Shown: positions 1-64,000 of the stretch, one piece after another
Numbering within the stretch: the stretch's first letter is position 1
How the letters are laid out: each line of letters starts with the position of its first letter
Assembly: GCA_963704655.1 (NCBI GenBank)
Contig: OY969927.1
Coordinates: 672,001-736,000, forward strand
DNA from: an uncultured Candidatus Babeliaceae bacterium
Lineage (GTDB): Bacteria > Babelota > Babeliae > Babelales > Babelaceae
Direction of reading: 5' to 3'
DNA length: 64,000 nt
Translations under genes and position numbers: made by a program
The notes under the pieces: model-generated
What the model saw: the letters and a program-made list of their open reading frames with translations, nothing else
The model's database searches: none
What the model was told of the DNA's origin: nothing

Positions 1-30
1 CTAAAAAATATTAAAGAAAAAGTAAAAACC

Positions 31-2316
31 ATGAAAAAATTACTTATTGTAGAATCACCCGCAAAGATTAAAACGATCTCCAAGTTTCTTGGGAAAGACT
101 TTGTTATTCTCAGTACCGTAGGCCATGTAAAAGACCTGCCTCAAAAAGAACTAGGTATTGATATAAAGCCTTCAGATAAAGGCGACGGCACTATTGATCT
201 TACCTATACGGTGCTGGATAAAAAAGACAAGATTATTGCCGATATCTGCAAAGCAGCCCGCACAGCAGATGAGATATACCTGGCGCCCGATCCTGATAGA
301 GAGGGTGAAATTATCGCCTGGCATATAGCCCAAGAGATCCAAAAAGTTATTAAAGACCCAAGCATTATCCACCGTATAACTTTTAATGAAATTACTAAAA
401 CGGCAATTGAAAATGCGATTAAACACCCTGGCGTTATTGATGAAAATAAAGTTGGTGCACAACAAGCCCGCCGTATTTTGGACCGCCTTGTGGGATATGA
501 AGTTTCACCAATTTTATGGCGCAAAATAAGCAAAGGCCTTTCTGCCGGGCGCGTACAATCGGTAGCGCTCAAGCTTATTTGCGACCGTGAAGAAGCAATC
601 AGAAACTTTAAGCCAGAAGAATATTGGTCGGTTCATGGCACATTTGATTATGAAAAACAGAAATTTACCGCGCAACTCAGCCAAATAAATAAGAAAAAGG
701 CTGACATTAAAGATGAGGCTACCGCCCTTGGTATAGTTGATAAGGCAAACAAAGGCTCCTATCTTATAGACTCTATTAAAGATTCTGCACGTTCACGTTC
801 AGCAGGTGCGCCTTTTATAACCAGCTCCTTACAACAGGCTGCTTATAATAATCTTGGTTTTTCTGTACAAAAAACAATGCAAGTTGCTCAAAAGCTTTAT
901 GAAGGTATTCCGTTAGAAGATAGTTCAACGCCTGTTGCATTAATCACCTACATGCGTACCGATTCTCCACGAATTGCCGATAGCGCTATTAAAGAAGTTC
1001 GTACGCTTATTAAAGATAATTATGGTGCAGATTATTTACCTGGCAAATCGTTAATTTATGCAAAAAGTGGCGGCCAAGATGCCCACGAAGCGATTCGCCC
1101 GATTTCAGTAGAAATGGCACCTGAATATGTAAAAAAATATGCTTCAAGCGATGAAGCAAAGTTGTATGAACTTATCTGGAAACGCTTTGTTGCCTGCCAA
1201 ATGAAACCGGCAGAATATGCACAACGCGCGGTTACTATTGCCGGCGATAATGGCCTAGTATTTAAAGTAACAGGTTCAACATTAATGTTTGATGGTTTTT
1301 TACGCGTTTATGCTGAACCAGAAGAGTCTGCCGATGGCGGGACAGGTGAGACTCAAGACCCTGAAAAAGTTACTATTCCAAAAGGCTTAACAGAAAAAGC
1401 TCAAGTAGGTCTTGATAAAGTTAACCCTAAACAGCACTTTACTCAACCACCGGCACGCTTTACTGAAGGGTCATTGGTTAAAGAGCTAGAAAAAGAGGGA
1501 ATTGGCCGACCAAGTACCTATGCAACCATTATGAAAACCATTCAAGCGCGTTCGTATACGTCACTTGATACCAAAAAGAAATTTATTCCTACCGAGCTTG
1601 GCATGGCAGTTACTAAGATATTAACTGAAAACCTGCCTAAAATTATGAGTACACAATTTACGGCGGTTATGGAAGAGGATCTTGATAAAATCGCGCATGG
1701 GCAAATGAAGCGTAACACGCTTATTTTTGAATTTTATGCGCCGTTTTCTGAAGATCTTGAAAAGTTCCGTGGCGAAAAGGGAAAACAGGTAGAAATTACT
1801 GATATTACTTGCCCAGAATGCAAAAAACATAAACTTGCTATTCGCTTTGGCAAAACCGGTTCATTTGTTGGCTGTTTGGGCTACCCTGAATGTAAATTCA
1901 CCAGCAACTTTGAACGCGACGAATCTGGTGTCATTAAACTTGTCACGGCACAAGCACCAAAATTACTTGAAGAGGCCTGTCCACAATGCGGCAAACCACT
2001 ACGTAGCATGGTTGGCAGATACGGACCATTTATCGCCTGCTCTGGTTACCCTGAGTGTAAATATATCCACACAGTTAAAGCCAACTTCCCCTGCCCAAGT
2101 GACGGCGGGCAAGTTATTGAACGCTCATGGAAAGGCAAAAAGTTCTGGGGCTGTAAAAATTACCCGAAATGTAAATTTAGTATTTCTGGCGAAATTGAAC
2201 AGACTAAATGCCCTAAATGTAAAAAACAGCCTTACTTATTAAAGCGATTTAATAAAGATGAGACGGTTACACTTACGTGTCCGGATAAAGAGTGCGGATA
2301 TTCAAAAACTGAATAA
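31..2316 (+). CDS. topA: DNA topoisomerase I (type IA) with C-terminal Zn ribbons
   Basis: LIVESPAK, DPDREGE (TOPRIM), SAGRVQS, ITYMRTD catalytic Tyr, GIGRPSTY; CxxC..GC..YP.C zinc ribbons. Confidence 0.98.
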   Translation: MKKLLIVESPAKIKTISKFLGKDFVILSTVGHVKDLPQKELGIDIKPSDKGDGTIDLTYTVLDKKDKIIADICKAARTADEIYLAPDPDREGEIIAWHIAQEIQKVIKDPSIIHRITFNEITKTAIENAIKHPGVIDENKVGAQQARRILDRLVGYEVSPILWRKISKGLSAGRVQSVALKLICDREEAIRNFKPEEYWSVHGTFDYEKQKFTAQLSQINKKKADIKDEATALGIVDKANKGSYLIDSIKDSARSRSAGAPFITSSLQQAAYNNLGFSVQKTMQVAQKLYEGIPLEDSSTPVALITYMRTDSPRIADSAIKEVRTLIKDNYGADYLPGKSLIYAKSGGQDAHEAIRPISVEMAPEYVKKYASSDEAKLYELIWKRFVACQMKPAEYAQRAVTIAGDNGLVFKVTGSTLMFDGFLRVYAEPEESADGGTGETQDPEKVTIPKGLTEKAQVGLDKVNPKQHFTQPPARFTEGSLVKELEKEGIGRPSTYATIMKTIQARSYTSLDTKKKFIPTELGMAVTKILTENLPKIMSTQFTAVMEEDLDKIAHGQMKRNTLIFEFYAPFSEDLEKFRGEKGKQVEITDITCPECKKHKLAIRFGKTGSFVGCLGYPECKFTSNFERDESGVIKLVTAQAPKLLEEACPQCGKPLRSMVGRYGPFIACSGYPECKYIHTVKANFPCPSDGGQVIERSWKGKKFWGCKNYPKCKFSISGEIEQTKCPKCKKQPYLLKRFNKDETVTLTCPDKECGYSKTE

Positions 2317-2348
2317 AAAAAAGGCCCCGGAAATTTTCCGGGGCCTTT
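2317..2348. terminator. Bidirectional intrinsic terminator
   Basis: aaaaaaaggccccggaaaa-ttttccggggccttt inverted repeat between convergent genes. Confidence 0.85.
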
Positions 2349-2368
2349 CAAAATCTACTTAAGAATTA

Positions 2369-2743
2369 TTATCGTAAATTTTCGATAATCTCTTCAGCTT
2401 CTTCAAGATCTTCTTCTGTCTGGCCGATAGCCTCTTTAATATCTTCAAGAGATTCTTCTATTTCTTCAACCATATCCTGAATTTGAGAAATAGCTGTCTT
2501 TGAGTTATCCAAAAGCTCGGCTAGCGCATCAAGATGCTCTTCTAAATCTTCAAAATACTCTTCTTGGCAAGATTCTTCGCACGTACCTTCTTGGCAACTT
2601 TCTTGCTCTTGAACTTCTTCTTCCTGGTTACATGGACAATTCTCGCATGAACAAGCATTATTCGGCTTTAAGCCCTTTAATTTATTAAAAAAAAGCTTCT
2701 CTTTTAATAAGTTTTTCTCTTTATTATTACAATTCCAACACAT
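2369..2743 (-). CDS. Hypothetical protein, Cys-rich N-terminus and very acidic coiled-coil C-terminus
   Basis: 124-aa ORF; G-rich RBS (aaggggggtattATG); heptad-like E/L pattern. Confidence 0.65.
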   Translation of the reverse strand: MCWNCNNKEKNLLKEKLFFNKLKGLKPNNACSCENCPCNQEEEVQEQESCQEGTCEESCQEEYFEDLEEHLDALAELLDNSKTAISQIQDMVEEIEESLEDIKEAIGQTEEDLEEAEEIIENLR

Positions 2744-2854
2744 AATACCCCCTTTTTTTTGATTATTATTGATTATATACTTACTATTCAGCTTAACAAA
2801 AAGCTCAACTGAAAATCAATAGTTTTATCAAAAAAAGCCCATAATTAAAGCGTA

Positions 2855-3661
2855 TTATACTAAAAGCTCGGGTCGATACTCAAAGTGCATCGTATCGAAA
2901 TGCTTCCACTTGCCGCCCCAGATAAACCCATGTTTTTCAAAAATCAGGACAATTTCCCAGGGAATTCTGTTTTTATAGGAAACAGGCATATCTTCTGTTA
3001 CCGTGATACCCTGATCTTCTAGATCCCACTGCCAATAATCAGAATAGTCGGTATTAATATCAATGGTCATACCAAAGCTATGGGCACTAAGTCTATGTGT
3101 ATTGGCTATTTTGCGCCATTTGAAAGTACCACCTGGCTTTTCAAGAAAAACTTTATATTCTGGCTTTTCATGAACTAATTTTTCTAACTCTTTAGAAATA
3201 CTTTTTAATTTCTTATGGACACCATTTACTGTTGTAACCATAAGCTTATAACGTTTTTTACCAAAAATTCCTGGCATCCACCGAATTTCCACAAGATGCT
3301 TTTCAACATTCTTTTCTGAATCACCATACATCTTGCAAAAAAATGGCGTATATCGCACACGCCCCGGGTCATCTTGTGGAATATAATCCTGTATATTTTC
3401 AGTCAAACCAGAATGATACGTAATATCTTTAACCTGATCGATTAATTCTGCATGATTTAATTTTTGTGCTGTAGTTTTAAAAGCTTTAACATCACCCACC
3501 GGCATCTGCGTGCCATCGTGCCAGGTGATATATGTTTCAGAGATTGCCTGAATATAATCCGGATACGCTTTTTGTAATCGCTCAAGATCAGAAATTGCTG
3601 ATGCCTGTACGGTACACAACACAAAAAGTATAAGTAATCTATTAATTTTTTTTATCATCAT
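2855..3661 (-). CDS. Secreted M15-family metallopeptidase (D,D-carboxypeptidase / L,D-endopeptidase-like)
   Basis: Signal peptide; SAHSFGMTIDIN, WGGKW, DTMHFEY zinc motifs; start codon uncertain (3661 or 3673). Confidence 0.88.
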   Translation of the reverse strand: MMIKKINRLLILFVLCTVQASAISDLERLQKAYPDYIQAISETYITWHDGTQMPVGDVKAFKTTAQKLNHAELIDQVKDITYHSGLTENIQDYIPQDDPGRVRYTPFFCKMYGDSEKNVEKHLVEIRWMPGIFGKKRYKLMVTTVNGVHKKLKSISKELEKLVHEKPEYKVFLEKPGGTFKWRKIANTHRLSAHSFGMTIDINTDYSDYWQWDLEDQGITVTEDMPVSYKNRIPWEIVLIFEKHGFIWGGKWKHFDTMHFEYRPELLV

Positions 3662-3805
3662 ACGATTTTCCAACCAGGGTTACAACGCTACATTAATAAT
3701 AAAAAAATAACAGTCCCAAAGTCAATAAATTATATATTAGAAAATAATTATTCAAATTTGTCGATAACAACGTATATACTTTAAATACCTAGATAGTATA
3801 AAAAA

Positions 3806-4714
3806 ATGAAAGAAAAGATCATGAAAAAAGTATTAGGTATGATTCTTAATTTTTTATCGTTAAGTATATGGTGCAATAACCCCGTTAAAATTGCTATCAC
3901 TATTGATGATCAGCCAATGGGTAATACAGCTTTATTTACTGCAACAAAAAGAACTCATAGATTCATTGCCACATGCGCAGCCCACCATTGCAAAGCAGCT
4001 TTCTTTTGCGTGGGGGATTCATGCACCCAAAATCAAACAACACTCGACACATTATCAGAATTAAATAAACATGGTCATTTTCTTGCAAATCATTCCAAGA
4101 CACATAGCTTTTTAAGTAAAATACCACTTTCAGAATTTGAAAATGAGATCATTGAGACTGAAAAAATTTTAAAACCCTACAATAACATGAGAAAATGGTT
4201 CCGTTACCCATATCTTGATTATGGACATGAAAAAAAGCGTGGGGGATCACCAGAAAAAAAAGCTGCCGGGTTAAAAATCTTACAAGATCTTGGATACACA
4301 GATGGGTTTGTCTCTATTAATACATTTGATTGGTATATAGATAAAAAACTGAACGATGCCATTAAACAAAAAGATCTTATAGATTACACGGCATTAAAAA
4401 GAGTGTATTTAGAACTATTAAAAGAATGGTCAGAATTCTATATTGAGCTTTACAGAAAAGAGCTGCAACAAGATATTACCCATACTCTTTTATTACATGC
4501 AAACGATATCAACGCACTTTATTTAGATGATATCTTAAATATGATCAAAGAGTCTGGTTGGGATATCGTATCACCTGAGATGGCATTCCAAGATCTTTCA
4601 TGGAAAAGTAAAGTTGAAAACTTTGAACGACTTGGTGATGACCCAGCAACGCTCAACTATGCTTCAATAAACGATAGATTAGAAAAAGCGAACGTATTTA
4701 CAAAACGGGCGTAA
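3806..4714 (+). CDS. Polysaccharide deacetylase (NodB/CE4)
   Basis: AITIDD, NHSKTH, FRYPYL, LLLH motifs; signal peptide. Confidence 0.9.
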   Translation: MKEKIMKKVLGMILNFLSLSIWCNNPVKIAITIDDQPMGNTALFTATKRTHRFIATCAAHHCKAAFFCVGDSCTQNQTTLDTLSELNKHGHFLANHSKTHSFLSKIPLSEFENEIIETEKILKPYNNMRKWFRYPYLDYGHEKKRGGSPEKKAAGLKILQDLGYTDGFVSINTFDWYIDKKLNDAIKQKDLIDYTALKRVYLELLKEWSEFYIELYRKELQQDITHTLLLHANDINALYLDDILNMIKESGWDIVSPEMAFQDLSWKSKVENFERLGDDPATLNYASINDRLEKANVFTKRA

Positions 4715-5354
4715 ACTGGGCAAGGTTATTAATCCCAAGCTCTTTTTCTAGCTGTTCTACTTGTTTTAATACGCCATAAAAGCCATGCTTACCAAAAAGG
4801 TCATATTCCAGATCTTCTGATTTTTCACCCAGATCATCAAATTCAGCCTGCGTAATCAGCGAACGCACTGCAGAAAAAAGCTCGGTGTCTTCACGCGCTT
4901 CATGCGGACGATACATGTTTATAAATTTTTTCAGTAAATTTTTAATGGTTCTTAACGTTTTTTGATCACGCTTTGATGATTGGCACAGCACTTTTAATTG
5001 AGCCGTAATTGCACGACCTTTTGTATGCTGGTCACGCAATGTTTTGGTTAACCCTGATTTTTTGTTATTTTTTTCAAAAATGGGAAAGATATATTGCTCT
5101 TCAATTTTTTCATGATAATTTTCAATGAATTGCTCAATAATAGTAACTGCACGCAAGAGTATCTGCGCTGGAAAATCTTTTCTATCAATTCTTTTGATTA
5201 TTTCTTCGTAAACTAATAGTACTCGGTTTAAAAGACCATGCTCCCGCATAAGATCTTCTGTTATAGGAATATCTTGGGGATTAATCTTTTTATCAACATC
5301 AGCAAAAATCATGCCGAAACCAATAACACTTGTTATAAAAAATCTTAATTTCAT
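4698..5354 (-). CDS. Hemerythrin/HHE cation-binding domain protein
   Basis: LMREHGLL, YHEKIEE..IFP, DQH, HEAREDTELF. Confidence 0.85.
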   Translation of the reverse strand: MKLRFFITSVIGFGMIFADVDKKINPQDIPITEDLMREHGLLNRVLLVYEEIIKRIDRKDFPAQILLRAVTIIEQFIENYHEKIEEQYIFPIFEKNNKKSGLTKTLRDQHTKGRAITAQLKVLCQSSKRDQKTLRTIKNLLKKFINMYRPHEAREDTELFSAVRSLITQAEFDDLGEKSEDLEYDLFGKHGFYGVLKQVEQLEKELGINNLAQFTPVL

Positions 5355-5494
5355 AATACCACTCTATTCTTGTTAACTTGATACTAGCGTTACATAAAAA
5401 AGCGCTTAAAAACAACATTTGGCATCTTGCGCAGTTGATATATACTAATATAAAACATTAAATAAACTAAAAAATAGCCTTTTAAACGTGAAAT

Positions 5495-6415
5495 ATGAAA
5501 CACCCTTACAAAATTTTATGCTTAATATCAGCACTTACAACAAGCATAAGTTATTCGGCAGATTTAACCGTTAAATCTTTATCTAAAGAAGAAGCTATAA
5601 GCAAAATGTATCTTCAAGACAGATTCCCAAGTTATTTATCCGCACTCACTCAGGGTAGAAATAGAGTAACCTATGATAATGACCGTAAAAACTATTCCAT
5701 AACATTTGATAATGAATATTTCACCTCAAACATCTTTGCCCTTAACCCTGAAGCAACCGTTTGCGCATGGGATACTGCTACTGGCATTAGAGATTGGCGA
5801 TCGCTTATTATAGCAAATCTTCAAACGGGAGAAAAAACAACTTTAAAAGAAAGTCACTATGAAAAGCTTCATGCATTATGTATAAATGATGCTGGGGATA
5901 AAATTATAACTATTCAGCCAGATAAAATTTTGATTTCTTTTTTAGAAATTGTTAATAACAGAATATCGCTAAAATATAAAATAAAAGTCGACGTACTCCC
6001 TAAAGAACAGTCTTTTAAATACTGCTTAACTACCTTCTCTCCAACAGGTGATACTTTTGCAGTAACCAGTGATTCAGAAAATAAAGTATTAGACATTTAC
6101 TCAATTATAGAAAAAAAGATAACTTTTCAAAGATCCATCGAGGTTATAACTGAGGACAAAATCTCCGACATCTGCTTAATTTCTGATGGTTTGTTGGTAA
6201 ATAATGCTGATTCAAATATATTATTTTCCCAAAGTAATCTTGATAACCTTCAAAGTACTAAGTTGCCAGTAACATCAATAAAAAAAATATGCCGCTCAAG
6301 CAGCAACCCAGAGAGTGTTATAGCAATAACGGAAAAAGACGATCAACACATGTTTTTTGAAGTGACTCTCAATAGAAACAACAAGAACCCAAAAAAAAGA
6401 GCCCACGAAGAATAA
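5495..6415 (+). CDS. Secreted WD40/beta-propeller-like hypothetical protein
   Basis: Signal peptide; AWDTATG, FSPTGDTFAV blade-like motifs. Confidence 0.6.
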   Translation: MKHPYKILCLISALTTSISYSADLTVKSLSKEEAISKMYLQDRFPSYLSALTQGRNRVTYDNDRKNYSITFDNEYFTSNIFALNPEATVCAWDTATGIRDWRSLIIANLQTGEKTTLKESHYEKLHALCINDAGDKIITIQPDKILISFLEIVNNRISLKYKIKVDVLPKEQSFKYCLTTFSPTGDTFAVTSDSENKVLDIYSIIEKKITFQRSIEVITEDKISDICLISDGLLVNNADSNILFSQSNLDNLQSTKLPVTSIKKICRSSSNPESVIAITEKDDQHMFFEVTLNRNNKNPKKRAHEE

Positions 6416-6431
6416 ACCGCAGGCTCTTTTT
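6391..6431. terminator. Bidirectional terminator
   Basis: aaaaaaaagagcc...ggctcttttt inverted repeat with A/T tails. Confidence 0.65.
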
Positions 6432-6439
6432 ATGCTCAA

Positions 6440-7603
6440 TTATGACAACTGCGCGCCGTTTGGAACAGCATGTTCAGGCGCAATAAAAATTAATCGCTCT
6501 ATAGATATTTTAGTCTCACTGGCTAATGCGAGAATCATATTATCTGGGGACCATGCAGCATGGGCAATTTGATTTTGATATTCACAAGTAAAAAAATGTT
6601 CAGGTTCTTTTTTATTTCTGACATTGAAAAATTCTAAATTATCAGGATGCTTTGTGTTAGTAATTGCAAAATACGAATCATCTGGAGAGAATACCACAGG
6701 AGTCTCATTTTTTCCACGAACACCTTCAGTGTGATAAACCACATCCCAATTATTGCTTCTATAAATTTCAAGGTTTCTTATATAATTGCGCGGCTCTGTA
6801 CCTGAATGCGGGCCAGGAATTTCAGGAACAAATTTTTTAGACTCAACGTAAAAATACCCACCTTTAGGGGACCATTCATAAGACGTTGGCCAAAATCCTT
6901 CAGAAAATTTAAATGATTTAACCATATCGCCATCTTTTTCTGCCACATGTAAAGAAACACTCTTTTTATTATCATTAACTGTTTTAACAACATAAGCGCA
7001 CAAATTATGCTCATGAGAAGTCGCAACAAAAGCGGCATCAGCTCTTTGTAAAATAGTTGCAGGAAGTGTCAATTCTTTATTTTGGCGTACATTAAAAAGA
7101 TGAGTGTCTCCTGTTTCAATAACATCATCAAAAACCCATTTGTTCCAACCATCTTTAATCAACACTTTTGTTTGGGTTTCGATATCCCAAAAATGTACCC
7201 TATGGCAATGATTAACTGAAAGAATTTTTCCATCGGGTGAAAAACTAACAGAAATTTTAGGATCTCTGTTTCGTTCCGCTTCAATAGACCAATGCTTAAT
7301 TGCTCGATCATCAACTATGTCGCAGACTCTAATAGTTGCCTTGTATTCATCATCATCCACCCATGAACAAATTGCATAACTTTTGCCATCTGGTGCCAAA
7401 TCTAAATCCAGACCTCTAAGAAGACTACTTTCATTGTTTTCCAGATTGTATCTTGTCATCTCCCACCCAGATAATTTCCAAACAAGAGCAGCAAGAACTC
7501 TTTCTTTAGACCATACCAATTTTTTAATCTCCGAAACTTCAGAACAAAAAAGTGTTTTCAAGGTAAAAAGCATACCAATCAATACTAACGTCACTTTTTT
7601 CAT
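6440..7603 (-). CDS. Secreted WD40-repeat protein, C-terminally fused to a MetG 3' remnant
   Basis: Signal peptide MKKVTLVLIG; repeated FSPDG/WSPKG/WSPD motifs; ends PEHAVPNGAQLS exactly like MetG. Confidence 0.8.
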   Translation of the reverse strand: MKKVTLVLIGMLFTLKTLFCSEVSEIKKLVWSKERVLAALVWKLSGWEMTRYNLENNESSLLRGLDLDLAPDGKSYAICSWVDDDEYKATIRVCDIVDDRAIKHWSIEAERNRDPKISVSFSPDGKILSVNHCHRVHFWDIETQTKVLIKDGWNKWVFDDVIETGDTHLFNVRQNKELTLPATILQRADAAFVATSHEHNLCAYVVKTVNDNKKSVSLHVAEKDGDMVKSFKFSEGFWPTSYEWSPKGGYFYVESKKFVPEIPGPHSGTEPRNYIRNLEIYRSNNWDVVYHTEGVRGKNETPVVFSPDDSYFAITNTKHPDNLEFFNVRNKKEPEHFFTCEYQNQIAHAAWSPDNMILALASETKISIERLIFIAPEHAVPNGAQLS

Positions 7604-7636
7604 GTTACCCTGCTTAGTAATGTACAAGATCATTAT

Positions 7637-9574
7637 TTACGATAATTGTGCGCCGTTTGGAACTGCGTGCTCAGGTGAAATTAAAACCAACTGTTCTTGC
7701 ACGTCTTTGGCAAAAAGCATCATGCCCTGTGATTCAAGGCCCATCATTTTACGTGGCGCCAAATTAAAGACAAAGAGACCCTGCCTGTTTAAAATCTGCT
7801 CAGGTGTGAAAAACTTACGAATACCAGAAAGTATTTGGCGTACGCCGTGCGGACCAAAGTTTACCTTAAGAATATAAAGTTTGTCAGATTTTTCGAGCAC
7901 TTGAACATCTTCAATAGTGCCAACACGTAATTCAACTTTTGCAAAATCATCAATAGTAATTGTTGGAGTAACAGTAGTTTCTGGTATCATAGCGGTCTCT
8001 TGCGTTTCTGGTTTTATTTCAATCTTATTAAACAATATTTCACCCTGCGTAAGCACAAACGTGTCGTTCCAAGGGTGTGAAAGCAATGCGGCAAAAGCAC
8101 CTTGTTCAGTGTTTATCTTTTTGCCAAGCTGTGAAAGCAATTGCTCCATTTTTTTTGGCATTAATGGCCAACACATATGTGCAATAGCATATAGTGCATG
8201 GCACGTTGCAGAAATAACTTCTGCAAATTTTTGTGGCTCAGGATGAGCCCCGCTCATAAGTTTCCAGGGCTGCTGGTTATGGAAATATTTATTCACGTCA
8301 TGCACATATTCCCACACATCTGCATACGCACGGTTCATATAACCCGCTTCCATCTCTTTCATAAAACGAACGATAATATTTTTACCCGTTTCATGAAGTG
8401 CAACAGATTCTGCAGACCACGTTTGTGGTGGCGTAACCGTTGCCACATTATATTTTAAAGCAAGCGTTATGGTGCGGTTAAGTAAATTACCAAGGTCATG
8501 CGCCAAGTCTGAATTAATCCGTTGTTCAAGTTCAGCGTAGGTAAAAGGCGAATCTTGTGTAATGGCCAAATGGCGAACTAAATAGTAACGTACTTGGTCA
8601 ACGCCATACGTTCCAGCAAGCTCAATCGGGTCAACTGCGTTCCCGCGAGATTTTGACATTTTATGCTCGCCGATTTTTATCCAACCGTGCACCAACAGTT
8701 TTTTTGGCATCTGTAGATCACTTGCCATCAAAAATGCTGGCCAATAAACGGCGTGAAAGCGGACTATATCTTTACCAAGCACCTGTAAATCTGCGGGCCA
8801 CCAGAAATTGAACTCCTGCTCTTTGCCCGGGGTACCATAACCAACACCGGTAATATAGTTATTAAGAGCATCTGCCCAAACATAGGTAACATGTTTATTA
8901 TCGCCAGGAAACGGGATTCCCCAAGAAATAGTGGTGCGTGAAATGGAAAGGTCCTTAAGGCCAGATTGCACAAAGCTGACAACTTCCGCCATACGCTCTT
9001 TTGGTGTAATAAAATCTGGGTTATCTTTATAAAATTGTAATAATCTATCTTGGTATGAAGATAATTTAAAAAAGTATGACTCTTCTGAAACATATTCTGT
9101 TACACGGCCACACGTCGGACATAAGGGAATATTTTCTGTAATCGTGTGCGGCATGTCCTTTTCAGTTACGAACGTTTCACATGGCGTACAGTAAAAACCG
9201 GCATAGTGTGATTTGTAGATATCACCCTTTTCAATTAAGCGCTTTATCCAGGCCTGAACAGCTTTCATGTGGTCAGCATCTGTAGTGCGGATAAATTTGG
9301 TGTAATCGATATTGTATAATTTCCAAGCATCTTTATAAGGCGCAATAAAACTATCAACAAACTCTTTTGGTTGTTTGCCGGCTGCTTGAGCAGCTTGCGC
9401 TATTTTTTGGCCATGTTCGTCAGTTCCCGTCAAAAAAAATACTTTTTTATTTTGGAGCTTATTATAACGAGCCGCAACATCTGCAAGCAGCGTTGAATAG
9501 AGTGAGCCTAAATGCGGTCGGGCATTAACATAATAAATGGGGGTTGTTACATAAAATTTATTTTTTTCTGACAT
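7637..9574 (-). CDS. metG: Methionyl-tRNA synthetase with C-terminal tRNA-binding OB domain
   Basis: TTPIYYVN..HLG, GTDEHG, KMSKS, DDFAKVELRVG, NLAPRKMMGLESQGM. Confidence 0.98.
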   Translation of the reverse strand: MSEKNKFYVTTPIYYVNARPHLGSLYSTLLADVAARYNKLQNKKVFFLTGTDEHGQKIAQAAQAAGKQPKEFVDSFIAPYKDAWKLYNIDYTKFIRTTDADHMKAVQAWIKRLIEKGDIYKSHYAGFYCTPCETFVTEKDMPHTITENIPLCPTCGRVTEYVSEESYFFKLSSYQDRLLQFYKDNPDFITPKERMAEVVSFVQSGLKDLSISRTTISWGIPFPGDNKHVTYVWADALNNYITGVGYGTPGKEQEFNFWWPADLQVLGKDIVRFHAVYWPAFLMASDLQMPKKLLVHGWIKIGEHKMSKSRGNAVDPIELAGTYGVDQVRYYLVRHLAITQDSPFTYAELEQRINSDLAHDLGNLLNRTITLALKYNVATVTPPQTWSAESVALHETGKNIIVRFMKEMEAGYMNRAYADVWEYVHDVNKYFHNQQPWKLMSGAHPEPQKFAEVISATCHALYAIAHMCWPLMPKKMEQLLSQLGKKINTEQGAFAALLSHPWNDTFVLTQGEILFNKIEIKPETQETAMIPETTVTPTITIDDFAKVELRVGTIEDVQVLEKSDKLYILKVNFGPHGVRQILSGIRKFFTPEQILNRQGLFVFNLAPRKMMGLESQGMMLFAKDVQEQLVLISPEHAVPNGAQLS

Positions 9575-9609
9575 AATATCTACCTAAATTAAAAAAGGCT
9601 TATTCTACT

Positions 9610-9640
9610 CGCTCATCCTGAGCTCGTCGAAGGGTTAGCG
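9610..9640 (+). repeat. REP-like palindromic repeat, family A (CGCTCAtCCTGAGCnnGTCGAAGGGTT)
   Basis: Near-identical copies at 18645, 39359 (reverse), 57024 and 60848 (reverse). Confidence 0.85.
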
Positions 9641-9646
9641 AGATTG

Positions 9647-9690
9647 AAAAGAGCCCATGGAAATTAATAGTATCTCCAAGGGCTCTTTTT
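9647..9690 (-). terminator. Intrinsic terminator of the 15826-9715 operon
   Basis: aaaagagccc...gggctctttt inverted repeat. Confidence 0.65.
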
Positions 9691-9714
9691 AGTATAGCAG
9701 TAAAATAGAATTAA

Positions 9715-11595
9715 TTAAAAATAGACATCTAGACCAATGTGGAAGTCAACTTCTTGAGGGATATTTTTACCAGAAACGGTAGCCTCAAAACCTAAGAACG
9801 TTGTTATACATTCACCATGGAAGAATGTCTCTGTGCGGATTCTGTTTGCAACACGGTCAGTATCTGCTGTATACACACATGCGTTAAGCGGCTCAACATT
9901 GCCAGCCCAATCCATAGTAGAGCTCGTGCAAAGTGTAAGTTTATCACGGCTTTTAATATACGCTTCATAACCGAACATCACACCCATGCATTCACAACAA
10001 GGGTTAATAATGTTCACGTTTAGATCGATAATACCATATTGCCATGATGTTTTACCTGGCACGCATGGCCCGATATTTTTAACCGTTGCGCCCGCAAATG
10101 GTGCTGCAACATTATTACTTGCTGGAGTTACCCAGATATAATATGCATCAAAGTTGAATGCTAAGTAACGAAGCTTTTCAATGCCACCAGCGATACCAAG
10201 ACCAACTTCAGGGTGACCGTTGTTACCCGTTGGGAACTTGAGAATATTTAACGGGTTTTTAACTTTAACACCGGTAGGCGCAGTAACCCAGAGACGCCCT
10301 TCAAGATAGCCCCAATCTTTCCAATCATGGCCAAAGAAGAATTCAAAGTTAAGATCACCAAATCCGCTGGTTGTGCCATAGCATGGATTCAAACCAACTT
10401 GACTGACAAAATCAGCAATAGAATTACCATTTGAGCCTAGTGCTTCAAGCGCAGTGGTAATATTGGTAAAGATTGTCTGTGCCGCAGGAAGTAGCAATGC
10501 TTGGTTTGTATCACCAACGTCTCCAACATTAGGAACTACATAAAGCTTTGATGCTGCGGTATGATTTCCAGATAATGCAGCATAGGAAACATCACTTGCT
10601 ACACGACCACGTTCAAGATTACTTAACCCAGAACCGTCACCTAAAACAACGGTTGAACCATTAGATGGAACATCTGCCCAACGAACCGATGAAGGCAAGG
10701 TACTATTTGCACTTTCAATAAATGAAACGGATGGCGCATTTATTGTTGGGGTTCCGGCTTGGGTGATTCCACCAGACATATTTTGACTTGCAATCTGAAT
10801 ATCTGTTGCAGGATATACAACAAGCGGCACAGCATTTCCATTAACATTAAAACTGACACGATTAAGCACATCGAGTAAATCTAAACGCGCAGCGAAGGTA
10901 TTTTGTGTAGCAGCTAAATTTCCAACCTCAATAGACTCTTTGCGTTGTTGAAAGAGATTATCAAGATTTGATGCATTTTCTGATACAGCTGCATTAGTTA
11001 TAGGGTTGCCACATAATGGCTCAACTTTAATATCACGAAATGGCGCACGAATTCTCACACCCGTGTTCCACTGCTTCTCACAGCCAAAACGTCCACTGAA
11101 CGTTGCACCAAACCAAACACCCTGTTCGCGATAGTCAACATTAATAGTAACAGGAGTAAGAATAACAAACGGGTTAATATTTGAGCCATTGGGGATAAAT
11201 GCATTTGCAAATGCTTGTTCAAAAGTAAATGTTGATTGACCAAAATACAATGATGCAAGTGATTCTTTTTGAGTTGGCCCACAGCTTGTGCAGCATGCAT
11301 TAGGGATAGCTATTTGGCCTTTGGTCGTTGTAATAATAGTAGTAGCATTACCAGCAGAGCATATATTATTTTGGTTACAATCATTACCATATGCTTTATT
11401 GGCTGATCGCCAGTAAGCGCCGGTCCAGAAATGAGTATCTAAGTTCCAATCATTAAGGTCTTCACGATCACGATCAAGCGGATAGTGCATATACCCTTCA
11501 AACAAGCTTAACGGCGTACGTGTCTCTTGCCATGCTTGCATGGTGCCTGCTCCTGCAAGCACCAGACCTAACATCGATATAATTTGCTTATTCAT
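9715..11595 (-). CDS. Putative Cys-rich outer-membrane beta-barrel protein
   Basis: Signal peptide; amphipathic C-terminal strands ending HIGLDVYF; shares PxGNxGH motif with 30745..32292. Confidence 0.6.
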   Translation of the reverse strand: MNKQIISMLGLVLAGAGTMQAWQETRTPLSLFEGYMHYPLDRDREDLNDWNLDTHFWTGAYWRSANKAYGNDCNQNNICSAGNATTIITTTKGQIAIPNACCTSCGPTQKESLASLYFGQSTFTFEQAFANAFIPNGSNINPFVILTPVTINVDYREQGVWFGATFSGRFGCEKQWNTGVRIRAPFRDIKVEPLCGNPITNAAVSENASNLDNLFQQRKESIEVGNLAATQNTFAARLDLLDVLNRVSFNVNGNAVPLVVYPATDIQIASQNMSGGITQAGTPTINAPSVSFIESANSTLPSSVRWADVPSNGSTVVLGDGSGLSNLERGRVASDVSYAALSGNHTAASKLYVVPNVGDVGDTNQALLLPAAQTIFTNITTALEALGSNGNSIADFVSQVGLNPCYGTTSGFGDLNFEFFFGHDWKDWGYLEGRLWVTAPTGVKVKNPLNILKFPTGNNGHPEVGLGIAGGIEKLRYLAFNFDAYYIWVTPASNNVAAPFAGATVKNIGPCVPGKTSWQYGIIDLNVNIINPCCECMGVMFGYEAYIKSRDKLTLCTSSTMDWAGNVEPLNACVYTADTDRVANRIRTETFFHGECITTFLGFEATVSGKNIPQEVDFHIGLDVYF

Positions 11596-11611
11596 ATTCT
11601 ATTCCTTTTAA

Positions 11612-14600
11612 TTATTGTTGTGGGTTTATTTGTGATAATGCAGGCGCATTCGGAGCTGCAGGATCAACATCAATTCCAACGGCACCAATCGTCAAAGAAT
11701 TACTAGGATTTACATAGGTACCATTTAACCCTTGAATATTTCCAGCAAGTTGTCTTTGTATAGTATTTATGCCGCCTATATTATATACAAAGCCAATTGT
11801 TGACTCACCAAGTGCATTTTTGAAAATAGTTGCAATTTTAGTCTCTTGCGTATTGAATTCGCTCATAGTTAGATAATTAAATAATGCAATACCAGTACCA
11901 TTAGCTATAGGCGTCAATGCCTGTTTTGGGGTATCTTCAAGCGCAGCTTTTGATGCCATAATTCCCGCAGTAACACCTGGGACTGTTACACCAGCGACAT
12001 TCAGGACAATCGGGTTTACCACATTAGTGCCGGTAACAGATGCATCAAGCAATACCATGTTGCCACCGCCCAGAACATCTGCATTAACTGGATCATAGTT
12101 AAAAGTATAACCAGAACCAACACCTGTGTTAATTGGTGCAATTGCAAAAAGACCTGCAAGATTGTTATCACCAGAATAGGTTTGATTATTCTGGAAGGTG
12201 CCTTCAGGGATACTCAATGTGATAGAATTAACATTATATAATCCACCAATAGTCCAAGTATTTGGAGCCGTAGTCGCTGCAGTGCCTGAATTAGGTTTAT
12301 TTACTATCCCAGCGCCAAAGCCTAAAAATCCTTGACTATTAAGATCGAGCAACGCGCCAACGCCGGTAAGAATCAACGTAAAGTCGATTGATGGATTTGC
12401 TTCATTCTGGAACACGTTACCAATCTGGAATGCTCCGCCATATTCAGCAGTTGAACCGATTGAAAATTGTGCATTGTCTGTTAATGCCCACGATTGATTG
12501 GTATACGCGCTATAGTAATTAGTGTACCCATTTCCAACGCTTTCAATACCAACCATCGCCCCACGCGGGATATTAAATTGTGCATTTTCTTTGAAGGTCA
12601 CACGACCAGAACCGATAAAGCTTACACGGGTACCATCAGTTGCTTCGACTGTTGTACCAGTTGTAAGAAGGTTTACTGATGTATCCGGCTCACAGTAACA
12701 TTGTGAGTCGCCTTCAAAAATCAAGGTGCCACCACCAAGAAGCACTTGTGCGCCCGGTTCAAGAACCATGTTCACTTGCCCAGAGATAACGAGTACTTGC
12801 ATCGTTGAAGTAAACTGCGTTAAATCCAAGACACCGTCTGACTTAATACGCAACTCAGTTGGAACCACAGAGTCAATCAAGAGTCTGTTACCAACTACAG
12901 GCGTTGCACCAAATAGCGTACCCGTAACAATATGACAGTAGTTATTAATAAGTGTATTCACATTAAGGCGAACAGTTGCATCACCATTTGGTAACAATGT
13001 AAGACCGTTAATGCCAAGTACTACCGAAGCATTAAGAGAATCTTGATTTCTTGATGCGGTGCCAAGGCCAACAAGCGCATTATTTTGTAATACCAGAACA
13101 CCCACAGGCGCAGTAGCTGAAGCAGTTCCTGGCAAGAAGACAAACTCACGTACAATGCCGTTATATGTTCCATCTATTAAAAGATGAACTTGATCACCAA
13201 GGCGTGAATTTAAAACTTGCAGTTGTTCAACAGAACCATAAATTGTCGGCAAGCCATTTAAATTTGCTGCAGTTACGGGATATAACGTTGCAGGAACAAA
13301 CGGCACGGTTGTCGGTTCATACGGCACAAAGAGCGCTTGACTATAGGTACTACAATAGTCTTTCATTAAATTTTGCCAATCAATAGTGTAATCAGAATAG
13401 GTAATATACTCTGGAACAATCACTAATTCTGATGGATCATTTAAGTTTAATTGCCATTGTGCTATGCCCACACGTGGATCAAAAAATACTTGGTTACTTG
13501 GTAAATTAACATTACCATTTGATGATTTTGTAACCATCATGCCAAAGTTTGCACGGTATTGGCCAACATCAACAACACCATTATAATCAACAAACATGCC
13601 ACCTTGGCCAGTTGTGCCACTCGTTTCTGGGCTATTTAAATCACCACCTTGTGTTGAGAATGAAAAGAACTCACCATTGATAAAAAATGAAGGTAATGAT
13701 GCTCCACCAAAACTAGCATCTTGCGAACCAATAGAGATATTGCTTGCATGAGCCAAGTAAATAGTATTAACACCTAATTGACCATTGATATTGCCAGAAA
13801 TATTTGGCGTTATTTTGTAGTTGTTATATGAAACGCTCACAATTAAATCTATTACTGGGTTTTCGCCGCTATTTGTTTGAATAACATCAAGCTGACCATT
13901 ACGATTAACAATTGTTACCCAATCCGATGCTTCTGAGCCGACCTCTGTTCCAATAATCAAGCTTCTGCCTGTTCCGTTATCAATACATCTGCCATTGCCA
14001 TAGAAAACAAATTGAGTTGTATTAGCATCAAATGGCAACGTGATATTGCTGTCGTTCACCACTTGTAAACTCAATCCGGTTACTGCAGCGCTGGTGTGTA
14101 AGTCAAAGAATGAATTATAAAATTGAATTGCAGGGACCACTAACGAATTTGCACATGGGCAAAGTGGATTAGTTGGTAAACAGATATTTAATCTATCTCC
14201 ACCTATATATGATGCAGAAGATTCTCCAGCAACGTTGTCTTCATAAATCGGGTGAATCTCATCAGTATGCTGCAAATGCATTTGGCTCAATTGCATTTTG
14301 TTATTGATAAAGAAGCAGCCACTGCCATACTGTAAATAATTACCGTTTGCATCTTGCGCAAAAGTACGCAATGGGAATGTTGTATCAGTTTGGTTAATTA
14401 ATACTGAACCGCCTGTTGGAGCAACCTGCCATGAAAGTATCTGGAATGCTGTTGCAAGAGTAACATCATCTGGCGTCGAATTACCATTCACTACTAATGG
14501 CCCTTCAACATCAAGCAAGATAGTGCCTTCATTTGAAAAGTTATTTGCAGGGTTAATGGTGAATGAGATGGTACTGTCTGCACCAAACTCACATGAATTC

Positions 14601-15826
14601 CCTTGACAGTCTACGCCGGATCTGAAATAAATCGCCGAATTACCATACATATTAATTTGTGCTGGATCTGAATTATCCGGATTGCCATCAATAATCATAG
14701 CAGCTGGGTTACGGTCTTTAATTATCCGATTAGTGAAGCGCTGACACGGCACATTAAGAACATCGTTAGGGATGCTTGGTGTTAACGTTACGTTTGTTAT
14801 GGTAACAACATAATCGATATACGTTCCAGCATTAACAGTTAAATTAGAACCTGCACCTAAGACAAAACCTTTTTTAATCACCGTTGTTGACGTTGGAGCC
14901 AATTCACAAAATGGATTAGCCGTTAAACCAGACCATTTTGAATTATTATTAACAATAAGTGTTCCTGCAAAACCGCCCGGCACATTATTTGCAACAAATT
15001 CAATAGTTGGTGAACCATTTGCAGCATTTTCATTAGCAAGATTAAAGGCAATATTTTGCAGTGTTACAGGAAAACCTGTCATCAGTTGAGCAACATCATT
15101 AACTACAGCGCCACCGTTATCAATTTGTAAGATAAAACGGCCTGTGCTTGCTGGATCTATTGAAGCATCAAAGTTAATAGTCCCTGTTTGGCCAAACGCA
15201 TTACCAAGGAAACTGATTGCAGAATTATAACCCACTTCAACAGTAGCGTTTTCTGTTAATGTTGATGTAGCGGGTTGGAAATTAACGGTTGGGCTGCCAC
15301 CTACCATATCAACCAAGAATATAACCCCGCTATTTGCGGTACTTGATGCAACCATGCTTGTTTGACTACATGTTGACCCTGATGCATTTAACGTATTTGC
15401 CAATGCAAAACTTAATGTCTCACCACCAGAAATATTAAAATTCAATGTCCCGCCACCACTTACTGTTATTAAAAAATTTTGCCCATAACTTCCGCTAAAA
15501 AGTAAATCATAAGCCACGTATACATCTGTTACACTATCTGTAGAGACATAGAAATAAAGCTCCTGACTTGAAGAAACAATAGCATCAGCGCTCATGGTAA
15601 CATTAGCTGGAGTCGGACTACCAGTATTATTAATAATGCTTATAGGCGTTAACAAGTAGTTAATTCCCGCTATATCTAAGCCACTAGATGGAGTAATATT
15701 TACATTTCCAGACTGATTACCACCATGCCAATTCATTGCCTCAATATGCACCTGTGTGCACGTAAGCAGCATAAATGCTGCCAGCATAGCATAATATTTG
15801 AATAACATTTTCTCTATCATACTCAT
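11612..15826 (-). CDS. Giant (1404 aa) secreted N/T/G/S-rich beta-helix/adhesin-like protein
   Basis: Signal peptide; beta-strand-like, low-Lys composition; 16 bp upstream of the barrel gene. Confidence 0.6.
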   Translation of the reverse strand: MSMIEKMLFKYYAMLAAFMLLTCTQVHIEAMNWHGGNQSGNVNITPSSGLDIAGINYLLTPISIINNTGSPTPANVTMSADAIVSSSQELYFYVSTDSVTDVYVAYDLLFSGSYGQNFLITVSGGGTLNFNISGGETLSFALANTLNASGSTCSQTSMVASSTANSGVIFLVDMVGGSPTVNFQPATSTLTENATVEVGYNSAISFLGNAFGQTGTINFDASIDPASTGRFILQIDNGGAVVNDVAQLMTGFPVTLQNIAFNLANENAANGSPTIEFVANNVPGGFAGTLIVNNNSKWSGLTANPFCELAPTSTTVIKKGFVLGAGSNLTVNAGTYIDYVVTITNVTLTPSIPNDVLNVPCQRFTNRIIKDRNPAAMIIDGNPDNSDPAQINMYGNSAIYFRSGVDCQGNSCEFGADSTISFTINPANNFSNEGTILLDVEGPLVVNGNSTPDDVTLATAFQILSWQVAPTGGSVLINQTDTTFPLRTFAQDANGNYLQYGSGCFFINNKMQLSQMHLQHTDEIHPIYEDNVAGESSASYIGGDRLNICLPTNPLCPCANSLVVPAIQFYNSFFDLHTSAAVTGLSLQVVNDSNITLPFDANTTQFVFYGNGRCIDNGTGRSLIIGTEVGSEASDWVTIVNRNGQLDVIQTNSGENPVIDLIVSVSYNNYKITPNISGNINGQLGVNTIYLAHASNISIGSQDASFGGASLPSFFINGEFFSFSTQGGDLNSPETSGTTGQGGMFVDYNGVVDVGQYRANFGMMVTKSSNGNVNLPSNQVFFDPRVGIAQWQLNLNDPSELVIVPEYITYSDYTIDWQNLMKDYCSTYSQALFVPYEPTTVPFVPATLYPVTAANLNGLPTIYGSVEQLQVLNSRLGDQVHLLIDGTYNGIVREFVFLPGTASATAPVGVLVLQNNALVGLGTASRNQDSLNASVVLGINGLTLLPNGDATVRLNVNTLINNYCHIVTGTLFGATPVVGNRLLIDSVVPTELRIKSDGVLDLTQFTSTMQVLVISGQVNMVLEPGAQVLLGGGTLIFEGDSQCYCEPDTSVNLLTTGTTVEATDGTRVSFIGSGRVTFKENAQFNIPRGAMVGIESVGNGYTNYYSAYTNQSWALTDNAQFSIGSTAEYGGAFQIGNVFQNEANPSIDFTLILTGVGALLDLNSQGFLGFGAGIVNKPNSGTAATTAPNTWTIGGLYNVNSITLSIPEGTFQNNQTYSGDNNLAGLFAIAPINTGVGSGYTFNYDPVNADVLGGGNMVLLDASVTGTNVVNPIVLNVAGVTVPGVTAGIMASKAALEDTPKQALTPIANGTGIALFNYLTMSEFNTQETKIATIFKNALGESTIGFVYNIGGINTIQRQLAGNIQGLNGTYVNPSNSLTIGAVGIDVDPAAPNAPALSQINPQQ

Positions 15827-15909
15827 CCTTTTTTGAAAAAAATAATGCTTTTACTCAGAAACTGAGTATGATAGAGAGCTTTCAATCGTGTCAATAAAAA
15901 TAGATTTTT

Positions 15910-16980
15910 CTAAGATTTAATAAGTGCCCAAATCTTGATCAGATCAATCTGATCGATCTGTTTTTTAAAAAATAATAAGTGGGAAAATTCTTGAGCGCCC
16001 ATGCCTGCCAAATCTTTTTGCTGAGAATTGTCCGCAAGCAGTTTCAAAGCAGAGAGTGTACCAGGAAACAGCGCAAATTGTTCACAATGAGAAAGTACAT
16101 TTTCTGGCTGATACAAGAAATTAAGCAACTGGTATACCAACTGCTCATGCTGTGTAGCAACAGAAAGTGCACAATTTTCAATCGTTACAAATGTTTTTTG
16201 CGGAACAAGAAAAGTAATATGCGGAAACTGTTTTTGAGCACGTAAAATATATGAACTTGATGAAACAACCGCAGCACAGTTTCGTGTTGCAAGGAAATAA
16301 TCTGCACGGAAATCAACATACGCTTTAACAAACTTTTTTTGCTTACGCAGGAGCTGCTCAACTATAATAAGCTGCTCAGCATTAAGTCTTTCAGCATTAC
16401 CAAATAAATAGAGTGACGCGAGCATAACCATCTCAATAGGATCATTAACCATGGTAATGGTATACGCATGAAGGGGGTTATCAAATATGAGCTTCCATGG
16501 ATCACGCACCTGTTCATGAGTAAAAACAGAAGCGTCAATGCCGACACCAAAAAGTTCCCACAACCAAGGTATTGAATATTCGTTACCAGGGTCAAAACTA
16601 TGGCCAAGCAATACAGGGTTAAGGTCATGAAAAAAAGTTAATTGTGACCTATCAATTTTTTTAAGTAAATTCTGCTCACGCAAAAGTTGAACAGCATAAT
16701 CAGAAGGCACAATAAGATCAAATCCCTTACCCCCTGTTTTTTTCAATTTAACTAAGAGCTCTTCATTTGAAGAATAGTAACTGAGATTAATCTTAATACC
16801 ACTTTTTTTCTGAAACTCCGCAAGCAAAGCCGGATCAAAAATATCACCCCATGCTGCAATAGTAATACTCTTTTGCGGTCTAAAAAATTCATAAAGCTGC
16901 GTAGTATAAAGCAGGCTCATAAAAACAATAACCCACACTAGCGCAATGGCCCCACGAATAAAAAATTTTACGAGATTCAT
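15910..16980 (-). CDS. potD: Spermidine/putrescine ABC transporter substrate-binding protein
   Basis: SSNEELLVKL, FDLIVPSDY, FDPGNEYSIPW; operon context. Confidence 0.88.
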   Translation of the reverse strand: MNLVKFFIRGAIALVWVIVFMSLLYTTQLYEFFRPQKSITIAAWGDIFDPALLAEFQKKSGIKINLSYYSSNEELLVKLKKTGGKGFDLIVPSDYAVQLLREQNLLKKIDRSQLTFFHDLNPVLLGHSFDPGNEYSIPWLWELFGVGIDASVFTHEQVRDPWKLIFDNPLHAYTITMVNDPIEMVMLASLYLFGNAERLNAEQLIIVEQLLRKQKKFVKAYVDFRADYFLATRNCAAVVSSSSYILRAQKQFPHITFLVPQKTFVTIENCALSVATQHEQLVYQLLNFLYQPENVLSHCEQFALFPGTLSALKLLADNSQQKDLAGMGAQEFSHLLFFKKQIDQIDLIKIWALIKS

Positions 16981-16983
16981 ACA

Positions 16984-17784
16984 CTAGCCTTCGGAACTCT
17001 CTGAAAATGACGTCCAACAAAAAAGTAATACTAATAAACTACTTAAGATAAAAAGCAACGTTGATAATGCATTCATCATGGGTGAAATACCAGTACGCAA
17101 CATAGAAAGAAGATATAATGAAAGTGTTTGCACAGAAGTGCCCGCACAGAAATATGATAATACAAAATCATCAAACGAAATAATAAATATCAAAAGCGCT
17201 GCCGCTATAATCGTTGAACGAAGCAGCGGCACAATAATAGAAAAAAATGTTTGATGTACCGTCGCACCTAAATCAAGAGACGCTTCAACAAGCCGTATAT
17301 CAAGTTCATCAAATCTACCATGTATTAATGGCACTGCAAAGCCAAGCCCCAAAACCGTATGTGCGACTATTAAGGTAACAATACCTAACGGCACACCGCA
17401 TAAAACAAAAAAGGTGAGTAACCCCACACCAAGAACCACTTCTGGAACAATAAGATTAATATAAAAAAGTGAAAAGAGAGACTCGAGCTTAGATGATCTG
17501 CGCCTGAACATACGCAAATACACTAACGCGAGCGAAAGAAGAATACTTATACCCGTTGCGCAAAAAGCAATAATAAATGAATTCAAAAAGGCATACCAAA
17601 CATATGGCGTATTAAAAAGCTCGTGGTACCATGCAAACGTAAATGAAGTCCATGGCGATGGAAATGCAGCGCTATTAAAAGAAAATGCAATAAGAACCAC
17701 AATTGGAATATAGAAAAAGAGATATACCGCAGCTACTGCTGATGCAACAAATAGTTTTTTAAAGAAATTTTGTAACCCGATCAT
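16984..17784 (-). CDS. potC: Spermidine/putrescine ABC permease
   Basis: YIPIVVLIAFSFN, EASLDLGA, SFDDF; start overlaps the potB stop. Confidence 0.92.
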   Translation of the reverse strand: MIGLQNFFKKLFVASAVAAVYLFFYIPIVVLIAFSFNSAAFPSPWTSFTFAWYHELFNTPYVWYAFLNSFIIAFCATGISILLSLALVYLRMFRRRSSKLESLFSLFYINLIVPEVVLGVGLLTFFVLCGVPLGIVTLIVAHTVLGLGFAVPLIHGRFDELDIRLVEASLDLGATVHQTFFSIIVPLLRSTIIAAALLIFIISFDDFVLSYFCAGTSVQTLSLYLLSMLRTGISPMMNALSTLLFILSSLLVLLFCWTSFSESSEG

Positions 17785-18617
17785 ACGCGTACCTTTATTG
17801 ACCGAGAAAGTACCATATACATAACAACACTTGCCGCTATTAACACACATGAGCTCATAAAGGTAAACGCAGCACCATATGATGCTGTCTCTGCACCAAG
17901 CACGCAATAAGATACCAGTGAACCCACGCATAAAAACTTATCACCACCCATCAATTCTGGAATAGCAAACTCGCCAAATGATGGCACAAAGACAAGAAAG
18001 AAACCTGAAATAATACCAGGCATAGTTGCAGGAATAAGCACATACCAAATAGTCTGTAGCCAACTTGCACCCAAATCCAGTGAAGCCTCAAAAAAACGGT
18101 TATCAAATTTTTCAAATTGTGTATACAAAGGCAAAATCATAAAGGGCATGTAGTAATATACCATCATGATCATAACGGCAAACCAAGAGTTCAAAAGATC
18201 TAATGGCTGTGAAATAATACCCACTTTAAGAAGTACAGTATTAAGAAAACCATTTTTTTCTAAGACAAAAAACCAAGCATAAATATGCAGTAAAAAGTTT
18301 GTCCAAAAGGGAACAATGAGTAAAAATAGCCCAGGGATACGTAAACGCCCCGCTTTGAATGCTAGAAAATAGGTTAATGGGTAGGCAATGCATAAACAGA
18401 TAACACTGTTTGAAAGGGCCATCACCAACGAACGTACAATCACGGCGCCATAAACCGGTTCAAAAAATGGCCTGAAATATTCAAATGGTTTACCCATAAA
18501 GGCAAGCCCGATAATACAGATAAGTGGCACAACAAAAAAGAGTACCTGCCATACCAATGCCGGCATACCCACGATAAAGGGAAACTCTTTACGGACATTA
18601 TTGAACCAATTTGCCAT
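17781..18617 (-). CDS. potB: Spermidine/putrescine ABC permease
   Basis: IAYPLTY, VPFWTN, PFMILPLY, EASLDLGA. Confidence 0.92.
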   Translation of the reverse strand: MANWFNNVRKEFPFIVGMPALVWQVLFFVVPLICIIGLAFMGKPFEYFRPFFEPVYGAVIVRSLVMALSNSVICLCIAYPLTYFLAFKAGRLRIPGLFLLIVPFWTNFLLHIYAWFFVLEKNGFLNTVLLKVGIISQPLDLLNSWFAVMIMMVYYYMPFMILPLYTQFEKFDNRFFEASLDLGASWLQTIWYVLIPATMPGIISGFFLVFVPSFGEFAIPELMGGDKFLCVGSLVSYCVLGAETASYGAAFTFMSSCVLIAASVVMYMVLSRSIKVRV

Positions 18618-18644
18618 TATTATCTTTCAACAATTATTACCCCA

Positions 18645-18673
18645 CCGCTCACCCTGAGCGTAGTCGAAGGGTT
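18645..18673 (+). repeat. REP-like repeat, family A, between two copies of the potA 3' end
   Basis: ccgctcaccctgagcgtagtcgaagggtt. Confidence 0.8.
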
Positions 18674-19765
18674 TTATCTTTCAACAATCACTACGTTTTC
18701 TTTTTGCCAATAGAGATATAACTCATTGTCATAATCAATAACCTGCTGAGGAAAATGCTCTTCATTCTGTTCAAAAACCTGTACCAACTGTTGGTTTTCC
18801 AAACGAATATTATATTGCGTTGATCTACCATGATAGACAATCGCTTCAACAATTCCTTTAAGACGGGAAGAAAAACCGTCAATCTCTTTTTTTGTAATAA
18901 AAAATTTTTCTGGACGAATACTCATCACAATAGCTTTACCAGGAACCATCCACTCTTTTTTACGCGGTATAAAAATTGGAAAGGTTCCTAATTGTGGAAT
19001 ATCAATATGTGGTTGCCCTTCAAACTCTTGGTAGGTGCCACCAAAAATATTCGTGTTCCCCACAAATTGTGCCACAAATGAAGATTGTGGAAATTCATAA
19101 ATCTCTTTTGGCGTACCAATCTGTTCAACCAAACCACCATTACTCATAATAGCCATTTGGTCCGCTACGGTTAGCGCTTCAGAAGGATCATGCGTAACAT
19201 AAATAAAGGTTGTCTTAAGTTTATCTTGCAGCTCAATAAGCTCGATAAGCACTTTTTCGCGCAAGCGGATATCAAGCGCCGCCAATGGTTCATCAAGCAA
19301 TAACACTTCAGGTTCATTAATAATGGCACGTGCAAGCGCTACACGCTGCTGCTGGCCACCAGATAATGTTTTAATATGCTTATGAACATGTGCTTCTAGA
19401 TGCACCGAACGTAATACTTTAATCACTCGCTCATTAATCTCATCTTTATGAACACCCTTTACGACAAGGCCATATGCAACATTTTCAAAAACGGTCATAT
19501 GAGGGAATAGCGCATAGTTTTGAAAAACCGTGTTAACCCGTCTTTGATTAATGGGCTTATGGGTAATATTTTCATCTCCCAAAAAAATAGCCCCGCTATC
19601 AACGGTTTCAAAACCGGCGATAAGACGCAAAATAGTTGTCTTTCCACAACCACTTGGCCCTAAAAGAGCAAAAAACTTCCCTTCAGGGATAGTTAGATTA
19701 AGGTTCTCAAGGATAATGTCACCTTGATAACTTTTGGTAATATTTTTTAATTGAATGCTTCTCAT
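18674..19765 (-). CDS. potA: Spermidine/putrescine ABC ATPase
   Basis: GPSGCGKTT, VFQNYALFPHM, LSGGQQQR, LLLDEP; TOBE-like C-terminus. Confidence 0.95.
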   Translation of the reverse strand: MRSIQLKNITKSYQGDIILENLNLTIPEGKFFALLGPSGCGKTTILRLIAGFETVDSGAIFLGDENITHKPINQRRVNTVFQNYALFPHMTVFENVAYGLVVKGVHKDEINERVIKVLRSVHLEAHVHKHIKTLSGGQQQRVALARAIINEPEVLLLDEPLAALDIRLREKVLIELIELQDKLKTTFIYVTHDPSEALTVADQMAIMSNGGLVEQIGTPKEIYEFPQSSFVAQFVGNTNIFGGTYQEFEGQPHIDIPQLGTFPIFIPRKKEWMVPGKAIVMSIRPEKFFITKKEIDGFSSRLKGIVEAIVYHGRSTQYNIRLENQQLVQVFEQNEEHFPQQVIDYDNELYLYWQKENVVIVER

Positions 19766-20478
19766 GAACGTTTAGCCTTGCGTCGAGCAAAATACATCGG
19801 TACCACAATATCTGATAGTGTACAAGGAATTACCACGGCAACCAATAAAAAGATAAGTAATATCCCCATCATATTGTGCCAATAGGTAAAACCGTAAGAA
19901 ACCATGTAAAAAAGCGCCGCAAGTGAACTGATGAGAATATGAATAAAATGAGATGCTAATGAGATAAAGCCTAAACTGCTTTCACCATGAGATCTTATCA
20001 TCCAACCATTTAATAACCCAACAAACATAAAAGGCAAGAGATTAATTAAATCGGGAAGATTCGTAAAACAGACGTGCACCGGCATACTTACGCCAAGCAA
20101 ATTCCCAGCCAGCGCTGGCAGGGCAACGTCAGAAAGCGTACAAAAGATTGCCGGAGCTATAAGAGAAACTAAAATGCCCCCAATAACGTTCTTTGAAAAA
20201 CGAAAGAACATAATGCAGGTGCCCGTAACAGCAAAAATTAAGTGCAAATAATGGAATGAATGAAACAAGATATGATACGACTGTGCCAATTCACGACTAT
20301 TATGATAACCAGTGCCGGTCAAAAGATGCAATAAACTTAAAACGGTAAAACCCAGCGCAAGCGAAAAAGCAGCGTAGGGAAAATGGCACATTAATTCTTG
20401 ACGCAATGAGCCGATATGGCCATCATGCGTGTGTTTTGAATGATCGTGATGCCCGCTATGATCATGTAAATTGCTCAT
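19762..20478 (-). CDS. Multi-pass membrane protein with His-rich N-terminus
   Basis: HDHSGHHDHSKHTHDGH followed by about 6 TM helices; stop overlaps the potA start. Confidence 0.7.
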   Translation of the reverse strand: MSNLHDHSGHHDHSKHTHDGHIGSLRQELMCHFPYAAFSLALGFTVLSLLHLLTGTGYHNSRELAQSYHILFHSFHYLHLIFAVTGTCIMFFRFSKNVIGGILVSLIAPAIFCTLSDVALPALAGNLLGVSMPVHVCFTNLPDLINLLPFMFVGLLNGWMIRSHGESSLGFISLASHFIHILISSLAALFYMVSYGFTYWHNMMGILLIFLLVAVVIPCTLSDIVVPMYFARRKAKRS

Positions 20479-20701
20479 ACGTATCCTTTTATTGATGCGC
20501 AAAGGCGCATTTTTTTTAAATTAAAAAAAGAGATTTCATGTAGGGTTTAATTATACGCCAAGATAATCCAAATTGCAAAATACACCCCTAAATTTAGTCA
20601 ATTAATAATTTTACAATATTTTAACAACCCTATCTTAATGAGCTAAAAATATTATAACATAATAGTAAATATTTTTAATACTGGTAATAAGAAAGGGACC
20701 T

Positions 20702-22240
20702 ATGAACACCGTTCAAAGATACAGCTTTATATTTTTGTTAATAGTAATAGTACCGCAAAGAGTAGATGCTTTTCAACAGTCTATGGCCGCCTTACGCAGA
20801 AGTACTCAACAAATATCACCCACTTTACGCAGAAGCACCCAGCAAGTAGCCCCATATATCAGTAAACGTTATTTAACCTCGGCACAAGCAGCAACCATTT
20901 TGGGGGTTCAATCTGGAGCTACCCCACAAGAAATCAAATCGGCTTACCATAAACAGGCTAAACACTGGCATCCAGATTATGCTACTCGAAGAGGGGTTCC
21001 GGCAACTGAAGCTAATAAAAAAATGAGAGAAATTACAGAAGCATTTGATCAACTAAAAAAACAACCAATTTGGCAAAGTGCATATCAATCGAATCAATCA
21101 TCTTACGAGCAACAAGAGCAAACTTATGAACAGAAAGAGGAGCCTAAAAAAGAAAACCCTTCAATGAGCCCAGAACAAGAAAAACAATACGACGAGCTCT
21201 TTAAAGAAGGTTTCAGGTTTGTTAAATCAAAGTTTGCTGACTCTGGCACCCTTTTTACTGATAGCCGCTTTAGTGACAATGAACCAGTCCCACTTTCAAA
21301 TCGCTTAAAATATCTTCAAGAACGCTCGTGGGATGAAAAATCTATATATAGAAACGAAAATTTTTTAGCTTTAGCAGACACCATCGATACGTTTGGAGAA
21401 GCCACCACCTTAGCAGCATTGTTACAACCGGATTTCAAGGGAAACATCTTTGATATTCTAACAGCTCTTATGAATGGCTTAGAACGATATGATAATTACG
21501 TGAAAAAATTTGGAACTAAGACAATTTCAGAAAAAGATCTTAAAAAATTCGCTAAAGTTAAAAATTTTTTAACATACCTGCCTAATGAATATAAAACAGC
21601 TTTATCCCTTTTAAAAATTACGCATGGCCAAAAAGATGCTGTATCGCATGATAAATTTAAACCATTCTTAAACACTATAAAACAGTTTAGCCCTGCAGAA
21701 CTTTCTACATTTTCAAAAAAGTTTGGGCCTCTTGTTATAAATAACGCTAAGCTTTCAGGACTCTTTAATACGTTCTTAAAAGATTTTTTTATTAATATAG
21801 CCAGAGATTTTGAAAATTATTCCCAAGAAGAGACAGAAGTATTTTTGAAGCTTTTTTCAAACTTTTCTTATTCAGTTCAATTGCCTTTATTGGCAAAATG
21901 CACGTATTGGAATTTAAAAGACCCAAAAGAACAGCACGCAGAACGCTACCTTAAGCTTCTTAATACTATTTTAGAATCGCATCAAGACTTACCAACTCAG
22001 GAAGATGTTCTTTTGAAAAAGGAACGTGGTGAACCATTTTTAGATACCATTGGTAGCTACCTAAACCACAGCGAGCATTATAAAAGATTTTTACAGAGTG
22101 GCATGCTTCAAAAAGCTGCTTTTATAATCGATGAAAGCCACCCAGACCAATACCCTAAGCTTACAGAACTTATTTATTACCTTCTAAAAATTCCTAATAA
22201 AACGATCCACCAACAGCTAAGAACCGCTATTTTTGGATAA
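20702..22240 (+). CDS. Secreted J-domain (DnaJ class C) protein
   Basis: Signal peptide (..RVDA); AATILGV..EIKSAYHKQAKHWHPD..EITEAFDQL. Confidence 0.85.
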   Translation: MNTVQRYSFIFLLIVIVPQRVDAFQQSMAALRRSTQQISPTLRRSTQQVAPYISKRYLTSAQAATILGVQSGATPQEIKSAYHKQAKHWHPDYATRRGVPATEANKKMREITEAFDQLKKQPIWQSAYQSNQSSYEQQEQTYEQKEEPKKENPSMSPEQEKQYDELFKEGFRFVKSKFADSGTLFTDSRFSDNEPVPLSNRLKYLQERSWDEKSIYRNENFLALADTIDTFGEATTLAALLQPDFKGNIFDILTALMNGLERYDNYVKKFGTKTISEKDLKKFAKVKNFLTYLPNEYKTALSLLKITHGQKDAVSHDKFKPFLNTIKQFSPAELSTFSKKFGPLVINNAKLSGLFNTFLKDFFINIARDFENYSQEETEVFLKLFSNFSYSVQLPLLAKCTYWNLKDPKEQHAERYLKLLNTILESHQDLPTQEDVLLKKERGEPFLDTIGSYLNHSEHYKRFLQSGMLQKAAFIIDESHPDQYPKLTELIYYLLKIPNKTIHQQLRTAIFG

Positions 22241-22281
22241 CCTATAATATCGATTAATTTTTATCTTGATAAAGTAATTTT

Positions 22282-22309
22282 AGGGGCCCTTATTTGGGGC
22301 CCCTTTTTT
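22282..22309 (+). terminator. Intrinsic terminator
   Basis: aggggccc-ttatttg-gggcccc followed by T-tract. Confidence 0.8.
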
Positions 22310-22446
22310 GAAAACTCACCAATCATATCACCCTGATAAATACTTCAATTTGAAATTAAAGCCATTGACTTTCGAGCCAGCGCCATTTTATAATAAAAAT
22401 AAAGAATGCATTTATCTCAAAATTTATTTGTAAAAGAAGGATCATT

Positions 22447-23790
22447 ATGAACACTTATACTAAAAGTGCCTTATTTATAACACTTTTGAGCACAATTTCA
22501 ATGCTTGAATGTATGACGGCAAGAAGCGCACAAGGCTTAAGTGCTATTCGTCAAGGGGTTGCTGGAACAGCCAGAACATCAATAGTTGGAACGGCGCGAG
22601 GATCAGGTTTACGCTCAGCAAGCCAAGCAGCTAAACAACAAACGTCTTTTTTCCAACGTGGATATTCTCAAATGTCGCGCGAAGAAGCGGCAAATATATT
22701 TCGCTTACCTAAAAATGCAACCGCTGAAGAGATAACCGCTAAATATAGACAGTTAGCAAAAGAATACCACCCTGACATAAATCCAACAGGGGCAAAAAAT
22801 ATGCAAAACATAAATCTTGCACGCGAGACATTATTAAAGAAGACGGGGGAAGCCACTGTTCAAGAAGCATCTGCAGCAAAAGCAGCACAAGAACAAGCCA
22901 GCCAGGCCTCTGAATACTTTAAAAACATATCTGAAATTTATAAAGATAGTTTAAACAAAGGCTTAGAGAGCCTCAAAAATTCTTTGAAGGAAGCTGAACA
23001 AAAATTTGATAAAACACTAAATGATCTTAAAAAAGCTGGCAAAGAATATAACTTCCAGGCTTTATACGATGAGTACATATCCAAAAACGCTTTTTTGGCA
23101 CGTGAAAATGCTCAAAAGATGGTGCAAAATGCCCAAAAAGTTGCAGAATCAATAGGTGAAAACCTCTCAAAAAAATTCAAGACTTTAAACCTTGATCAAT
23201 ACCCCGAATATAAAACATTGTATCAAAAAACAATGCAAGAAATCAAAAATGATCAAGCTAAAACTGTCAAATTCATTGAAAGTTCCATGGCGTTATCCAA
23301 TCAATCTTTACATTCCGCTAAAATGGCTACTGCAGAATCTTATCACTTATGCTATCAAAAAATACGCGAGCAGCTTTATTCAGTCTACTTTAAAGATATA
23401 GTTTATGTTCTAGAAAACGATCTTAAAGCACTCACAAAAGGTGAAAAAATTCGCATTCTAGAAAAATTTAATAAGGAATTCGATTACGCATCAGAATTAT
23501 TCGCTAGCATGAATGTAACTCCAGAAGTATTTGCAAAAAGTCTTGATAAGTTAATAACTTCGATGCAACGTATTACTGGAGAAGTTATTACTGATGCTGC
23601 AGGAAGTGCGAGCAGAACGGCTCAAAAACTTCAATATTCACAGTTTATGAGCCGACTAGGCGCAGGTCTTGGCGCTGCAGCTGTCGGTGCATATTTTTGG
23701 CCTAAATCAGAAACTAAACCAGAACAAAAAGAAGTAGCGGCTAAACCACCTGTTGAAACATCTCAAGTATCCCAGGCGCCAGCAAAATAG
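22447..23790 (+). CDS. Secreted J-domain protein with coiled coil and C-terminal TM segment
   Basis: Signal peptide; MSREEAANIF..YRQLAKEYHPD..INLARETL; LGAGLGAAAVGAYFW. Confidence 0.85.
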   Translation: MNTYTKSALFITLLSTISMLECMTARSAQGLSAIRQGVAGTARTSIVGTARGSGLRSASQAAKQQTSFFQRGYSQMSREEAANIFRLPKNATAEEITAKYRQLAKEYHPDINPTGAKNMQNINLARETLLKKTGEATVQEASAAKAAQEQASQASEYFKNISEIYKDSLNKGLESLKNSLKEAEQKFDKTLNDLKKAGKEYNFQALYDEYISKNAFLARENAQKMVQNAQKVAESIGENLSKKFKTLNLDQYPEYKTLYQKTMQEIKNDQAKTVKFIESSMALSNQSLHSAKMATAESYHLCYQKIREQLYSVYFKDIVYVLENDLKALTKGEKIRILEKFNKEFDYASELFASMNVTPEVFAKSLDKLITSMQRITGEVITDAAGSASRTAQKLQYSQFMSRLGAGLGAAAVGAYFWPKSETKPEQKEVAAKPPVETSQVSQAPAK

Positions 23791-23799
23791 AGTAAAAAT

Positions 23800-23822
23800 A
23801 GGGGCTCCAACTGGAGCCCTTT
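23800..23822. terminator. Bidirectional terminator
   Basis: gggctcca-ac-tggagccc inverted repeat with A/T flanks. Confidence 0.75.
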
Positions 23823-23826
23823 CTGT

Positions 23827-23861
23827 TTAAAACGCATTGCCCAGTGTCAAAAAACATGCAT
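23827..23861 (-). repeat. Remnant copy of the tamA 3' end
   Basis: 30/35 nt identical to 24520-24554; reads ACFLTLGNAF* vs AWFLTLGNAF*. Confidence 0.9.
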
Positions 23862-23877
23862 GCATATGATATATTGC

Positions 23878-24216
23878 TTATAAAAGTTTGTTACAAACCT
23901 GACGAAATATTTTTTTAAAAGCCACTTGATCTATTTCACCTAGCTGCCCGATTTTTTTATGTATTAAACGATTATCAAGCGTAAAGAGCTTCATACGAAT
24001 TAATGAAGCAGAAGGTAAATTTGTGGATACTAAATCTGCAATAACATGATCATGCGCTCTTTGCTGATGAAGAGCAGAACTTATCATTACCAAAATAACT
24101 GAGCCGTCTCTATTAAATTCAGCATCAGATAAGACCAAAGCTGGCCGTATTTTTGTTTGCAGAGAATCGACAAAGGGGAAAGGGACAATAACAATATCAA
24201 AGCTTTTGTAGATCAC
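23878..24216 (-). CDS. PemK/MazF-family toxin
   Basis: FDIVIVPFPFVD...KIRPALVLS; probable GTG start overlapping the antitoxin. Confidence 0.9.
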   Translation of the reverse strand: MIYKSFDIVIVPFPFVDSLQTKIRPALVLSDAEFNRDGSVILVMISSALHQQRAHDHVIADLVSTNLPSASLIRMKLFTLDNRLIHKKIGQLGEIDQVAFKKIFRQVCNKLL

Positions 24217-24430
24217 GGTATGCCTTTTCATCTTCTTCTGAATCCCATTCAGATAACGTCTGTGCAACGGCTTTTAAATAAGTTTTATCAAGTGAATCTA
24301 TTTTTTTCAAAACAACCACACCTTCAATTATTTCAAAAATCACAGAATCACCGATTTTTAATTTCAATTGTTTACGTATTTCAGCTGGAATAGTTGTCTG
24401 GAATTTACTCGTAACCTTAACTATTTTCAT
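24197..24430 (-). CDS. AbrB/MazE/SpoVT-family antitoxin
   Basis: KVTSKFQTTIPAEIRKQL..GD; acidic tail EWDSEEDEKAY. Confidence 0.9.
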   Translation of the reverse strand: MKIVKVTSKFQTTIPAEIRKQLKLKIGDSVIFEIIEGVVVLKKIDSLDKTYLKAVAQTLSEWDSEEDEKAYRDLQKL

Positions 24431-24519
24431 AAGAGAGCCCTTCTGGTAAAATTCTTACGATTCTTACCAATAAGAATACCATAGGCTTACTTTCAAAACA
24501 ATATTAAACTCTATAAATT

Positions 24520-27168
24520 TTAAAACGCATTACCTAATGTCAAAAACCACGCATACGAAGCTTGGTCATAGTAAGATTGGTTGCCGGGGAATTTTTTCCA
24601 TTTCCACCCAATATCAAAGCGCAATGGCCCAACAGGGGTGTTCCAGCGTAAGCCAAAGCCAGAGGCACCAATAATATCTTTTGCATGAATATCGGTAATG
24701 GCACTTTGCGTAAGAAGCCCAATATCAGTAAACAATGTTCCACCAAGTGATCTAAAAATCGTAAAACGCAACTCAAAGTTGCCATTCATCATAGTTTTGC
24801 CACCTGTGGGAACAACAATAACTTCTTGATTGCAATTAGTGTAAAAGTTTAATGGTGGAGCAAGATCCGGTTCATAACCACGCAACGAATAAGCACCGCC
24901 TAAATAAAATCGCTCTGGTGGCATTATGGCAGAAAATTGCTGATACACAATTGTCCCCAAGCGTAAACGTATTGCTAACACGGTATGCGATGGCTTGTGC
25001 AGCGGAATATAACTTCCCTGCTCTAATAAAAATTTTATAAAAGCAGCATCGCGAACTCCTAAAGGAGCAAATGCTTTTGATGAAAGAACTAAGTACCAGC
25101 CTGCAAGTGGGTCAAGGCGATTATCAACATCACTGACATATACTGACGGCTCACAAAAAAAGTAGGGAATTCGTTTATCAACAAAGCGTGTAGTAAAATC
25201 TATTGCCTGTGAAAGCGTTTTTGAAATATCAGAAATCTGCATCCAATCAATACCGCTTGTTAATCCCCACTGGAAACCAAAAATATCTTGCGATAAACCC
25301 CATAAAAAACCATCTTGTGCGTAACGGTATAATATTTCACGTGAACCGATAACAACTGGCTGATCATAACGGTTACTATAAAGTTTAAATTGCTGTTTTA
25401 TCGGCAGGTTACCTAAAAATGCTAATTGATACATAAGCATGGCATACCGTAAAAAACGTGTAATATCAAACTGCACAGAAAAAATATCTGCTGCTTTGCG
25501 TGGATTTTTCCATAAAAATGTTCCACCAAATTTATATGTTGCACCGCCGCGCCAGGTGAAGTTGGTACCAACACCTTGAAAACCTGCACGCGCACGCACT
25601 TCAAATGGGTCACTATCTTGTAGCTGAATATGGACTATCTTTTCATCTTCTTTTGTAGCGATGTTTTCTGGAAATACCGTTACCTGATCAAAAACACCAA
25701 AATTGCGTATCATTGCCGCTGTTTCATCTAACTTTTTTTTATTCCACGTATCACCCTTTTTATACTTTACCGCTCGTTCTATAATAGTATTTGACACGAT
25801 ACAAGAACCTTTAATATGTGTAGCACCAAAAGCAACTTTTTTGTTATCAGAAAAATGCCATTCTAAAACATGCTCGCCATCGTGCATAACAAATTGGGGT
25901 ATTACATGGGTGTACAAATACCCTTTTTCATGCAACTGTTTTTGTAAAAACTTTCGCATGCGCCCAATAAGAGTGCTATCTACAATTAACGGTATCTTTT
26001 GTTGTAACGTAACGTGTTGCTGTTGATAATAGGGTGCATGTTTTTTACACCAACTTTGACGATAGAGTAATGTTAAGAGCCCTTCAAAATCTTCGCCTAT
26101 AATTTTTGTTACAGTCAGTTGCTCGCCAAGATCAACGGTAACAGCAAGTTCATAGTTCCCCGATGGTAACTTATGCATCTGTGTGTCATGAATTTTAACT
26201 TTCCAATATCCCTGCTGAACAAGATATAATGTAAATGCTGATACCGCTTGCAATATTTTTTTATGATCATAACGCGTTGAAACAAGTCCCTTAAAGAATG
26301 CGCTGCGTTGAATTAAACAATCGTCAACGCCATGAACACTTACACGCTCAATTAAAGCTTGTGAACCTTCTTTAATAGAAAATAAAAGATTTAATGGTTC
26401 ATCGTAATACTCAATTTCGACATCTAAATAACCCTGTTTATGATAACGATCACGAAGCTCCTGAGCAAGTAACTCGGGTGGAATTATAGGTAGCGCTTTA
26501 CCAAACTCTGCACATGTCTGATACAACTGTTGCGCAGTAAAAAAAGAATTTCCAACAAATGTAAACCTTTTTTTATCATGCAATGAACAGTTAAATTGAA
26601 TATCAACAAGGGAATTTTCATCATGTCTTAATTGTTCCATTTCAATAGATGCAAAGAGATACCCCTTTTTTGCAAAGTAAGCAGATATCATTCGTGCCTG
26701 AGCATCAAGCAAATCCTGTGCACAGTATGCATTTTTTAGACGCGATTCAAGACGCTGATGTAATTTTTTAAAAATCTCTTCAACGCCATCTTTTTGCACG
26801 ATTTCATTTCGCAATTGACAGGTAACTGAACGTATCGTAAATAGTGGCCCTGATTTAATCGAAAGGTGCACATGCGCGGTATGGCGAGTTTGATCAAAAT
26901 TAATACGTGATTCTACATGGGCAGTAAGATACCCAAGTCGCTTAAGATACTTTTCAATTGCGCGTATACCATCTTCATGCTCTGCCTGTTTAAATGGTAC
27001 GCCTTTTGAAAGTCGATAAAGTTTTTTATAGAGGTCTTTGCCGGTAAAAATACCGGAAATTGAAATTTTACGTATAGTATATTCGGGTAAATTTTCAGCA
27101 GCTAAGTTTATACTGCTTGTGCACAGGTACAAAATTATATGCATGATCAAAAGATGTACGCGTTTCAT
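24520..27168 (-). CDS. Omp85-family (TamA/BamA-like) outer membrane protein with POTRA domains
   Basis: ERFYLGGAYSLRGY, GFGLRWNTPVGPLRFD, C-terminal GNAF; several POTRA GY motifs. Confidence 0.92.
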   Translation of the reverse strand: MKRVHLLIMHIILYLCTSSINLAAENLPEYTIRKISISGIFTGKDLYKKLYRLSKGVPFKQAEHEDGIRAIEKYLKRLGYLTAHVESRINFDQTRHTAHVHLSIKSGPLFTIRSVTCQLRNEIVQKDGVEEIFKKLHQRLESRLKNAYCAQDLLDAQARMISAYFAKKGYLFASIEMEQLRHDENSLVDIQFNCSLHDKKRFTFVGNSFFTAQQLYQTCAEFGKALPIIPPELLAQELRDRYHKQGYLDVEIEYYDEPLNLLFSIKEGSQALIERVSVHGVDDCLIQRSAFFKGLVSTRYDHKKILQAVSAFTLYLVQQGYWKVKIHDTQMHKLPSGNYELAVTVDLGEQLTVTKIIGEDFEGLLTLLYRQSWCKKHAPYYQQQHVTLQQKIPLIVDSTLIGRMRKFLQKQLHEKGYLYTHVIPQFVMHDGEHVLEWHFSDNKKVAFGATHIKGSCIVSNTIIERAVKYKKGDTWNKKKLDETAAMIRNFGVFDQVTVFPENIATKEDEKIVHIQLQDSDPFEVRARAGFQGVGTNFTWRGGATYKFGGTFLWKNPRKAADIFSVQFDITRFLRYAMLMYQLAFLGNLPIKQQFKLYSNRYDQPVVIGSREILYRYAQDGFLWGLSQDIFGFQWGLTSGIDWMQISDISKTLSQAIDFTTRFVDKRIPYFFCEPSVYVSDVDNRLDPLAGWYLVLSSKAFAPLGVRDAAFIKFLLEQGSYIPLHKPSHTVLAIRLRLGTIVYQQFSAIMPPERFYLGGAYSLRGYEPDLAPPLNFYTNCNQEVIVVPTGGKTMMNGNFELRFTIFRSLGGTLFTDIGLLTQSAITDIHAKDIIGASGFGLRWNTPVGPLRFDIGWKWKKFPGNQSYYDQASYAWFLTLGNAF

Positions 27169-27198
27169 ACCCTAAATATAATTATAGATTAAAATGAC

Positions 27199-27320
27199 CG
27201 CCCGCATGGATGGTGCGAAACGCACTGTCTTGACTACGCTCACCACGAGCGGCCGCACCCCGCTCATCCCAAGTGCCCGAAGTAGCGTTTACGCAAAAGA
27301 CGGTTGTATCTGAGGAGTAA
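27199..27320. repeat. Composite degenerate palindromic repeat
   Basis: cgcccgcatggat...gctcaccacgagcggccgc shared with 36624-36662; internal gtgcGAAAcgcac hairpin. Confidence 0.65.
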
Positions 27321-27356
27321 GAGGAAAACGTTAAGCAAGATTTCTGTATAATTAGA

Positions 27357-27635
27357 TTAGAGCATTATACGAAAAACGCCACGGTAATCTTTATCTTTCA
27401 AGAATGGGTCGATAATAACATCTTGGCCGCCTTGAGCAGCAATAACTTCATCAACCTTATCTAAAAAAGTATCCAGATCTGCAGAAACGCCGCAAGCAAT
27501 AATTTTTACCGTCTCCGGGGTACTTGCCATTACAAAACCTTCAAGCTTACACTCAAGGGCCTGTTTTTGAAGGGCGTTCAAGAGCTTCTCGCTTGAACGT
27601 TGCACGCTAAACGTCATTTTAATACATCGGCTCAT
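27357..27635 (-). CDS. Acylphosphatase-like fold protein (degenerate)
   Basis: 92 aa; QA...LEGFV...VKIIACG..DLDTFL pattern; lacks VQGVxFR. Confidence 0.55.
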   Translation of the reverse strand: MSRCIKMTFSVQRSSEKLLNALQKQALECKLEGFVMASTPETVKIIACGVSADLDTFLDKVDEVIAAQGGQDVIIDPFLKDKDYRGVFRIML

Positions 27636-27783
27636 GGCTTTCTCCTTACTAGAGATGATTCATTTAATAAAAGGTAACAAAAAATCGACGCACTTTGCAA
27701 TTTTTAGTATAATAGTAAAAATAACTATGCTCGTGCTCAGCAAAGTTCCTTGTCACCCCTACCATTTTTTGGACAAAAAACTT

Positions 27784-29208
27784 ATGAATACTCCTGTTCG
27801 CGTTCGATTTGCGCCGTCTCCAACTGGTTTTATGCATCTTGGTAATGTAAGAACCGCCCTTATAAACTATCTATTTGCACAACATTATCAAGGCACTTTT
27901 ATTGTGCGCATCGAAGATACCGATCAGCAAAGAATGTTTGATGAAAGGGCACAGGGCATTTTACGCGACCTGCAATGGCTTGACCTTACGTTTCAAGAGG
28001 GTCCTGGCGTCGGCGGACCACATGCGCCTTACTACCAATCAGAGAGAAATGCACTCTATCAGGAATATCTTGATATTTGTATAGCACAGAAAAAAGTTTA
28101 TCGCTGCTTTTGCACAACAGAAGAGCTTGAAAAAAAACGTGAACGGCAAATAGCCCAAAAGCTGCCGCCACGCTATGATAGAACCTGTCTTAATTCAAGC
28201 CAAGAGACAATTCAAAAAAATTTGGATTCTGGCGTACCATTTATTTGGCGCTTTAAATTATCTGATGAAAACGTCACTATTGTGGATCTTGCACGTGGAC
28301 CGATTTCGTATAATTTAAAACACTTTTCTGATTTTGCCATAACACGCCAAGATGGCAGCTGCACGTTTATCTTTGCTAACTTTGTTGATGATGTTGTCAT
28401 GGAAATCACCCATGTCATCAGGGGCGAAGACCATTTAAGCAATACCGCAAGCCAAGCAGCTTTATATCTAGGCCTTGGGAAAAAGCTTCCTATTTTTTGG
28501 CACCTACCTATTATTGCCAATACTGACGGCAAAAAACTTTCAAAGCGTGACTTTGGTTTTTCATTAAACGATCTACGTAATGCTGGCTATCTGCCTGAAG
28601 CGATCACCAACTATCTTGCTATTTTAGGGGCGGCATTTAAACAAAATAGCGCAACATCTGAAATTATGTCACTTAAAGAAATAGTCTCTGCTTTCGATTT
28701 TGATCATATCACCTCTACGGGTCAAATTAAGTACGATATTGAAAAGTTACGCTGGATCAACCAAAAGTGGATTCAAAAAATCCCATTTGAAGATTTCAAA
28801 AATCGTATTGCACCATTATTTGAGCATAAACTTGATAACACCTTTGACGGATTGCTCATAGCAATCAAACCTGAGCTTATGACTTTACATGACGTTATTG
28901 AAAAAACAAAATTCTATTTCGAGGCGCCACGTATTGTTATAAACGAACTGCCTGAAAGCGAAAAAGCTGTTCTACCAGTTCTTAAAGAAGTTCTTTCACA
29001 AACGGGTAATACCATCGCAGACCCTGAAGCTTTTGTAAAAAGCGTAGCTGCGCAAGCAAAAACGCTCGGGCTGCCCATGAAGTCTGTTTATGCGCTCATG
29101 CGTATAGCGCTTACCGGTACGGCACAGGGGTTGGGAATTAAAGATCTTATTCTGCTTTTGGGAAGCCAAGAAAGTTATAAACGATTTTCAGCTTTAATTA
29201 CTGAATGA
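27784..29208 (+). CDS. gltX: Glutamyl-tRNA synthetase
   Basis: VRVRFAPSPTG.MHLG, RIEDTD, HVIRGEDH, KLSKR. Confidence 0.97.
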   Translation: MNTPVRVRFAPSPTGFMHLGNVRTALINYLFAQHYQGTFIVRIEDTDQQRMFDERAQGILRDLQWLDLTFQEGPGVGGPHAPYYQSERNALYQEYLDICIAQKKVYRCFCTTEELEKKRERQIAQKLPPRYDRTCLNSSQETIQKNLDSGVPFIWRFKLSDENVTIVDLARGPISYNLKHFSDFAITRQDGSCTFIFANFVDDVVMEITHVIRGEDHLSNTASQAALYLGLGKKLPIFWHLPIIANTDGKKLSKRDFGFSLNDLRNAGYLPEAITNYLAILGAAFKQNSATSEIMSLKEIVSAFDFDHITSTGQIKYDIEKLRWINQKWIQKIPFEDFKNRIAPLFEHKLDNTFDGLLIAIKPELMTLHDVIEKTKFYFEAPRIVINELPESEKAVLPVLKEVLSQTGNTIADPEAFVKSVAAQAKTLGLPMKSVYALMRIALTGTAQGLGIKDLILLLGSQESYKRFSALITE

Positions 29209-29408
29209 ACCAACTGTAATTTTTCTAAATAAGCCATACATTGCAAAAAATCTTTTTCTTGTTCACAAGGAACAAAGAACTCAAAGATTCCTTTTTGAGC
29301 GTCTAAGGTGCGATCAAATGCGATATGTTCGTAATAACGAAATGTCGCAACAAAAAGGTTGGTTGTTTTAATAATTACAGACGCTTGATAATAGAGACAT
29401 TTATTCAT
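29175..29408 (-). CDS. Small hypothetical protein (DUF4911-like)
   Basis: 77 aa; FRYYEHIAFDRTLD..GIFEFFVP. Confidence 0.5.
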   Translation of the reverse strand: MNKCLYYQASVIIKTTNLFVATFRYYEHIAFDRTLDAQKGIFEFFVPCEQEKDFLQCMAYLEKLQLVHSVIKAENRL

Positions 29409-29460
29409 ACAATAACTAATACTTTTTAATTTATTTTTTTATCTTATCTTTAAGGATATC

Positions 29461-30639
29461 ATGACACAGGTCAAACACCAAAAAATATCGCTCTTTATGG
29501 CAACGGTTGCCGGAGTAAACGCCATGGTAGGCGCAAGTATATTTATTAACCCTGCAGCTTTACAGACATCTGTCGGCCCAGCAGCAATATTTACCTACAT
29601 AGGCGTTATTGCAGCAGTTTGGGTTATGGCACTCGCTCTTGCACGCGTTGCGGCATTATATCCAAAAGAAGGCGCATTTTATACCTATGCATCTGAATGG
29701 GGCGGCCACACAATGGGCGTTATTGCAAGCCTTGCTTACCTTTTTGGGTTAACACTTGCAATGGGATTACTTACACGACTAACCGGCATGTATCTTTCAC
29801 ACTACTTCCCGAGTGTACCTCAAGAAGTTTTAGCGCTCTCTGCTTTATGGCTGTTAGTTGGACTTAATATGGCTGGGGCAACGCTTACCAAAGTTGGTCA
29901 AATTATTTTAATAGTTCTCACCATCGCGCCTGTTATATTGGTAATTGGGCTCTGCCTTGGTAAAGCGAATGTTAACAATCTCACACCATTTATGCCCTAT
30001 GGCTATTCAAGTTTAATTTATGCAATTAAAGCAGTAATTTTTGGTTTTTTTGGATTTGAAACAGCAGCATCTTTGTATAATCTTGTTGAACATCCAGAAA
30101 AAAATGTTCCACGCGCGTTAACTTACTCAATAATTATCGTAGGCGGAATTTATCTGCTTTTTATTACATCGATCTTTTTAGCAATACCACGCGAACTTTT
30201 CACTCATGCAGAAATTCCACTTTCTGAAGTATTATTGGCAATGTTTCCACAATATACGTGGCTTGTAGATGTTATACGCCTAAGTATTATTATCACCATT
30301 GCTGGCACATTACATGCTTTAATTTGGTCATTGGGTGAATTATTATGTGCAACAATGCGCAGAGTAAGCTCAAACATAAAACTTCCATTAGCGGCAGCAG
30401 TTGTCTCTATTGGTCTTATAGTAAGCTTTAACTATTTAGTATTTAAAAACCTTAATCTGTTTTTTAATTTATGCGCACTCTTTTTAGTATTTAGCTACGG
30501 AACAAGTATTGCAGCATTATTATATGGACCTGCAAAAAAAACCATGGAAACAAAAATACTCGGTTACAGTGGGCTTGCTGTTGCGTTATTTATCATGAGT
30601 GTTGCGCTCTTTGAAGTAATATCCATTATAACACGTTGA
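29461..30639 (+). CDS. APC-family amino acid permease
   Basis: MVGASIF, YPKEGAFYTY, FFGFETA, PEKNVPRA; many TM helices. Confidence 0.9.
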   Translation: MTQVKHQKISLFMATVAGVNAMVGASIFINPAALQTSVGPAAIFTYIGVIAAVWVMALALARVAALYPKEGAFYTYASEWGGHTMGVIASLAYLFGLTLAMGLLTRLTGMYLSHYFPSVPQEVLALSALWLLVGLNMAGATLTKVGQIILIVLTIAPVILVIGLCLGKANVNNLTPFMPYGYSSLIYAIKAVIFGFFGFETAASLYNLVEHPEKNVPRALTYSIIIVGGIYLLFITSIFLAIPRELFTHAEIPLSEVLLAMFPQYTWLVDVIRLSIIITIAGTLHALIWSLGELLCATMRRVSSNIKLPLAAAVVSIGLIVSFNYLVFKNLNLFFNLCALFLVFSYGTSIAALLYGPAKKTMETKILGYSGLAVALFIMSVALFEVISIITR

Positions 30640-30744
30640 CGTTTATAAATAATTGATGGTATAAGAAAGTATAGCTTAAAAAAAAGTGTGCTTCGCCACA
30701 CCACAGTACGTGAAAACGTACGCACTGTTTAAAAAGGAGAGTAG

Positions 30745-32292
30745 ATGATGCGTAATATGCGCCTGTGTGCAAAGTTGTTCGTGAGTTTCAATACCCTCAT
30801 CCATGTACTTGTTTTTTTCACGAGCTTGCCATTATTTGCTCCCATCACCAACTTAACAAACAACGACGTATACCCCATGTATTCGCCCGTTTTTCCGTGT
30901 GATTACTTAACCAGAAACGAGCGGTACTACTATATCGACGGTTTAGATAGTTTTTGCCAAGAACGTCTTCAATTTTCTATTTCACCTTTTAGACAATCAG
31001 CAGACAAGGGCACAGACATCTGCAAAGTAAAAGGGCCACTGGGCAATCTTACTGGTCGCTGGAACATCCCCGCACTTTTTTATCCGCAACAATATGGTAC
31101 CCCAGAAGAAATAACACAAGTGCAAAGCAATCTTTTTGCAGCTCTTGATGCCGTTGGCCCAGCTACTTCTCCAGTTAGTGTTGATTTAACGACAACATGT
31201 TCTGCAATTATTAATCCGCTTTATAGTGATGTAAATAAACAGTTCGGTTTCTTTGATGTTGATATTAAATATCGCAAGTATGGCTTACGGTTCCAATTTG
31301 ATCTTTTACTCTATGACCCAATAGGGTTACGTTTTCAAACCGGTTTTGCAAATATTAAACAAATCCCCTATTTTACCGATTTGACCTGTTCTGCAACTGG
31401 TCTTGCATGCCCTGCAGGCTGCTCATCAACAGGATCAGCTGATCAAAGTTGTTGTGAAACTGGCTATACGCAGGGTGGCGCTGTTAGCCCATGCGTACAA
31501 AATACCGCCTGCATAGACATTTTTGGCTGCTATTGCAAACAGATTATGATCGATAAAGTCATGAAACAGATAGAAACGATTGCCGATACGCTTAACATGA
31601 ATATCGACAGAATGCAGAGCCAGGGCTTTGAAGATACTCGCGTTACGCTTTTCTTTAGACGCCCTTTTGCGATAAATGCAGACCGTGACGATTGGCACTT
31701 CTTTTTATGCACCCCATACATTACGCTTGATGCGAGCTTTCCAACAGGCAAAACCCCTAACCCAAGTAATTTATTTGCTGTACCGTTAGGAAATAAAGGG
31801 CACTTTGGTTTGGGGACAACAGGTGGCGTTACGTTTGATTTTGTAAAAACGGTTGAAGTCGGCTTTGAATTTAACGTGACACAATTTTTCCCAAAAACAC
31901 ATTCATGTGTGCCGGCACCAACTTATATAACTCAAGCGGGCATTTACCCAGAAACAATGACTGTAAAAGTGAGCCCAGGCTTAAATTGGAACGCCGTGTT
32001 TAGCATTAACGCCTATCATTTTTTAAGCAGAATCTCTGCGTTCTTCCAGTATGTATTTACAGGGCATGATGAAGATTGCTTTAAGATTTGCAGCGCTACA
32101 ACTGACCCGGCTAATATATCGATAAAACGATTAGTAGAAAATTCTAAATGGGAATCTAATGTGGTTAACGTGGGCATGACGTATGACATTTCGCCTAATT
32201 TGGCCCTTGGGTTCCTGTGGCAATCACCGTCTGCCCGACGCAATGCCTATAGATCAACAACCATTATGCTCTCTATTGTTGGAACATTTTAA
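30745..32292 (+). CDS. Putative Cys-rich outer-membrane beta-barrel protein (paralog of 9715..11595)
   Basis: Signal peptide; PLGNKGHFGLG; C-terminal SIVGTF. Confidence 0.6.
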   Translation: MMRNMRLCAKLFVSFNTLIHVLVFFTSLPLFAPITNLTNNDVYPMYSPVFPCDYLTRNERYYYIDGLDSFCQERLQFSISPFRQSADKGTDICKVKGPLGNLTGRWNIPALFYPQQYGTPEEITQVQSNLFAALDAVGPATSPVSVDLTTTCSAIINPLYSDVNKQFGFFDVDIKYRKYGLRFQFDLLLYDPIGLRFQTGFANIKQIPYFTDLTCSATGLACPAGCSSTGSADQSCCETGYTQGGAVSPCVQNTACIDIFGCYCKQIMIDKVMKQIETIADTLNMNIDRMQSQGFEDTRVTLFFRRPFAINADRDDWHFFLCTPYITLDASFPTGKTPNPSNLFAVPLGNKGHFGLGTTGGVTFDFVKTVEVGFEFNVTQFFPKTHSCVPAPTYITQAGIYPETMTVKVSPGLNWNAVFSINAYHFLSRISAFFQYVFTGHDEDCFKICSATTDPANISIKRLVENSKWESNVVNVGMTYDISPNLALGFLWQSPSARRNAYRSTTIMLSIVGTF

Positions 32293-32382
32293 CCGCTTGT
32301 CACTGGTCTTATGCCATGCTATACTATAATAAAATTCATAGTTTGAAATTTAATTAAAATAATCCTAAAAGGCATTTTTAGC

Positions 32383-32769
32383 ATGAATAAGCACTATTTT
32401 TTGATATTGTTAATTTTCTTTACAGCAACCGCTATAACCGAAATCAAGGGACAAGATATTCCTAGCGATCAAATCAAAGCTCAAGAAGAAAGCATAAAGC
32501 TCCTTTACGCACAACAAAGAAAAGATGGTATTGCTATGTTGAAACATGGCTTGGCATTCCTAGCAGGTTTTTTTTGGCTTGGCGAACAACAGTTAAAATA
32601 TGGACATCCGCTCAGATTTCCTGAAGATATGGCGCTCATGGCAATAGGGGGAATTACGCTCTATAATCTATGCAAGGCATACCACCATTGTTTTGAAGGG
32701 TTTGGGTGTGGTATTGAAATACATCTGATAGAGAAGGCATTGAAGAATTCAGCTAATACATCGGTTTAG
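32383..32769 (+). CDS. Secreted/membrane hypothetical protein
   Basis: Signal peptide plus two hydrophobic segments; own -10 (tataat). Confidence 0.6.
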   Translation: MNKHYFLILLIFFTATAITEIKGQDIPSDQIKAQEESIKLLYAQQRKDGIAMLKHGLAFLAGFFWLGEQQLKYGHPLRFPEDMALMAIGGITLYNLCKAYHHCFEGFGCGIEIHLIEKALKNSANTSV

Positions 32770-32841
32770 CCTAGACAAACATTCAATTTCGAGGTAAAAT
32801 CTAATAAGTATTAGTCAACCCCCAGCTTTATTTGTGAGTAT

Positions 32842-33051
32842 ATGACAAAAAAATTCAACATTAGCATTTCTGTAAACGATAATATCGAACGCGCGATCCG
32901 CCAACTTAAAAAGAAAATTGAACGTGAAGGTGTTGTTCGTGATATGAAACGTATTGTGTACCATGAACCACAAACACAAAAACGTCGTAAACGTTTAATG
33001 CGTGCGGTTAAACAAAACATGATCCGCATGTCTAACTTTAAAACCGTTTAA
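32842..33051 (+). CDS. rpsU: 30S ribosomal protein S21
   Basis: NIERAIRQLKKKIEREGVVRDMKR..YHEP..KRRK. Confidence 0.93.
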   Translation: MTKKFNISISVNDNIERAIRQLKKKIEREGVVRDMKRIVYHEPQTQKRRKRLMRAVKQNMIRMSNFKTV

Positions 33052-33053
33052 TA

Positions 33054-33440
33054 ATGACGATTCGCTCTGCATCAGATATTAAACGTTCACAAAAAGAATC
33101 CCTTCTTTTAAGAACAATAAGTCAGCTGTATCACCAGGTTTCTCGTGACGATAAAGCGTTGCAGCAAACTTATATTACACGTGTACAGCTTTCTCCAAGC
33201 AAAACCATCTGCACGGTATATTTTTATACCGCAGAAGGTGAAGAAGCCTACAATGCAATAAAGCAAAAACTTGCTTTATACAAACCTTCTATGCGTAAGG
33301 CGCTTGCCCAAGAGATTAATGGCCGCTATACCTGTGAACTTGCATTTAGATTCGATGACACGTTTGAAAAAACGCAAAAAATCGAACGCTTACTCGATGC
33401 TATAGCAGAAGAGGACAAAAATTTAGAACCACAAGAATGA
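33054..33440 (+). CDS. rbfA: Ribosome-binding factor A
   Basis: ITRVQLS, R.ALA..I..RY..EL.FRFD.T.E...KIERLL. Confidence 0.88.
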   Translation: MTIRSASDIKRSQKESLLLRTISQLYHQVSRDDKALQQTYITRVQLSPSKTICTVYFYTAEGEEAYNAIKQKLALYKPSMRKALAQEINGRYTCELAFRFDDTFEKTQKIERLLDAIAEEDKNLEPQE

Positions 33441-33904
33441 TTCAATACCTATTCTGGTCAATTTTTCTTATCGCACTTGTTGTAACTTTTTTTACCGATT
33501 ACTATTATCTGCTGATACATAGAGCAGCAACTATTTATCTTATTCCCCTCTTTTTATTTGGCGCATTTTTGTGCGCTACCCCCTGCACCTTACTGGAAGC
33601 ACTTTTAGGCTTTTTTGTTGGATATGGCTTTCTGTGGTGCTTTAAAACGTTTTATCTGTGGCACAGAAATATCGATGGCATTGGCCAGGGCGATTTAGAA
33701 CTTCTTGCAACAATCGGTTCATTTTTAGGACCCATGGGTGTTTTATACACCATTACTTTTGGCTCTATTATCGGCACCCTTATTGCTCTTATTATGCTTT
33801 TCACCAAACGCGCAGACGCACAAACCCAGCTCCCGTTTGGTTCATTTTTAGTTATCGGCTGTTTTATATACATCATATTAATAGCATTTACCAAATATCC
33901 CTGA
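33437..33904 (+). CDS. Prepilin peptidase (A24, peptidase domain only)
   Basis: TD, GIGQGDLELL, LPFGSFL. Confidence 0.85.
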   Translation: MIQYLFWSIFLIALVVTFFTDYYYLLIHRAATIYLIPLFLFGAFLCATPCTLLEALLGFFVGYGFLWCFKTFYLWHRNIDGIGQGDLELLATIGSFLGPMGVLYTITFGSIIGTLIALIMLFTKRADAQTQLPFGSFLVIGCFIYIILIAFTKYP

Positions 33905-34367
33905 AGATTTGATCTTTTGGATCATATGAGTAATGATTTACTAGAGTGAGATCAATTTTTTCCGAAAAAGGGATTAAATCTTCTGCCGTTAAAGTCTTAG
34001 AAGTATCACCGGCATAAGGAAAACAAACAATATGATTACCCTTATTATCCAAAAATAAAATGTAATACCGCCTAATCCCACCCCTCCATCTTCCAGGTGG
34101 ATGAACTATATCCGAATAAAGTTTGTACTTAACTGGACGTGGTTTTGGTGCTGAAGGATCAAGCATACATTTAAAAGATCCAGGACGATATTCTACTTTT
34201 TTTATAGGTTCCCCATCAAACGTATAAAATGTTGCATATAATTCTTTTGCATTTTGATCATAAACATAATAAGATGCACCCTTTACAATTGAGTCTTCTG
34301 ATGCATATAAAGATAAACACATTAATATAAAAAATCCTGAGATGATCTTATATACGTAATTATTCAT
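33888..34367 (-). CDS. Secreted hypothetical protein
   Basis: Signal peptide ending SLYA; no recognised domain. Confidence 0.6.
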   Translation of the reverse strand: MNNYVYKIISGFFILMCLSLYASEDSIVKGASYYVYDQNAKELYATFYTFDGEPIKKVEYRPGSFKCMLDPSAPKPRPVKYKLYSDIVHPPGRWRGGIRRYYILFLDNKGNHIVCFPYAGDTSKTLTAEDLIPFSEKIDLTLVNHYSYDPKDQIFRDIW

Positions 34368-34382
34368 AGTAAGGCCTCAATT

Positions 34383-34414
34383 AGATGGGTTCCTGGTCTC
34401 AGCCAGTAATGACA
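34383..34414 (-). repeat. Palindromic GTCA-tagged repeat (family B)
   Basis: Reverse strand tgtcattactggctgagaccaggaacccatct, imperfect hairpin. Confidence 0.5.
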
Positions 34415-34439
34415 CGGTGTTACGGAGTGCCTACTGTAT

Positions 34440-34889
34440 CTATGCCAAATCATCCTTAACAATCACGATCTCGCCTTTTTCATTAATCGTCAGTACATCA
34501 GGCTCGCCGTCATTATCAATATCCCCTGCGGCGGCAATGGTAAAGCCCTGTCCGCTGACAGAAGCGCCTGAAAGAGCCGAAGCCGGTGTACCAAAAGCGC
34601 CGACTACTGATGATCCAGGAAAGCCATATGTATAATTAACTTGGCCCTCTGGCTTCCAATTAAGACTGCTTGCCCCCTGAAGCTTATCACAATAGGCGCC
34701 ATGTTCGGCAAAATAAGACTTTTGTAACATATACAGAACCCGCAACTGAATATGGGCTTCTGAACGCTTTGCCTTTGCAAGAAATGTCATAAAATTTGGC
34801 AATGCCAAAACGGCAAAAAATGCTATTATTGCAATAACAATCATCACTTCGATTAAACTAAATCCACGACGAACCCCACAACGAACCAT
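34440..34889 (-). CDS. Type IV pilin
   Basis: RRG|FSLIEVMIVIAII class III signal; KAKRSEA; AGGAGG RBS. Confidence 0.92.
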   Translation of the reverse strand: MVRCGVRRGFSLIEVMIVIAIIAFFAVLALPNFMTFLAKAKRSEAHIQLRVLYMLQKSYFAEHGAYCDKLQGASSLNWKPEGQVNYTYGFPGSSVVGAFGTPASALSGASVSGQGFTIAAAGDIDNDGEPDVLTINEKGEIVIVKDDLA

Positions 34890-35133
34890 ATGAGCCTCCT
34901 GAGAGCTGGTGCGCAATGCGCACTACTTTAGATTTTTTTCTACTCAATCGAGCATACTCCATACACCCCCTAAAAGGTCAATAGTATCTATTTTTTTAAA
35001 ATATTATTTCTATTTGAAAACATTATAAGCCGACAGCCATTTAAAAATTGAATATTTTGACATAATTGATTTTAGTATGTACATTAGTAAATAATTGAAA
35101 AAGTTATTCCACAAATCCAAAAGGACATTAATT

Positions 35134-36564
35134 ATGGAAATTACCTCAACTACTGCCCGTAAAGAAGGCATAGCGCTAAAACAACGCAGCTACACAGATA
35201 TTGTTGAATATCTTGATAGCCACTGGTCTGTTGCCCGCCAAGATTCACTTGATCGCGTTAAAGCACTTGACCAAGCATTAAACAACCCTTCAAAATCAGT
35301 TCGCGCGATTTTGGTTGCCGGCTCAAATGGAAAAAGCTTAACGATCAACTTTGCAGCCAAGCTTCTTACGGCTGAAGGTTTAAAAGTTGGCGCTTATTAT
35401 GCTCCCCATGTTTTAACCTACCAAGAACGCTTTGCTCTTAATGAAACAACTATTTCACAAAAATTATTTACCGATATTGCAAATGAAGTTATCAATGCAG
35501 CTGAACAAGCATCTATTAATGCTAACAGCTCAGAACTTTTAGCAATAATGGCACTCAGCTATTTCAAACAAGAAAAAGTTGAAGTTGCACTTTTAGAAGT
35601 TGATAATGGCGGTTTAAACAACCCTGTTAATATCTGTAACGCATTAGTTGCGACTATTACCCGTATTGCAGAACCAACTGTTACCACAACCCCAGAAGAA
35701 CTTGAAGCGATTACGCGCCAAACAGTTGGTATCGTTAAAAAAGATACCTATTTAGTTTCTGGCGACCAAAGCAAAGCAGCGTTACATTTGATGCAAGAAC
35801 TTACTCAAGCGCAAGGTGGCCACTGGCTTATGCCTATTCGTAAAGTGGTTGCACTTGAATATCCATTTGAACAATTACATGGCCGCTGTGCAGCACTTGC
35901 TGAACGTATTGCTGTAACGTTTATTCAAAAATGCATGCCTGAAAAAAGAACTTCAAATCTTGACCTTGGCAGCACAGACAGCTTATTGGTAAAACAAAAA
36001 ATTCAACGTGGACGTCCTACTATTGAAGCTAAACGTCAACAAGAACTTAACCCACGCAAAACGGTTGAACAGTTCTGGAAAGAAGTTACTACCGATTTAC
36101 CAGGTAAGTTCCAAGTTCTTGATAAAGAAAAACCAACCGTGTTACTTGATAACGCACACAACATAGACGCATTTAAAAATCTTCTTCTTGGTGTACGTTT
36201 AATGCACTATCAACGTGCACTTAAAGGCTTAAGCGTTGTTATTGGCGCAGCAGCTGACACGTTGCATAATCAAGAGTTTGTAAAATTATTACGTTATTTC
36301 TTCAAAAAAACTTCCGGTCAACTTTTCTTGTGCCCTATCCAAGAAGCTGTTAAAGGCGTTGGTGAAAACAAATCATGGGATGTTGAACAAGTATTGCTTG
36401 ATATGAAGAAAATGAAAATCAAAGCAAAAGCGTGCAAAAACTTTGAAGATGCATTTGAACAGGCTAAAAAATCTGTTGATGATCGCCACGGACTTGTTGT
36501 TGTCACCGGTTCACATGCCGTTGTTAACGAGTTCTGGAACTACAAAGGCATCAAGAAATTCTAA
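35134..36564 (+). CDS. FolC/Mur-ligase-like protein (divergent)
   Basis: AGSNGKS, PHV..YQERF, LLDNAHN, VVTGS; several catalytic motifs altered. Confidence 0.75.
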   Translation: MEITSTTARKEGIALKQRSYTDIVEYLDSHWSVARQDSLDRVKALDQALNNPSKSVRAILVAGSNGKSLTINFAAKLLTAEGLKVGAYYAPHVLTYQERFALNETTISQKLFTDIANEVINAAEQASINANSSELLAIMALSYFKQEKVEVALLEVDNGGLNNPVNICNALVATITRIAEPTVTTTPEELEAITRQTVGIVKKDTYLVSGDQSKAALHLMQELTQAQGGHWLMPIRKVVALEYPFEQLHGRCAALAERIAVTFIQKCMPEKRTSNLDLGSTDSLLVKQKIQRGRPTIEAKRQQELNPRKTVEQFWKEVTTDLPGKFQVLDKEKPTVLLDNAHNIDAFKNLLLGVRLMHYQRALKGLSVVIGAAADTLHNQEFVKLLRYFFKKTSGQLFLCPIQEAVKGVGENKSWDVEQVLLDMKKMKIKAKACKNFEDAFEQAKKSVDDRHGLVVVTGSHAVVNEFWNYKGIKKF

Positions 36565-36580
36565 CACCTGGTTATTTGTT

Positions 36581-36610
36581 GGACCCCTGATGCAAGGGGT
36601 CCTTTTTTTT
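36581..36610 (+). terminator. Intrinsic terminator
   Basis: ggacccct-gatgca-aggggtcc followed by T8. Confidence 0.85.
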
Positions 36611-36623
36611 AGCAAACAACGCC

Positions 36624-36687
36624 GCCCGCATGGATTCGACCATGCTCACCACGAGCGGCCGCTCACACTGAGCGAAGTCGAAGTGTT
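36624..36687. repeat. Pair of family-A-related REP units in inverted orientation
   Basis: ttcgaccatgctcaccacgagcgg / ccgctcacactgagcgaagtcgaa. Confidence 0.75.
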
Positions 36688-36693
36688 AAAATC

Positions 36694-36930
36694 ATGAACT
36701 TAATTATCTTTTACACAGCAGTAATTATAATGGGCCTTGCAACGGGCAATCTTCAGTACCAAGCTCTTTCAAAAAATAAACCCACATTACTAATCGCAAC
36801 TCTTTTACTGCGCCTTACGCTCCTGGTTCTTGCCGGATGCGCAGTACCACTCTTGCACTTATCCCTGCTTCATTTTATACTCAGTATCATACTATTTTGG
36901 GGATGCTCGTTATGGTATGTAATCATATAG
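36694..36930 (+). CDS. Small membrane protein, AtpI-like by position
   Basis: Hydrophobic 78 aa with LLLRL, directly upstream of atpB. Confidence 0.5.
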   Translation: MNLIIFYTAVIIMGLATGNLQYQALSKNKPTLLIATLLLRLTLLVLAGCAVPLLHLSLLHFILSIILFWGCSLWYVII

Positions 36931-36950
36931 TGCTTTAAAAAATACGATAG

Positions 36951-36977
36951 AGATCCTGAAACACGTTCAGGATGACA
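36951..36977. repeat. Palindromic GTCA-tagged repeat
   Basis: agatcctgaa-acacg-ttcaggatgaca. Confidence 0.65.
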
Positions 36978-36999
36978 CAAGCTCACAGCGTGATTTATT

Positions 37000-37815
37000 A
37001 TGACAGGTTTAGATCTTTTTCATCATATTTACTGGCAACCCCTTGCATACTTCGGGATTACTCACCCATTTTTAACTATTCAATTAGATCTTATCTTTGC
37101 TACGTGGTTTGCACTTTTTTTATTACTTGTTTTTTCTCTGGTTGGCAGATACGCACTTAACCATCCAGAAAGTCTTTTACACACGGCGTACATGACCTTT
37201 ACCCGCAGTTTTATGGAGCTTGTTGCTCAGTCTTGGGGCGGCACGTGCCCAGAAAACTATTTTCTTGTCATTACCACTTTTTTTATCTTTATACTCACCT
37301 GCAATTGGTTCATGCTTATTGGCCTAGAAGAGCCGACGGCAAATTATAATACGACACTCGCGCTCGCATTACTGTCTTTTTTATATATTCAAAAAGAGTC
37401 AATAAAAAAGCATGGCGTGATAGCGTATCTGAACGAATACTTTAAAACACCATTACCCATCAGCAAATTTTCATGGCTTATGGCGCCCATTATTCTTGTA
37501 CAATATATACTCAACACCGCAGCAGCAGTAGCGCTATTTCCTATAGAGCTTATGAGTAAATTTTCTGGGGTTCTTTCTTTATCGTTTAGATTATTTGGCA
37601 ATATTTTAGCAGGTACTATTGTATTTGGGTTATGGAACTCCTTTATACATTCAACCTGGTACTTTCAGATCTTTGGGCTTGTCAGCGGCATCAACTTAGT
37701 AATACTTGGTTTTTTTGGCGTCTTTGAGGGTCTTATTCAAGCATTTGTATTTACTATTTTAACGACAACGTATCTTTCTCTTGCTACAACAAATCAACAA
37801 GAGGAGCCTGTATGA
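37000..37815 (+). CDS. atpB: F0F1 ATP synthase subunit a
   Basis: PTANYNTT.ALA, LSLSFRLFGNILAG, EGLIQAFVFTIL...Y. Confidence 0.96.
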   Translation: MTGLDLFHHIYWQPLAYFGITHPFLTIQLDLIFATWFALFLLLVFSLVGRYALNHPESLLHTAYMTFTRSFMELVAQSWGGTCPENYFLVITTFFIFILTCNWFMLIGLEEPTANYNTTLALALLSFLYIQKESIKKHGVIAYLNEYFKTPLPISKFSWLMAPIILVQYILNTAAAVALFPIELMSKFSGVLSLSFRLFGNILAGTIVFGLWNSFIHSTWYFQIFGLVSGINLVILGFFGVFEGLIQAFVFTILTTTYLSLATTNQQEEPV

Positions 37816-38750
37816 TGAATCTTGCAGCAGCACATTATAGCAGTATCGCCTTACTAATTACCCTTCCAGTTTTTGCAACGGCATTGGGCCAAGCACGCAT
37901 TGCCAAAGCTGCCTTTGCTGCCCTTAACCAGCAGCCTGCGCATGACACGGGGATAAAAAAATTATTCTTTGCTGGTATTGCACTCAGCGAAACCATAGCA
38001 TTAATTGCCGTGTTAACAACGGCATACTTATTCACCACACCACTTACTACAGATTTACAAATCTATGCACGCATAGGCACGTGCATGAGCATTATTGTTC
38101 CATGCGTTATTGTTGCATATTTTGGCAGCATGAGCATAGCGCAAGCTCTTGGTTCAGCAGCACGCCAGCCATTTTTAACCAATCAAATTTTAAGTTTTAT
38201 GCTTATCACGCAGTCACTTATGCAAACACCGGTTATTTTTTGTGCAATCTTTGGGCTGATTATTCAATATCAAGCAACAACCATTACGACCCTGCCTGCG
38301 GCATTACAATTATTAGCAGTAGGCCTTACACTCAGCTTGTCATGTATTGGACCATGTTTTGGGTTAAGTCACTTTATCGCACAAGCTTGCCATTCTTTAC
38401 GTCTAAATCGTATAGCATTTGCAAAACTTTTTTCATTTACCTTTATCACTCAAGCAATTATTGAAACACCCTTTTTATTTGGCCTTGCAACTGCTATTGT
38501 AATGCTCCAACTTCCCAATGTAACGTTGATGAAAAGTATTGCGCTATTATGCGCTGCCATTGCTCTTGGGGGAGCAACATTACCGGTCAGTATCGTATCT
38601 GCACAAGCATCCGCTAAGGTTCTTCAAGGAATCGCCCTTACGCCAGAAAATACTACACTTCTAAGCCGCTTCAGCCTCTTTTGCCAGGCGTTTATCGACA
38701 CCACCGCCGTTTACGGTCTTATTATTGCCCTCATGCTTATAATGTATTAA
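37812..38750 (+). CDS. atpE: ATP synthase subunit c, fourfold tandem fusion
   Basis: Four ~78-aa hairpin repeats (QQP/RQP loops; E60, Q138, E218, D296); overlaps the atpB stop. Confidence 0.85.
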   Translation: MMNLAAAHYSSIALLITLPVFATALGQARIAKAAFAALNQQPAHDTGIKKLFFAGIALSETIALIAVLTTAYLFTTPLTTDLQIYARIGTCMSIIVPCVIVAYFGSMSIAQALGSAARQPFLTNQILSFMLITQSLMQTPVIFCAIFGLIIQYQATTITTLPAALQLLAVGLTLSLSCIGPCFGLSHFIAQACHSLRLNRIAFAKLFSFTFITQAIIETPFLFGLATAIVMLQLPNVTLMKSIALLCAAIALGGATLPVSIVSAQASAKVLQGIALTPENTTLLSRFSLFCQAFIDTTAVYGLIIALMLIMY

Positions 38751-38823
38751 ATAACATTGAAAATAAGAAAATCTCTCGTATAAGCTTATAAAGAAATCGG
38801 TTTCTTACCTTAGGGCCTCTAGT

Positions 38824-39279
38824 ATGAAAATTCGCACATTAGCGTTATTTGTAATATGCACATTAAGCATGTGCCTGAATGCAACAAAAACCTATGGGCT
38901 TAAAGATACCGCCGGCAAAAATCCAGAAGAAATAAAACAATACATTGCAGAAAATCTTGAGTTTTTAAGAAAAACTAACACCTGCGTTGGGTGTTATCTA
39001 AAAGAAGCAAATCTTGCGGGTTGGAATTTACAACGGGCAAAACTTGCCGGAGCCATTTTGATAGGTATGCAAGCAACTGGAGCAAGTCTTAATAAAGCAG
39101 ATCTTACAGATGCAGATTGTACCGATGCAAAATTTAATGGCGCGGATCTTACAGGAATTAAAACTTCAGCTAAAACAAAATTTGATCACGCAGATCTTAC
39201 TAATACGGCATTAAATCCAGCATTTAAAAAAGATCCATATTCAAATAGCACAGTTTATAAAGAGATCACAAACTCTTAA
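38824..39279 (+). CDS. Secreted pentapeptide-repeat protein
   Basis: Signal peptide; CVGCYLKEANLAG..AKLAGA..ADLTDA. Confidence 0.9.
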   Translation: MKIRTLALFVICTLSMCLNATKTYGLKDTAGKNPEEIKQYIAENLEFLRKTNTCVGCYLKEANLAGWNLQRAKLAGAILIGMQATGASLNKADLTDADCTDAKFNGADLTGIKTSAKTKFDHADLTNTALNPAFKKDPYSNSTVYKEITNS

Positions 39280-39358
39280 TAGATTTTTTTTATTGCCATG
39301 TTTCTTATTTCGTTTTAACCTTCTTTGCGTTAATAAAAAATTAAATAATACTATTCTG

Positions 39359-39392
39359 CCGCTTAACCCTTCGACAGGCTCAGGATGAGCGG
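39359..39392 (-). repeat. REP-like repeat, family A
   Basis: ccgcttaacccttcgacaggctcaggatgagcgg. Confidence 0.85.
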
Positions 39393-39407
39393 CTAATTGG
39401 GAATACT

Positions 39408-40601
39408 ATGAAAAAAGCAAAAGAACAAACAGCAGTTGTCTATATAATCACAAAACTTGAATTAGGCGGCGCACAAAAAGTGTGTCTTGCACTTTTTAAT
39501 GGCGTAGAATCACCAGAATATCAAACACATCTTATATCTGGTGCCGAAGGGGTATTAGCGGCTGAAGTAAAAAACAATCCACATGCACATCTAACACCAA
39601 CCATGCGCCGCGAAGTGAGCATGTTTGGCATTTTTACCGAAATTAAAAACTTTTTTGCACTGATCAAACAGTTAAAAACGCTTAAAAAAGAATATGCGCA
39701 TATTATCGTGCACACGCATAGCACAAAAGCGGGTATTGTCGGCCGTTGGGCAGCGTTCTTTGCCGGTATCAAAAATATTATTCACACCGTGCATGGCTTT
39801 GCATTTCATAACTTTCAATCATGGTTTACCTGGACTGCGCTGTATATTCCCGAGCTTATCACCAGCTTTATTACTACAAAGTTTGTCTTTGTCAGCCAAG
39901 CAGATGCACAAACAGCAATGCGCCTGTTCCCGCGCATTAAGAACAAAAAAGTTCTTATAAGAGCAGCTATAGATGACCACCATTTTATCGCAACGCACAA
40001 ACAGATGGTAAGCAAATCAGTGCGCCAAAGCGCACCAAAAGAGCATGTGCACCCTTTTATTATTGGTACTATCAGCTGCTTCAAACCACAAAAAAATCTC
40101 CTTGATTTACTTAAGGCATTCGAGCTTGCCTATAAACAAGACCAGAATATTCGTTTAGAAATTATAGGTGACGGCCAACAACGGCCCGCGCTTGAAGCAT
40201 TTATTAGTCACCATAAATTAGAAAAAGTAGTCACACTTCACGGTTGGCAACTAGACGTTGCACCAATTATGAAACGGTGGCACATCTTTGCGCTCAGCTC
40301 TCTGTGGGAAGGTTTGCCATGCGCTATTATTGAAGCTCGTTTATTAAAATTGCCTATAATAAGTTACAGAATTGGCGGCATTAGTGATGTTATTCACCAT
40401 GGCGTAAATGGTTTTTTATATGATGCAATAAATAGTGCGTCAAAACGCACCAATTGGCAAAAATTAGCACAAGGCTTTCTCATGCTCGCACATGACGCTA
40501 CATTATATGCAACTCTTGCACAGTATCCTGATAACTTACAAAATTTTACGCATGACGATATGATAAAAAAACATAAAGAACTCTATCAACAATTGCAATA
40601 A
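39408..40601 (+). CDS. Glycosyltransferase family 4
   Basis: LGGAQK, VHTHSTKAG, HTVHG, QKN, SLWEGLP..IIEA. Confidence 0.93.
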   Translation: MKKAKEQTAVVYIITKLELGGAQKVCLALFNGVESPEYQTHLISGAEGVLAAEVKNNPHAHLTPTMRREVSMFGIFTEIKNFFALIKQLKTLKKEYAHIIVHTHSTKAGIVGRWAAFFAGIKNIIHTVHGFAFHNFQSWFTWTALYIPELITSFITTKFVFVSQADAQTAMRLFPRIKNKKVLIRAAIDDHHFIATHKQMVSKSVRQSAPKEHVHPFIIGTISCFKPQKNLLDLLKAFELAYKQDQNIRLEIIGDGQQRPALEAFISHHKLEKVVTLHGWQLDVAPIMKRWHIFALSSLWEGLPCAIIEARLLKLPIISYRIGGISDVIHHGVNGFLYDAINSASKRTNWQKLAQGFLMLAHDATLYATLAQYPDNLQNFTHDDMIKKHKELYQQLQ

Positions 40602-40659
40602 GGGCGTATACTTAAAGAAAAATATATCACGTAAACCGCCTATTTATAAGCATTATAGT

Positions 40660-41574
40660 ATGAAACTTTATGATAATCTTCTTCACGCAATTGGCAACAC
40701 GCCTTTAGTACGAATACCCTTTAATTCTGCAGGTAAAGTATACGCAAAGCTGGAATATTTAAATCCAGGCGGCAGCATCAAAGACCGCGCTGCGCTTTAT
40801 ATGATCGAAGAAGCAGAACGTACTGGTCTTATAAAACCGGGCGGAACGCTCATTGAAGCATCTTCTGGAAACCAAGGTATTGCAACAGCACTTATTGGCG
40901 CAATTAAAGGATACAAAGTTATTATTACCGTATCTGAAAAGATCAGTGAAGAAAAACAAAAAACATTGCAAGCTTATGGCGCGCAATTGGTTCGCTGTAA
41001 GCCAACTTTACATCTTGATGACCCAAATGGTTATCATGCCAAAGCAGTAGAAATTCACCGAAACACACCAAACTCATTTATGCTTAACCAGTATTTTAAC
41101 CCAACAAATGCAGCGGCACATTATGCAATGCTTGGGCCTGAAATTTGGCAGCAAACAGATGGAAAAGTAACTCACTACCTAGCTGCAGCTGGAAGCGGCG
41201 GAACCGTAAGCGGTGCAGGAAAATATCTTAAAGAGCAAAATAATAACCTCAAAGTTATTGCAGTTGATGTTGAAAACTCTTATCGTTCAACCAACAATAA
41301 CCCAAAGCCGTATAAACTTGAGGGCATTGGCGTTGATTATGACACACCGCATTTGCGCAATAATATTATCGATGAATATGCATTAGTTAACGATGACGAC
41401 TCGATTGAAATGCTTAAAACTATGGCACAAAAATATGGCTTTCTTGTCGGCCCATCAAGCGGTGCCGTTGCTTGCGCAGCAGAGCGCCTTGCCCGCACCC
41501 TGAAAGAAGATGATATCATGGTGATCATCTTTGGCGATTCCGGCAGAGCATATTTAACAAAGAACTTTTATTAG
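40660..41574 (+). CDS. cysK: Cysteine synthase / cystathionine beta-synthase family PLP enzyme
   Basis: IGNTPLV, KLEYLNPGGSIKDR, SSGNQG, GSGGT, GPSSG, DSGRAY. Confidence 0.92.
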   Translation: MKLYDNLLHAIGNTPLVRIPFNSAGKVYAKLEYLNPGGSIKDRAALYMIEEAERTGLIKPGGTLIEASSGNQGIATALIGAIKGYKVIITVSEKISEEKQKTLQAYGAQLVRCKPTLHLDDPNGYHAKAVEIHRNTPNSFMLNQYFNPTNAAAHYAMLGPEIWQQTDGKVTHYLAAAGSGGTVSGAGKYLKEQNNNLKVIAVDVENSYRSTNNNPKPYKLEGIGVDYDTPHLRNNIIDEYALVNDDDSIEMLKTMAQKYGFLVGPSSGAVACAAERLARTLKEDDIMVIIFGDSGRAYLTKNFY

Positions 41575-41586
41575 AATGCTATTGCA

Positions 41587-42111
41587 ATGAAAAAAATATT
41601 GGTTTTTTCCCTATTTTTTATAGGTTGGCGCTCTTATGCTCAGCAAGATGTGCAAACTCTTATTTTAAAAAGGTCCTCTATTGAAAATTTTTTGAAACCG
41701 CTTAAGGGATCAAGAGTATTTAAACCTGAAGACAAACGAAAAAGGTCATATGTATTTCCTGAAAAATATTTGAGTAAATTACCTGATGAAATCATTGATC
41801 GCATATTACAATTAGCCAACATAGCACGATTAAGAGAAAACTTTGAGGACTGGGATACTCATAGACATTTACTCAGCTACTTGAATCATGAACTAGTATC
41901 TGCCATTACTCAACAAGTACTTATGATGTTATTTTTCAAAATAAAAATACCTGAAGACTCATGGGACTTTATAAGAGATTTTTTTCCTAAGGAGACTTTT
42001 CAACATATTGTAAAAGAGGTACAAGGGCCCCGATTTATTGTCAAAAATCCAGAGGATAAAAGAAGATATCCCGAGTACAAGTGCATTACCCCAAAAAAAA
42101 TTATTTATTAA
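41587..42111 (+). CDS. Secreted protein with F-box-like motif
   Basis: Signal peptide; LSKLPDEIIDRILQL. Confidence 0.6.
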   Translation: MKKILVFSLFFIGWRSYAQQDVQTLILKRSSIENFLKPLKGSRVFKPEDKRKRSYVFPEKYLSKLPDEIIDRILQLANIARLRENFEDWDTHRHLLSYLNHELVSAITQQVLMMLFFKIKIPEDSWDFIRDFFPKETFQHIVKEVQGPRFIVKNPEDKRRYPEYKCITPKKIIY

Positions 42112-42158
42112 ATTGACTTAAGCAGCAATAATTAAAAAATACAAAAAATACTTTTACT

Positions 42159-42197
42159 GACTCTGGCAGAGCATACTTAACGAAAAACTTTTATTAA
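42159..42197 (+). repeat. Remnant copy of the cysK 3' end
   Basis: 33/39 nt identical to 41536-41574; reads DSGRAYLTKNFY*. Confidence 0.92.
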
Positions 42198-42257
42198 TAA
42201 ATAACTCTATGTTATAAATAGGTAAATGTTTTTTGCTTATTTATAACATAGAGTACA

Positions 42258-43328
42258 ATGATAAAGTATTATGCTACACGCCTGATATTCCTAGCTTCAA
42301 TAGATCTTTTTGCAGCAGAGAATTCGCTAAAATTAATCAGAACACTGCCGGTAAAGCATCATCAAGAAGATTCCGATTCTCTTTATTATTTTTTTAGATG
42401 GCTCGATAATCAAAATATATTCACCTACAAAATGGGCAAAAATAAACGCGTGTGGGATATTACCACACGTGATAAACCTATGCATGTAACCAGAGATTCG
42501 GATTATTGGACTCAAGCAAAAAAATTATTTACGGCGCAATCGTTCAATAATCAATTACACAAAGAGATATCTGCAAAAACAACCATGTTCTTGGATCAAC
42601 AAACCTATAATAAAAGGAATCAATCATTTATCGGCCAACTACTTTCAGTGTTTTTTGGCAAAGAAAAAATGGAACTTGATGGCTTTAAAGTATATGGCTA
42701 TCAACCACAAAGAGAGAGGCTCTATTTACGCCCAGATGGCGAACAATATGTTCTTATAGAATTAGAAAAACCACCAAAAGGTGCTTACTATGCTCAAGAA
42801 ACATTATCGATAAATGCCATTAAACCAGAAAAAATTATTACGGCATTTAAAACACAGACAATGGAAGCTGGCATTTACCCAACAATTCCAAGTTTAAAGT
42901 TTGATTGGTCACCAGATTCCCAAAAATTTGCACTTGTGGACACCTATCATCCTTGGGACTCTACAATACAACAAATAACCATCGGGCCTGAAGATGTTAA
43001 CATTTATGAAACTGATACATTTACTATTGAAAAATCATTTACCGTAGAAACAGGCTGTATAAAAGAACTTTCATTTAGTCCCAACTCTCGTTGGTTGGCT
43101 GCATATTCTGACAATATATATAGTAGTAAAGAAAAAACAATACGTGTATGGGATTTAATCCATGGGTATTTAGCAGCCACAATTAAAGATACCCATTATG
43201 GAAAACGCAATCCATGCAATGGAACCGAAGTGACCCCATTAAATGCTGTTTGGAGCCCAGATGGCACCAAAATCGCCGCATACAATGCTGAAGGCAACAT
43301 TAATGTTTATCAGCTCCCTCAAGATTAG
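42258..43328 (+). CDS. Secreted WD40-repeat protein
   Basis: WSPDSQKFA, FSPNSRWLA..TIRVWD, WSPDGTKIA. Confidence 0.85.
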   Translation: MIKYYATRLIFLASIDLFAAENSLKLIRTLPVKHHQEDSDSLYYFFRWLDNQNIFTYKMGKNKRVWDITTRDKPMHVTRDSDYWTQAKKLFTAQSFNNQLHKEISAKTTMFLDQQTYNKRNQSFIGQLLSVFFGKEKMELDGFKVYGYQPQRERLYLRPDGEQYVLIELEKPPKGAYYAQETLSINAIKPEKIITAFKTQTMEAGIYPTIPSLKFDWSPDSQKFALVDTYHPWDSTIQQITIGPEDVNIYETDTFTIEKSFTVETGCIKELSFSPNSRWLAAYSDNIYSSKEKTIRVWDLIHGYLAATIKDTHYGKRNPCNGTEVTPLNAVWSPDGTKIAAYNAEGNINVYQLPQD

Positions 43329-43381
43329 CGAAAAATAATGTTTATTGACTCTCATCTGTTGTTATGTTTACAGTAATAAAT

Positions 43382-44266
43382 ATGAAGCATACCACTATAG
43401 CAATTATCGGAGTAGGGAATGTCGGGGCAACAACTGCCTTTACGTTACTATTGTCAAATAACGTGTCAGAACTTATTTTAGTTGATACGTGCACAGAAAA
43501 ATGTTCGGGGGAAGTTAAAGATCTTGGTGATGTTATTGCTTTTACCCAAGCAAGCGCCATTCGCCAAGGAACTTACGCCGATGCATGCACAGCAGATATT
43601 GTTATTATATGTGCCGGCAGGCCGCAGTGCCCAGGCGAAACGCGCCAAGAATTGCTTTCTACTAATGCTAAAATTATAACGTCAATTTGCAAAGAGCTCA
43701 AAAGCGTAAAAAAAGATGCGGTAGTTATTATGGTGACTAACCCGCTTGATAGCTTAACGTATCTTGCACAAAAACTTTTACCGCTAGAAAAAAATCGTGT
43801 ATTTGGAACGGGCACCTGGCTTGAAACCCAAAGATTGCGCCGCATTCTTGCAACAGAATATAAGGTCTCTGCGCAATCGATTGAAGCTTTTATGATTGGC
43901 GAACATGGTGATAGCGCGGTAGCGATACTTCCCGAATATTTAAAGATCTTACCAAAAGAGCGGAGTTCACTTGAAAATATAGTCACGCAAGAAGTATACA
44001 AAATTATCGAATCAAAATGCGCAACTTTTTATGGCATTGCCGCATGCGTAAGCGATATCTGTTCTGCAATTATTCATAACCAACGCCGCGTATTGCCGCT
44101 TTCTGTGTATCATCAAGAATATGATATCTGCATTAGTTTACCTGTAATTCTAGGTGAAAATGGCATTGATGGCATGGTTCAATTAAAGTTCCACGACCAA
44201 GAAGAAGCACGCTTTCAAGAGTCTGTCAAAATCGTTCAAGCTGAGCGAGATTTACTTAAAAGCTGA
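43382..44266 (+). CDS. ldh: L-lactate/malate dehydrogenase
   Basis: IIGVGNVG, PGETRQEL, VTNPLD, GEHGDS, TFYGIA. Confidence 0.9.
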   Translation: MKHTTIAIIGVGNVGATTAFTLLLSNNVSELILVDTCTEKCSGEVKDLGDVIAFTQASAIRQGTYADACTADIVIICAGRPQCPGETRQELLSTNAKIITSICKELKSVKKDAVVIMVTNPLDSLTYLAQKLLPLEKNRVFGTGTWLETQRLRRILATEYKVSAQSIEAFMIGEHGDSAVAILPEYLKILPKERSSLENIVTQEVYKIIESKCATFYGIAACVSDICSAIIHNQRRVLPLSVYHQEYDICISLPVILGENGIDGMVQLKFHDQEEARFQESVKIVQAERDLLKS

Positions 44267-45546
44267 GTTTTATAAAACTCTATTTTCCTGCGCATTTCAC
44301 CCGTATATTGATCAAGAGTAAGCATCTTACGGTTTTGCATGATAATTTTTCCATCAACAATAACCGTATGCACATCAGTTGATTTACTGCCGTATACAAT
44401 TTGTGAATATACATCAAACTCAGGAATTTGATGAAATGCTTGCGTATCCATAAGCAGTATATCCGCGCATTTGCCAACTTCAAGCGTGCCGGTTTTGCTG
44501 CCCATTTTAAGCGCTCGCGCGCCATCTATGGTAGCAAGTTTTACTACTTCAAAAGGTGTTAATGGTTTGCAATAATCTGCAACACATAATCCTTGCAATA
44601 ATGCGCCTGTTTTCATCTCAACAAAACTATCTAAACTATTATTACTTGCAGTGCCATCGGTGCCTATTCCTACAGGAATGCCACATTGTTGCATAGATTT
44701 TACATGTGCTATTCCTGAACCCAATTTCATATTGCTTGATGGGTTATAAATAATAGAGGCACCAGATTTTGCGATAATTTTTAAATCGCTGTCAGAAAAA
44801 TGTACGCCATGAGCGATAATAACATTCGGTGATAAAATATTAAGCGACTGCATGTATTCCCCTGGACTCATGCCGGTCTTTTTATACAATTCATACAGCT
44901 CGTCTTGCTGTTCAGCAACATGAATAATTAAAGGCACGTTATTTTGTACTGCGTATTTGTGTGCGGTAACCAATGTTTTGGCATCACAGCTATATAAAGA
45001 ATGTGGCGCAAAAGCCGGCTGTATATGGGAATTATTTTTGAACTCTTGGCAAAATTCCTGCGCATGCTCAACATCTTTTTCTATAAATATCGTTTCACCC
45101 AATATCGCCCGCATGCCCGCCTGCATAACAGCTTTAGCAGAAGCACTTTCAAAAAAATACATATCGGCAAACATGGTAATGCCAGACTGTATCATTTCAT
45201 AGCAAGCAAGTATAGTGGACCAATAGACAAAATCTTCACTTAATATCTTCTTTTCCAATGGAAAAATATAGTTGTTAAGCCATTCTTGGAGATTTTTTGC
45301 ATTATCTGCCACGCCACGCATCATCGTCATGCCGACATGCGTATGGCCATTTATAAATCCGGGCAAGATAAGTTTGTCATGTGCATCAAGTACCGTTTGC
45401 GCGCTATACCGCTCCACGATATTTTCAGATGAATCAATGTCGACAATCTTGCCTTCATGAATTGCCAATGCACCACCGGCAATAACCTCTTTTGAAACCA
45501 TGGGTACCAGAGTACCGTGTACGATAAGTATATCTACAGCTTTCAT
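44236..45546 (-). CDS. mtaD: Amidohydrolase, MTA/SAH deaminase-like
   Basis: PGFINGHTH, APHSLYSC, IHVAE, SNMKLGSG, GTDGTASNN. Confidence 0.85.
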   Translation of the reverse strand: MKAVDILIVHGTLVPMVSKEVIAGGALAIHEGKIVDIDSSENIVERYSAQTVLDAHDKLILPGFINGHTHVGMTMMRGVADNAKNLQEWLNNYIFPLEKKILSEDFVYWSTILACYEMIQSGITMFADMYFFESASAKAVMQAGMRAILGETIFIEKDVEHAQEFCQEFKNNSHIQPAFAPHSLYSCDAKTLVTAHKYAVQNNVPLIIHVAEQQDELYELYKKTGMSPGEYMQSLNILSPNVIIAHGVHFSDSDLKIIAKSGASIIYNPSSNMKLGSGIAHVKSMQQCGIPVGIGTDGTASNNSLDSFVEMKTGALLQGLCVADYCKPLTPFEVVKLATIDGARALKMGSKTGTLEVGKCADILLMDTQAFHQIPEFDVYSQIVYGSKSTDVHTVIVDGKIIMQNRKMLTLDQYTGEMRRKIEFYKTQLLSKSRSA

Positions 45547-45621
45547 AACGCTCCCCTTTTTTATTAAGGTAGTGCGCTATCAACACATAAAACAATATAT
45601 ATGCATAAAGTAAAAAAATAA

Positions 45622-46599
45622 TTATAAAAACTTCTGAGATATAAAGGGTGCAACGCGAGAGAAGCGCGTCAAAAAGTATGACTGGCCACAGGCTAAAACT
45701 GAAAGTATCCGTTCATTATTTTTAATATTCTGCTGTTTCCACCAGGAATTAAGACGAACTACAGGCAACATAAGATCATCAATGCCAAAACCATAAGTTC
45801 CCCAATGCATAGGAATAAAAATTCGTGCGTTAAGATCTAAAAATGCTTTTCCGGCATCGACAGCATCCATATGAGTGGTCCGCATCCACTTACGTGGTTC
45901 ACACGGGCCAATGGGCAATAAGGCAACTTCAATATCAGGAAAATGGTAAGCAATCTCTTTAAAATGGTCACTATATGCGGTGTCACCACCAAAATAGATT
46001 CTCTCTTGGATCATCCAGCTTCCCCACAAAGATTTATTTCGGTCAAACAGCCCTCGCTGTGACCAGTGGCGCGCAGGCAAAAAGGTAAGCTTGAGACCTT
46101 TATGCATAATATCTTGCCACCACATACATTCAGTTACTCGGTCTGACATGCCACGACTATCAAACCACCTTTTATCGCCAAAGGGCACATAAAAATGGCA
46201 GTCGGTTTTTGCATATAACGCTTTAAGCGTAACACTATCCATATGGTCACGATGGTTATGAGAAAGAATGACAATATCGATTTTTGGCAACTCAGAAAAT
46301 TGAATTCCCGGCTTGCTAAAACGTTGCAACAGAAAGGTTAAGTCACCAAAGACAGGGTCTGTAAGGATATTAAGGCCATCAATTGAAAGCAGAAAGCTCG
46401 CATGGCCAATCCAAGTTATATGGTCAGCTTCCTGGAAAGCATACGGGACGGCATGGTTTTTTATAAGTCTTGCAGCAGCAACACGTTGCGCATAAGACGT
46501 CGCATACATATAGACCGAACGCCAAAAGACGCTTGATACAACTTCTCCAGGATAGTTATAAAAACGATTATGTAATCTGTGAGGTTGGCGCTTATTCAT
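45622..46599 (-). CDS. MBL-fold metallo-hydrolase (NAPE-PLD/RomA-like)
   Basis: TWIGHAS, TDPVF, SHNHRDHMD, PARHWSQRG, GDT, PMHWGT. Confidence 0.92.
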   Translation of the reverse strand: MNKRQPHRLHNRFYNYPGEVVSSVFWRSVYMYATSYAQRVAAARLIKNHAVPYAFQEADHITWIGHASFLLSIDGLNILTDPVFGDLTFLLQRFSKPGIQFSELPKIDIVILSHNHRDHMDSVTLKALYAKTDCHFYVPFGDKRWFDSRGMSDRVTECMWWQDIMHKGLKLTFLPARHWSQRGLFDRNKSLWGSWMIQERIYFGGDTAYSDHFKEIAYHFPDIEVALLPIGPCEPRKWMRTTHMDAVDAGKAFLDLNARIFIPMHWGTYGFGIDDLMLPVVRLNSWWKQQNIKNNERILSVLACGQSYFLTRFSRVAPFISQKFL

Positions 46600-46738
46600 A
46601 ACGTTTACCGTGAAGTTTATAGAATAATCCCCTATCTAGACTTGCGTCAGAGACAGGGGAAATGGAGGTTATCTGGATTAAAAACATATAGTTATATTTT
46701 ACAAATTTTTGGATAAATAGCAAATGTTATAAAAAAAT

Positions 46739-47500
46739 CTAAACACTTACCGCCACACCCAAGTCTTTAAGAGCATGGCGTAATTGAGCAGGATTTTTAA
46801 AGACAATACCATGAATGCCACGCTCTTTTGCAGCTTGTGCATTCTTCTTTTTATCATCAATAAAGATATAATATTTTGGATCCTTAACAACCTGCTGCAC
46901 ATCTTTTTTAAAGTGATCAAAAAACTCTGGGGCCGGCTTACGTAAATAATTACGCTCTGGGTGAGATGTTACAATAACTTCAAACATGTTAAAAATTTCT
47001 GGATGCTCATGTTTAAAATGCTCAAATGCCTGGTGCCCAATATTGGAACACACGGCAAGGCGATACCCCTTTTTTTTAAGCTCTTCGAGCAGTTTTTTCA
47101 TTTCTGGATCTAAAATATACGAGTTACAAACGGTGAGAAACTCTGTTTTTGAATCTGCAAGCCACGGATAATGATCCTCAATAAGCTTGTTATAGATATT
47201 TTCTGCAGTTTTTGAATTACTATAAAAAGTATTAATTAAACGATACCCTGCAAACGGATTAGCTAACGTTAATACATACGGGTTTTTTTTGAAAAAATTA
47301 TACACAGAGTCAAAAAACTTGCTATATGAAAAGCTAAAAACCACTTCATGTAAATCGAATGCAATAACTACCTGACTATTTTTAATCTGATCACATGTAA
47401 GTTGATTATTCATAAAATTTTTCTGATTTTTAATGGTAACATCTTGAGCACTTATAAAACTTATAGTAGAAACTATCAGCAATAATACGCTATTTTTCAT
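46739..47500 (-). CDS. Secreted HAD-superfamily hydrolase
   Basis: Signal peptide; FDLHEV, CSN, RKP, FIDD. Confidence 0.8.
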   Translation of the reverse strand: MKNSVLLLIVSTISFISAQDVTIKNQKNFMNNQLTCDQIKNSQVVIAFDLHEVVFSFSYSKFFDSVYNFFKKNPYVLTLANPFAGYRLINTFYSNSKTAENIYNKLIEDHYPWLADSKTEFLTVCNSYILDPEMKKLLEELKKKGYRLAVCSNIGHQAFEHFKHEHPEIFNMFEVIVTSHPERNYLRKPAPEFFDHFKKDVQQVVKDPKYYIFIDDKKKNAQAAKERGIHGIVFKNPAQLRHALKDLGVAVSV

Positions 47501-47557
47501 AATTAGCCCCTAATACTTAGCACTTATAAGCATAAACAAAGAATGTTTTATTATCAA

Positions 47558-48289
47558 TTAAGCAATCTCAATTCCAGAATTCTTAAGATCGGAACGAAAT
47601 TCCTGAGGATTCTTAAAAACAAAACTGTTCAGTCCAGATTTTTGAGCAGATATAACATGTCCCTCATTATCATCAGCAAATACATAACGTAATTCTTGCT
47701 GCCCTAATTTTTGCTGGCATGTTGCTTTAAACCATTCAAAAAATGCAGGCTCGGGTTTTCTGGCATAGTCATTTTCCGGAGCTGCTGTGCCAATGACTTC
47801 AAACTTATCAAAAAAATCTGGATATTCGGGTCTATATACATCGAAAGCCTGCTTGCCTATATTTGAACAAACGGCAAGACGATACTTTTGTGCTTTGAGC
47901 TCTGTTACCAGCTTTGCCATTTCTGGGTGAACATCATAGGGGTTACAAAGCATAAGAAATTCTTTTTTAGATTTTGAAAGTTCAGGATAGTAATCCTGCG
48001 TGAGTTTATCATAAACAACTTCAGCTGCTTTTGGAGTTGTTTTCAAAATATGATAAACCCGATACCAACAAAGAGGATTAAGGGGCAAAATTAACGTATG
48101 ACTTGGATTACTCACTAAAAAGCCACAAATCCTACTGATAAGTTTTGGGATTGAAAATGTTAAGGCAACGCCGTGCAAATCAAGAGCAATAACAGTCTGT
48201 TCTTTTGGCATATTCGCTATCTTCTGATCGTGCATTGCATGCACAAAACTTCCAGCAACCAGTATCGTAAGTAACAATATTTTTTTCAT
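47558..48289 (-). CDS. Secreted HAD-superfamily hydrolase (paralog)
   Basis: Signal peptide; LDLHGV, CSN, RKP, FADD. Confidence 0.8.
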   Translation of the reverse strand: MKKILLLTILVAGSFVHAMHDQKIANMPKEQTVIALDLHGVALTFSIPKLISRICGFLVSNPSHTLILPLNPLCWYRVYHILKTTPKAAEVVYDKLTQDYYPELSKSKKEFLMLCNPYDVHPEMAKLVTELKAQKYRLAVCSNIGKQAFDVYRPEYPDFFDKFEVIGTAAPENDYARKPEPAFFEWFKATCQQKLGQQELRYVFADDNEGHVISAQKSGLNSFVFKNPQEFRSDLKNSGIEIA

Positions 48290-48294
48290 AATTA

Positions 48295-48603
48295 TTACGC
48301 CACAGCTTCAGGAAGTTCAAATGTATTTGGATAACATATGTTTAATGCCACAAAAGAAGCAATTGACACTGCTGCAGAAACGAAAAGGAGTTTTTTTGAA
48401 CTTTCATATAGTTGGTACTTTTCATTTCGGTAATAAACTGATTTCAGATAATCATCCAACTCTTGCAAAGAGAAAGCCAAAAAAACTGCGCTTGAATAAC
48501 AACAAACTAAGCCTAAAGCTTCAGCTGGCACAGGTGCATGCGTTTTTGCCTGCGGCATAAAACAGAATAATGCTGTCACAATTAGGAATATATGTCTTTT
48601 CAT
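48295..48603 (-). CDS. Small secreted two-TM protein
   Basis: GGAG RBS; MKRHIFLIVTALFCFMPQAK signal peptide. Confidence 0.7.
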   Translation of the reverse strand: MKRHIFLIVTALFCFMPQAKTHAPVPAEALGLVCCYSSAVFLAFSLQELDDYLKSVYYRNEKYQLYESSKKLLFVSAAVSIASFVALNICYPNTFELPEAVA

Positions 48604-48719
48604 AGGTAACTCCATTATGTTATTTATAATAAATATATTACTAATTGTAACAATATTGCAGAAAATGTCAATTTTCCAGCGATTATTAAAGTAATGCTAT
48701 AAATAAAACTTAGTTGAAT

Positions 48720-48866
48720 TTATATTGAAAATGTTAAGGCAACGCCGTGCAAATCAAGAGCAATAACGGTCTGTTGGTTAGTAAATTGTTTTGGCTCTTT
48801 AGAAACATCTTGTGCTTGAAGAACGAAACTTAGCGTTGCAAGCGTAAATAAAAGTATCTTTTTCAT
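48720..48866 (-). pseudogene. Truncated HAD allele (48 codons)
   Basis: MKKILLFTLATLSFVLQAQDVSKEPKQFTNQQTVIALDLHGVALTFSI*; last ~50 nt match 48151-48200; joined to a glpQ 3' remnant. Confidence 0.85.
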
Positions 48867-48868
48867 AG

Positions 48869-49138
48869 TTAAAAAGGAACCCGACCAGAAAGGTACATAT
48901 TTAATGCCGCTAAAGAAACAAATGTGAGCGCTCCAGAGCCCAAAAGAAACTTTTCTAATGTTTCATCTGGTTGATTTGAATCCAGACCGTCAAAAAACGT
49001 AGCGATCGCCGTACCCAAAAAAACAGTGCTAGACGCAACACTAACTGTTCCCAGAACTGCTTCTGCCACTGGTTGAGCTTTTGCTTGTGGCATAAAACAG
49101 AATAATGCTGTCACAATTAGGAATATATGTCTTTTCAT
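48869..49138 (-). CDS. Small secreted two-TM protein (paralog of 48295..48603)
   Basis: Identical 20-aa N-terminus and near-identical upstream region; mature part diverged. Confidence 0.7.
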   Translation of the reverse strand: MKRHIFLIVTALFCFMPQAKAQPVAEAVLGTVSVASSTVFLGTAIATFFDGLDSNQPDETLEKFLLGSGALTFVSLAALNMYLSGRVPF

Positions 49139-49244
49139 AGGTAACTCCATTATGTTATTTATAAAAAATATATTACTAATTGTAACAATGTTGCAAAAAT
49201 TGTCAAATTTCCAGCGATTATTAAAGTAATGCTATAAATAAGAC

Positions 49245-49985
49245 TTAGTTGAATTTATCAGGATAATTACAAAAGATGCCATCAACGCCCATTTCTTTCA
49301 TCATCTTTATCTCTTGGGCATCATTAACCGTGTACACGTATATTTCTAAGTTTCTACGGTGCGCCTCATCAACATATTCTTGTGTGAGTGAATTTTTTGA
49401 AATGCCTATTGCTGCATAAGCGCTAAAATCTTTTTTAAATGCTGCTAATGGCGCATCGGTGCCTTCATATAACCCGCCAATTTTAACTTCAGGGCACGCC
49501 TGATGGAAAAGTGCAAGCTCTGCATGGTTAAATGATGAGACATAAAAATCATCAAAAACCCACCCTTTTGTAGTAACATACTTGTATATCAGTTGAGCGG
49601 TTAATAAGGCAGTGTTTTCACCTTTTAGCTCGATATTAATTTTGACACGCTTGTTAACAAGATCAAAGACTTCAGCAAGCGTAGGGATCTTTTGTCCGTT
49701 GCCTGCATCAAGCTTTTTAAGTTCTGTTAAGCTCTTTTCCCACACGTTTCCAGTACCATTTGTTGTGCGATCCAGCGTATCATCATGCATTACCACAAGT
49801 TCACCAGAAGCACACTGATAAACATCCAGCTCGACCATATCAACGCCTAGATCAAGCGCACGCTTAAAAGAAATAAGGGTGTTTTCTGGTTCATAGCCAC
49901 AGGCGCCGCGATGGCCAATACGTAAAAATGCCTGGGCTGAAAAAACTATACATAACAACATAAACGATAAAAAAGATAATTTCAT
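49245..49985 (-). CDS. glpQ: Glycerophosphodiester phosphodiesterase
   Basis: GHRGA...PENT, ELDV, HDDTLDRTTNG, NIELK, YTVN; signal peptide. Confidence 0.92.
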   Translation of the reverse strand: MKLSFLSFMLLCIVFSAQAFLRIGHRGACGYEPENTLISFKRALDLGVDMVELDVYQCASGELVVMHDDTLDRTTNGTGNVWEKSLTELKKLDAGNGQKIPTLAEVFDLVNKRVKINIELKGENTALLTAQLIYKYVTTKGWVFDDFYVSSFNHAELALFHQACPEVKIGGLYEGTDAPLAAFKKDFSAYAAIGISKNSLTQEYVDEAHRRNLEIYVYTVNDAQEIKMMKEMGVDGIFCNYPDKFN

Positions 49986-50001
49986 AACAACCTTTCAGTA
50001 A

Positions 50002-50682
50002 TTAGATATTCAAAAAATCTATTTCATGATAACCATCGACCACAGAATCTGCAATAGTTATGAGCTCTCTGCTGCCGTGGGTATTAATGCCAATACAGTG
50101 CATGCCAGCAGCTTGTGCCGCCTTAATGCCTGTGGCAGAGTCTTCAATGGCGACACAATCACGTGGATCGATGCCCAATTGCGCAGCTGCGTGTAAATAA
50201 ATATCTGGGTTTGGTTTTCCTACATGGCCCACATGTGAAATGCCATAAATATGTTTACCAAAAAAAGTATCAAGTTTAAGGGCGTTATTGGTCAATTCAA
50301 CCGTGCGATCGTCAGCATTAGTTGCAATGGCGATGGGCATATGTGCCACTTGAGCATGAAATTCAGGGAAACCTCTAATAAACGTTACACCCTCTTTATA
50401 AAGTTCATGGGCATGGGCCTTTTTTTCGGCAGCCAACTGTTCTGGGGTCCCAGATAAATCAAACATCTGCTTGAGTAAGGCGCACCCATAACGCAGGCCG
50501 CCAGCGCCACCTGTCAACAGTTCACGAACAGTTTTATGAATTTCAGGGGTGTACGAAACGCCTTTTGAAATAAGAAGTTTCTGCGTTGCAATGTCCCAAA
50601 TCATATTAGTATCGACGATAGTACCATCCATATCGAATATAATTGCTTTGCAAGATATACGTTTTTGTACACTTTTCTTCAC
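50002..50682 (-). CDS. HAD family phosphatase (beta-PGM/CbbY-like)
   Basis: FDMDGTIVDT, GKPNPDIY, IEDSATG. Confidence 0.92.
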   Translation of the reverse strand: MKKSVQKRISCKAIIFDMDGTIVDTNMIWDIATQKLLISKGVSYTPEIHKTVRELLTGGAGGLRYGCALLKQMFDLSGTPEQLAAEKKAHAHELYKEGVTFIRGFPEFHAQVAHMPIAIATNADDRTVELTNNALKLDTFFGKHIYGISHVGHVGKPNPDIYLHAAAQLGIDPRDCVAIEDSATGIKAAQAAGMHCIGINTHGSRELITIADSVVDGYHEIDFLNI

Positions 50683-50758
50683 GGATGTCCTTTTCTAAAC
50701 TCTATAAATATGGTACAACTAATTCAAACAAAAAAAATACCTTTTAAAAGGATTTACA

Positions 50759-51424
50759 ATGAATAGCGTACTACGTTCATCGTATAAAACAATTATTACA
50801 ACAGCTTCTTACTCTTTTTTAAAATTACTTAAAATAAGTAAATTTTTAGGCTACCGCTTTAGCTTTTTTTCTGCATCACAGCTGATAACACCCGTTTTAG
50901 CGGCAGAAATAAGCTCTCAAGAATTAGTCGCCATTACGACATTACGCACGCTGTTGCATCTTTCTGTACAAACTTCGGTTACTGTCTTTGGGCTTTTGTA
51001 TTATATCCCAACATTTATTGGCGCCCTTTATTTTAAAGCATCGGTTTGCCACACCTCAAGCTTTGCATCAAAGATGGTGCGTATTTTTGCCCCCCTGGCA
51101 TGCATAGCAATTTTTGTAAGCACCTCAGTTGGTTCACAAGCGTGGGTATACTCAATCTATTGGCTTATCCCTGTACTACTCACACTTATACCGCATAGAT
51201 CGATATTTTTATCGGCACTTGCAAGTACTTTTATGGTTCATGCAGTCGGATCGGTTCTATTTATACTCAGCACGCCCATGGTCCCAGCTTTCTGGGTAGG
51301 TTTATTACCTATCGTTGCATTTGAACGTTGCTTGATAGCTGCAGGCATAACAGGGTTATACTACGCCGTTAAAATAACCCAGCACCTGCTTAAAGTTGTT
51401 ACCTTTCGCTTTGCAAACGCATAA
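50759..51424 (+). CDS. Membrane protein, possible ECF S-component
   Basis: About 6 TM helices, 221 aa; STFMVHAVGS, W..L.PIVAFER. Confidence 0.45.
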   Translation: MNSVLRSSYKTIITTASYSFLKLLKISKFLGYRFSFFSASQLITPVLAAEISSQELVAITTLRTLLHLSVQTSVTVFGLLYYIPTFIGALYFKASVCHTSSFASKMVRIFAPLACIAIFVSTSVGSQAWVYSIYWLIPVLLTLIPHRSIFLSALASTFMVHAVGSVLFILSTPMVPAFWVGLLPIVAFERCLIAAGITGLYYAVKITQHLLKVVTFRFANA

Positions 51425-51426
51425 AA

Positions 51427-52254
51427 ATGATCTTTAAAAAACTGTACACTATACTTTTTTGCGCTGCTCTTTTTGGTTGCGTATACGCAGTGTGGCTCTA
51501 TTACCGCTACACGCACTACAATAAACTCGCAAATCTTCAGCAAGAAATTCCGCAAGAAAAACGCATTAAGCATCTTGGCATTATTATGGACGGCAACCGC
51601 CGCTGGGCAAAATCGCATGGCTATAAGCCGTGGATTGGGCACAAGAAAGGCGTTGAACCCGTACGCACCACACTTGAATTTTGTATCAAAAATCAGATAC
51701 CGTACCTTACGCTCTATGTCTTTTCTTTGGAGAATTTTAATAGGCCCCAAGAAGAGCTGTCTTACTTATTTGATGTACTTGCACAGCAAATTGCAGACCA
51801 AGAGCTTGATAAACTCTTTAAAGAAGGCATTAAAGTACGCTTTATTGGTGAACGTTCACTGTTTCCTGAAAAACTTAAACCGCTTATTGAAGATATAGAA
51901 AATAAGACGCAAAACGGCACCAAACTGACCCTTAATCTACTTTTTTGCTATGGCGGCCAGCAAGAAATAGTCGCTGCATGCAAAAAAATCGCCCAAGAAT
52001 GCACAAATGGCATTTTAAAGCCTGAAGACATCACACCTGAACTCTTTGCCGAACAGCTCTGGAGCGGCCCTGTTCCACCCCCCGATTTAATAATAAGGAC
52101 GGCCGGAGACCAACGATTAAGTAATTTCCTGACTTGGGGTTCAGCCTATAGCGAACTCACCTTCTTGCCCTGTTTTTGGCCCGAAATAACCGAAAATAGG
52201 CTTGCGGCAACCACCGCAGACTACTACAACCGTAAACGCACCTTTGGCCGATAA
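51427..52254 (+). CDS. uppS: Undecaprenyl-diphosphate synthase (cis-prenyltransferase) with N-terminal TM
   Basis: HLGIIMDGNRRWA, FSLENFNRP.EE, YGG..EI, PDLIIRTAGDQRLSNF, R.RTFG. Confidence 0.96.
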   Translation: MIFKKLYTILFCAALFGCVYAVWLYYRYTHYNKLANLQQEIPQEKRIKHLGIIMDGNRRWAKSHGYKPWIGHKKGVEPVRTTLEFCIKNQIPYLTLYVFSLENFNRPQEELSYLFDVLAQQIADQELDKLFKEGIKVRFIGERSLFPEKLKPLIEDIENKTQNGTKLTLNLLFCYGGQQEIVAACKKIAQECTNGILKPEDITPELFAEQLWSGPVPPPDLIIRTAGDQRLSNFLTWGSAYSELTFLPCFWPEITENRLAATTADYYNRKRTFGR

Positions 52255-52355
52255 ATTCTTCATTTCTAGCCCCCATTTTACAATTAATTCCTATTTTGTT
52301 ATTATTAAATAGTAATAAAAAAATAGAAAGATATCTAAAAAATAAAGGAAGTTTT

Positions 52356-52742
52356 ATGAAAAAAATAGTAGCAATCTTAATTCTTACACTGACAAGCCTA
52401 TTGCCATCGTCCACTCAGGCGTCCACTGAGGCATTTAATGTACCATTATGGGGAATCGCCGCGCAAGCGACTATAGCCTATATACCTTTAATGCTCTCTG
52501 ACCCTGTTCTGAAAGACCGACCATCGATTAGTAATATGTTATATTCCAGAATGTCATATCGTACCAGAACCGCGCTTCTTCTGACGTCTGTGATTATAAG
52601 CACATCAAGTTTTCTTGACCTTGCTGATTCACGTGGATTTCTGGGCTTGTTACACAAAGCTGAGTTGTTACCTGAAGATTCAAGTAACTTATACCAATCA
52701 ATAATAGCTATCGGTCTTATTTCTATTTACGCATTATCATAA
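52356..52742 (+). CDS. Secreted/membrane hypothetical protein
   Basis: AAGGAAG RBS; MKKIVAILILTL signal peptide; hydrophobic segments. Confidence 0.65.
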   Translation: MKKIVAILILTLTSLLPSSTQASTEAFNVPLWGIAAQATIAYIPLMLSDPVLKDRPSISNMLYSRMSYRTRTALLLTSVIISTSSFLDLADSRGFLGLLHKAELLPEDSSNLYQSIIAIGLISIYALS

Positions 52743-52777
52743 ACAACTAAATATATCTTAAAATTTCAGGGTTTTTT

Positions 52778-52925
52778 ATGAAAAAAATAGTAGCAATCTT
52801 AATTCTTACGCTGGCAAGCTTTTTTGCCAGCATCCACTCAGGCATTTAATGCACCATTTACGGGAATTTTTGGCAGAAGTAGTTATAGCCCAAATATCTT
52901 TAAAGCTTTCAGAAAAGATTCGTGA
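52778..52925 (+). pseudogene. Frameshifted second copy of the 52356 gene 5' end
   Basis: First 32 nt identical (atgaaaaaaatagtagcaatcttaattcttac); T6 run shifts the frame. Confidence 0.7.
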
Positions 52926-52965
52926 GGTGGCCTTAAGTATAAACTGGGATTGTTACAAAAATGGG

Positions 52966-53202
52966 GATATTACCCCTGCGCTCTTCAATGGCCAACTTTG
53001 GGGCCAACTTTGGATGCCTAATTCACCCTGATTTAATAATCAAGACGGCCGGAGACCAACGATTAAGTAATTTCCGATTTGAGAGTTCAGCCTATAACGA
53101 ACTCACCTTCTTGCCCTGTTTTTGGCCCGAAATAACCCCGAAGAAAAACTTGCCGCAACTATAGCAGACTTCTATAAACGCAAACGGACATTTGGCCGGT
53201 AA
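52966..53202 (+). pseudogene. Degenerate copy of the uppS 3' end (~240 nt)
   Basis: PDLIIKTAGDQRLSNF...ELTFLPCFWPEIT...KRKRTFGR*, with indels, matching 52027-52254. Confidence 0.92.
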
Positions 53203-53213
53203 AAAAATAAATT

Positions 53214-54104
53214 TTAATCTTCTTTGCCCTGTAAGCCCGCTATATTTCTTACATCTTTGTAGCGTTCCCGAATATGCCAATTAAGCTTAAGCATAAGGTT
53301 TACATAGTTTGTGCTACCAATTTCAGGGTTTAACGCAGATTTAAGTTCTGTAAAATCTTTTTGTATCTCACTATACACATCATAAGCCTTATAAGAAGCA
53401 GTCCCGACACCAAAGGTCGCCATACCACCTGCAATTAAAAGGGGGTTACGCTCTGCAAAATCAATAGCTTTCTTTTGAATATCGGTAATAGTAGTATCAG
53501 CCTTTTTAAAAACACCTTTTTCATCTAAATAGCCTTCTACGTGTGGATGAGTAGCCTGGAAGGTCTTTTCTTGGCAATAATTCACTACGATTTGCTTTAA
53601 TTTATTAAGGGTTGGCAGTGCTGGAATAACTTCGCGAACAAGCTTTGGGTCACTAGATTCATCAATTGCTTTGTTCACCTGCACATTAAGCTCTTTGCTA
53701 TAACTTTCTAGCCCTGATTTAGAGGCAATTGCTGAAGTCGCCCGATGCATCGCCATATTTAAAACAGCATTGTAGCAATGTTCAAAAGCCATTTTTGACA
53801 ATGAATCAGTTGAAAGATTAGGCTTAGATGGAGAATTAGGTTTAGAAACCTCATTTTTGCTCGTCTTCGTCTCAGGCTCAGGATTTACTGATAAATTTAT
53901 AAAATCTGGGCCATATTCAAGATTAACCTCATTTGGATTGAAATAACCTTTTGTCCAACTCAAAAGCCCTTTTGCATAGGGACGCACTACTTTTTTTATC
54001 TCTTTCGATCCTGGTTCTTGAAAGGCCCACAGATTGAATGAGATTAAAGCCGAAAAGGCTGTTAAGAATATAATTCTAAAGTTTTTTTTAGAAAAATGCT
54101 TCAT
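53214..54104 (-). CDS. Secreted hypothetical protein with one TM segment
   Basis: Signal peptide ..NLWA; LLIAGGMATFGVGTASY; GGGAG RBS. Confidence 0.65.
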   Translation of the reverse strand: MKHFSKKNFRIIFLTAFSALISFNLWAFQEPGSKEIKKVVRPYAKGLLSWTKGYFNPNEVNLEYGPDFINLSVNPEPETKTSKNEVSKPNSPSKPNLSTDSLSKMAFEHCYNAVLNMAMHRATSAIASKSGLESYSKELNVQVNKAIDESSDPKLVREVIPALPTLNKLKQIVVNYCQEKTFQATHPHVEGYLDEKGVFKKADTTITDIQKKAIDFAERNPLLIAGGMATFGVGTASYKAYDVYSEIQKDFTELKSALNPEIGSTNYVNLMLKLNWHIRERYKDVRNIAGLQGKED

Positions 54105-54286
54105 AATCTCCCTTCTTTAATGCAGATTCATATTGTCTAATTAATATTGTCTATTAGTACAATTATACACAAAATCAATAAATTTTACAAGTGGAAATTA
54201 TTAATTACAATATTTCAGGTTGACATTTTTTAATTCTTCTATAGAATAAAATAAATATAAAAAAATAGAAAAGCTTAGAAGAAGTC

Positions 54287-54886
54287 ATGAAAAAACTAAT
54301 GTTATTTTTTGCCGGTATAGTTTTTTGGTCGACCATGCAGGGATTCGATGAATCCTTAAGGCCATTTATCCCTTTTAAAGCCGCTGATGAATTTACCGAG
54401 AAATCACTCGAAATAACTGAAAAATTTAAAAGGACTAACCGAAATGCTATAAATTTCCCATTCAAAGCATTTGAGATCTTTTGCAAAAATGAAGTGGACT
54501 CGATTCTTATAACAAATCCTGAAAAAACAAAGACCTTTGGATCGTTGGTATATTTATTTTTTAATAGCTCGATAGAAAAAAATGATCAACACAATCCAGC
54601 CTATATTTATATAACAAACATCAAAATTACGCGCCAATTGCGCGGCAACGGCTTGGGGTCAGCACTTTTTAATTATGTTCTGCATAAACAACACCCAGAA
54701 AAAATATCCTATATTGAACTTGCCTCGGCAGCATCTGACTATGAATACGAAAAGATCCCGCATGCAAAAGCGCGTGAGCGACTCAACAATTTTTATAAAA
54801 ATCTAGGTATGGTTAAAAAAATTGGCACGGTAAATCAATATATCCTGCATCTTGATACCACAAAAAAAATAAAAGGGGCACCATGA
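54287..54886 (+). CDS. Secreted GNAT acetyltransferase 1
   Basis: Signal peptide; LRGNGLGSALF, LNNFYKNLG. Confidence 0.8.
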   Translation: MKKLMLFFAGIVFWSTMQGFDESLRPFIPFKAADEFTEKSLEITEKFKRTNRNAINFPFKAFEIFCKNEVDSILITNPEKTKTFGSLVYLFFNSSIEKNDQHNPAYIYITNIKITRQLRGNGLGSALFNYVLHKQHPEKISYIELASAASDYEYEKIPHAKARERLNNFYKNLGMVKKIGTVNQYILHLDTTKKIKGAP

Positions 54887-55335
54887 AAAAAATAATATCA
54901 TCACTCTTATTCTTCTTTAGCTTCATAGTACAAGCAAATCCTGTAGAGATAACTGAAGAATTTTCACTAAAAAAAGAGATCAATGGTAAACGTATTTATG
55001 TATCGCTTTTAAAAGGTTCTCAAAAAATAGGCATTGCTAGCGGAACGGAATTTTTAGAGTACATAACTCTGGGGGTTTTGAATGTTTTAGAAAAAAAAGA
55101 TCGCAAGAATGGCAATGGTTCACGGCTTTTAAAAGAATTTTTAGCCTATGCACAAGAACGCAATAAGCTCGTGTTAGCAAAAGTGTATCCTATGGACTGT
55201 AATAATGACCTAAAGGGACTTTTAATCTTTTATGAAAAGCGTGGAGCTCAGATCATCAACGCTTCATATATTGATAAAGAAGATGGAATTGAAAAAGCCA
55301 TAATAGCGTTCCAAAAACACGTTACGCAGGCATAA
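54883..55335 (+). CDS. Secreted GNAT acetyltransferase 2
   Basis: Signal peptide; RKNGNGSRLL, LIFYEKRG. Confidence 0.8.
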   Translation: MKKIISSLLFFFSFIVQANPVEITEEFSLKKEINGKRIYVSLLKGSQKIGIASGTEFLEYITLGVLNVLEKKDRKNGNGSRLLKEFLAYAQERNKLVLAKVYPMDCNNDLKGLLIFYEKRGAQIINASYIDKEDGIEKAIIAFQKHVTQA

Positions 55336-55853
55336 TGAAAAAAATAATATCAACTTTTTTATTATTCTTTACCATCTTGCTACCAGCAAATCCCGTAGAT
55401 ATAACTAAAGAGTTTTGCACAACAACTAACTTCGAAATGGGTTCTGGATTCAAAATCTTTTCAGAAAAAACATCTTTTTATAAGCGCCCTGCTCTATGCA
55501 TAACTATTAAAAATCAATCAGACGGAGCAAAAATAGGCGAAATCTCTTATTCAAAAAAACAATCCCCCGATAAAAGCACATATCATAATGTTGTTGAAAG
55601 TATAGCCATTGAGGAAAATTTTCAATCAAAAGGATACGGCTCACTTTTATTAAAATATGCTTTGGCTCAATGTTCCACAAAAGAATGTCTGGGAACAAAT
55701 GTTTTTGCAACAACCACAAATTCAAGTGACCCAAATGATTACAAACGCCTCAAAGCTTTTTATATACGCGCCGGTGGCATTCTTGAAAATAATTCTGAAA
55801 CAAAGCTTACAGGAAGATTCAACTTTCCATCGCACTACACGGAGAAAGCATAA
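55335..55853 (+). CDS. Secreted GNAT acetyltransferase 3
   Basis: Signal peptide; FQSKGYGSLLL, LKAFYIRAG. Confidence 0.8.
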   Translation: MKKIISTFLLFFTILLPANPVDITKEFCTTTNFEMGSGFKIFSEKTSFYKRPALCITIKNQSDGAKIGEISYSKKQSPDKSTYHNVVESIAIEENFQSKGYGSLLLKYALAQCSTKECLGTNVFATTTNSSDPNDYKRLKAFYIRAGGILENNSETKLTGRFNFPSHYTEKA

Positions 55854-56311
55854 TGAAAAAATTAATCTTATTAATAACCTGTATTTTAGCCCAATTTAAA
55901 ACTCTAGCATCTCTAGAAGTCTATGTTAAAGAGAGCACAAAAAAAAATGTAACCACTTTAATACCCTACAATAAACAAACTGACATGCCACTTGGATTAT
56001 GCACGTATGAAAATCAACCAGATAAAATTACTTTAGGCTATTTACGGATAAACACAGGCTACAGAAAACAACAAATTGGCTCCCTATTACTCAACAAAGT
56101 ACTCGAGACTGCAAGAAGCGTACAAAGGCCTATTCACGCTGAAGTAAGCCCCTTGGCTGAAACAACTTCGGGAAAAACTGATAAAGAGCTGTTGAATGAT
56201 TTACTACGATTTTACACCAGGCATGGTGCGGAAATAGTTGAACTGCGGGAACACGAAGCAGATATAGTTTTCAATAAACATCTTTTGCAAGAAAATACTG
56301 ATGAATTTTAA
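55853..56311 (+). CDS. Secreted GNAT acetyltransferase 4
   Basis: Signal peptide; YRKQQIGSLLL, LRFYTRHG. Confidence 0.8.
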   Translation: MKKLILLITCILAQFKTLASLEVYVKESTKKNVTTLIPYNKQTDMPLGLCTYENQPDKITLGYLRINTGYRKQQIGSLLLNKVLETARSVQRPIHAEVSPLAETTSGKTDKELLNDLLRFYTRHGAEIVELREHEADIVFNKHLLQENTDEF

Positions 56312-57009
56312 AAAAGAACTACTAACTGTACAAGTAACGGCTTTTTAAGATCTATCCAAGAACCGGGCAAAGGCTTTTGAGCAATAATAGTTCCTGGCAG
56401 AAAGTCACGGTATTTTTTTAAATCATTGCTTTCTTTAAAAAGCGTCACAGTTATTCCATAATTTTCTAAAAACTCTTGAACAACTATACTATCTTGCCCT
56501 ATTACATCAGGCATAATACGATTTGTTTGTGGCCCAGAACTGACTAAAAGCTGAACGGTTTGATTATCATAAGCAAGTCCTGGCTCTGGACTTTGCGCAA
56601 TAACGGTTCCTGCCGGCATATGATGCATAATTAGATGTGATTTGATAAAAACACCATCTTGCGTGGCCCTTTGCTGCCATTTTGCTTCATTTTTCCCAGT
56701 AAAATCGGGAATATTTGATTGGTTTGGAATTTTGGAAATAGTAATAAAGACCGCCTGTTTTGGCTTTATAGATGCCCCTGGCACCGGTTTTTGTGCTAAA
56801 ATTGTCCCCGGGCTTGTTTCTGTCGCCTCAAGTTCAGATAAAATCTTTAACGTAAACCCCTGATCAGTCGCTTGGCGCAATGCATAGGTTACTGAATGAC
56901 CCAATAAAGCTGGCGCTTTAAGGGACTTTTCATGAACAAAGAATGAAATCAGGCCAAAACCTGCTAGAAATGCGATAAAGGGAATAAAGACATAGAGAGA
57001 ATAATTCAT
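56308..57009 (-). CDS. PASTA-domain membrane protein (3 repeats)
   Basis: N-terminal TM; GTILAQKPVPG, GTVIAQSPEPG, GTIIAQKPLPG; PD..G motifs. Confidence 0.9.
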   Translation of the reverse strand: MNYSLYVFIPFIAFLAGFGLISFFVHEKSLKAPALLGHSVTYALRQATDQGFTLKILSELEATETSPGTILAQKPVPGASIKPKQAVFITISKIPNQSNIPDFTGKNEAKWQQRATQDGVFIKSHLIMHHMPAGTVIAQSPEPGLAYDNQTVQLLVSSGPQTNRIMPDVIGQDSIVVQEFLENYGITVTLFKESNDLKKYRDFLPGTIIAQKPLPGSWIDLKKPLLVQLVVLF

Positions 57010-57023
57010 GATTTTTACTACGT

Positions 57024-57057
57024 CCGCTCATCCTGAGCTTGTCGAAGGGTTAGGCGG
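57024..57057 (+). repeat. REP-like repeat, family A
   Basis: ccgctcatcctgagcttgtcgaagggttaggcgg. Confidence 0.85.
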
Positions 57058-57080
57058 TTCAAATAAAGTTTTTTAATAGT

Positions 57081-57479
57081 GATTAAGGTGACCAATAAGC
57101 CAGATTCTGTTACACCCAATTTCTTGGGCATATGGCAACCATTTCTCTGAGCGATACACCCGCATAATAATTCTACTACGCTCTTTCGAGCTTCGAAGAA
57201 CAGGCCGGAACGAATACCGTATATGCTGCTTGATCTTGCTCCAGGTAGGGTTTGCCGCCCTCAGCTAGTCACCTAACTGAGCCGTGCGCTCTTACCGCAC
57301 ATTTTCACCCTTACAAGCGCCTAAGCGCGAGCGGTCTTGTCTCTGTGGCACTTTCCATGATTTACATCTTCTGCAGCTTTTCAACCGTAGATACCATCTT
57401 CGTTTGGAGTCTGGACTTTCCTCATTACGCCATAGCTCAATGAGCGACGGCAAACGCGATTGCCTAGGCTACCTTAACC
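57081..57479 (-). ncRNA. rnpB: RNase P RNA
   Basis: Minus strand GAGGAAAGUCC, GGAAAGUGCCACAGA, GGCAAACCC..GGAGCAAG, ACAGAAUCUGGCUUA; P1 GGUUAAGGU pairs with ACCUUAAUC; upstream TATAAT. Confidence 0.96.
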
Positions 57480-57614
57480 ACCATATATACCAGATTATAC
57501 ACTATTTTACTCCAATTGTCTTCATACCACGCATTAACATATTGCCAATTTGACATTTTTTTACAATTTAGTAAACTAATAGTAATCAAAAAAAGTAAAA
57601 ATTAGAGGTGATTT

Positions 57615-58178
57615 ATGAATTTTAAGAACTTTTTTCTATTATTCTCTGTGATCATAGCCACGACCCACGCTCAAGACCCAGAATTAGGTGATATTACCCA
57701 GGAATTTTGTAAGGTAACTAATACACCTGATACTATCTGCGCACAGTTTCAAGCTTTTAAAAGAAAGCTAACTCCCGCCAGAACGGAAGTGGAACTTTTC
57801 AAAAAAGTGGTCAAAACACCAAATAGCCTCGAACTCGAGCCTTCTGAACCAGAAAGACAAAAAATAGGGTATGTCGAATATACCAAAACTAAAGATAATG
57901 TTATTAGGGTAGAATGGTTAAAAGTTAATGACGATTTTCAAGGTAACAATTATGGCTCAAAATTATTACTGTATGCACTAGCACAATGCAATAATTGCCC
58001 TTATACCACCCTCATGGCCAGCCCATTTACCGCCAGATCCGATAGCCGACCTGAAAAATATCAAAAACTTAAACAATTTTATGCTAGCCATGGCGGAAAA
58101 GTCCTTTATGAAGGTTCCGAACACTGGGATGAATCCAAGCCCACTTATGCACGAATGTATTTTTCTGAGAATTTTTAG
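57615..58178 (+). CDS. Secreted GNAT acetyltransferase 5
   Basis: Signal peptide; DITQEFCKVTNTPDTIC; FQGNNYGSKLL; LKQFYASHGG. Confidence 0.8.
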   Translation: MNFKNFFLLFSVIIATTHAQDPELGDITQEFCKVTNTPDTICAQFQAFKRKLTPARTEVELFKKVVKTPNSLELEPSEPERQKIGYVEYTKTKDNVIRVEWLKVNDDFQGNNYGSKLLLYALAQCNNCPYTTLMASPFTARSDSRPEKYQKLKQFYASHGGKVLYEGSEHWDESKPTYARMYFSENF

Positions 58179-58201
58179 ACAAGTTAACGATAAAAAATAC
58201 C

Positions 58202-58726
58202 ATGAATAAAATATCCCACTACATATTAAGCATAAGCATTCTGATTGCATTTCAGATAAAAGCCGTTATTACTATAAGCACCACAACGAATATCACTGAA
58301 GAATTCTGTAAAGTTACTGAAACTCCAGATACCATCTGTGAAAAGTTTCAAGCATATAAAAGAGTATTTTATGATCGAATCCAAATCGACCTTATAGAAA
58401 AAAATACGCATAATGATATCGGATACGTATCGTTTCAAAAAGACAACAATAACAACATGCAGATAAAATCGTTAGAAATTGAACCTAAATTTCAAGAAAA
58501 CAAGCATGGCTCAAGATTATTACGCTACACGCTTGCTCAATGTACTGGCGCCTGTACCAAAACATTATTAAAAGCATACCCTTCTGCGGCATCAACAGAA
58601 AATCACGATCGGGAACTAGAACGATTAATAAAATTTTACGAAAGACATGGCGGTAAAATGCTTGATAGAGATCAAGAAGCTGCTCACTTCGAATTTAAAA
58701 ACCAGGGACAAAAGAATCATGCATAA
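58202..58726 (+). CDS. Secreted GNAT acetyltransferase 6
   Basis: Signal peptide; NITEEFCKVTETPDTIC; FQENKHGSRLL; LIKFYERHGG. Confidence 0.8.
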   Translation: MNKISHYILSISILIAFQIKAVITISTTTNITEEFCKVTETPDTICEKFQAYKRVFYDRIQIDLIEKNTHNDIGYVSFQKDNNNNMQIKSLEIEPKFQENKHGSRLLRYTLAQCTGACTKTLLKAYPSAASTENHDRELERLIKFYERHGGKMLDRDQEAAHFEFKNQGQKNHA

Positions 58727-59915
58727 AAAAATTTCTACCTATTTAACTATTACAGTAAGCGTGTTCATGCTTTTAAGCGCCTGCAGAAACAAAAAAGTAA
58801 AATTAACCATTCAAGCACCTCAAGCTATGCCGGAATTTTTTGATATGCGCCCAACGACAGAACATATTTCATATCTGTATGCTCCGGGCATGATGAACAC
58901 CGAGCTTGGCATGGGTAGATATTGCCCAGAATTTACGGCCTCTACCGGTGAAAAAGTCACGTGGAGATCGGGCGGACAGGTTATCGGCCAACCACACAGC
59001 GCGGTGGTATTTCCAGAGATCGATCTCAGAAAACCAGATTATTTCACAATAAATCCGATTATGATGCTTATTAATGGCATGCGCCAAGATCTTGCACCTT
59101 TGGCTTTACGCTTTATGAAAGATGGCCTTGATTTTACCGTTATTGATAATCCAGATTCACCATTATCAATAGCAAATTATAGCTTCAATTTTGGCAAGGC
59201 AAACTTAGGCCAAAAAAACGACATTAAAACATTACATAAAGCCTATAACAATCATATAGAACGATACCCAAATACCGGCGTTATTATGTATGGCGATTCG
59301 CGCGGCGCAGCAACTATTTTTAATTTTATCGCGCTCCATAAGCCACAACAGGTAAAAGCTGCAGTTCTAGACGGTATTTTTGACAATATCCCGCACACGG
59401 TGAAACATTTTGCGTATACCGATAAACGCGCATGTGAAGAAGACAGACTCTACAGCATCGTACGCTTTATGATGGGAAGCTACAAACATGATGGCATTAA
59501 TCAACGTGAATGCGCAGAGATTATTGCAGATGATATCCCGCTTTTAATGGTAATATCACTCAAAGACGGCCTTGTGGCACCACAATCTGCCTTTTATTTA
59601 TATAACAGACTCCGTGACCGTGGCCACCAAAAAATTCATTTACTTGTCTTAAAAAGAGCATTGCACCCAGCGTATATGATCACTGACGCACAGGATAAAA
59701 AAGTCTATGAAACAGTTGTGCACGCATTTTACAAAAAGTATAACTTGCCGCACAATACTGCACTGGCTTTAGAGGGACAAAAAGACTTTGATGCTACCCA
59801 GCCAACAGCAGAGTATCTTCAAGTTACCTATAATTTGCCAACTTGTGCATTATGCGATGCAACTCAGCCAGAAAAAGTAAACGGCAAAAAGATTAAAAGA
59901 ACCATAAAAAAATAA
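58719..59915 (+). CDS. Lipoprotein alpha/beta hydrolase
   Basis: Lipobox LLSAC; nucleophile elbow GDSRG; KDGLV Asp; ALH His. Confidence 0.75.
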   Translation: MHKKISTYLTITVSVFMLLSACRNKKVKLTIQAPQAMPEFFDMRPTTEHISYLYAPGMMNTELGMGRYCPEFTASTGEKVTWRSGGQVIGQPHSAVVFPEIDLRKPDYFTINPIMMLINGMRQDLAPLALRFMKDGLDFTVIDNPDSPLSIANYSFNFGKANLGQKNDIKTLHKAYNNHIERYPNTGVIMYGDSRGAATIFNFIALHKPQQVKAAVLDGIFDNIPHTVKHFAYTDKRACEEDRLYSIVRFMMGSYKHDGINQRECAEIIADDIPLLMVISLKDGLVAPQSAFYLYNRLRDRGHQKIHLLVLKRALHPAYMITDAQDKKVYETVVHAFYKKYNLPHNTALALEGQKDFDATQPTAEYLQVTYNLPTCALCDATQPEKVNGKKIKRTIKK

Positions 59916-59930
59916 ATCTAAAGGGACATT

Positions 59931-60503
59931 ATGAATTTCAAATATTTTTTTGCATTATCTTTTTTCGTTTTACCTCAAGCAGTAACACTTGAAATAGAAA
60001 AAACAGATATCACAGAAGAATTCTGTTGCGTAACTCAAACACCAGATACAATCTGCGCTCAACTTCAAGTATTTCTTCAAATAAGTCGTTTCACTGACAA
60101 CAAAAAAATCTTCAAACAGGAAGTCCAAATTAAACGTAAAAATGATCAAAAAGAAATTGGTACTATATCCTTTGAGCAACAAAAATTCGAGAAAACAGAT
60201 CCCGACTATCCCGACTATATCCTTAAAATACGCGAGCTTGAGGTCGAACCTGGATCTCAAAAACAAGGCTATGGCAGTAAATTGTTAAATTATACTCTTT
60301 CTCAATATTGTGGCTCGACATGCGATGGTGCATATTTAGTCGCCCATGCTTTTAGGGCACCTGAAAGTCAAAGAATAGTGGAACTTGAAAAACTAAAAAA
60401 ATTCTACAAAAAACACGGTGGCGAAGAACTCCCTGTACCTTCACGCGAAATACCTAGAGATGACCCAACAAGGGCTAAATTTGCATTTAAAGAAAAAAAA
60501 TAA
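59931..60503 (+). CDS. Secreted GNAT acetyltransferase 7
   Basis: Signal peptide; DITEEFCCVTQTPDTIC; QKQGYGSKLL; LKKFYKKHGG. Confidence 0.8.
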   Translation: MNFKYFFALSFFVLPQAVTLEIEKTDITEEFCCVTQTPDTICAQLQVFLQISRFTDNKKIFKQEVQIKRKNDQKEIGTISFEQQKFEKTDPDYPDYILKIRELEVEPGSQKQGYGSKLLNYTLSQYCGSTCDGAYLVAHAFRAPESQRIVELEKLKKFYKKHGGEELPVPSREIPRDDPTRAKFAFKEKK

Positions 60504-60831
60504 CAGCTAGAATTGTAAAGTACGAAAACGCTAAAATCCAGCGGACCCACTTGTCTTCGCGCAAAAGTTTATTAAAATAGTTTGCAGAGACAAGCATAAT
60601 AATAATTGTGCCATAAAAAAATGGCGTAGTTACGCCGTAAAATACGGCTTGCATAACAACAAAAAAAGCTGAAACCACCCTAACAATTCGTGGCGAGAAA
60701 AAGCTCACATGATACGCAAATATAAAGGGCGTAGTTACCGACAATAATCTTCCTGCTAACCCATTCAGGATTATATCAAAAAAAATTGCGCCAATAATAA
60801 TAAGTAATTGATTAATTATTTTCATAAACAT
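60487..60831 (-). CDS. Small multi-pass membrane protein (possibly MreD-like)
   Basis: About 4 TM helices; no decisive motif. Confidence 0.45.
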   Translation of the reverse strand: MFMKIINQLLIIIGAIFFDIILNGLAGRLLSVTTPFIFAYHVSFFSPRIVRVVSAFFVVMQAVFYGVTTPFFYGTIIIMLVSANYFNKLLREDKWVRWILAFSYFTILAVIFFL

Positions 60832-60847
60832 AGTGAATTAAAATTCG

Positions 60848-60920
60848 CGCTAACCCTTCGACTGGCTCAGGATGAGCGAGCCTTTAGCATCGAGCTTGAC
60901 GAGATGTCAGGATGAGCGGC
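60848..60920 (-). repeat. Tandem family-A REP units
   Basis: cgctaacccttcgactggctcaggatgagcg plus a second degenerate tcaggatgagcgg. Confidence 0.8.
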
Positions 60921-60971
60921 GTGTTAAAGTTAATTGTGGTTAGTAACTATAAATGTGAGTATACTAATAGT

Positions 60972-62906
60972 ATGCATATTTTTAAAGTTATTATTTATTA
61001 TACTCTTATTGGCAGCTGTTTTTTAGCCGGTATACTCGCCTATCTTTTTACCCATGTCACCATAGATTTTTCAACACTAGAAAATTACGACCCGGGCAAA
61101 TATTCTATTGTGCTTGATGATACCGGTAATGAATTAACACGCTTTCAGCTTGATAGACGCGAGCCAGTGCCGCTTGAAAGTTTATCACCCAATTTAATTC
61201 AAGCTTTTCTTGCTGCAGAAGATCAAAACTTTTTTTTACATCATGGCATATCATTAAAGGGCATGCTTCGTTCATTTATTGCCAATTTTACGCGCGGCAA
61301 AATTGTACAAGGGGCAAGCACTATAACACAACAGCTTATCAAGCTTCTTTTTTTAGATAATAGACGCACCTTTGAAAGAAAATTTAAAGAGCTCTTTCTT
61401 GCGCTTATTGCTGAACATCAATTTAGCAAAGAGCAAATTTTACAAACCTATCTTAACCATATTTATCTTGGCTGCGGCATTTATGGCGTTGAAGCAGCAA
61501 GCCAGCGTTTTTGGAATACATCGTGCGGAAACTTAACTATTTCACAAGCGGCAACCCTTGCAGGGATTGTTCAGTCCCCCGAACGATTTTGCCCTCTTAC
61601 ACACCCAGACCAGGCTCTTAGAAGACGAAATGTTATACTCTGGCGCATGCTTAACCAAAAGAAAATAACCAAACAAGAATATAGCCAAGCCAAAGAAGAA
61701 CCCCTTAATCTTCAAGATGCAACAGCCGGCTGCTGTGCACCCCATGTAAAACAGATGATTGCGCAAGCAGTAGAAAATCTTGTTGAAAAAAAAGAGTTAT
61801 ATAGCGGTGGGCTAGTGATTCAAACAACTATCTCAAGCATGCTACAAAAAAAGAGTGCTAAAATATTTACTAAGCACCTTAAACATAATCAAAAATCAAC
61901 CGACGTTCTGCTTGATGGCGGCTTAGTTCTTATCGAAGGCAGCAGTGGCAAAATAAAGGTTTTAATCGGTGGAAATAACTTTAACGAATCACAGTTTAAC
62001 CGCGTGACCCAAGCGCGCCGACAACTTGGCTCGATATTTAAACCGCTCATTTTTGCAACCGCAATTGACCACGGTGCCCGCATGGACGACATCTGCAATG
62101 ACGACCCTATAACTATCGAATTTAATAATACTCTCTGGAGTCCACAAAATTATAATCACAAATTTGTTGGCCCGGTTACCCGCGCATATGGCCTGTATCG
62201 CTCGCTGAATACTATTGCGATTCAAACACTGTATACTGCCGGCATACAAAACACTATTCATGCAGCGCATGCCTGTGGCATAACCCAAGAAATGGCACCC
62301 TATCCTTCACTTGCTTTAGGTTGTGTCGATGCAACGTTATTGCAAGCAGTAAGCATGTTTAATTGCTTTGCACAGCAAGGCAAATATTATGAACCCTATT
62401 ATATTGAGTGGATAAAGAATAGCCAGGGTAAAAAGATATATAAACACACCCCAGCTGAACATCAGGCTCTGAGTTGGCTCTCAACAAGTCAGGTATCAGC
62501 GGCTCTTGCAACCCGCATGACCCAATTGCAAAAAAAACACCCTGCAGGAAGCCCTATTACTGCATTTAAACCGGGAACACTGATCGGAAAAAGTGGAACA
62601 ACCAATGATGCGCGTAACTGCTTTTTTGTGGGAGCAACGCCACGTTATACGGCTGCTGCATTTTATGGCAATGATAATAATCTTGCAATGGGCGACAGCA
62701 TTTTTGCCTCACAAACAGTTATGCCACTTGTTATTGAAGTTCTTAAAAAGACAGAACCTTCCCCAAACGATCGCTTTATGTATCACCCTGATTTACAATC
62801 AGTTATTATTGATGAATTTACTGGTCAACCAAAGAAAGATCTTCAAGATCCTCATGCCATTGAAATTTTAGTTCCAAGAGGGAGACTGAATGAAAAAAAT
62901 ATTTAA
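60972..62906 (+). CDS. Class A penicillin-binding protein (PBP1A family)
   Basis: AEDQNFFLHHG, GASTITQQL, ERKFKE; SIFK, SLN, KSGTT. Confidence 0.94.
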   Translation: MHIFKVIIYYTLIGSCFLAGILAYLFTHVTIDFSTLENYDPGKYSIVLDDTGNELTRFQLDRREPVPLESLSPNLIQAFLAAEDQNFFLHHGISLKGMLRSFIANFTRGKIVQGASTITQQLIKLLFLDNRRTFERKFKELFLALIAEHQFSKEQILQTYLNHIYLGCGIYGVEAASQRFWNTSCGNLTISQAATLAGIVQSPERFCPLTHPDQALRRRNVILWRMLNQKKITKQEYSQAKEEPLNLQDATAGCCAPHVKQMIAQAVENLVEKKELYSGGLVIQTTISSMLQKKSAKIFTKHLKHNQKSTDVLLDGGLVLIEGSSGKIKVLIGGNNFNESQFNRVTQARRQLGSIFKPLIFATAIDHGARMDDICNDDPITIEFNNTLWSPQNYNHKFVGPVTRAYGLYRSLNTIAIQTLYTAGIQNTIHAAHACGITQEMAPYPSLALGCVDATLLQAVSMFNCFAQQGKYYEPYYIEWIKNSQGKKIYKHTPAEHQALSWLSTSQVSAALATRMTQLQKKHPAGSPITAFKPGTLIGKSGTTNDARNCFFVGATPRYTAAAFYGNDNNLAMGDSIFASQTVMPLVIEVLKKTEPSPNDRFMYHPDLQSVIIDEFTGQPKKDLQDPHAIEILVPRGRLNEKNI

Positions 62907-63297
62907 CATTGCAATTCTCATGTTTTTTGTGACTTTAAACGTAAATAAACTTAACGCACCTCTTGATGATGATGAAAAGAAGGTACTCCAAGAAAAAAAC
63001 TGGCAAATAACCCGCATATGGGGACCTGGAGCCGGTCAGAAAATAAGTCTATTTCAACTCAGCCAAGATATTGAAAAATCACCAGAAGATTTAGGATTGC
63101 GTATAAATAGAATGTATCATGCAAAAAATGCACTAGATTTAAAATCTATCACAGCTTCCACGGACCCTTCTACTCACGTGCTTGAGAAAATTGTGCATGA
63201 AGATGCCAATTTTGTCATTTTGCATATCGATCCGACCGGGCCAGTCAACTGTTATTGGTTAACCGAAGCACGCGAAATTATATCCAAAATAAAATAA
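62890..63297 (+). CDS. Secreted hypothetical protein
   Basis: GGGAG RBS; MKKIFNIAILMFFV signal peptide. Confidence 0.6.
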   Translation: MKKIFNIAILMFFVTLNVNKLNAPLDDDEKKVLQEKNWQITRIWGPGAGQKISLFQLSQDIEKSPEDLGLRINRMYHAKNALDLKSITASTDPSTHVLEKIVHEDANFVILHIDPTGPVNCYWLTEAREIISKIK

Positions 63298-63338
63298 AAA
63301 ATCGAGAGGACTTCCCGATTGAGACCCAGCGCAAAGCG

Positions 63339-64000
63339 CTATGTCGACATAGTAGAGGACGTGAGTAAAGAAAGAATATTTTCAATATTTTTGTCTGCAT
63401 CAGCTTGGCAAACCATAAAAAATTGTTGCGGCTTTTGTGCGCACAGCGCTTGGGCATTATGTAGCTGATGATCTGTTGAAGATGTCTCTAATGGAATAAT
63501 ACACGTGGGAACATTCATATATTCAAGCTCCCAGAGTGTCCCGGCGCCCGCACGGCAAATCACTAAATCTGCAGCGCTATAAAGCAATTCAATTTCAGAA
63601 TAATAATCAACAACAAAAGCTTGATACTTGTTTTCAGCATACCACGCTGCAAGACGCGACGCGTCTGCAGAACCAGCCTGATGAATAACTTGAATTTCAT
63701 GCGGTGAAAAACGTGTAACAATACGTAATGCAAAATCGTTAATAAATTGCGAGCCCTGCGAACCGCCTAAAAAACAGATCGTCTTTTTTGCTGGGGAAAG
63801 TCCCAGTTGCTTACGCGCAGAATAACTGTCTATTACTGAAAATTCACGCACCGGATATGGCTTATAATATAATGCTTTATGTTCTAGATGCTGTAAGGTT
63901 GTTTTATAACAATAAAATACTTTGCTGCTTAAGGGCGCCAAAAACTTCACCGCATCGCCCGGAATTGCATTAAGTTCAAAAAGTTCACAGGGGATTCTGA
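63339..64000 (-). CDS. murG: MurG glycosyltransferase (5' part lies outside the window)
   Basis: ELNAIPG, PVR, LGGSQGS, HQAG, ICRAGAGT..E, DHQ..NA. Confidence 0.92.
   Translation of the reverse strand, partial: RIPCELFELNAIPGDAVKFLAPLSSKVFYCYKTTLQHLEHKALYYKPYPVREFSVIDSYSARKQLGLSPAKKTICFLGGSQGSQFINDFALRIVTRFSPHEIQVIHQAGSADASRLAAWYAENKYQAFVVDYYSEIELLYSAADLVICRAGAGTLWELEYMNVPTCIIPLETSSTDHQLHNAQALCAQKPQQFFMVCQADADKNIENILSLLTSSTMST

Follow-up and report, generated by a model that had tools for sequence, protein, structure and literature searches.

Conserved genes in a Dependentiae/Babeliaceae chromosome, assembled as a single 1.30 Mb contig, repeatedly carry gained DNA in one layout, in which an intact housekeeping gene is followed by gained cargo and then by a leftover copy of the last bases of that gene. 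Displaced 3′ ends of this kind occur chromosome-wide at ~17 host genes; the two ends at a locus are allelic, the downstream copy keeps its resident linkage, and the loci contain neither a recombinase nor a common core. With about even confidence, we explain the pattern by recombinational 3′-end displacement that would operate without a dedicated recombinase.

The host bacterium has a small genome and is a parasite of protists. The window, the whole stretch of 64,000 nt that was analysed, had yielded seven candidate loci in a sequence-only reading; metG, potA, bamA, cysK and uppS hold up (Table 1), whereas glpQ is a tandem duplication and atpE a chance match. At metG, the two tails are identical at 45/60 nt and share their last 13 residues, where the codon changes are 7 synonymous and 0 non-synonymous; the displaced end forms the last 20 codons of the WD40-like cargo ORF as an in-frame fusion. 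The cysK tails agree at 33/39 nt (12 identical residues, all 6 codon changes silent) and the bamA tails at 30/35 nt. This last gene, of the Omp85 type, had been named tamA; its best NCBIfam match is BamA, with 193 bits vs 110 bits for TamA. The uppS copies are ~84% identical over 177 nt, and the last 54 nt of the remnant hold 7 silent and 3 non-silent codon changes. At potA, tails identical at 19/21 nt, with a 15-nt exact run, lie 54 nt apart, and the displaced tail abuts the start of potB. Pfam supports the WD40-like, MazEF and pentapeptide cargo proposed earlier; the F-box identity of the 174-aa cysK cargo is unconfirmed, the search having returned no family for it.

Table 1 Coordinates of displaced-end loci and of the glpQ duplication in the window
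Locus	Feature	Position	Strand	Basis or remark
metG	metG, intact	7637..9574	-	Pfam tRNA-synt_1g + tRNA_bind; upstream tail copy is the last 60 nt (7637-7696)
metG	cargo, beta-propeller (WD40-like) ORF	6440..7633	-	signal-peptide-like start; begins 3 nt past metG stop
metG	displaced metG end	6440-6499	-	within cargo ORF
metG	terminator-like hairpin	6394..6431	-	15 pairs and T run; 9 nt past stop of metG remnant
potA	potA tail	18674-18694	-	
potA	REP-like element	18641-18673	-	33 nt
potA	displaced potA tail	18620-18640	-	
bamA	bamA, Omp85/POTRA gene	24520..27168	-	Pfam; tail copy 24520-24554
bamA	cargo mazE	24197-24430	-	Pfam MazE_antitoxin
bamA	cargo mazF	23878-24267	-	Pfam PemK_toxin
bamA	displaced bamA end	23827-23861	-	tail comparison
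bamA	terminator-like hairpin	23802-23819	-	8 nt past bamA remnant
cysK	cysK, intact	40660..41574	+	Pfam PALP; tail copy 41536-41574
cysK	cargo, 174-aa ORF	41587..42111	+	signal-peptide-like start; no Pfam family
cysK	displaced cysK end	42159..42197	+	untranslated; in-frame stop codons upstream
glpQ	tandem duplication, GDPD gene ('glpQ') to HAD-type gene	48140..49270	-	alignment A2
uppS	uppS, intact	51427..52254	+	Pfam Prenyltransf; tail copy 52027-52254
uppS	cargo	52296..52960	+	148-aa secreted-type ORF and partial paralogous copy (repeats D6, D10)
uppS	displaced uppS 3′ end	52966..53202	+	decayed, with indels and stops

The genome-wide scan that the sequence-only reading had called for compared the tail of each gene with its downstream DNA. 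At a score of at least 18 (the mean best score per gene is ~10), direct matches were obtained for 37/1186 genes and in 0/1186 reverse-complement controls; among the 1186 ORFs, 14 tails are intergenic orphans and 2 are fused to unrelated ORFs. The hosts comprise metG, potA, bamA, cysK, uppS, grpE, ftsW/rodA, an ATP synthase alpha/beta-family subunit, uvrB, a prfA-type RF, a PilB-type ATPase, a SpoU methylase, dprA, a NUDIX gene and an OPT-like transporter, all of them housekeeping genes, and the cargo consists mostly of lineage-specific small secreted or repeat proteins. It measures from 33 nt to 3.2 kb between copies. The displacement had been described as frequent and polarised to 3′ ends. 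Its frequency stands against the control, while the polarity is weak: 14 intergenic orphan tails compare with 5 orphan heads (two-sided P = 0.064), and sister genome G003 contains one clear 5′ orphan. Likewise, cargo is always co-oriented with its host gene within the window, but not at uvrB or in one bamA segment of sister genome G004.

Duplication in place, followed by divergence within the genome, accounts for glpQ. The 14-nt match taken there for a 3′-end swap terminates a direct repeat (194 nt, 93%) at the joint of a head-to-tail duplication. The duplicated unit of ~560 nt spans the final 22 nt of the GDPD gene, a small secreted ORF and the HAD-type gene up to codon ~47. The two units are collinear (83% mean column identity over both in alignment A2) and leave two orphans, a glpQ tail (48710-48732) and a HAD head. 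The supposed atpE remnant (39286..39318, + strand) was also rejected: with 23/33 matching nt and no exact run above 8 nt, it scores below the scan threshold and at chance level; homologues of the pentapeptide gene occupy the equivalent position in G004 and G001.

As a general explanation, in the form of long target-site duplication or tandem segmental duplication, duplication in place is improbable. It draws on the near-identical copies of the SpoU methylase (107/108), prfA (21/21), pilB (18/18) and NUDIX (34/36) genes, the first three of which fit it as well as they fit displacement, and on the bamA-1 pair of G004 (92/99, both non-silent changes in the remnant); the cases documented for restriction-modification genes further provide a precedent of long target duplications of 46-423 bp at 93-100% identity (PMC2853133). 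Over 21 copy pairs, however, the changed codons are 92 silent vs 43 non-silent, a non-silent share of 32%, where decay of the remnant in place predicts 59% and wholly random change predicts 75% (binomial P = 9e-11; observed share reached in 0/5000 random-placement simulations). This silent excess rejects a neutrally decaying remnant and indicates that the two ends diverged as working alleles in separate lineages, as had been argued from a count of 17 synonymous differences in 18 for metG, cysK and 'tamA'. Over the full aligned tails, our own count is 18 silent and 5 non-silent codons. Variable residues of the remnants match natural variation among orthologues, for example 'AQNL' in the G004 cysK remnant, which is also seen in G001. 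Moreover, at 14/16 non-glpQ loci the remnant is not followed by a second copy of the cargo start, which argues against tandem duplication there, whereas the glpQ positive control shows the repeat; a 20-nt match of this kind is present at atpA.

The downstream copy remains linked to its ancestral neighbours and terminator, which agrees with the earlier assignment of it as the probable resident end. Strong terminator-like hairpins follow the metG and bamA remnants at 8-9 nt, none is listed after the stops of the intact metG and bamA, and the arrangement is collinear in sister genomes. The cysK remnant is followed by a gene (42258-43328) whose G004 homologue directly follows intact cysK, and four sister genomes lack the 174-aa cargo in their syntenic regions. 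At metG, G004 represents the empty site, with the convergent neighbour directly next to the gene. None of 40 other family genomes contains a homologue of the WD40-like cargo, its matches among 5.8 billion proteins are itself and distant WD40 proteins only, and no donor was found in these sets. The pattern recurs at the same genes in two sister species with different cargo and remnant lengths. The metG remnant measures 60 nt here vs 182 nt in G003, the cysK remnant 39 nt vs 124 nt in G004, and the bamA remnant 35 nt here. In G004, bamA carries a nested array of two remnants, of 100 and 70 nt, in which the older remnant is followed by a spacer and mazE in collinear arrangement with the tail of intact bamA, spacer and mazE in the present genome (alignment A1).

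Since the relatives are metagenome-assembled genomes and the copies resemble two alleles, strain mixtures might have been collapsed into chimeric duplicated ends. We regard such an artefact as extremely unlikely: the genome is one contig, unrelated cargo of up to 3.2 kb separates the copies, the fused WD40-metG-tail protein is recorded on 3 contigs, comparable structures are present in sister genomes that were assembled separately, and contigs from the runs of two studies match the remnant regions 6237-6457 and 23652-23862 with 0 differences, the latter on a contig from an independent run.

The cargo holds no recombinase at any locus, and no 7-mer is common to more than 3/16 tails. The earlier statement that a shared att core, integrase and transposase are lacking holds at the loci; the genome itself encodes three recombinases at sites far from the loci, two of the tyrosine type (one Xer-like, the other divergent) and a large serine recombinase. 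Phage 21/e14 in icd and tRNA-targeting islands supply the 3′ end of their target and have a cognate integrase and a fixed core, and integrase-less relics of integrative elements occupy tRNA-type or icd-type sites. A recombinase acting in trans on such relics, with a replacement 3′ end in the attachment site, would generate the same succession of intact gene with supplied end, element and orphaned resident end, with mainly silent differences, and the three encoded recombinases likewise count in its favour. Here, unlike in those elements, cargo down to 33 nt carries no integrase or other recombinase, ~17 target genes share no core, and boundaries at one gene vary between sister species. Searches of the genome for rve, RVT_1 and Y1 transposase gave no matches and dispersed IS-sized repeats are absent, so we judge this explanation very unlikely; with no RVT_1 reverse transcriptase found, the suggested transcript-templated route is unsupported.

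In the displacement that we favour, DNA of another, related lineage within the genus would enter the cell, with tails roughly 7-25% diverged as between the copies, and would bring the 3′ part of a conserved gene together with the accessory DNA downstream of it in the donor. One side would be joined by RecA-type homologous exchange inside the gene body, and the other, non-homologous side by an illegitimate join in the last ~20-240 nt of the resident gene, upstream of the terminator. The predicted product is an intact (mosaic) gene followed by cargo, resident gene end and resident terminator, which could allow read-through transcription of the cargo, and repeated rounds would stack remnants. As the gap between stop and terminator is only ~8 nt, most harmless joints would fall inside the coding tail. 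Remnants would therefore be common and short, long or similar repeats being lost by recombination between copies.

The longest identical runs are 14 nt within 60 nt for metG, 11 within 39 for cysK, 12 within 33 for bamA, 11 within 39 for an OMP-like gene and 8 within 54 for the uppS end. Identical runs of 8-14 nt fall short of the minimal homology at which RecA supports a crossover, which favours an anchor further upstream combined with an illegitimate joint. These short, diverged repeats would be poor RecA substrates for a single crossover with a circular intermediate (Campbell type), in which donor tail copies recombine to form a circle of gene-3′ fragment and cargo, and one crossover in the tail duplicates the fragment. 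The architecture of intact gene, cargo and variable-length remnant is identical to that in the model outlined for Rhs C-terminal displacement (PMC2935791). In an E. coli conjugation assay designed to detect homology-facilitated illegitimate recombination (HFIR), 56/60 events instead proved to be single-crossover duplications, whose length in 14 sequenced clones was 109-950 bp (PMC3240628). The G003 metG pair contains a 74-nt block identical between copies, with flanks differing at 23/79 sites, which points to recombination between the copies, by circle crossover (as a crossover or heteroduplex tract) or perhaps by later gene conversion. Cargo plus tail of 54-125 nt at potA, the prefix of prfA and the OPT-like gene is nevertheless too small for a double-stranded circle; we consider the circular route unlikely overall.

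Further observations count against the displacement that we favour, beside the missing donor, the identical block in G003 metG, the conjugation assay, the near-identical pairs and the hairpin-only cargo. The predicted donor segment upstream of the intact tail is not detectable: sliding-window identity to the sister species, which are only ~80-87% identical, shows no evident break along cysK or bamA; in metG and uppS it drops, but only over the terminal 13-20 codons, where the drop may reflect weaker constraint. A circle needs no mosaic gene body and fits this absence of a break. The intact uvrB tail is closer to the sister species (126/156 nt) than the remnant is (118/156 nt), unlike the prediction for a foreign tail, although remnant decay could explain the difference. 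RecA, DprA, MutS and a PilB-type ATPase are encoded, which favours the displacement; the ComEC-like gene, however, is interrupted by two in-frame stops within the match, which weakens the case for DNA uptake.

The displacement is best read as a variant of known displacements and of long-target-duplication insertions. Accounts of C-terminal (3′-tip) displacement in Rhs/CDI/T6SS systems (Jackson et al. 2009, PMC2935791; Kirchberger et al. 2017, PMC5361080) likewise describe an intact gene, incoming DNA and an old 3′ end shunted downstream with a variable core fragment, as well as arrays built by successive events, comparable to the two bamA remnants of G004; they invoke no integrase, the mechanisms proposed being circle crossover or HFIR, which has been put forward for Vibrio T6SS clusters in which effectors are displaced (PMC5361080). 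The tips displaced in these accounts carry non-homologous toxin domains, accompanied by immunity genes, and the host gene is diversified. In the present genome, by contrast, the ends are orthologous and functionally equivalent, the host protein is unchanged, and the gain consists of unrelated cargo downstream. Insertion with long target duplication was reportedly described by Nobusato et al. in 2000. In the cases presented by Furuta et al. (2010, PMC2853133), most of them from naturally competent species, mobility genes are also lacking, repeats far exceed transposon target duplications, and some overlap a gene 3′ end; restriction-modification genes make up the cargo, and each repeat nearly matches both the other and the empty site (44/46-417/423). 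Most repeats here are only 75-93% identical with mainly silent differences, which marks them as alleles rather than copies, and one MazEF pair is the only selfish cargo module. HFIR in transformable bacteria shares the one-sided homologous anchor beside foreign DNA, the RecA-type dependence and the second, illegitimate joint. It is reportedly known from laboratory selections, at very low frequency and usually with deletion of recipient DNA (de Vries & Wackernagel 2002; Prudhomme et al. 2002; both cited in PMC5361080). The present pattern comes from natural genomes and affects ~1% of genes, and the joint would sit upstream of the anchor's end, giving a duplication.

The 27-nt core of the REP-like element occurs in 21 genome copies, 4 of them with flanking direct repeats of 14-22 nt. 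A REP-like hairpin is the sole cargo at four loci, which suggests a role of the hairpin outside the displacement model.

We compared the seven tail pairs claimed in the sequence-only reading directly, and five of them (metG, cysK, a bamA-like gene, uppS and potA) held. In each, an intact gene is followed by cargo and then by an orphan copy of its own last codons and stop, the remnant. The metG tails are identical at 45/60 nt, encode the same last 13 residues and differ by seven silent codon changes and no protein-altering one; the downstream copy is read in frame as the C-terminus of the cargo ORF, whose start lies 3 nt past the metG stop. The cysK pair (33/39 nt) encodes 12 identical residues and carries silent changes only, the bamA-like pair is identical at 30/35 nt, the uppS pair is ~84% identical over 177 nt with indels and stops in the remnant, and the potA copies (19/21 nt) lie on either side of a 33-nt insert. 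Strong terminator-like hairpins were found 9 nt past the metG remnant and 8 nt past the bamA remnant, with none listed past the intact stops, so that the cargo sits between the gene and its own terminator. A hairpin also follows the remnant of an OPT-like transporter gene.

The two remaining pairs, atpE and glpQ, did not hold. The atpE pair (23/33 nt, longest run 8) was rejected because it does not rise above the mean best score of any gene tail within 3 kb. The 14-nt glpQ match is real, yet it is one edge of a 194-nt repeat of 93% identity: alignment A2 contains two collinear units, each of ~560 nt, that begin with the last 22 nt of glpQ, take in a small secreted ORF and end at codon ~47 of the next gene. 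Read from this alignment, the glpQ case is an ordinary head-to-tail duplication, in which a tail and a head are both orphaned. Most of the proposed gene identities were confirmed by Pfam (metG, a potA-type ABC ATPase, cysK as PALP, 'glpQ' as GDPD and uppS), as were MazE/MazF, the pentapeptide protein and the WD40-like propeller. The gene named tamA encodes an Omp85/POTRA protein with BamA, not TamA, as its best NCBIfam match, and the ORF described as an F-box gene has no Pfam support for that domain even at E ≤ 1. The atpE product is a four-hairpin ATP-synthase c protein that is conserved in G003, G004 and G001, three of the five same-genus sister species (G001–G005) used for comparison.

We scanned 1186 ORFs of at least 100 codons genome-wide, aligning each gene's final 60 nt with the 3 kb that follow at a cut-off score of ≥18, and obtained 37 direct matches versus 0 in the reverse-complement control. 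These comprise 21 tandem paralogues, two matches at the end of an unrelated ORF (one being metG) and 14 in no called gene. The mirror test, in which each gene's first 60 nt were compared with the 3 kb before it, returned 30 paralogues, 11 matches at the starts of 'unrelated' small genes and five intergenic matches; the 11 are mostly adjoining small ORFs with a common first ~60 nt, which we read as signal-peptide starts. The process had been described as polarised to 3′ ends. An excess of intergenic orphan tails over heads does exist (14 versus 5), yet its two-sided P is 0.064, so that 3′ polarity is a tendency and no rule. G003 contains a 5′ counterpart, an 81-nt copy (97.5% identical) of a glycosyltransferase gene start that lies 2.4 kb upstream of the intact gene. 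A gapped scan added host genes identified by Pfam: the OPT-like transporter, a NUDIX gene, a class-1 release factor, dprA (partial), grpE, ftsW/rodA, a PilB-type ATPase, an ATP synthase alpha/beta-family subunit, a SpoU methylase, an OMP-like gene, uvrB and a 70-codon ORF. Remnant lengths range from 18 to 240 nt. The window, bases 672001-736000 of the genome, accounts for 4 of the 16 non-paralogue matches versus 0.8 expected, which is probably the reason the pattern drew notice there.

The nature of the differences between the two copies was determined by codon comparison of 21 distinct in-frame pairs, of which this genome supplied 17 and sister genomes 4. Changed codons number 92 silent versus 43 non-silent (32% non-silent); random single-base changes on the same sequences are silent in 25% of cases. 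The non-silent share is expected to be ~59% if the remnant decays beside a constrained gene and ~75% if change is fully random, and the observed value (binomial P 9e-11) was reached by 0 of 5000 random-placement simulations. The silent bias extends to pairs around REP-like cargo (4 silent and 0 non-silent changes in the OPT-like gene, 3 and 0 in the 70-codon ORF), and residue variants in remnants, where present, are ones found in natural orthologues. Most tail pairs are 75–93% identical, of the order of between-species divergence in the genus. The excess of silent changes shows that the two copies are alleles of separate lineages: for most of their divergence both served as working gene ends, and they were brought together later. 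A near-identical minority (94–100%) comprises the SpoU methylase (107/108), the release factor prfA (21/21), the PilB-type gene (18/18) and the NUDIX gene; the first three may have arisen recently or by true duplication in place. By pairwise tail identity at metG, cysK, uppS and uvrB, the sister species are not consistently closer to either copy.

The same genes bear remnants in sister species, with different boundaries and different cargo. G003 metG is followed, 1.1 kb downstream and behind a Met-rich ORF, by a 182-nt remnant; G004 cysK has a 124-nt remnant 3.2 kb downstream, and G004 bamA has two, one of 100 nt at +541, preceded by an ORF of 138 codons, and one of 70 nt at +1857. In alignment A1, the second G004 bamA remnant and the spacer and mazE that follow it line up collinearly with the intact end of bamA, the spacer and mazE in the present genome. 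From this collinearity, the ancestral bamA end in G004 would have been parted from its gene by later insertions, each bringing a new end. Likewise, the gene after the cysK remnant of the present genome lies directly 3′ of intact cysK in G004, metG in G004 is directly followed by its convergent neighbour without cargo, and other sister genomes have the metG and cysK tails in a single copy at the matching sites. The syntenic regions fetched from G001 and G002 contain no tail remnants. We further surveyed metG across the phylum in 40 of 48 loci, omitting eight that are distant, partial or lack downstream DNA (L029–L032, L072, L076, L082, L088). Only two, L013 (the G003 genome) and L089, carry a remnant, so the habit is not phylum-wide at metG. 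By metG, the present genome is nearest to metagenome-assembled genomes that bear the title Candidatus Babeliaceae or Dependentiae.

An assembly artefact is opposed by the single-contig genome and by the similar structures in independently assembled sister species. The fused WD40-metG-tail protein is on record on three contigs, and short contigs from runs of two studies match two segments of the window exactly. Four public runs gave short, low-depth contigs only, of which none spans a cargo or contains a circle or excision joint, the uncovered parts being uninformative. None of the public runs listed as containing the sequence is recorded as RNA.

Tandem segmental duplication should leave collinear units, and glpQ, which serves as a positive control, is the sole locus that shows them: there the DNA after the intact stop is repeated after the remnant. 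At 14 of the 16 loci other than glpQ no such repeat occurs, and atpA shows a match of 20 nt. A relic of a site-specific integrative element would be expected to show a shared attachment core and a fixed crossover position, with a cognate recombinase within it or next to it. No 7-mer is common to more than 3 of the 16 tails, which bears out the earlier remark that a shared att core is lacking, and remnant boundaries at metG, cysK and bamA vary among species. No cargo carries a recombinase, also as remarked earlier, and the recombinases of the genome, a Xer-like tyrosine (~530 kb), a divergent tyrosine (~389 kb) and a large serine enzyme (~841 kb), all lie far from the loci. The genome (1,298,077 bp, 38% G+C, rated 96% complete) gave no match to the RVT_1, rve or Y1_Tnp families and contains no dispersed IS-sized repeats; the missing RVT_1 match leaves the transcript-templated route that the sequence-only reading had considered without support. 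Judged by these comparisons, the footprint of gene gain is real and recurrent, and its mechanism is probably recombinational and recombinase-independent.

Such a mechanism would have to let an allelic 3′ end enter together with the cargo, the resident end staying with its old surroundings. Two recombinase-free models would satisfy this requirement: (a) homology-facilitated illegitimate recombination (HFIR), the proposal of the sequence-only reading, in which a one-sided homologous exchange would be followed by an illegitimate joint inside the resident tail, and (b) insertion by single crossover of a circle that carries tail and cargo. The second is suggested by the G003 metG pair, whose 74-nt identical block points to a circle crossover or to later gene conversion. 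We favour HFIR for most loci, because units of 54–125 nt cannot plausibly circularise and because the longest identical run in the repeats of several diverged pairs is only 8–14 nt. HFIR predicts a donor-derived tract in the intact gene upstream of the repeat; sliding-window identity of the intact genes against the five sister species showed no clear break, a comparison of low power with relatives only ~80–87% identical. The abundance of remnants may follow from genome compactness: with ~8 nt from stop to terminator, nearly every terminator-sparing joint would land in the coding tail. Their shortness may reflect the loss of long, similar repeats by recombination. The genome encodes RecA, DprA, MutS and a PilB-type ATPase; its sole match to the ComEC family is interrupted by two in-frame TAA stops, has an open frame of 369 codons and may represent an uptake channel gene that is broken or shortened.

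Passages in the literature propose HFIR for Vibrio effector displacement (PMC5361080) and circle crossover for Rhs tips (PMC2935791), describe single crossover as the prevailing result of an E. coli assay (PMC3240628) and, for restriction-modification genes, 'insertion with long target duplication' (PMC2853133). The one-sided homologous anchor to foreign DNA that defines HFIR has its counterpart here in the homeologous upstream tail and remnant alleles, with their 92 versus 43 changes. C-terminal displacement in Rhs/T6SS systems likewise combines an intact gene with dissociated 3′ tips, core fragments of variable length and sometimes arrays; its tips, however, are alternative, non-homologous toxin domains with immunity genes, whereas the tips found here are orthologous housekeeping ends whose residues are identical or nearly so. 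In insertion with long target duplication, the insert lies between direct repeats of >30 bp that are single-copy at the related empty site, as at metG and cysK, but those repeats are nearly identical and most of the present ones are diverged alleles. A limited literature search found no description of the pattern at housekeeping genes or in Dependentiae.

Cargo consists of small ORFs that start like signal peptides and match no Pfam family, an ankyrin-repeat protein, a WD40-like protein, MazEF and a GIY-YIG protein; at four loci it is a REP-like hairpin element alone. Protein-coding cargo, said to be always co-oriented with the host gene, is so at 10 of 11 such loci in this genome, uvrB being the exception. 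In a search for the donor of the WD40-like cargo, a homologue was found in 0 of 40 other family genomes, and a large protein database returned only the protein itself and distant WD40 proteins. The GIY-YIG cargo, a free-standing ORF of 106 aa between grpE and the displaced grpE end, contains the sole nuclease-type domain among the cargo. The REP-like element, with a 27-nt core, is present in 21 copies, of which four have flanking direct repeats of 14–22 nt that include a gene's stop codon and many others are lengthened into a ~55-nt palindrome; no Y1 (RAYT-type) transposase was found in this genome. A second dispersed hairpin element of ~45–70 nt occurs in more than 10 partial copies.

Positions of features described in the text (G000, this genome; G001, G003 and G004, sister species; L052, L093 and L094, fetched loci)
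Feature	Position	Strand	Detail
Fused multi-hairpin c subunit	window 37812-38750		312 aa; four stretches matching the ATP-synthase c-subunit family
ORF described as F-box gene	window 41587-42111		
REP-like element, potA insert	window 18641-18673		
REP-like element, 20 copies elsewhere	G000, e.g. 192745, 165813, 1202879		
GIY-YIG cargo ORF	G000:C1:474580-474900 (L093:580-900)	minus	
Second hairpin element as whole cargo	G000:C1:66671-66741 (L094)		71 nt, between allelic copies of the OPT-like gene's last 54 nt
Tandem small-ORF arrays	window 54287-56311, 57615-60503		repeat families D2, D4, D8
ComEC-like match	G000:C1:1045948-1046376		
Exact matches to short run contigs	window 6237-6457, 23652-23862		
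5′ counterpart	G003:C1 about 205725-208245 (L052)		
uvrB in G004	G004:C21:6343-8307		
metG in G001	G001:C64:104587-106420		
Repeat-dense region	G000:C1 about 262000-330000		
Inverted repeat within it	G000:C1:286769-288141 and 318617-319989		1.37 kb, 92.6%

The wider question is how genome-reduced obligate intracellular bacteria with few mobile elements gain lineage-specific secreted and eukaryote-like proteins. It is possible, though in our estimate unlikely, that in Babeliaceae (Dependentiae) recombinase-free tail displacement is a main route to host-interaction genes, in which the gene end and terminator would act as docking and expression site, homeologous DNA of co-infecting relatives would be captured by one homologous crossover, and stable REP-like hairpins would help to set the end of the captured fragment; the last point would explain cargo that is REP-only. 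Remnants are built-in footprints that mark each acquisition, its insertion point at base level and a fragment of the pre-insertion allele, and by which acquisitions can be dated relative to one another. Should the mechanism hold, the gain of accessory genes in the phylum could be mapped and dated from sequence alone, and illegitimate capture beside conserved anchors, known so far mainly from laboratory selections and toxin loci, would shape ordinary housekeeping neighbourhoods in nature.

The tandem small-ORF arrays have near-identical signal-peptide starts and diverged bodies, and such conserved 5′ ends with fast-changing bodies are also seen in the glpQ duplication units. In G004, uvrB has seven in-frame stops, and in G001 the metG match falls into two pieces (residues 5-488 and 525-645); both may be pseudogenes or draft-assembly errors. 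One region of the present genome is dense in long tandem and inverted repeats.

Follow-up and report, generated by a model that had tools for sequence, protein, structure and literature searches.

Two adjoining genes, here called P1 and P2, lie in a 64,000-nucleotide stretch of DNA (the window) from the reduced genome of a Dependentiae bacterium, and both encode a protein with an export-like N-terminus, a basic leader and a J-domain. We consider it an even bet that these are J-domain effectors exported through Sec and acting on the Hsp70 of the host. This is the best reading of the data since signal-peptide-like starts are the rule for the non-canonical J-proteins of these organisms, and no exported Hsp70 accompanies them.

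Both frames are intact and furnished with expression signals of their own (Table 1). A start at an internal Met of P1 or P2 was considered and discarded, because Shine-Dalgarno-like sites are absent before the internal Met codons and present before the first ATGs. The source genome, at 1.30 Mb (1,298,077 bp, 38% GC, versus 1,174,272 bp and 33.7% GC in Chromulinavorax), is not Chromulinavorax. In this Dependentiae (Babeliales) protist parasite, P1 and P2 belong to the strain-specific accessory genes. Together with a mazEF pair they make up a stretch of ~4 kb that is missing at the same site in all five relatives compared, three of them of the same genus; there bamA adjoins the gene for a 246-aa membrane protein across a gap of ~100–950 bp, which in this genome measures 4 kb. 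The mazF/mazE genes, flanked by direct-repeat copies of the bamA 3' end, share this strain-specific stretch with P1 and P2 and have no functional link to them. Identical short contigs with P1, P2 and mazEF were present in four metagenome runs from three studies. One contig of run X2 contained a joint bypassing 20274–24602, which was set aside as too weak, its shorter side being 26 letters with a likeness of 88.

Table 1. Features of the P1/P2 locus, in window coordinates.
Feature	Position	Strand	Remarks
Shine-Dalgarno-like site, purine-rich AGAAAGGGA, before P1 ATG	20690..20698	+	read from sequence
P1 gene, 512 aa	20702..22240	+	intact ORF
P1 residues 1–23, signal-peptide-like	20702..20770	+	heuristic; VDA ahead of possible cut
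P1 residues 24–57, acid-free basic Arg/Ser/Ala/Thr-rich leader	20771..20872	+	34 residues; 5 R, 1 K, 0 D/E
33-nt tandem duplication (76% identity), giving two 11-residue LRRSTQQ units in P1 leader	20787..20852	+	repeat family D2
P1 J-domain, Pfam match residues 66–120	20897..21061	+	PF00226, E 6.2e-12, 45.9 bits
P1 C-terminal part, ~387 aa, predicted all-helical, no known family	21077..22237	+	no Pfam family; low-confidence model
Terminator-like hairpin and T run after P1	22282..22304	+	9 pairs, 7 GC
Promoter-like TTGACT-18-TATAAT before P2	22365..22394	+	11 of 12; consensus match only
Shine-Dalgarno-like GAAGGA, 5 nt upstream of P2 start codon	22436..22441	+	read from sequence
P2 gene, 447 aa	22447..23790	+	intact ORF
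P2 residues 1–22, signal-peptide-like, weaker than that of P1	22447..22512	+	heuristic; several cut sites possible
P2 residues 23–73, acid-free Ala/Ser/Thr/Gly/Arg-rich leader	22513..22665	+	51 residues; 6 R, 1 K, 0 D/E
P2 J-domain, Pfam match residues 84–132	22696..22842	+	PF00226, E 5.4e-10, 39.7 bits
P2 residues 404–418, Gly/Ala-rich, moderately hydrophobic segment LGAGLGAAAVGAYFW	23656..23700	+	KD 1.32 over 15 residues, 1.01 over 19
Terminator-like hairpin after P2	23800..23821	+	
mazF/mazE pair (23878–24267, 24197–24430)	23826..24554	-	Pfam PemK_toxin, MazE_antitoxin
36-nt direct repeat flanking mazF/mazE, copy of bamA 3' end	23826–23861 and 24519–24554		repeat family D1

All calls of signal-peptide-like segments rest on a home-made heuristic and inspection by eye. 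On this basis the architecture described in the initial annotation, a signal-peptide-like start followed by an Arg/Ser/Ala/Thr-rich leader free of acidic residues, is real in both proteins. P1 opens with MNTVQR, in which R6 is the positive residue of the n-region, followed by the ten-residue core SFIFLLIVIV and PQRVDA; the core has a mean Kyte-Doolittle (KD) value of 3.43 over 10 residues and 1.33 over 19. P2 opens with MNTYTK, with K6 in its n-region, then ALFITLLSTI, at KD 2.28 over 10 residues and 1.52 over 19. Because these cores are short and remain below KD 1.6 over 19 residues, a signal peptide fits better than a membrane helix in either protein. P1 shows no Tat signal peptide, its RR pairs falling after the core with no hydrophobic stretch beyond them, and no lipobox, there being no Cys in its signal region; P2 has no lipobox, since Glu stands at -1 directly before the Cys (M-L-E-C).

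The leaders that follow are unusual for this proteome, in which 10.4% of residues are Asp or Glu; at a given fixed position, 53 or more residues in a row without either would have p ~0.003. Acidic residues in P1 occur at 22 and 77, with none in residues 23–76, and in P2 at 21 and 79, with 57 acid-free residues between them. Over 45 post-signal residues the net charge is +6 in P1 and +5 in P2, near the top of the 385 signal-peptide-like proteins without further membrane segments (mean -0.84, sd 3.5). In single-sequence AF2 models both leaders stay below pLDDT 50.

The J-domains themselves are as first annotated, with intact HPD motifs (P1 residues 90–92, nt 20969–20977; P2 residues 108–110, nt 22768–22776), retained helix II basic residues and PF00226 scores above the gathering cut-off of 27.8 bits; that of P1 is modelled by AF2 at pLDDT 70–83. 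By sequence likeness they are ordinary bacterial types, 38–52% identical to the J-domains of the relatives' own DnaJ, and their best solved-structure relatives are DNAJB8/B6, DNAJC5 and bacterial DnaJ. A resemblance to Pam18/Tim14/DNAJC19 had been proposed and did not hold up: Tim14 (2guz) is not among the PDB matches of P1 or P2 at E ≤ 0.01, and among the matches of a relative's J-domain it comes no higher than about rank 31, after DNAJB and DnaJ types. Neither protein is a canonical DnaJ (TIGR02349, 47 and 33 bits versus a cut-off of 377, the alignment being limited to the J-domain).

P1 residues 1–92 and P2 residues 1–110 are 30% identical (E 3e-6) and beyond these no alignment was obtained, which suggests a homologous N-terminal cassette of signal peptide, leader and J-domain fused to two unrelated, predicted helical C-terminal parts. 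Searches of 5.8 billion proteins with P1 residues 125–512 and P2 residues 135–447 returned only the queries themselves (proteins of 281–896 and 245–783 aa covered, respectively). Matches to P1 and P2 across 201 genomes of the phylum, and in PHROGs, were confined to the J-domain; PADLOC gave no match to either, the ESM Atlas no usable match, and a scan of genome contigs with P1 found nothing. As both proteins are ORFans, conservation supports no function for them. Mean pLDDT of the single-sequence AF2 models is 51.0 for P1 and 46.9 for P2. When P1 residues 24–130 were compared with 1.84 billion representatives, nearly all of the 939 matches at E ≤ 0.001 lay at query positions ~36–100, the J-domain part, and with matches so confined there is no sign that leader and J-domain were inherited together from a eukaryotic precursor. 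The C-terminal transmembrane segment claimed for P2 exists as a hydrophobic segment, LGAGLGAAAVGAYFW, but of moderate hydrophobicity only, and we treat it as a weak membrane-segment candidate; its flank is more positive on the N-side, so if it did form a membrane helix the P2 J-domain would be cytoplasmic.

Export is favoured by the company these proteins keep. In this genome every PF00226 match besides DnaJ, six of six with five above the cut-off, has a signal-peptide-like start, against a heuristic background of 36% (451 of 1248 ORFs). The association extends through the phylum: 24 other Dependentiae genomes gave 21 non-canonical J matches, and once a 54-aa fragment was dropped 14 of the remaining 20 had such a start (binomial p 0.002 versus the 36% background, with kin not independent). 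Signal-peptide-bearing J-proteins are a recurring theme in the Dependentiae. The genome encodes DnaK and one further Hsp70-like protein, the latter without a signal peptide, and no exported Hsp70 was found in it. An exported J-protein with no exported Hsp70 points to the Hsp70 of the host. The precursor would pass through Sec, with probable cleavage by the genome's one signal peptidase I; the mature protein would then leave the bacterial cell, which encodes two secretins, and once in the host its J-domain would stimulate the ATPase of an Hsp70 there, the leader and/or the C-terminal part determining where. Several findings weigh against export. The signal-like segment of P2 is weak and could be cut at several sites, the first part of the mature protein is basic in both (+2 within 18 residues), a property known to hamper Sec export in E. 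coli, and 6 of the 20 non-canonical J ORFs of the relatives have no signal-peptide-like start. For Chromulinavorax, of the same phylum, the published account gives signal sequences for 44% of CDS and suggests that the apparatus for manipulating the host is extensive.

The initial annotation took the leaders further, as mitochondrial or other organelle presequences that signal peptidase would expose, leading to import through TOM/TIM23, an MPP cut before the J-domain and the driving of mtHsp70. We think this unlikely. In its favour, the leaders at 34 and 51 residues fit the 15–55 residues of mitochondrial presequences, they are net positive with five to six Arg and no acidic residue, both proteins have a Met after the predicted signal peptide, and in both, read by eye, R-x-Y closes the leader. 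The Arg of this supposed MPP site, however, precedes the J-domain (RLMSR, IRMSR) also in relatives that have no such leader, their J-domain lying far from the N-terminus behind a long acidic stretch, so the motif may be structural. A presequence would also be expected to form an amphipathic helix. The 18-residue hydrophobic moment of the P1 leader, 0.62 versus 0.39 ± 0.11 in 2000 shuffles, is reached by a fraction of 0.022–0.031 of them, suggesting modest helical amphipathicity; that of the Gly-rich P2 leader, 0.57 versus 0.42 ± 0.09, is reached by 0.068 with its best periodicity at 180 degrees, which would be marginal, and AF2 gives no confident helix in either. A proteome scan of the kind that had been suggested did find about eight further signal-peptide-like proteins with an Arg-rich, acid-poor stretch immediately after the signal, and in one other genome protein L019 (genome G110) shows the same order of signal peptide, Met, 40-residue acid-free basic leader and J-domain. 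That genome is the only other one in which a leader directly ahead of a J-domain was seen, and none of the 20 non-canonical J ORFs in the unbiased sample of 24 genomes has one. Chromulinavorax is described as reshaping the mitochondrion of its host, which favours a mitochondrial address, but the J-domains are bacterial-type rather than Tim14-like, a plastid transit peptide matches the leader composition about equally, and DjlA-like proteins elsewhere carry similar basic stretches before their J-domains. The broader idea, that in some Dependentiae effectors removal of the Sec signal unmasks a host organelle presequence, with P1, P2 and the G110 protein bringing their J-domains into the host's mitochondria so as to commandeer mtHsp70 and the other Arg-rich-leader proteins following the same route, strikes us as quite improbable. 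Such a two-step address would match, in a bacterium, the bipartite leaders known from complex plastids.

If instead the N-terminal segment were an uncleaved N-out anchor, the leader would be cytoplasmic by the positive-inside rule and the J-domain would recruit the bacterium's own DnaK to the inner membrane, much as DjlA-like co-chaperones do; we find this unlikely, yet a rival to be taken seriously. In its favour, no Hsp70 other than DnaK is certain to be accessible, and the charge beyond the hydrophobic segment is strongly positive. A DjlA-type similarity, which had been claimed, stands as a partial match of P1 (positions 168–264 of the 267 in PRK09430 against residues 24–122, E 6e-10) and as an HPD-x5-RG-[VI]-P insertion that, in the representative search, P1 has in common with the TerB-plus-J protein P0147 and others; P0039, P0012 and P0108 moreover have basic linkers ahead of C-terminal J-domains. 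It fails as family membership, with 39.1 bits for P1 and 16.1 for P2 against the DjlA cut-off of 162 (NF006948/PRK09430), an N-terminal J-domain and no TerB part. Further against an anchor, the cores lack the length needed for a stable helix, the n-regions contain K/R as signal peptides do, the first 8–12 residues past the core are neutral or acidic with the V-D-A site among them in P1, and in the genome's other J-proteins acidic residues come after a classical signal peptide. The G110 protein has KKARKRK behind a strong C-terminal membrane helix, and with an N-terminal anchor this basic stretch would face outward, contrary to the positive-inside rule. The J-domain might also work in cis, recruiting DnaK to keep a large export substrate unfolded for Sec, or serve some Hsp70-free periplasmic role. 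DnaK is encoded, and signal-peptide-like starts go with J-domains at either end of many unrelated proteins, yet most of the 385 signal-peptide-like proteins have no J-domain, the intact HPD implies ATP-dependent Hsp70 action, and we know of no precedent; we hold this to be very unlikely. Finally, the genes could be recent, rapidly evolving ORFs that do little or nothing, products of cassette duplication and low-complexity expansion. Their lack of relatives outside the J-domain, their absence at the same site in the three same-genus genomes, the tandem duplication inside the P1 leader and the low structure confidence would all agree with this, but long intact frames with Shine-Dalgarno-like sites, a promoter-like site and terminators, a conserved HPD with helix II basic residues, and identical sequence in four metagenome runs make it highly improbable.

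Comparison with known systems helps to place putative exported J-domain effectors of this kind. DjlA, an inner-membrane J-protein of E. coli, has an N-terminal hydrophobic segment and linker before its J-domain, and P1 has a similar post-HPD insertion, but in DjlA a TerB-like part comes first and the J-domain closes the protein, whereas ~320–390 residues follow it in P1 and P2. The mitochondrial import motor J-proteins Pam18/Tim14 and DNAJC19 present a hydrophobic N-terminus, a basic stretch and a J-domain in the same order as P1 and P2, which differ by their large extra domains. In Plasmodium falciparum, exported HSP40s combine a signal sequence with a downstream host-targeting element (PEXEL) and work with Hsp70 in the host cell. 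These belong to a eukaryotic parasite, and inspection of P1 and P2 by eye revealed no PEXEL (R-x-L-x-E/Q/D) or RxLR-type motif in the leaders and no classical bipartite NLS. HopI1 of Pseudomonas syringae is delivered by type III secretion and has a C-terminal J-domain. Like P1 and P2 it is a bacterial J-domain protein, one that acts in the host, and unlike them it has neither a Sec signal peptide nor a presequence-like leader. Sequence kinship with P1 and P2 probably stops at the J-domain. It is described at chloroplasts, as a protein that binds host HSP70 and draws it to the organelle (PMC8982422), and exported J-domain proteins of P. falciparum are described in PMC10349383. The EPEC effector Map is reported to have an N-terminal mitochondrial targeting sequence (PMC7492733). 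Map is injected by type III secretion with its presequence at the very N-terminus and has no J-domain, while a presequence in P1 or P2 would need cleavage of the Sec signal to be unmasked.

The Dependentiae, a widespread group of protist parasites, are almost uncultured; to our knowledge no effector delivery system is known for them and very few effectors have been characterised. In our literature search no paper connected Dependentiae to secreted J-proteins, and the main text of the Chromulinavorax paper has no occurrence of 'DnaJ'. Literature naming both Dependentiae and DnaJ concerned, among the matches listed, ribosome biogenesis or deep phylogeny. As judged from their sequences, P1 and P2 are plausible secreted host-manipulating factors, and their delivery into host mitochondria is a possibility. 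If true, a Sec-exported class of J-domain proteins would offer a testable handle on how Dependentiae manipulate their hosts, through takeover of host Hsp70, and would have parallels in the HSP40s that malaria parasites export and in HopI1 of plant pathogens. Should the leader prove to be an organelle presequence exposed by signal cleavage, it would represent a new bacterial way of addressing proteins to mitochondria and could help explain the mitochondrial remodelling seen in Dependentiae.

The two neighbouring J-domain genes of the initial annotation, whose products we call P1 and P2, are both present at exactly the coordinates it had claimed. Their first ATG codons are preceded by Shine-Dalgarno (SD)-like sites, purine-rich in P1 (AGAAAGGGA) and GAAGGA 5 nt upstream in P2, and no such site was seen before the internal Met codons that open the presequence-like part of either protein. 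Since each gene has its own terminator-like hairpin and a promoter-like site (TTGACT-18-TATAAT) lies upstream of P2, they look like two separate transcription units. The Pfam DnaJ domain (PF00226, cut-off 27.8 bits) scores 45.9 bits over residues 66-120 of P1 and 39.7 bits over residues 84-132 of P2, and the expected His-Pro-Asp (HPD) motif is intact in both, at 90-92 and 108-110 respectively.

Features of the P1/P2 region and other genes with Arg-rich leaders (positions in the window or, where so marked, in G000:C1, the single contig of this genome)
Feature	Position	Strand or placement	Remark
P1 gene	20702-22240	same strand as P2	512 aa; ORF list
terminator-like hairpin	22282-22304	3' of P1	
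P2 gene	22447-23790	same strand as P1, adjacent	447 aa; ORF list
terminator-like hairpin	23800-23821	3' of P2	
mazF/mazE pair	23878-24267, 24197-24430	minus	
three tandem paralogues	G000:C1:187705-190087		Arg-rich leader; L048, L049 and L084 for this and the next two entries
one ORF	G000:C1:857492-859135		Arg-rich leader
two ORFs	G000:C1:1145804-1147474		Arg-rich leader
sulfotransferase	G000:C1:946431-947315		Arg-rich leader

P1 opens with MNTVQR, a 10-residue core SFIFLLIVIV (mean Kyte-Doolittle (KD) hydrophobicity 3.43) and PQRVDA, and P2 with MNTYTK and the core ALFITLLSTI (2.28). Over 19 residues the KD means are 1.33 and 1.52, under the usual membrane-helix level of 1.6, so these segments look like signal peptides more than anchors, though in P2 several cut sites are possible. 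Acidic residues are absent between positions 22 and 77 of P1 and between 21 and 79 of P2, with 5 Arg and 1 Lys in residues 24-57 of the former and 6 Arg and 1 Lys in residues 23-73 of the latter. With Asp and Glu at 10.4% of the proteome, the probability of meeting 53 or more consecutive acid-free residues at a given position is about 0.003. Net charge over the 45 residues after the core is +6 in P1 and +5 in P2, compared with a mean of -0.84 (sd 3.5) across the 385 ORFs that have a signal-peptide-like start and no additional membrane segment. The claimed arrangement of a signal-like start and an acid-free basic leader before the J-domain is confirmed. The two LRRSTQQ units in the P1 leader come from a tandemly duplicated 33-nt segment (20787-20852), its copies 76% identical. 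P1 1-92 aligns with P2 1-110 at E 3e-6 and 30% identity, with no alignment further on; the two genes thus combine one common N-terminal cassette with unrelated C-terminal parts. Genome-wide, the three residues just ahead of the first charged position downstream of signal-peptide-like cores are Met at a frequency of 0.042-0.055 vs 0.018, an enrichment of about 2.5-3 times, and several J-proteins have Met immediately after the predicted signal peptide.

The leader had been read as a mitochondrial presequence unmasked by Sec export, with the J-domain acting on host mtHsp70. Composition, together with modest amphipathicity in one of the two proteins, makes such mitochondrial import possible, and we consider it rather improbable. 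The best 18-residue hydrophobic moment of the P1 leader (0.62) exceeds most of 2000 shuffles (0.39 ± 0.11; a fraction of 0.022-0.031 reach it), whereas P2 is marginal (0.57 versus 0.42 ± 0.09, shuffle fraction 0.068) and its best periodicity, 180 degrees, is not helical, which tells against a presequence there; AF2 pLDDT is below 50 in both leaders. The proposed R-x-Y cleavage motif is found in both proteins, but it sits in the pre-J stretch, where relatives have RLMSRQQAATILGV or IRMSRAEAANILGV, and since those relatives have their J-domains 137-291 residues into the protein, behind acidic sequence, the pre-J Arg may be structural. A likeness to Pam18/Tim14 of the mitochondrial import motor did not hold up: the closest solved J-domain relatives are DNAJB8, DNAJB6, DNAJC5 and bacterial DnaJ, Tim14 (2guz) is absent among solved-structure matches at E<=0.01 for P1 and P2 and comes at about rank 31 for a relative's J-domain, and both J-domains are 38-52% identical to those of relatives' canonical DnaJ. 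More favourable to a presequence is the recurrence of the same order (signal peptide, acid-free basic leader, J-domain) in one other genome, G110 (locus L019), whose protein shares 28.6% identity with P1 across 140 residues (E 9e-8) and has a strong C-terminal membrane helix, then KKARKRK; against this, none of the 20 ORFs in an unbiased sample of the phylum has a signal and acid-free basic leader right before the J-domain. The suggested proteome scan for similar proteins did return about eight more signal-peptide-like proteins of this genome, judged from composition, with an Arg-rich, acid-poor stretch directly after the signal, which again favours a presequence; other acid-free Arg-rich stretches in the scan belong, as judged by eye, mostly to ribosomal proteins. 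Organelle targeting after signal cleavage would be one explanation of this position-specific enrichment.

An uncleaved N-out anchor with a cytoplasmic J-domain, resembling the inner-membrane J-protein DjlA, is also unlikely in our estimation. The positive-inside rule leads one to expect a positive stretch after the hydrophobic N-terminus of such a protein, and the strongly positive stretch seen here fits; basic linkers precede J-domains in DjlA-like proteins elsewhere, the insertion after HPD in P1 is common to them, and a weak C-terminal segment of P2, with its more positive N-side flank, slightly favours this topology. The NCBIfam DjlA profile matches P1 24-122 (E 6e-10), but at 39 bits against a cut-off of 162, and the J-domains of P1 and P2 are N-terminal, their hydrophobic cores short and their n-regions furnished with Lys or Arg. 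Moreover the first 8-12 residues past the core are neutral or acidic (V-D-A among them in P1), and the basic tail behind the C-terminal helix of the G110 protein would face outward.

In the three groups of Arg-rich-leader ORFans (see table) Met often stands right after the signal, followed by Arg/Ala/Ser/Thr-rich sequence, several have Gly/Ala-rich hydrophobic segments resembling that of P2, and no convincing Pfam family was found in them above E 0.01.

The genome is one contig of 1,298,077 bp with 38% GC, and the Glu-tRNA synthetase encoded in the window shares 82% identity with Candidatus Babeliaceae MAGs and 46-76% with Dependentiae/TM6 MAGs. Chromulinavorax destructans, with 1,174,272 bp and 33.7% GC, was rejected as this organism on those values. 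Three same-genus and two same-family genomes share the gene order ABC transporter, 246-aa membrane protein, bamA, gltX, and the gap that separates bamA from the membrane-protein gene, about 100-950 bp in those five relatives, is 4 kb here (window 20502-24520) and contains P1, P2 and a mazEF pair. This gap is a variable site, which holds a different 163-aa signal-peptide ORF in one same-genus genome and an unrelated 155-aa ORF in another; it is also seen at L072 2837-3606 and L073 10067-11014. The mazEF pair (region 23826-24554) is flanked by direct repeats of 36 nt (23826-23861 and 24519-24554, 86% identity), the second copy being the 3' end of bamA; this has the look of an insertion with target duplication, distinct from P1/P2. 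Apart from their J-domains, P1 and P2 have no relatives in 201 phylum genomes or the ESM Atlas, and a 5.8-billion-protein collection returned the query alone (lengths 281-896 aa for P1, 245-783 aa for P2). As short contigs from four metagenome runs in three studies match parts of P1, P2 and mazEF identically, the sequence is no assembly artefact, and one of these runs may be the source sample. Elsewhere in the window, no Pfam family matches a 1404-aa ORF (11612-15826, minus strand) at E<=0.001, a bacterial class A RNase P RNA lies at 57080-57476 on the minus strand (187 bits), and the entire 64 kb contains no tRNA gene.

Seven PF00226 matches were found in this genome, canonical DnaJ and six others (five over the cut-off), and all six of the latter have a signal-peptide-like start, the background by our home-made heuristic being 451 of 1248 ORFs (36%); the Chromulinavorax paper puts signal sequences at 44% of CDS. 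By eye, two of the six combine WD40-like repeats with a J-domain at the C-terminus, and a third has ankyrin-like repeats. The WD40-like pair (G000:C1:400500 and 760834; L002, L003) are about 450-500 aa long with a classical signal peptide and PF00226 scores of 61.9 and 56.9 bits. Relatives' loci fetched as best matches to P1/P2, a biased set, gave 38 distinct J ORFs: 25 canonical DnaJ, 2 short ORFs with an N-terminal J-domain and 11 others, which come down to 10 separate proteins, L010 and L037 representing a single locus; each of the 10 has a signal-peptide-like start. For the unbiased sample, a PF00226 search of 24 further genomes with a completeness of 90% or more returned 21 non-canonical matches, of which 20 were examined and one 54-aa contig-end fragment was dropped. 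Fourteen have a signal-peptide-like start, in two it is absent or unclear, and four are J-only ORFs of 90-109 aa directly beside dnaJ in one genus. These last (L086-L089, genomes G006, G015, G021 and G005) are without a signal peptide. Under a binomial model, 14 or more of 20 would arise with a probability of 0.002 at the 36% background and 0.017 at 44%, though kin are non-independent and the calls were by eye.

Besides DnaK, the genome encodes another Hsp70-like protein, 827 aa long and lacking a signal peptide, as well as two secretins, a single signal peptidase I and an actin/MreB-like match. In the gene for this second Hsp70-like protein (G000:C1:842329-844812) Pfam HSP70 covers the nucleotide-binding part only, and the N-terminus of the 605-aa ORF that comes after it (844809-846626; the two genes are in L078 and L083) is J-like by eye (..FNILGLSSSATLKEIRK), with no Pfam J-domain at E<=0.01.

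That P1 and P2 are Sec-exported, strain-specific J-domain effectors is, in our assessment, about an even chance. DjlA is among the nearest known systems, as are the exported HSP40s of Plasmodium and MTS-bearing effectors such as EPEC Map. Another is HopI1, likewise a bacterial J-protein, which is described in PMC8982422 as binding host HSP70 and recruiting it to chloroplasts. Among the papers searched, the main text on Chromulinavorax included, none dealing with secreted J-proteins of Dependentiae was found. The best-supported reading places P1 and P2 within a phylum-wide habit of signal peptides on non-canonical J-proteins. J-domains act as stimulators of the Hsp70 ATPase, and since both Hsp70 and ATP are absent from the periplasm, exported J-domains point most simply to host Hsp70.
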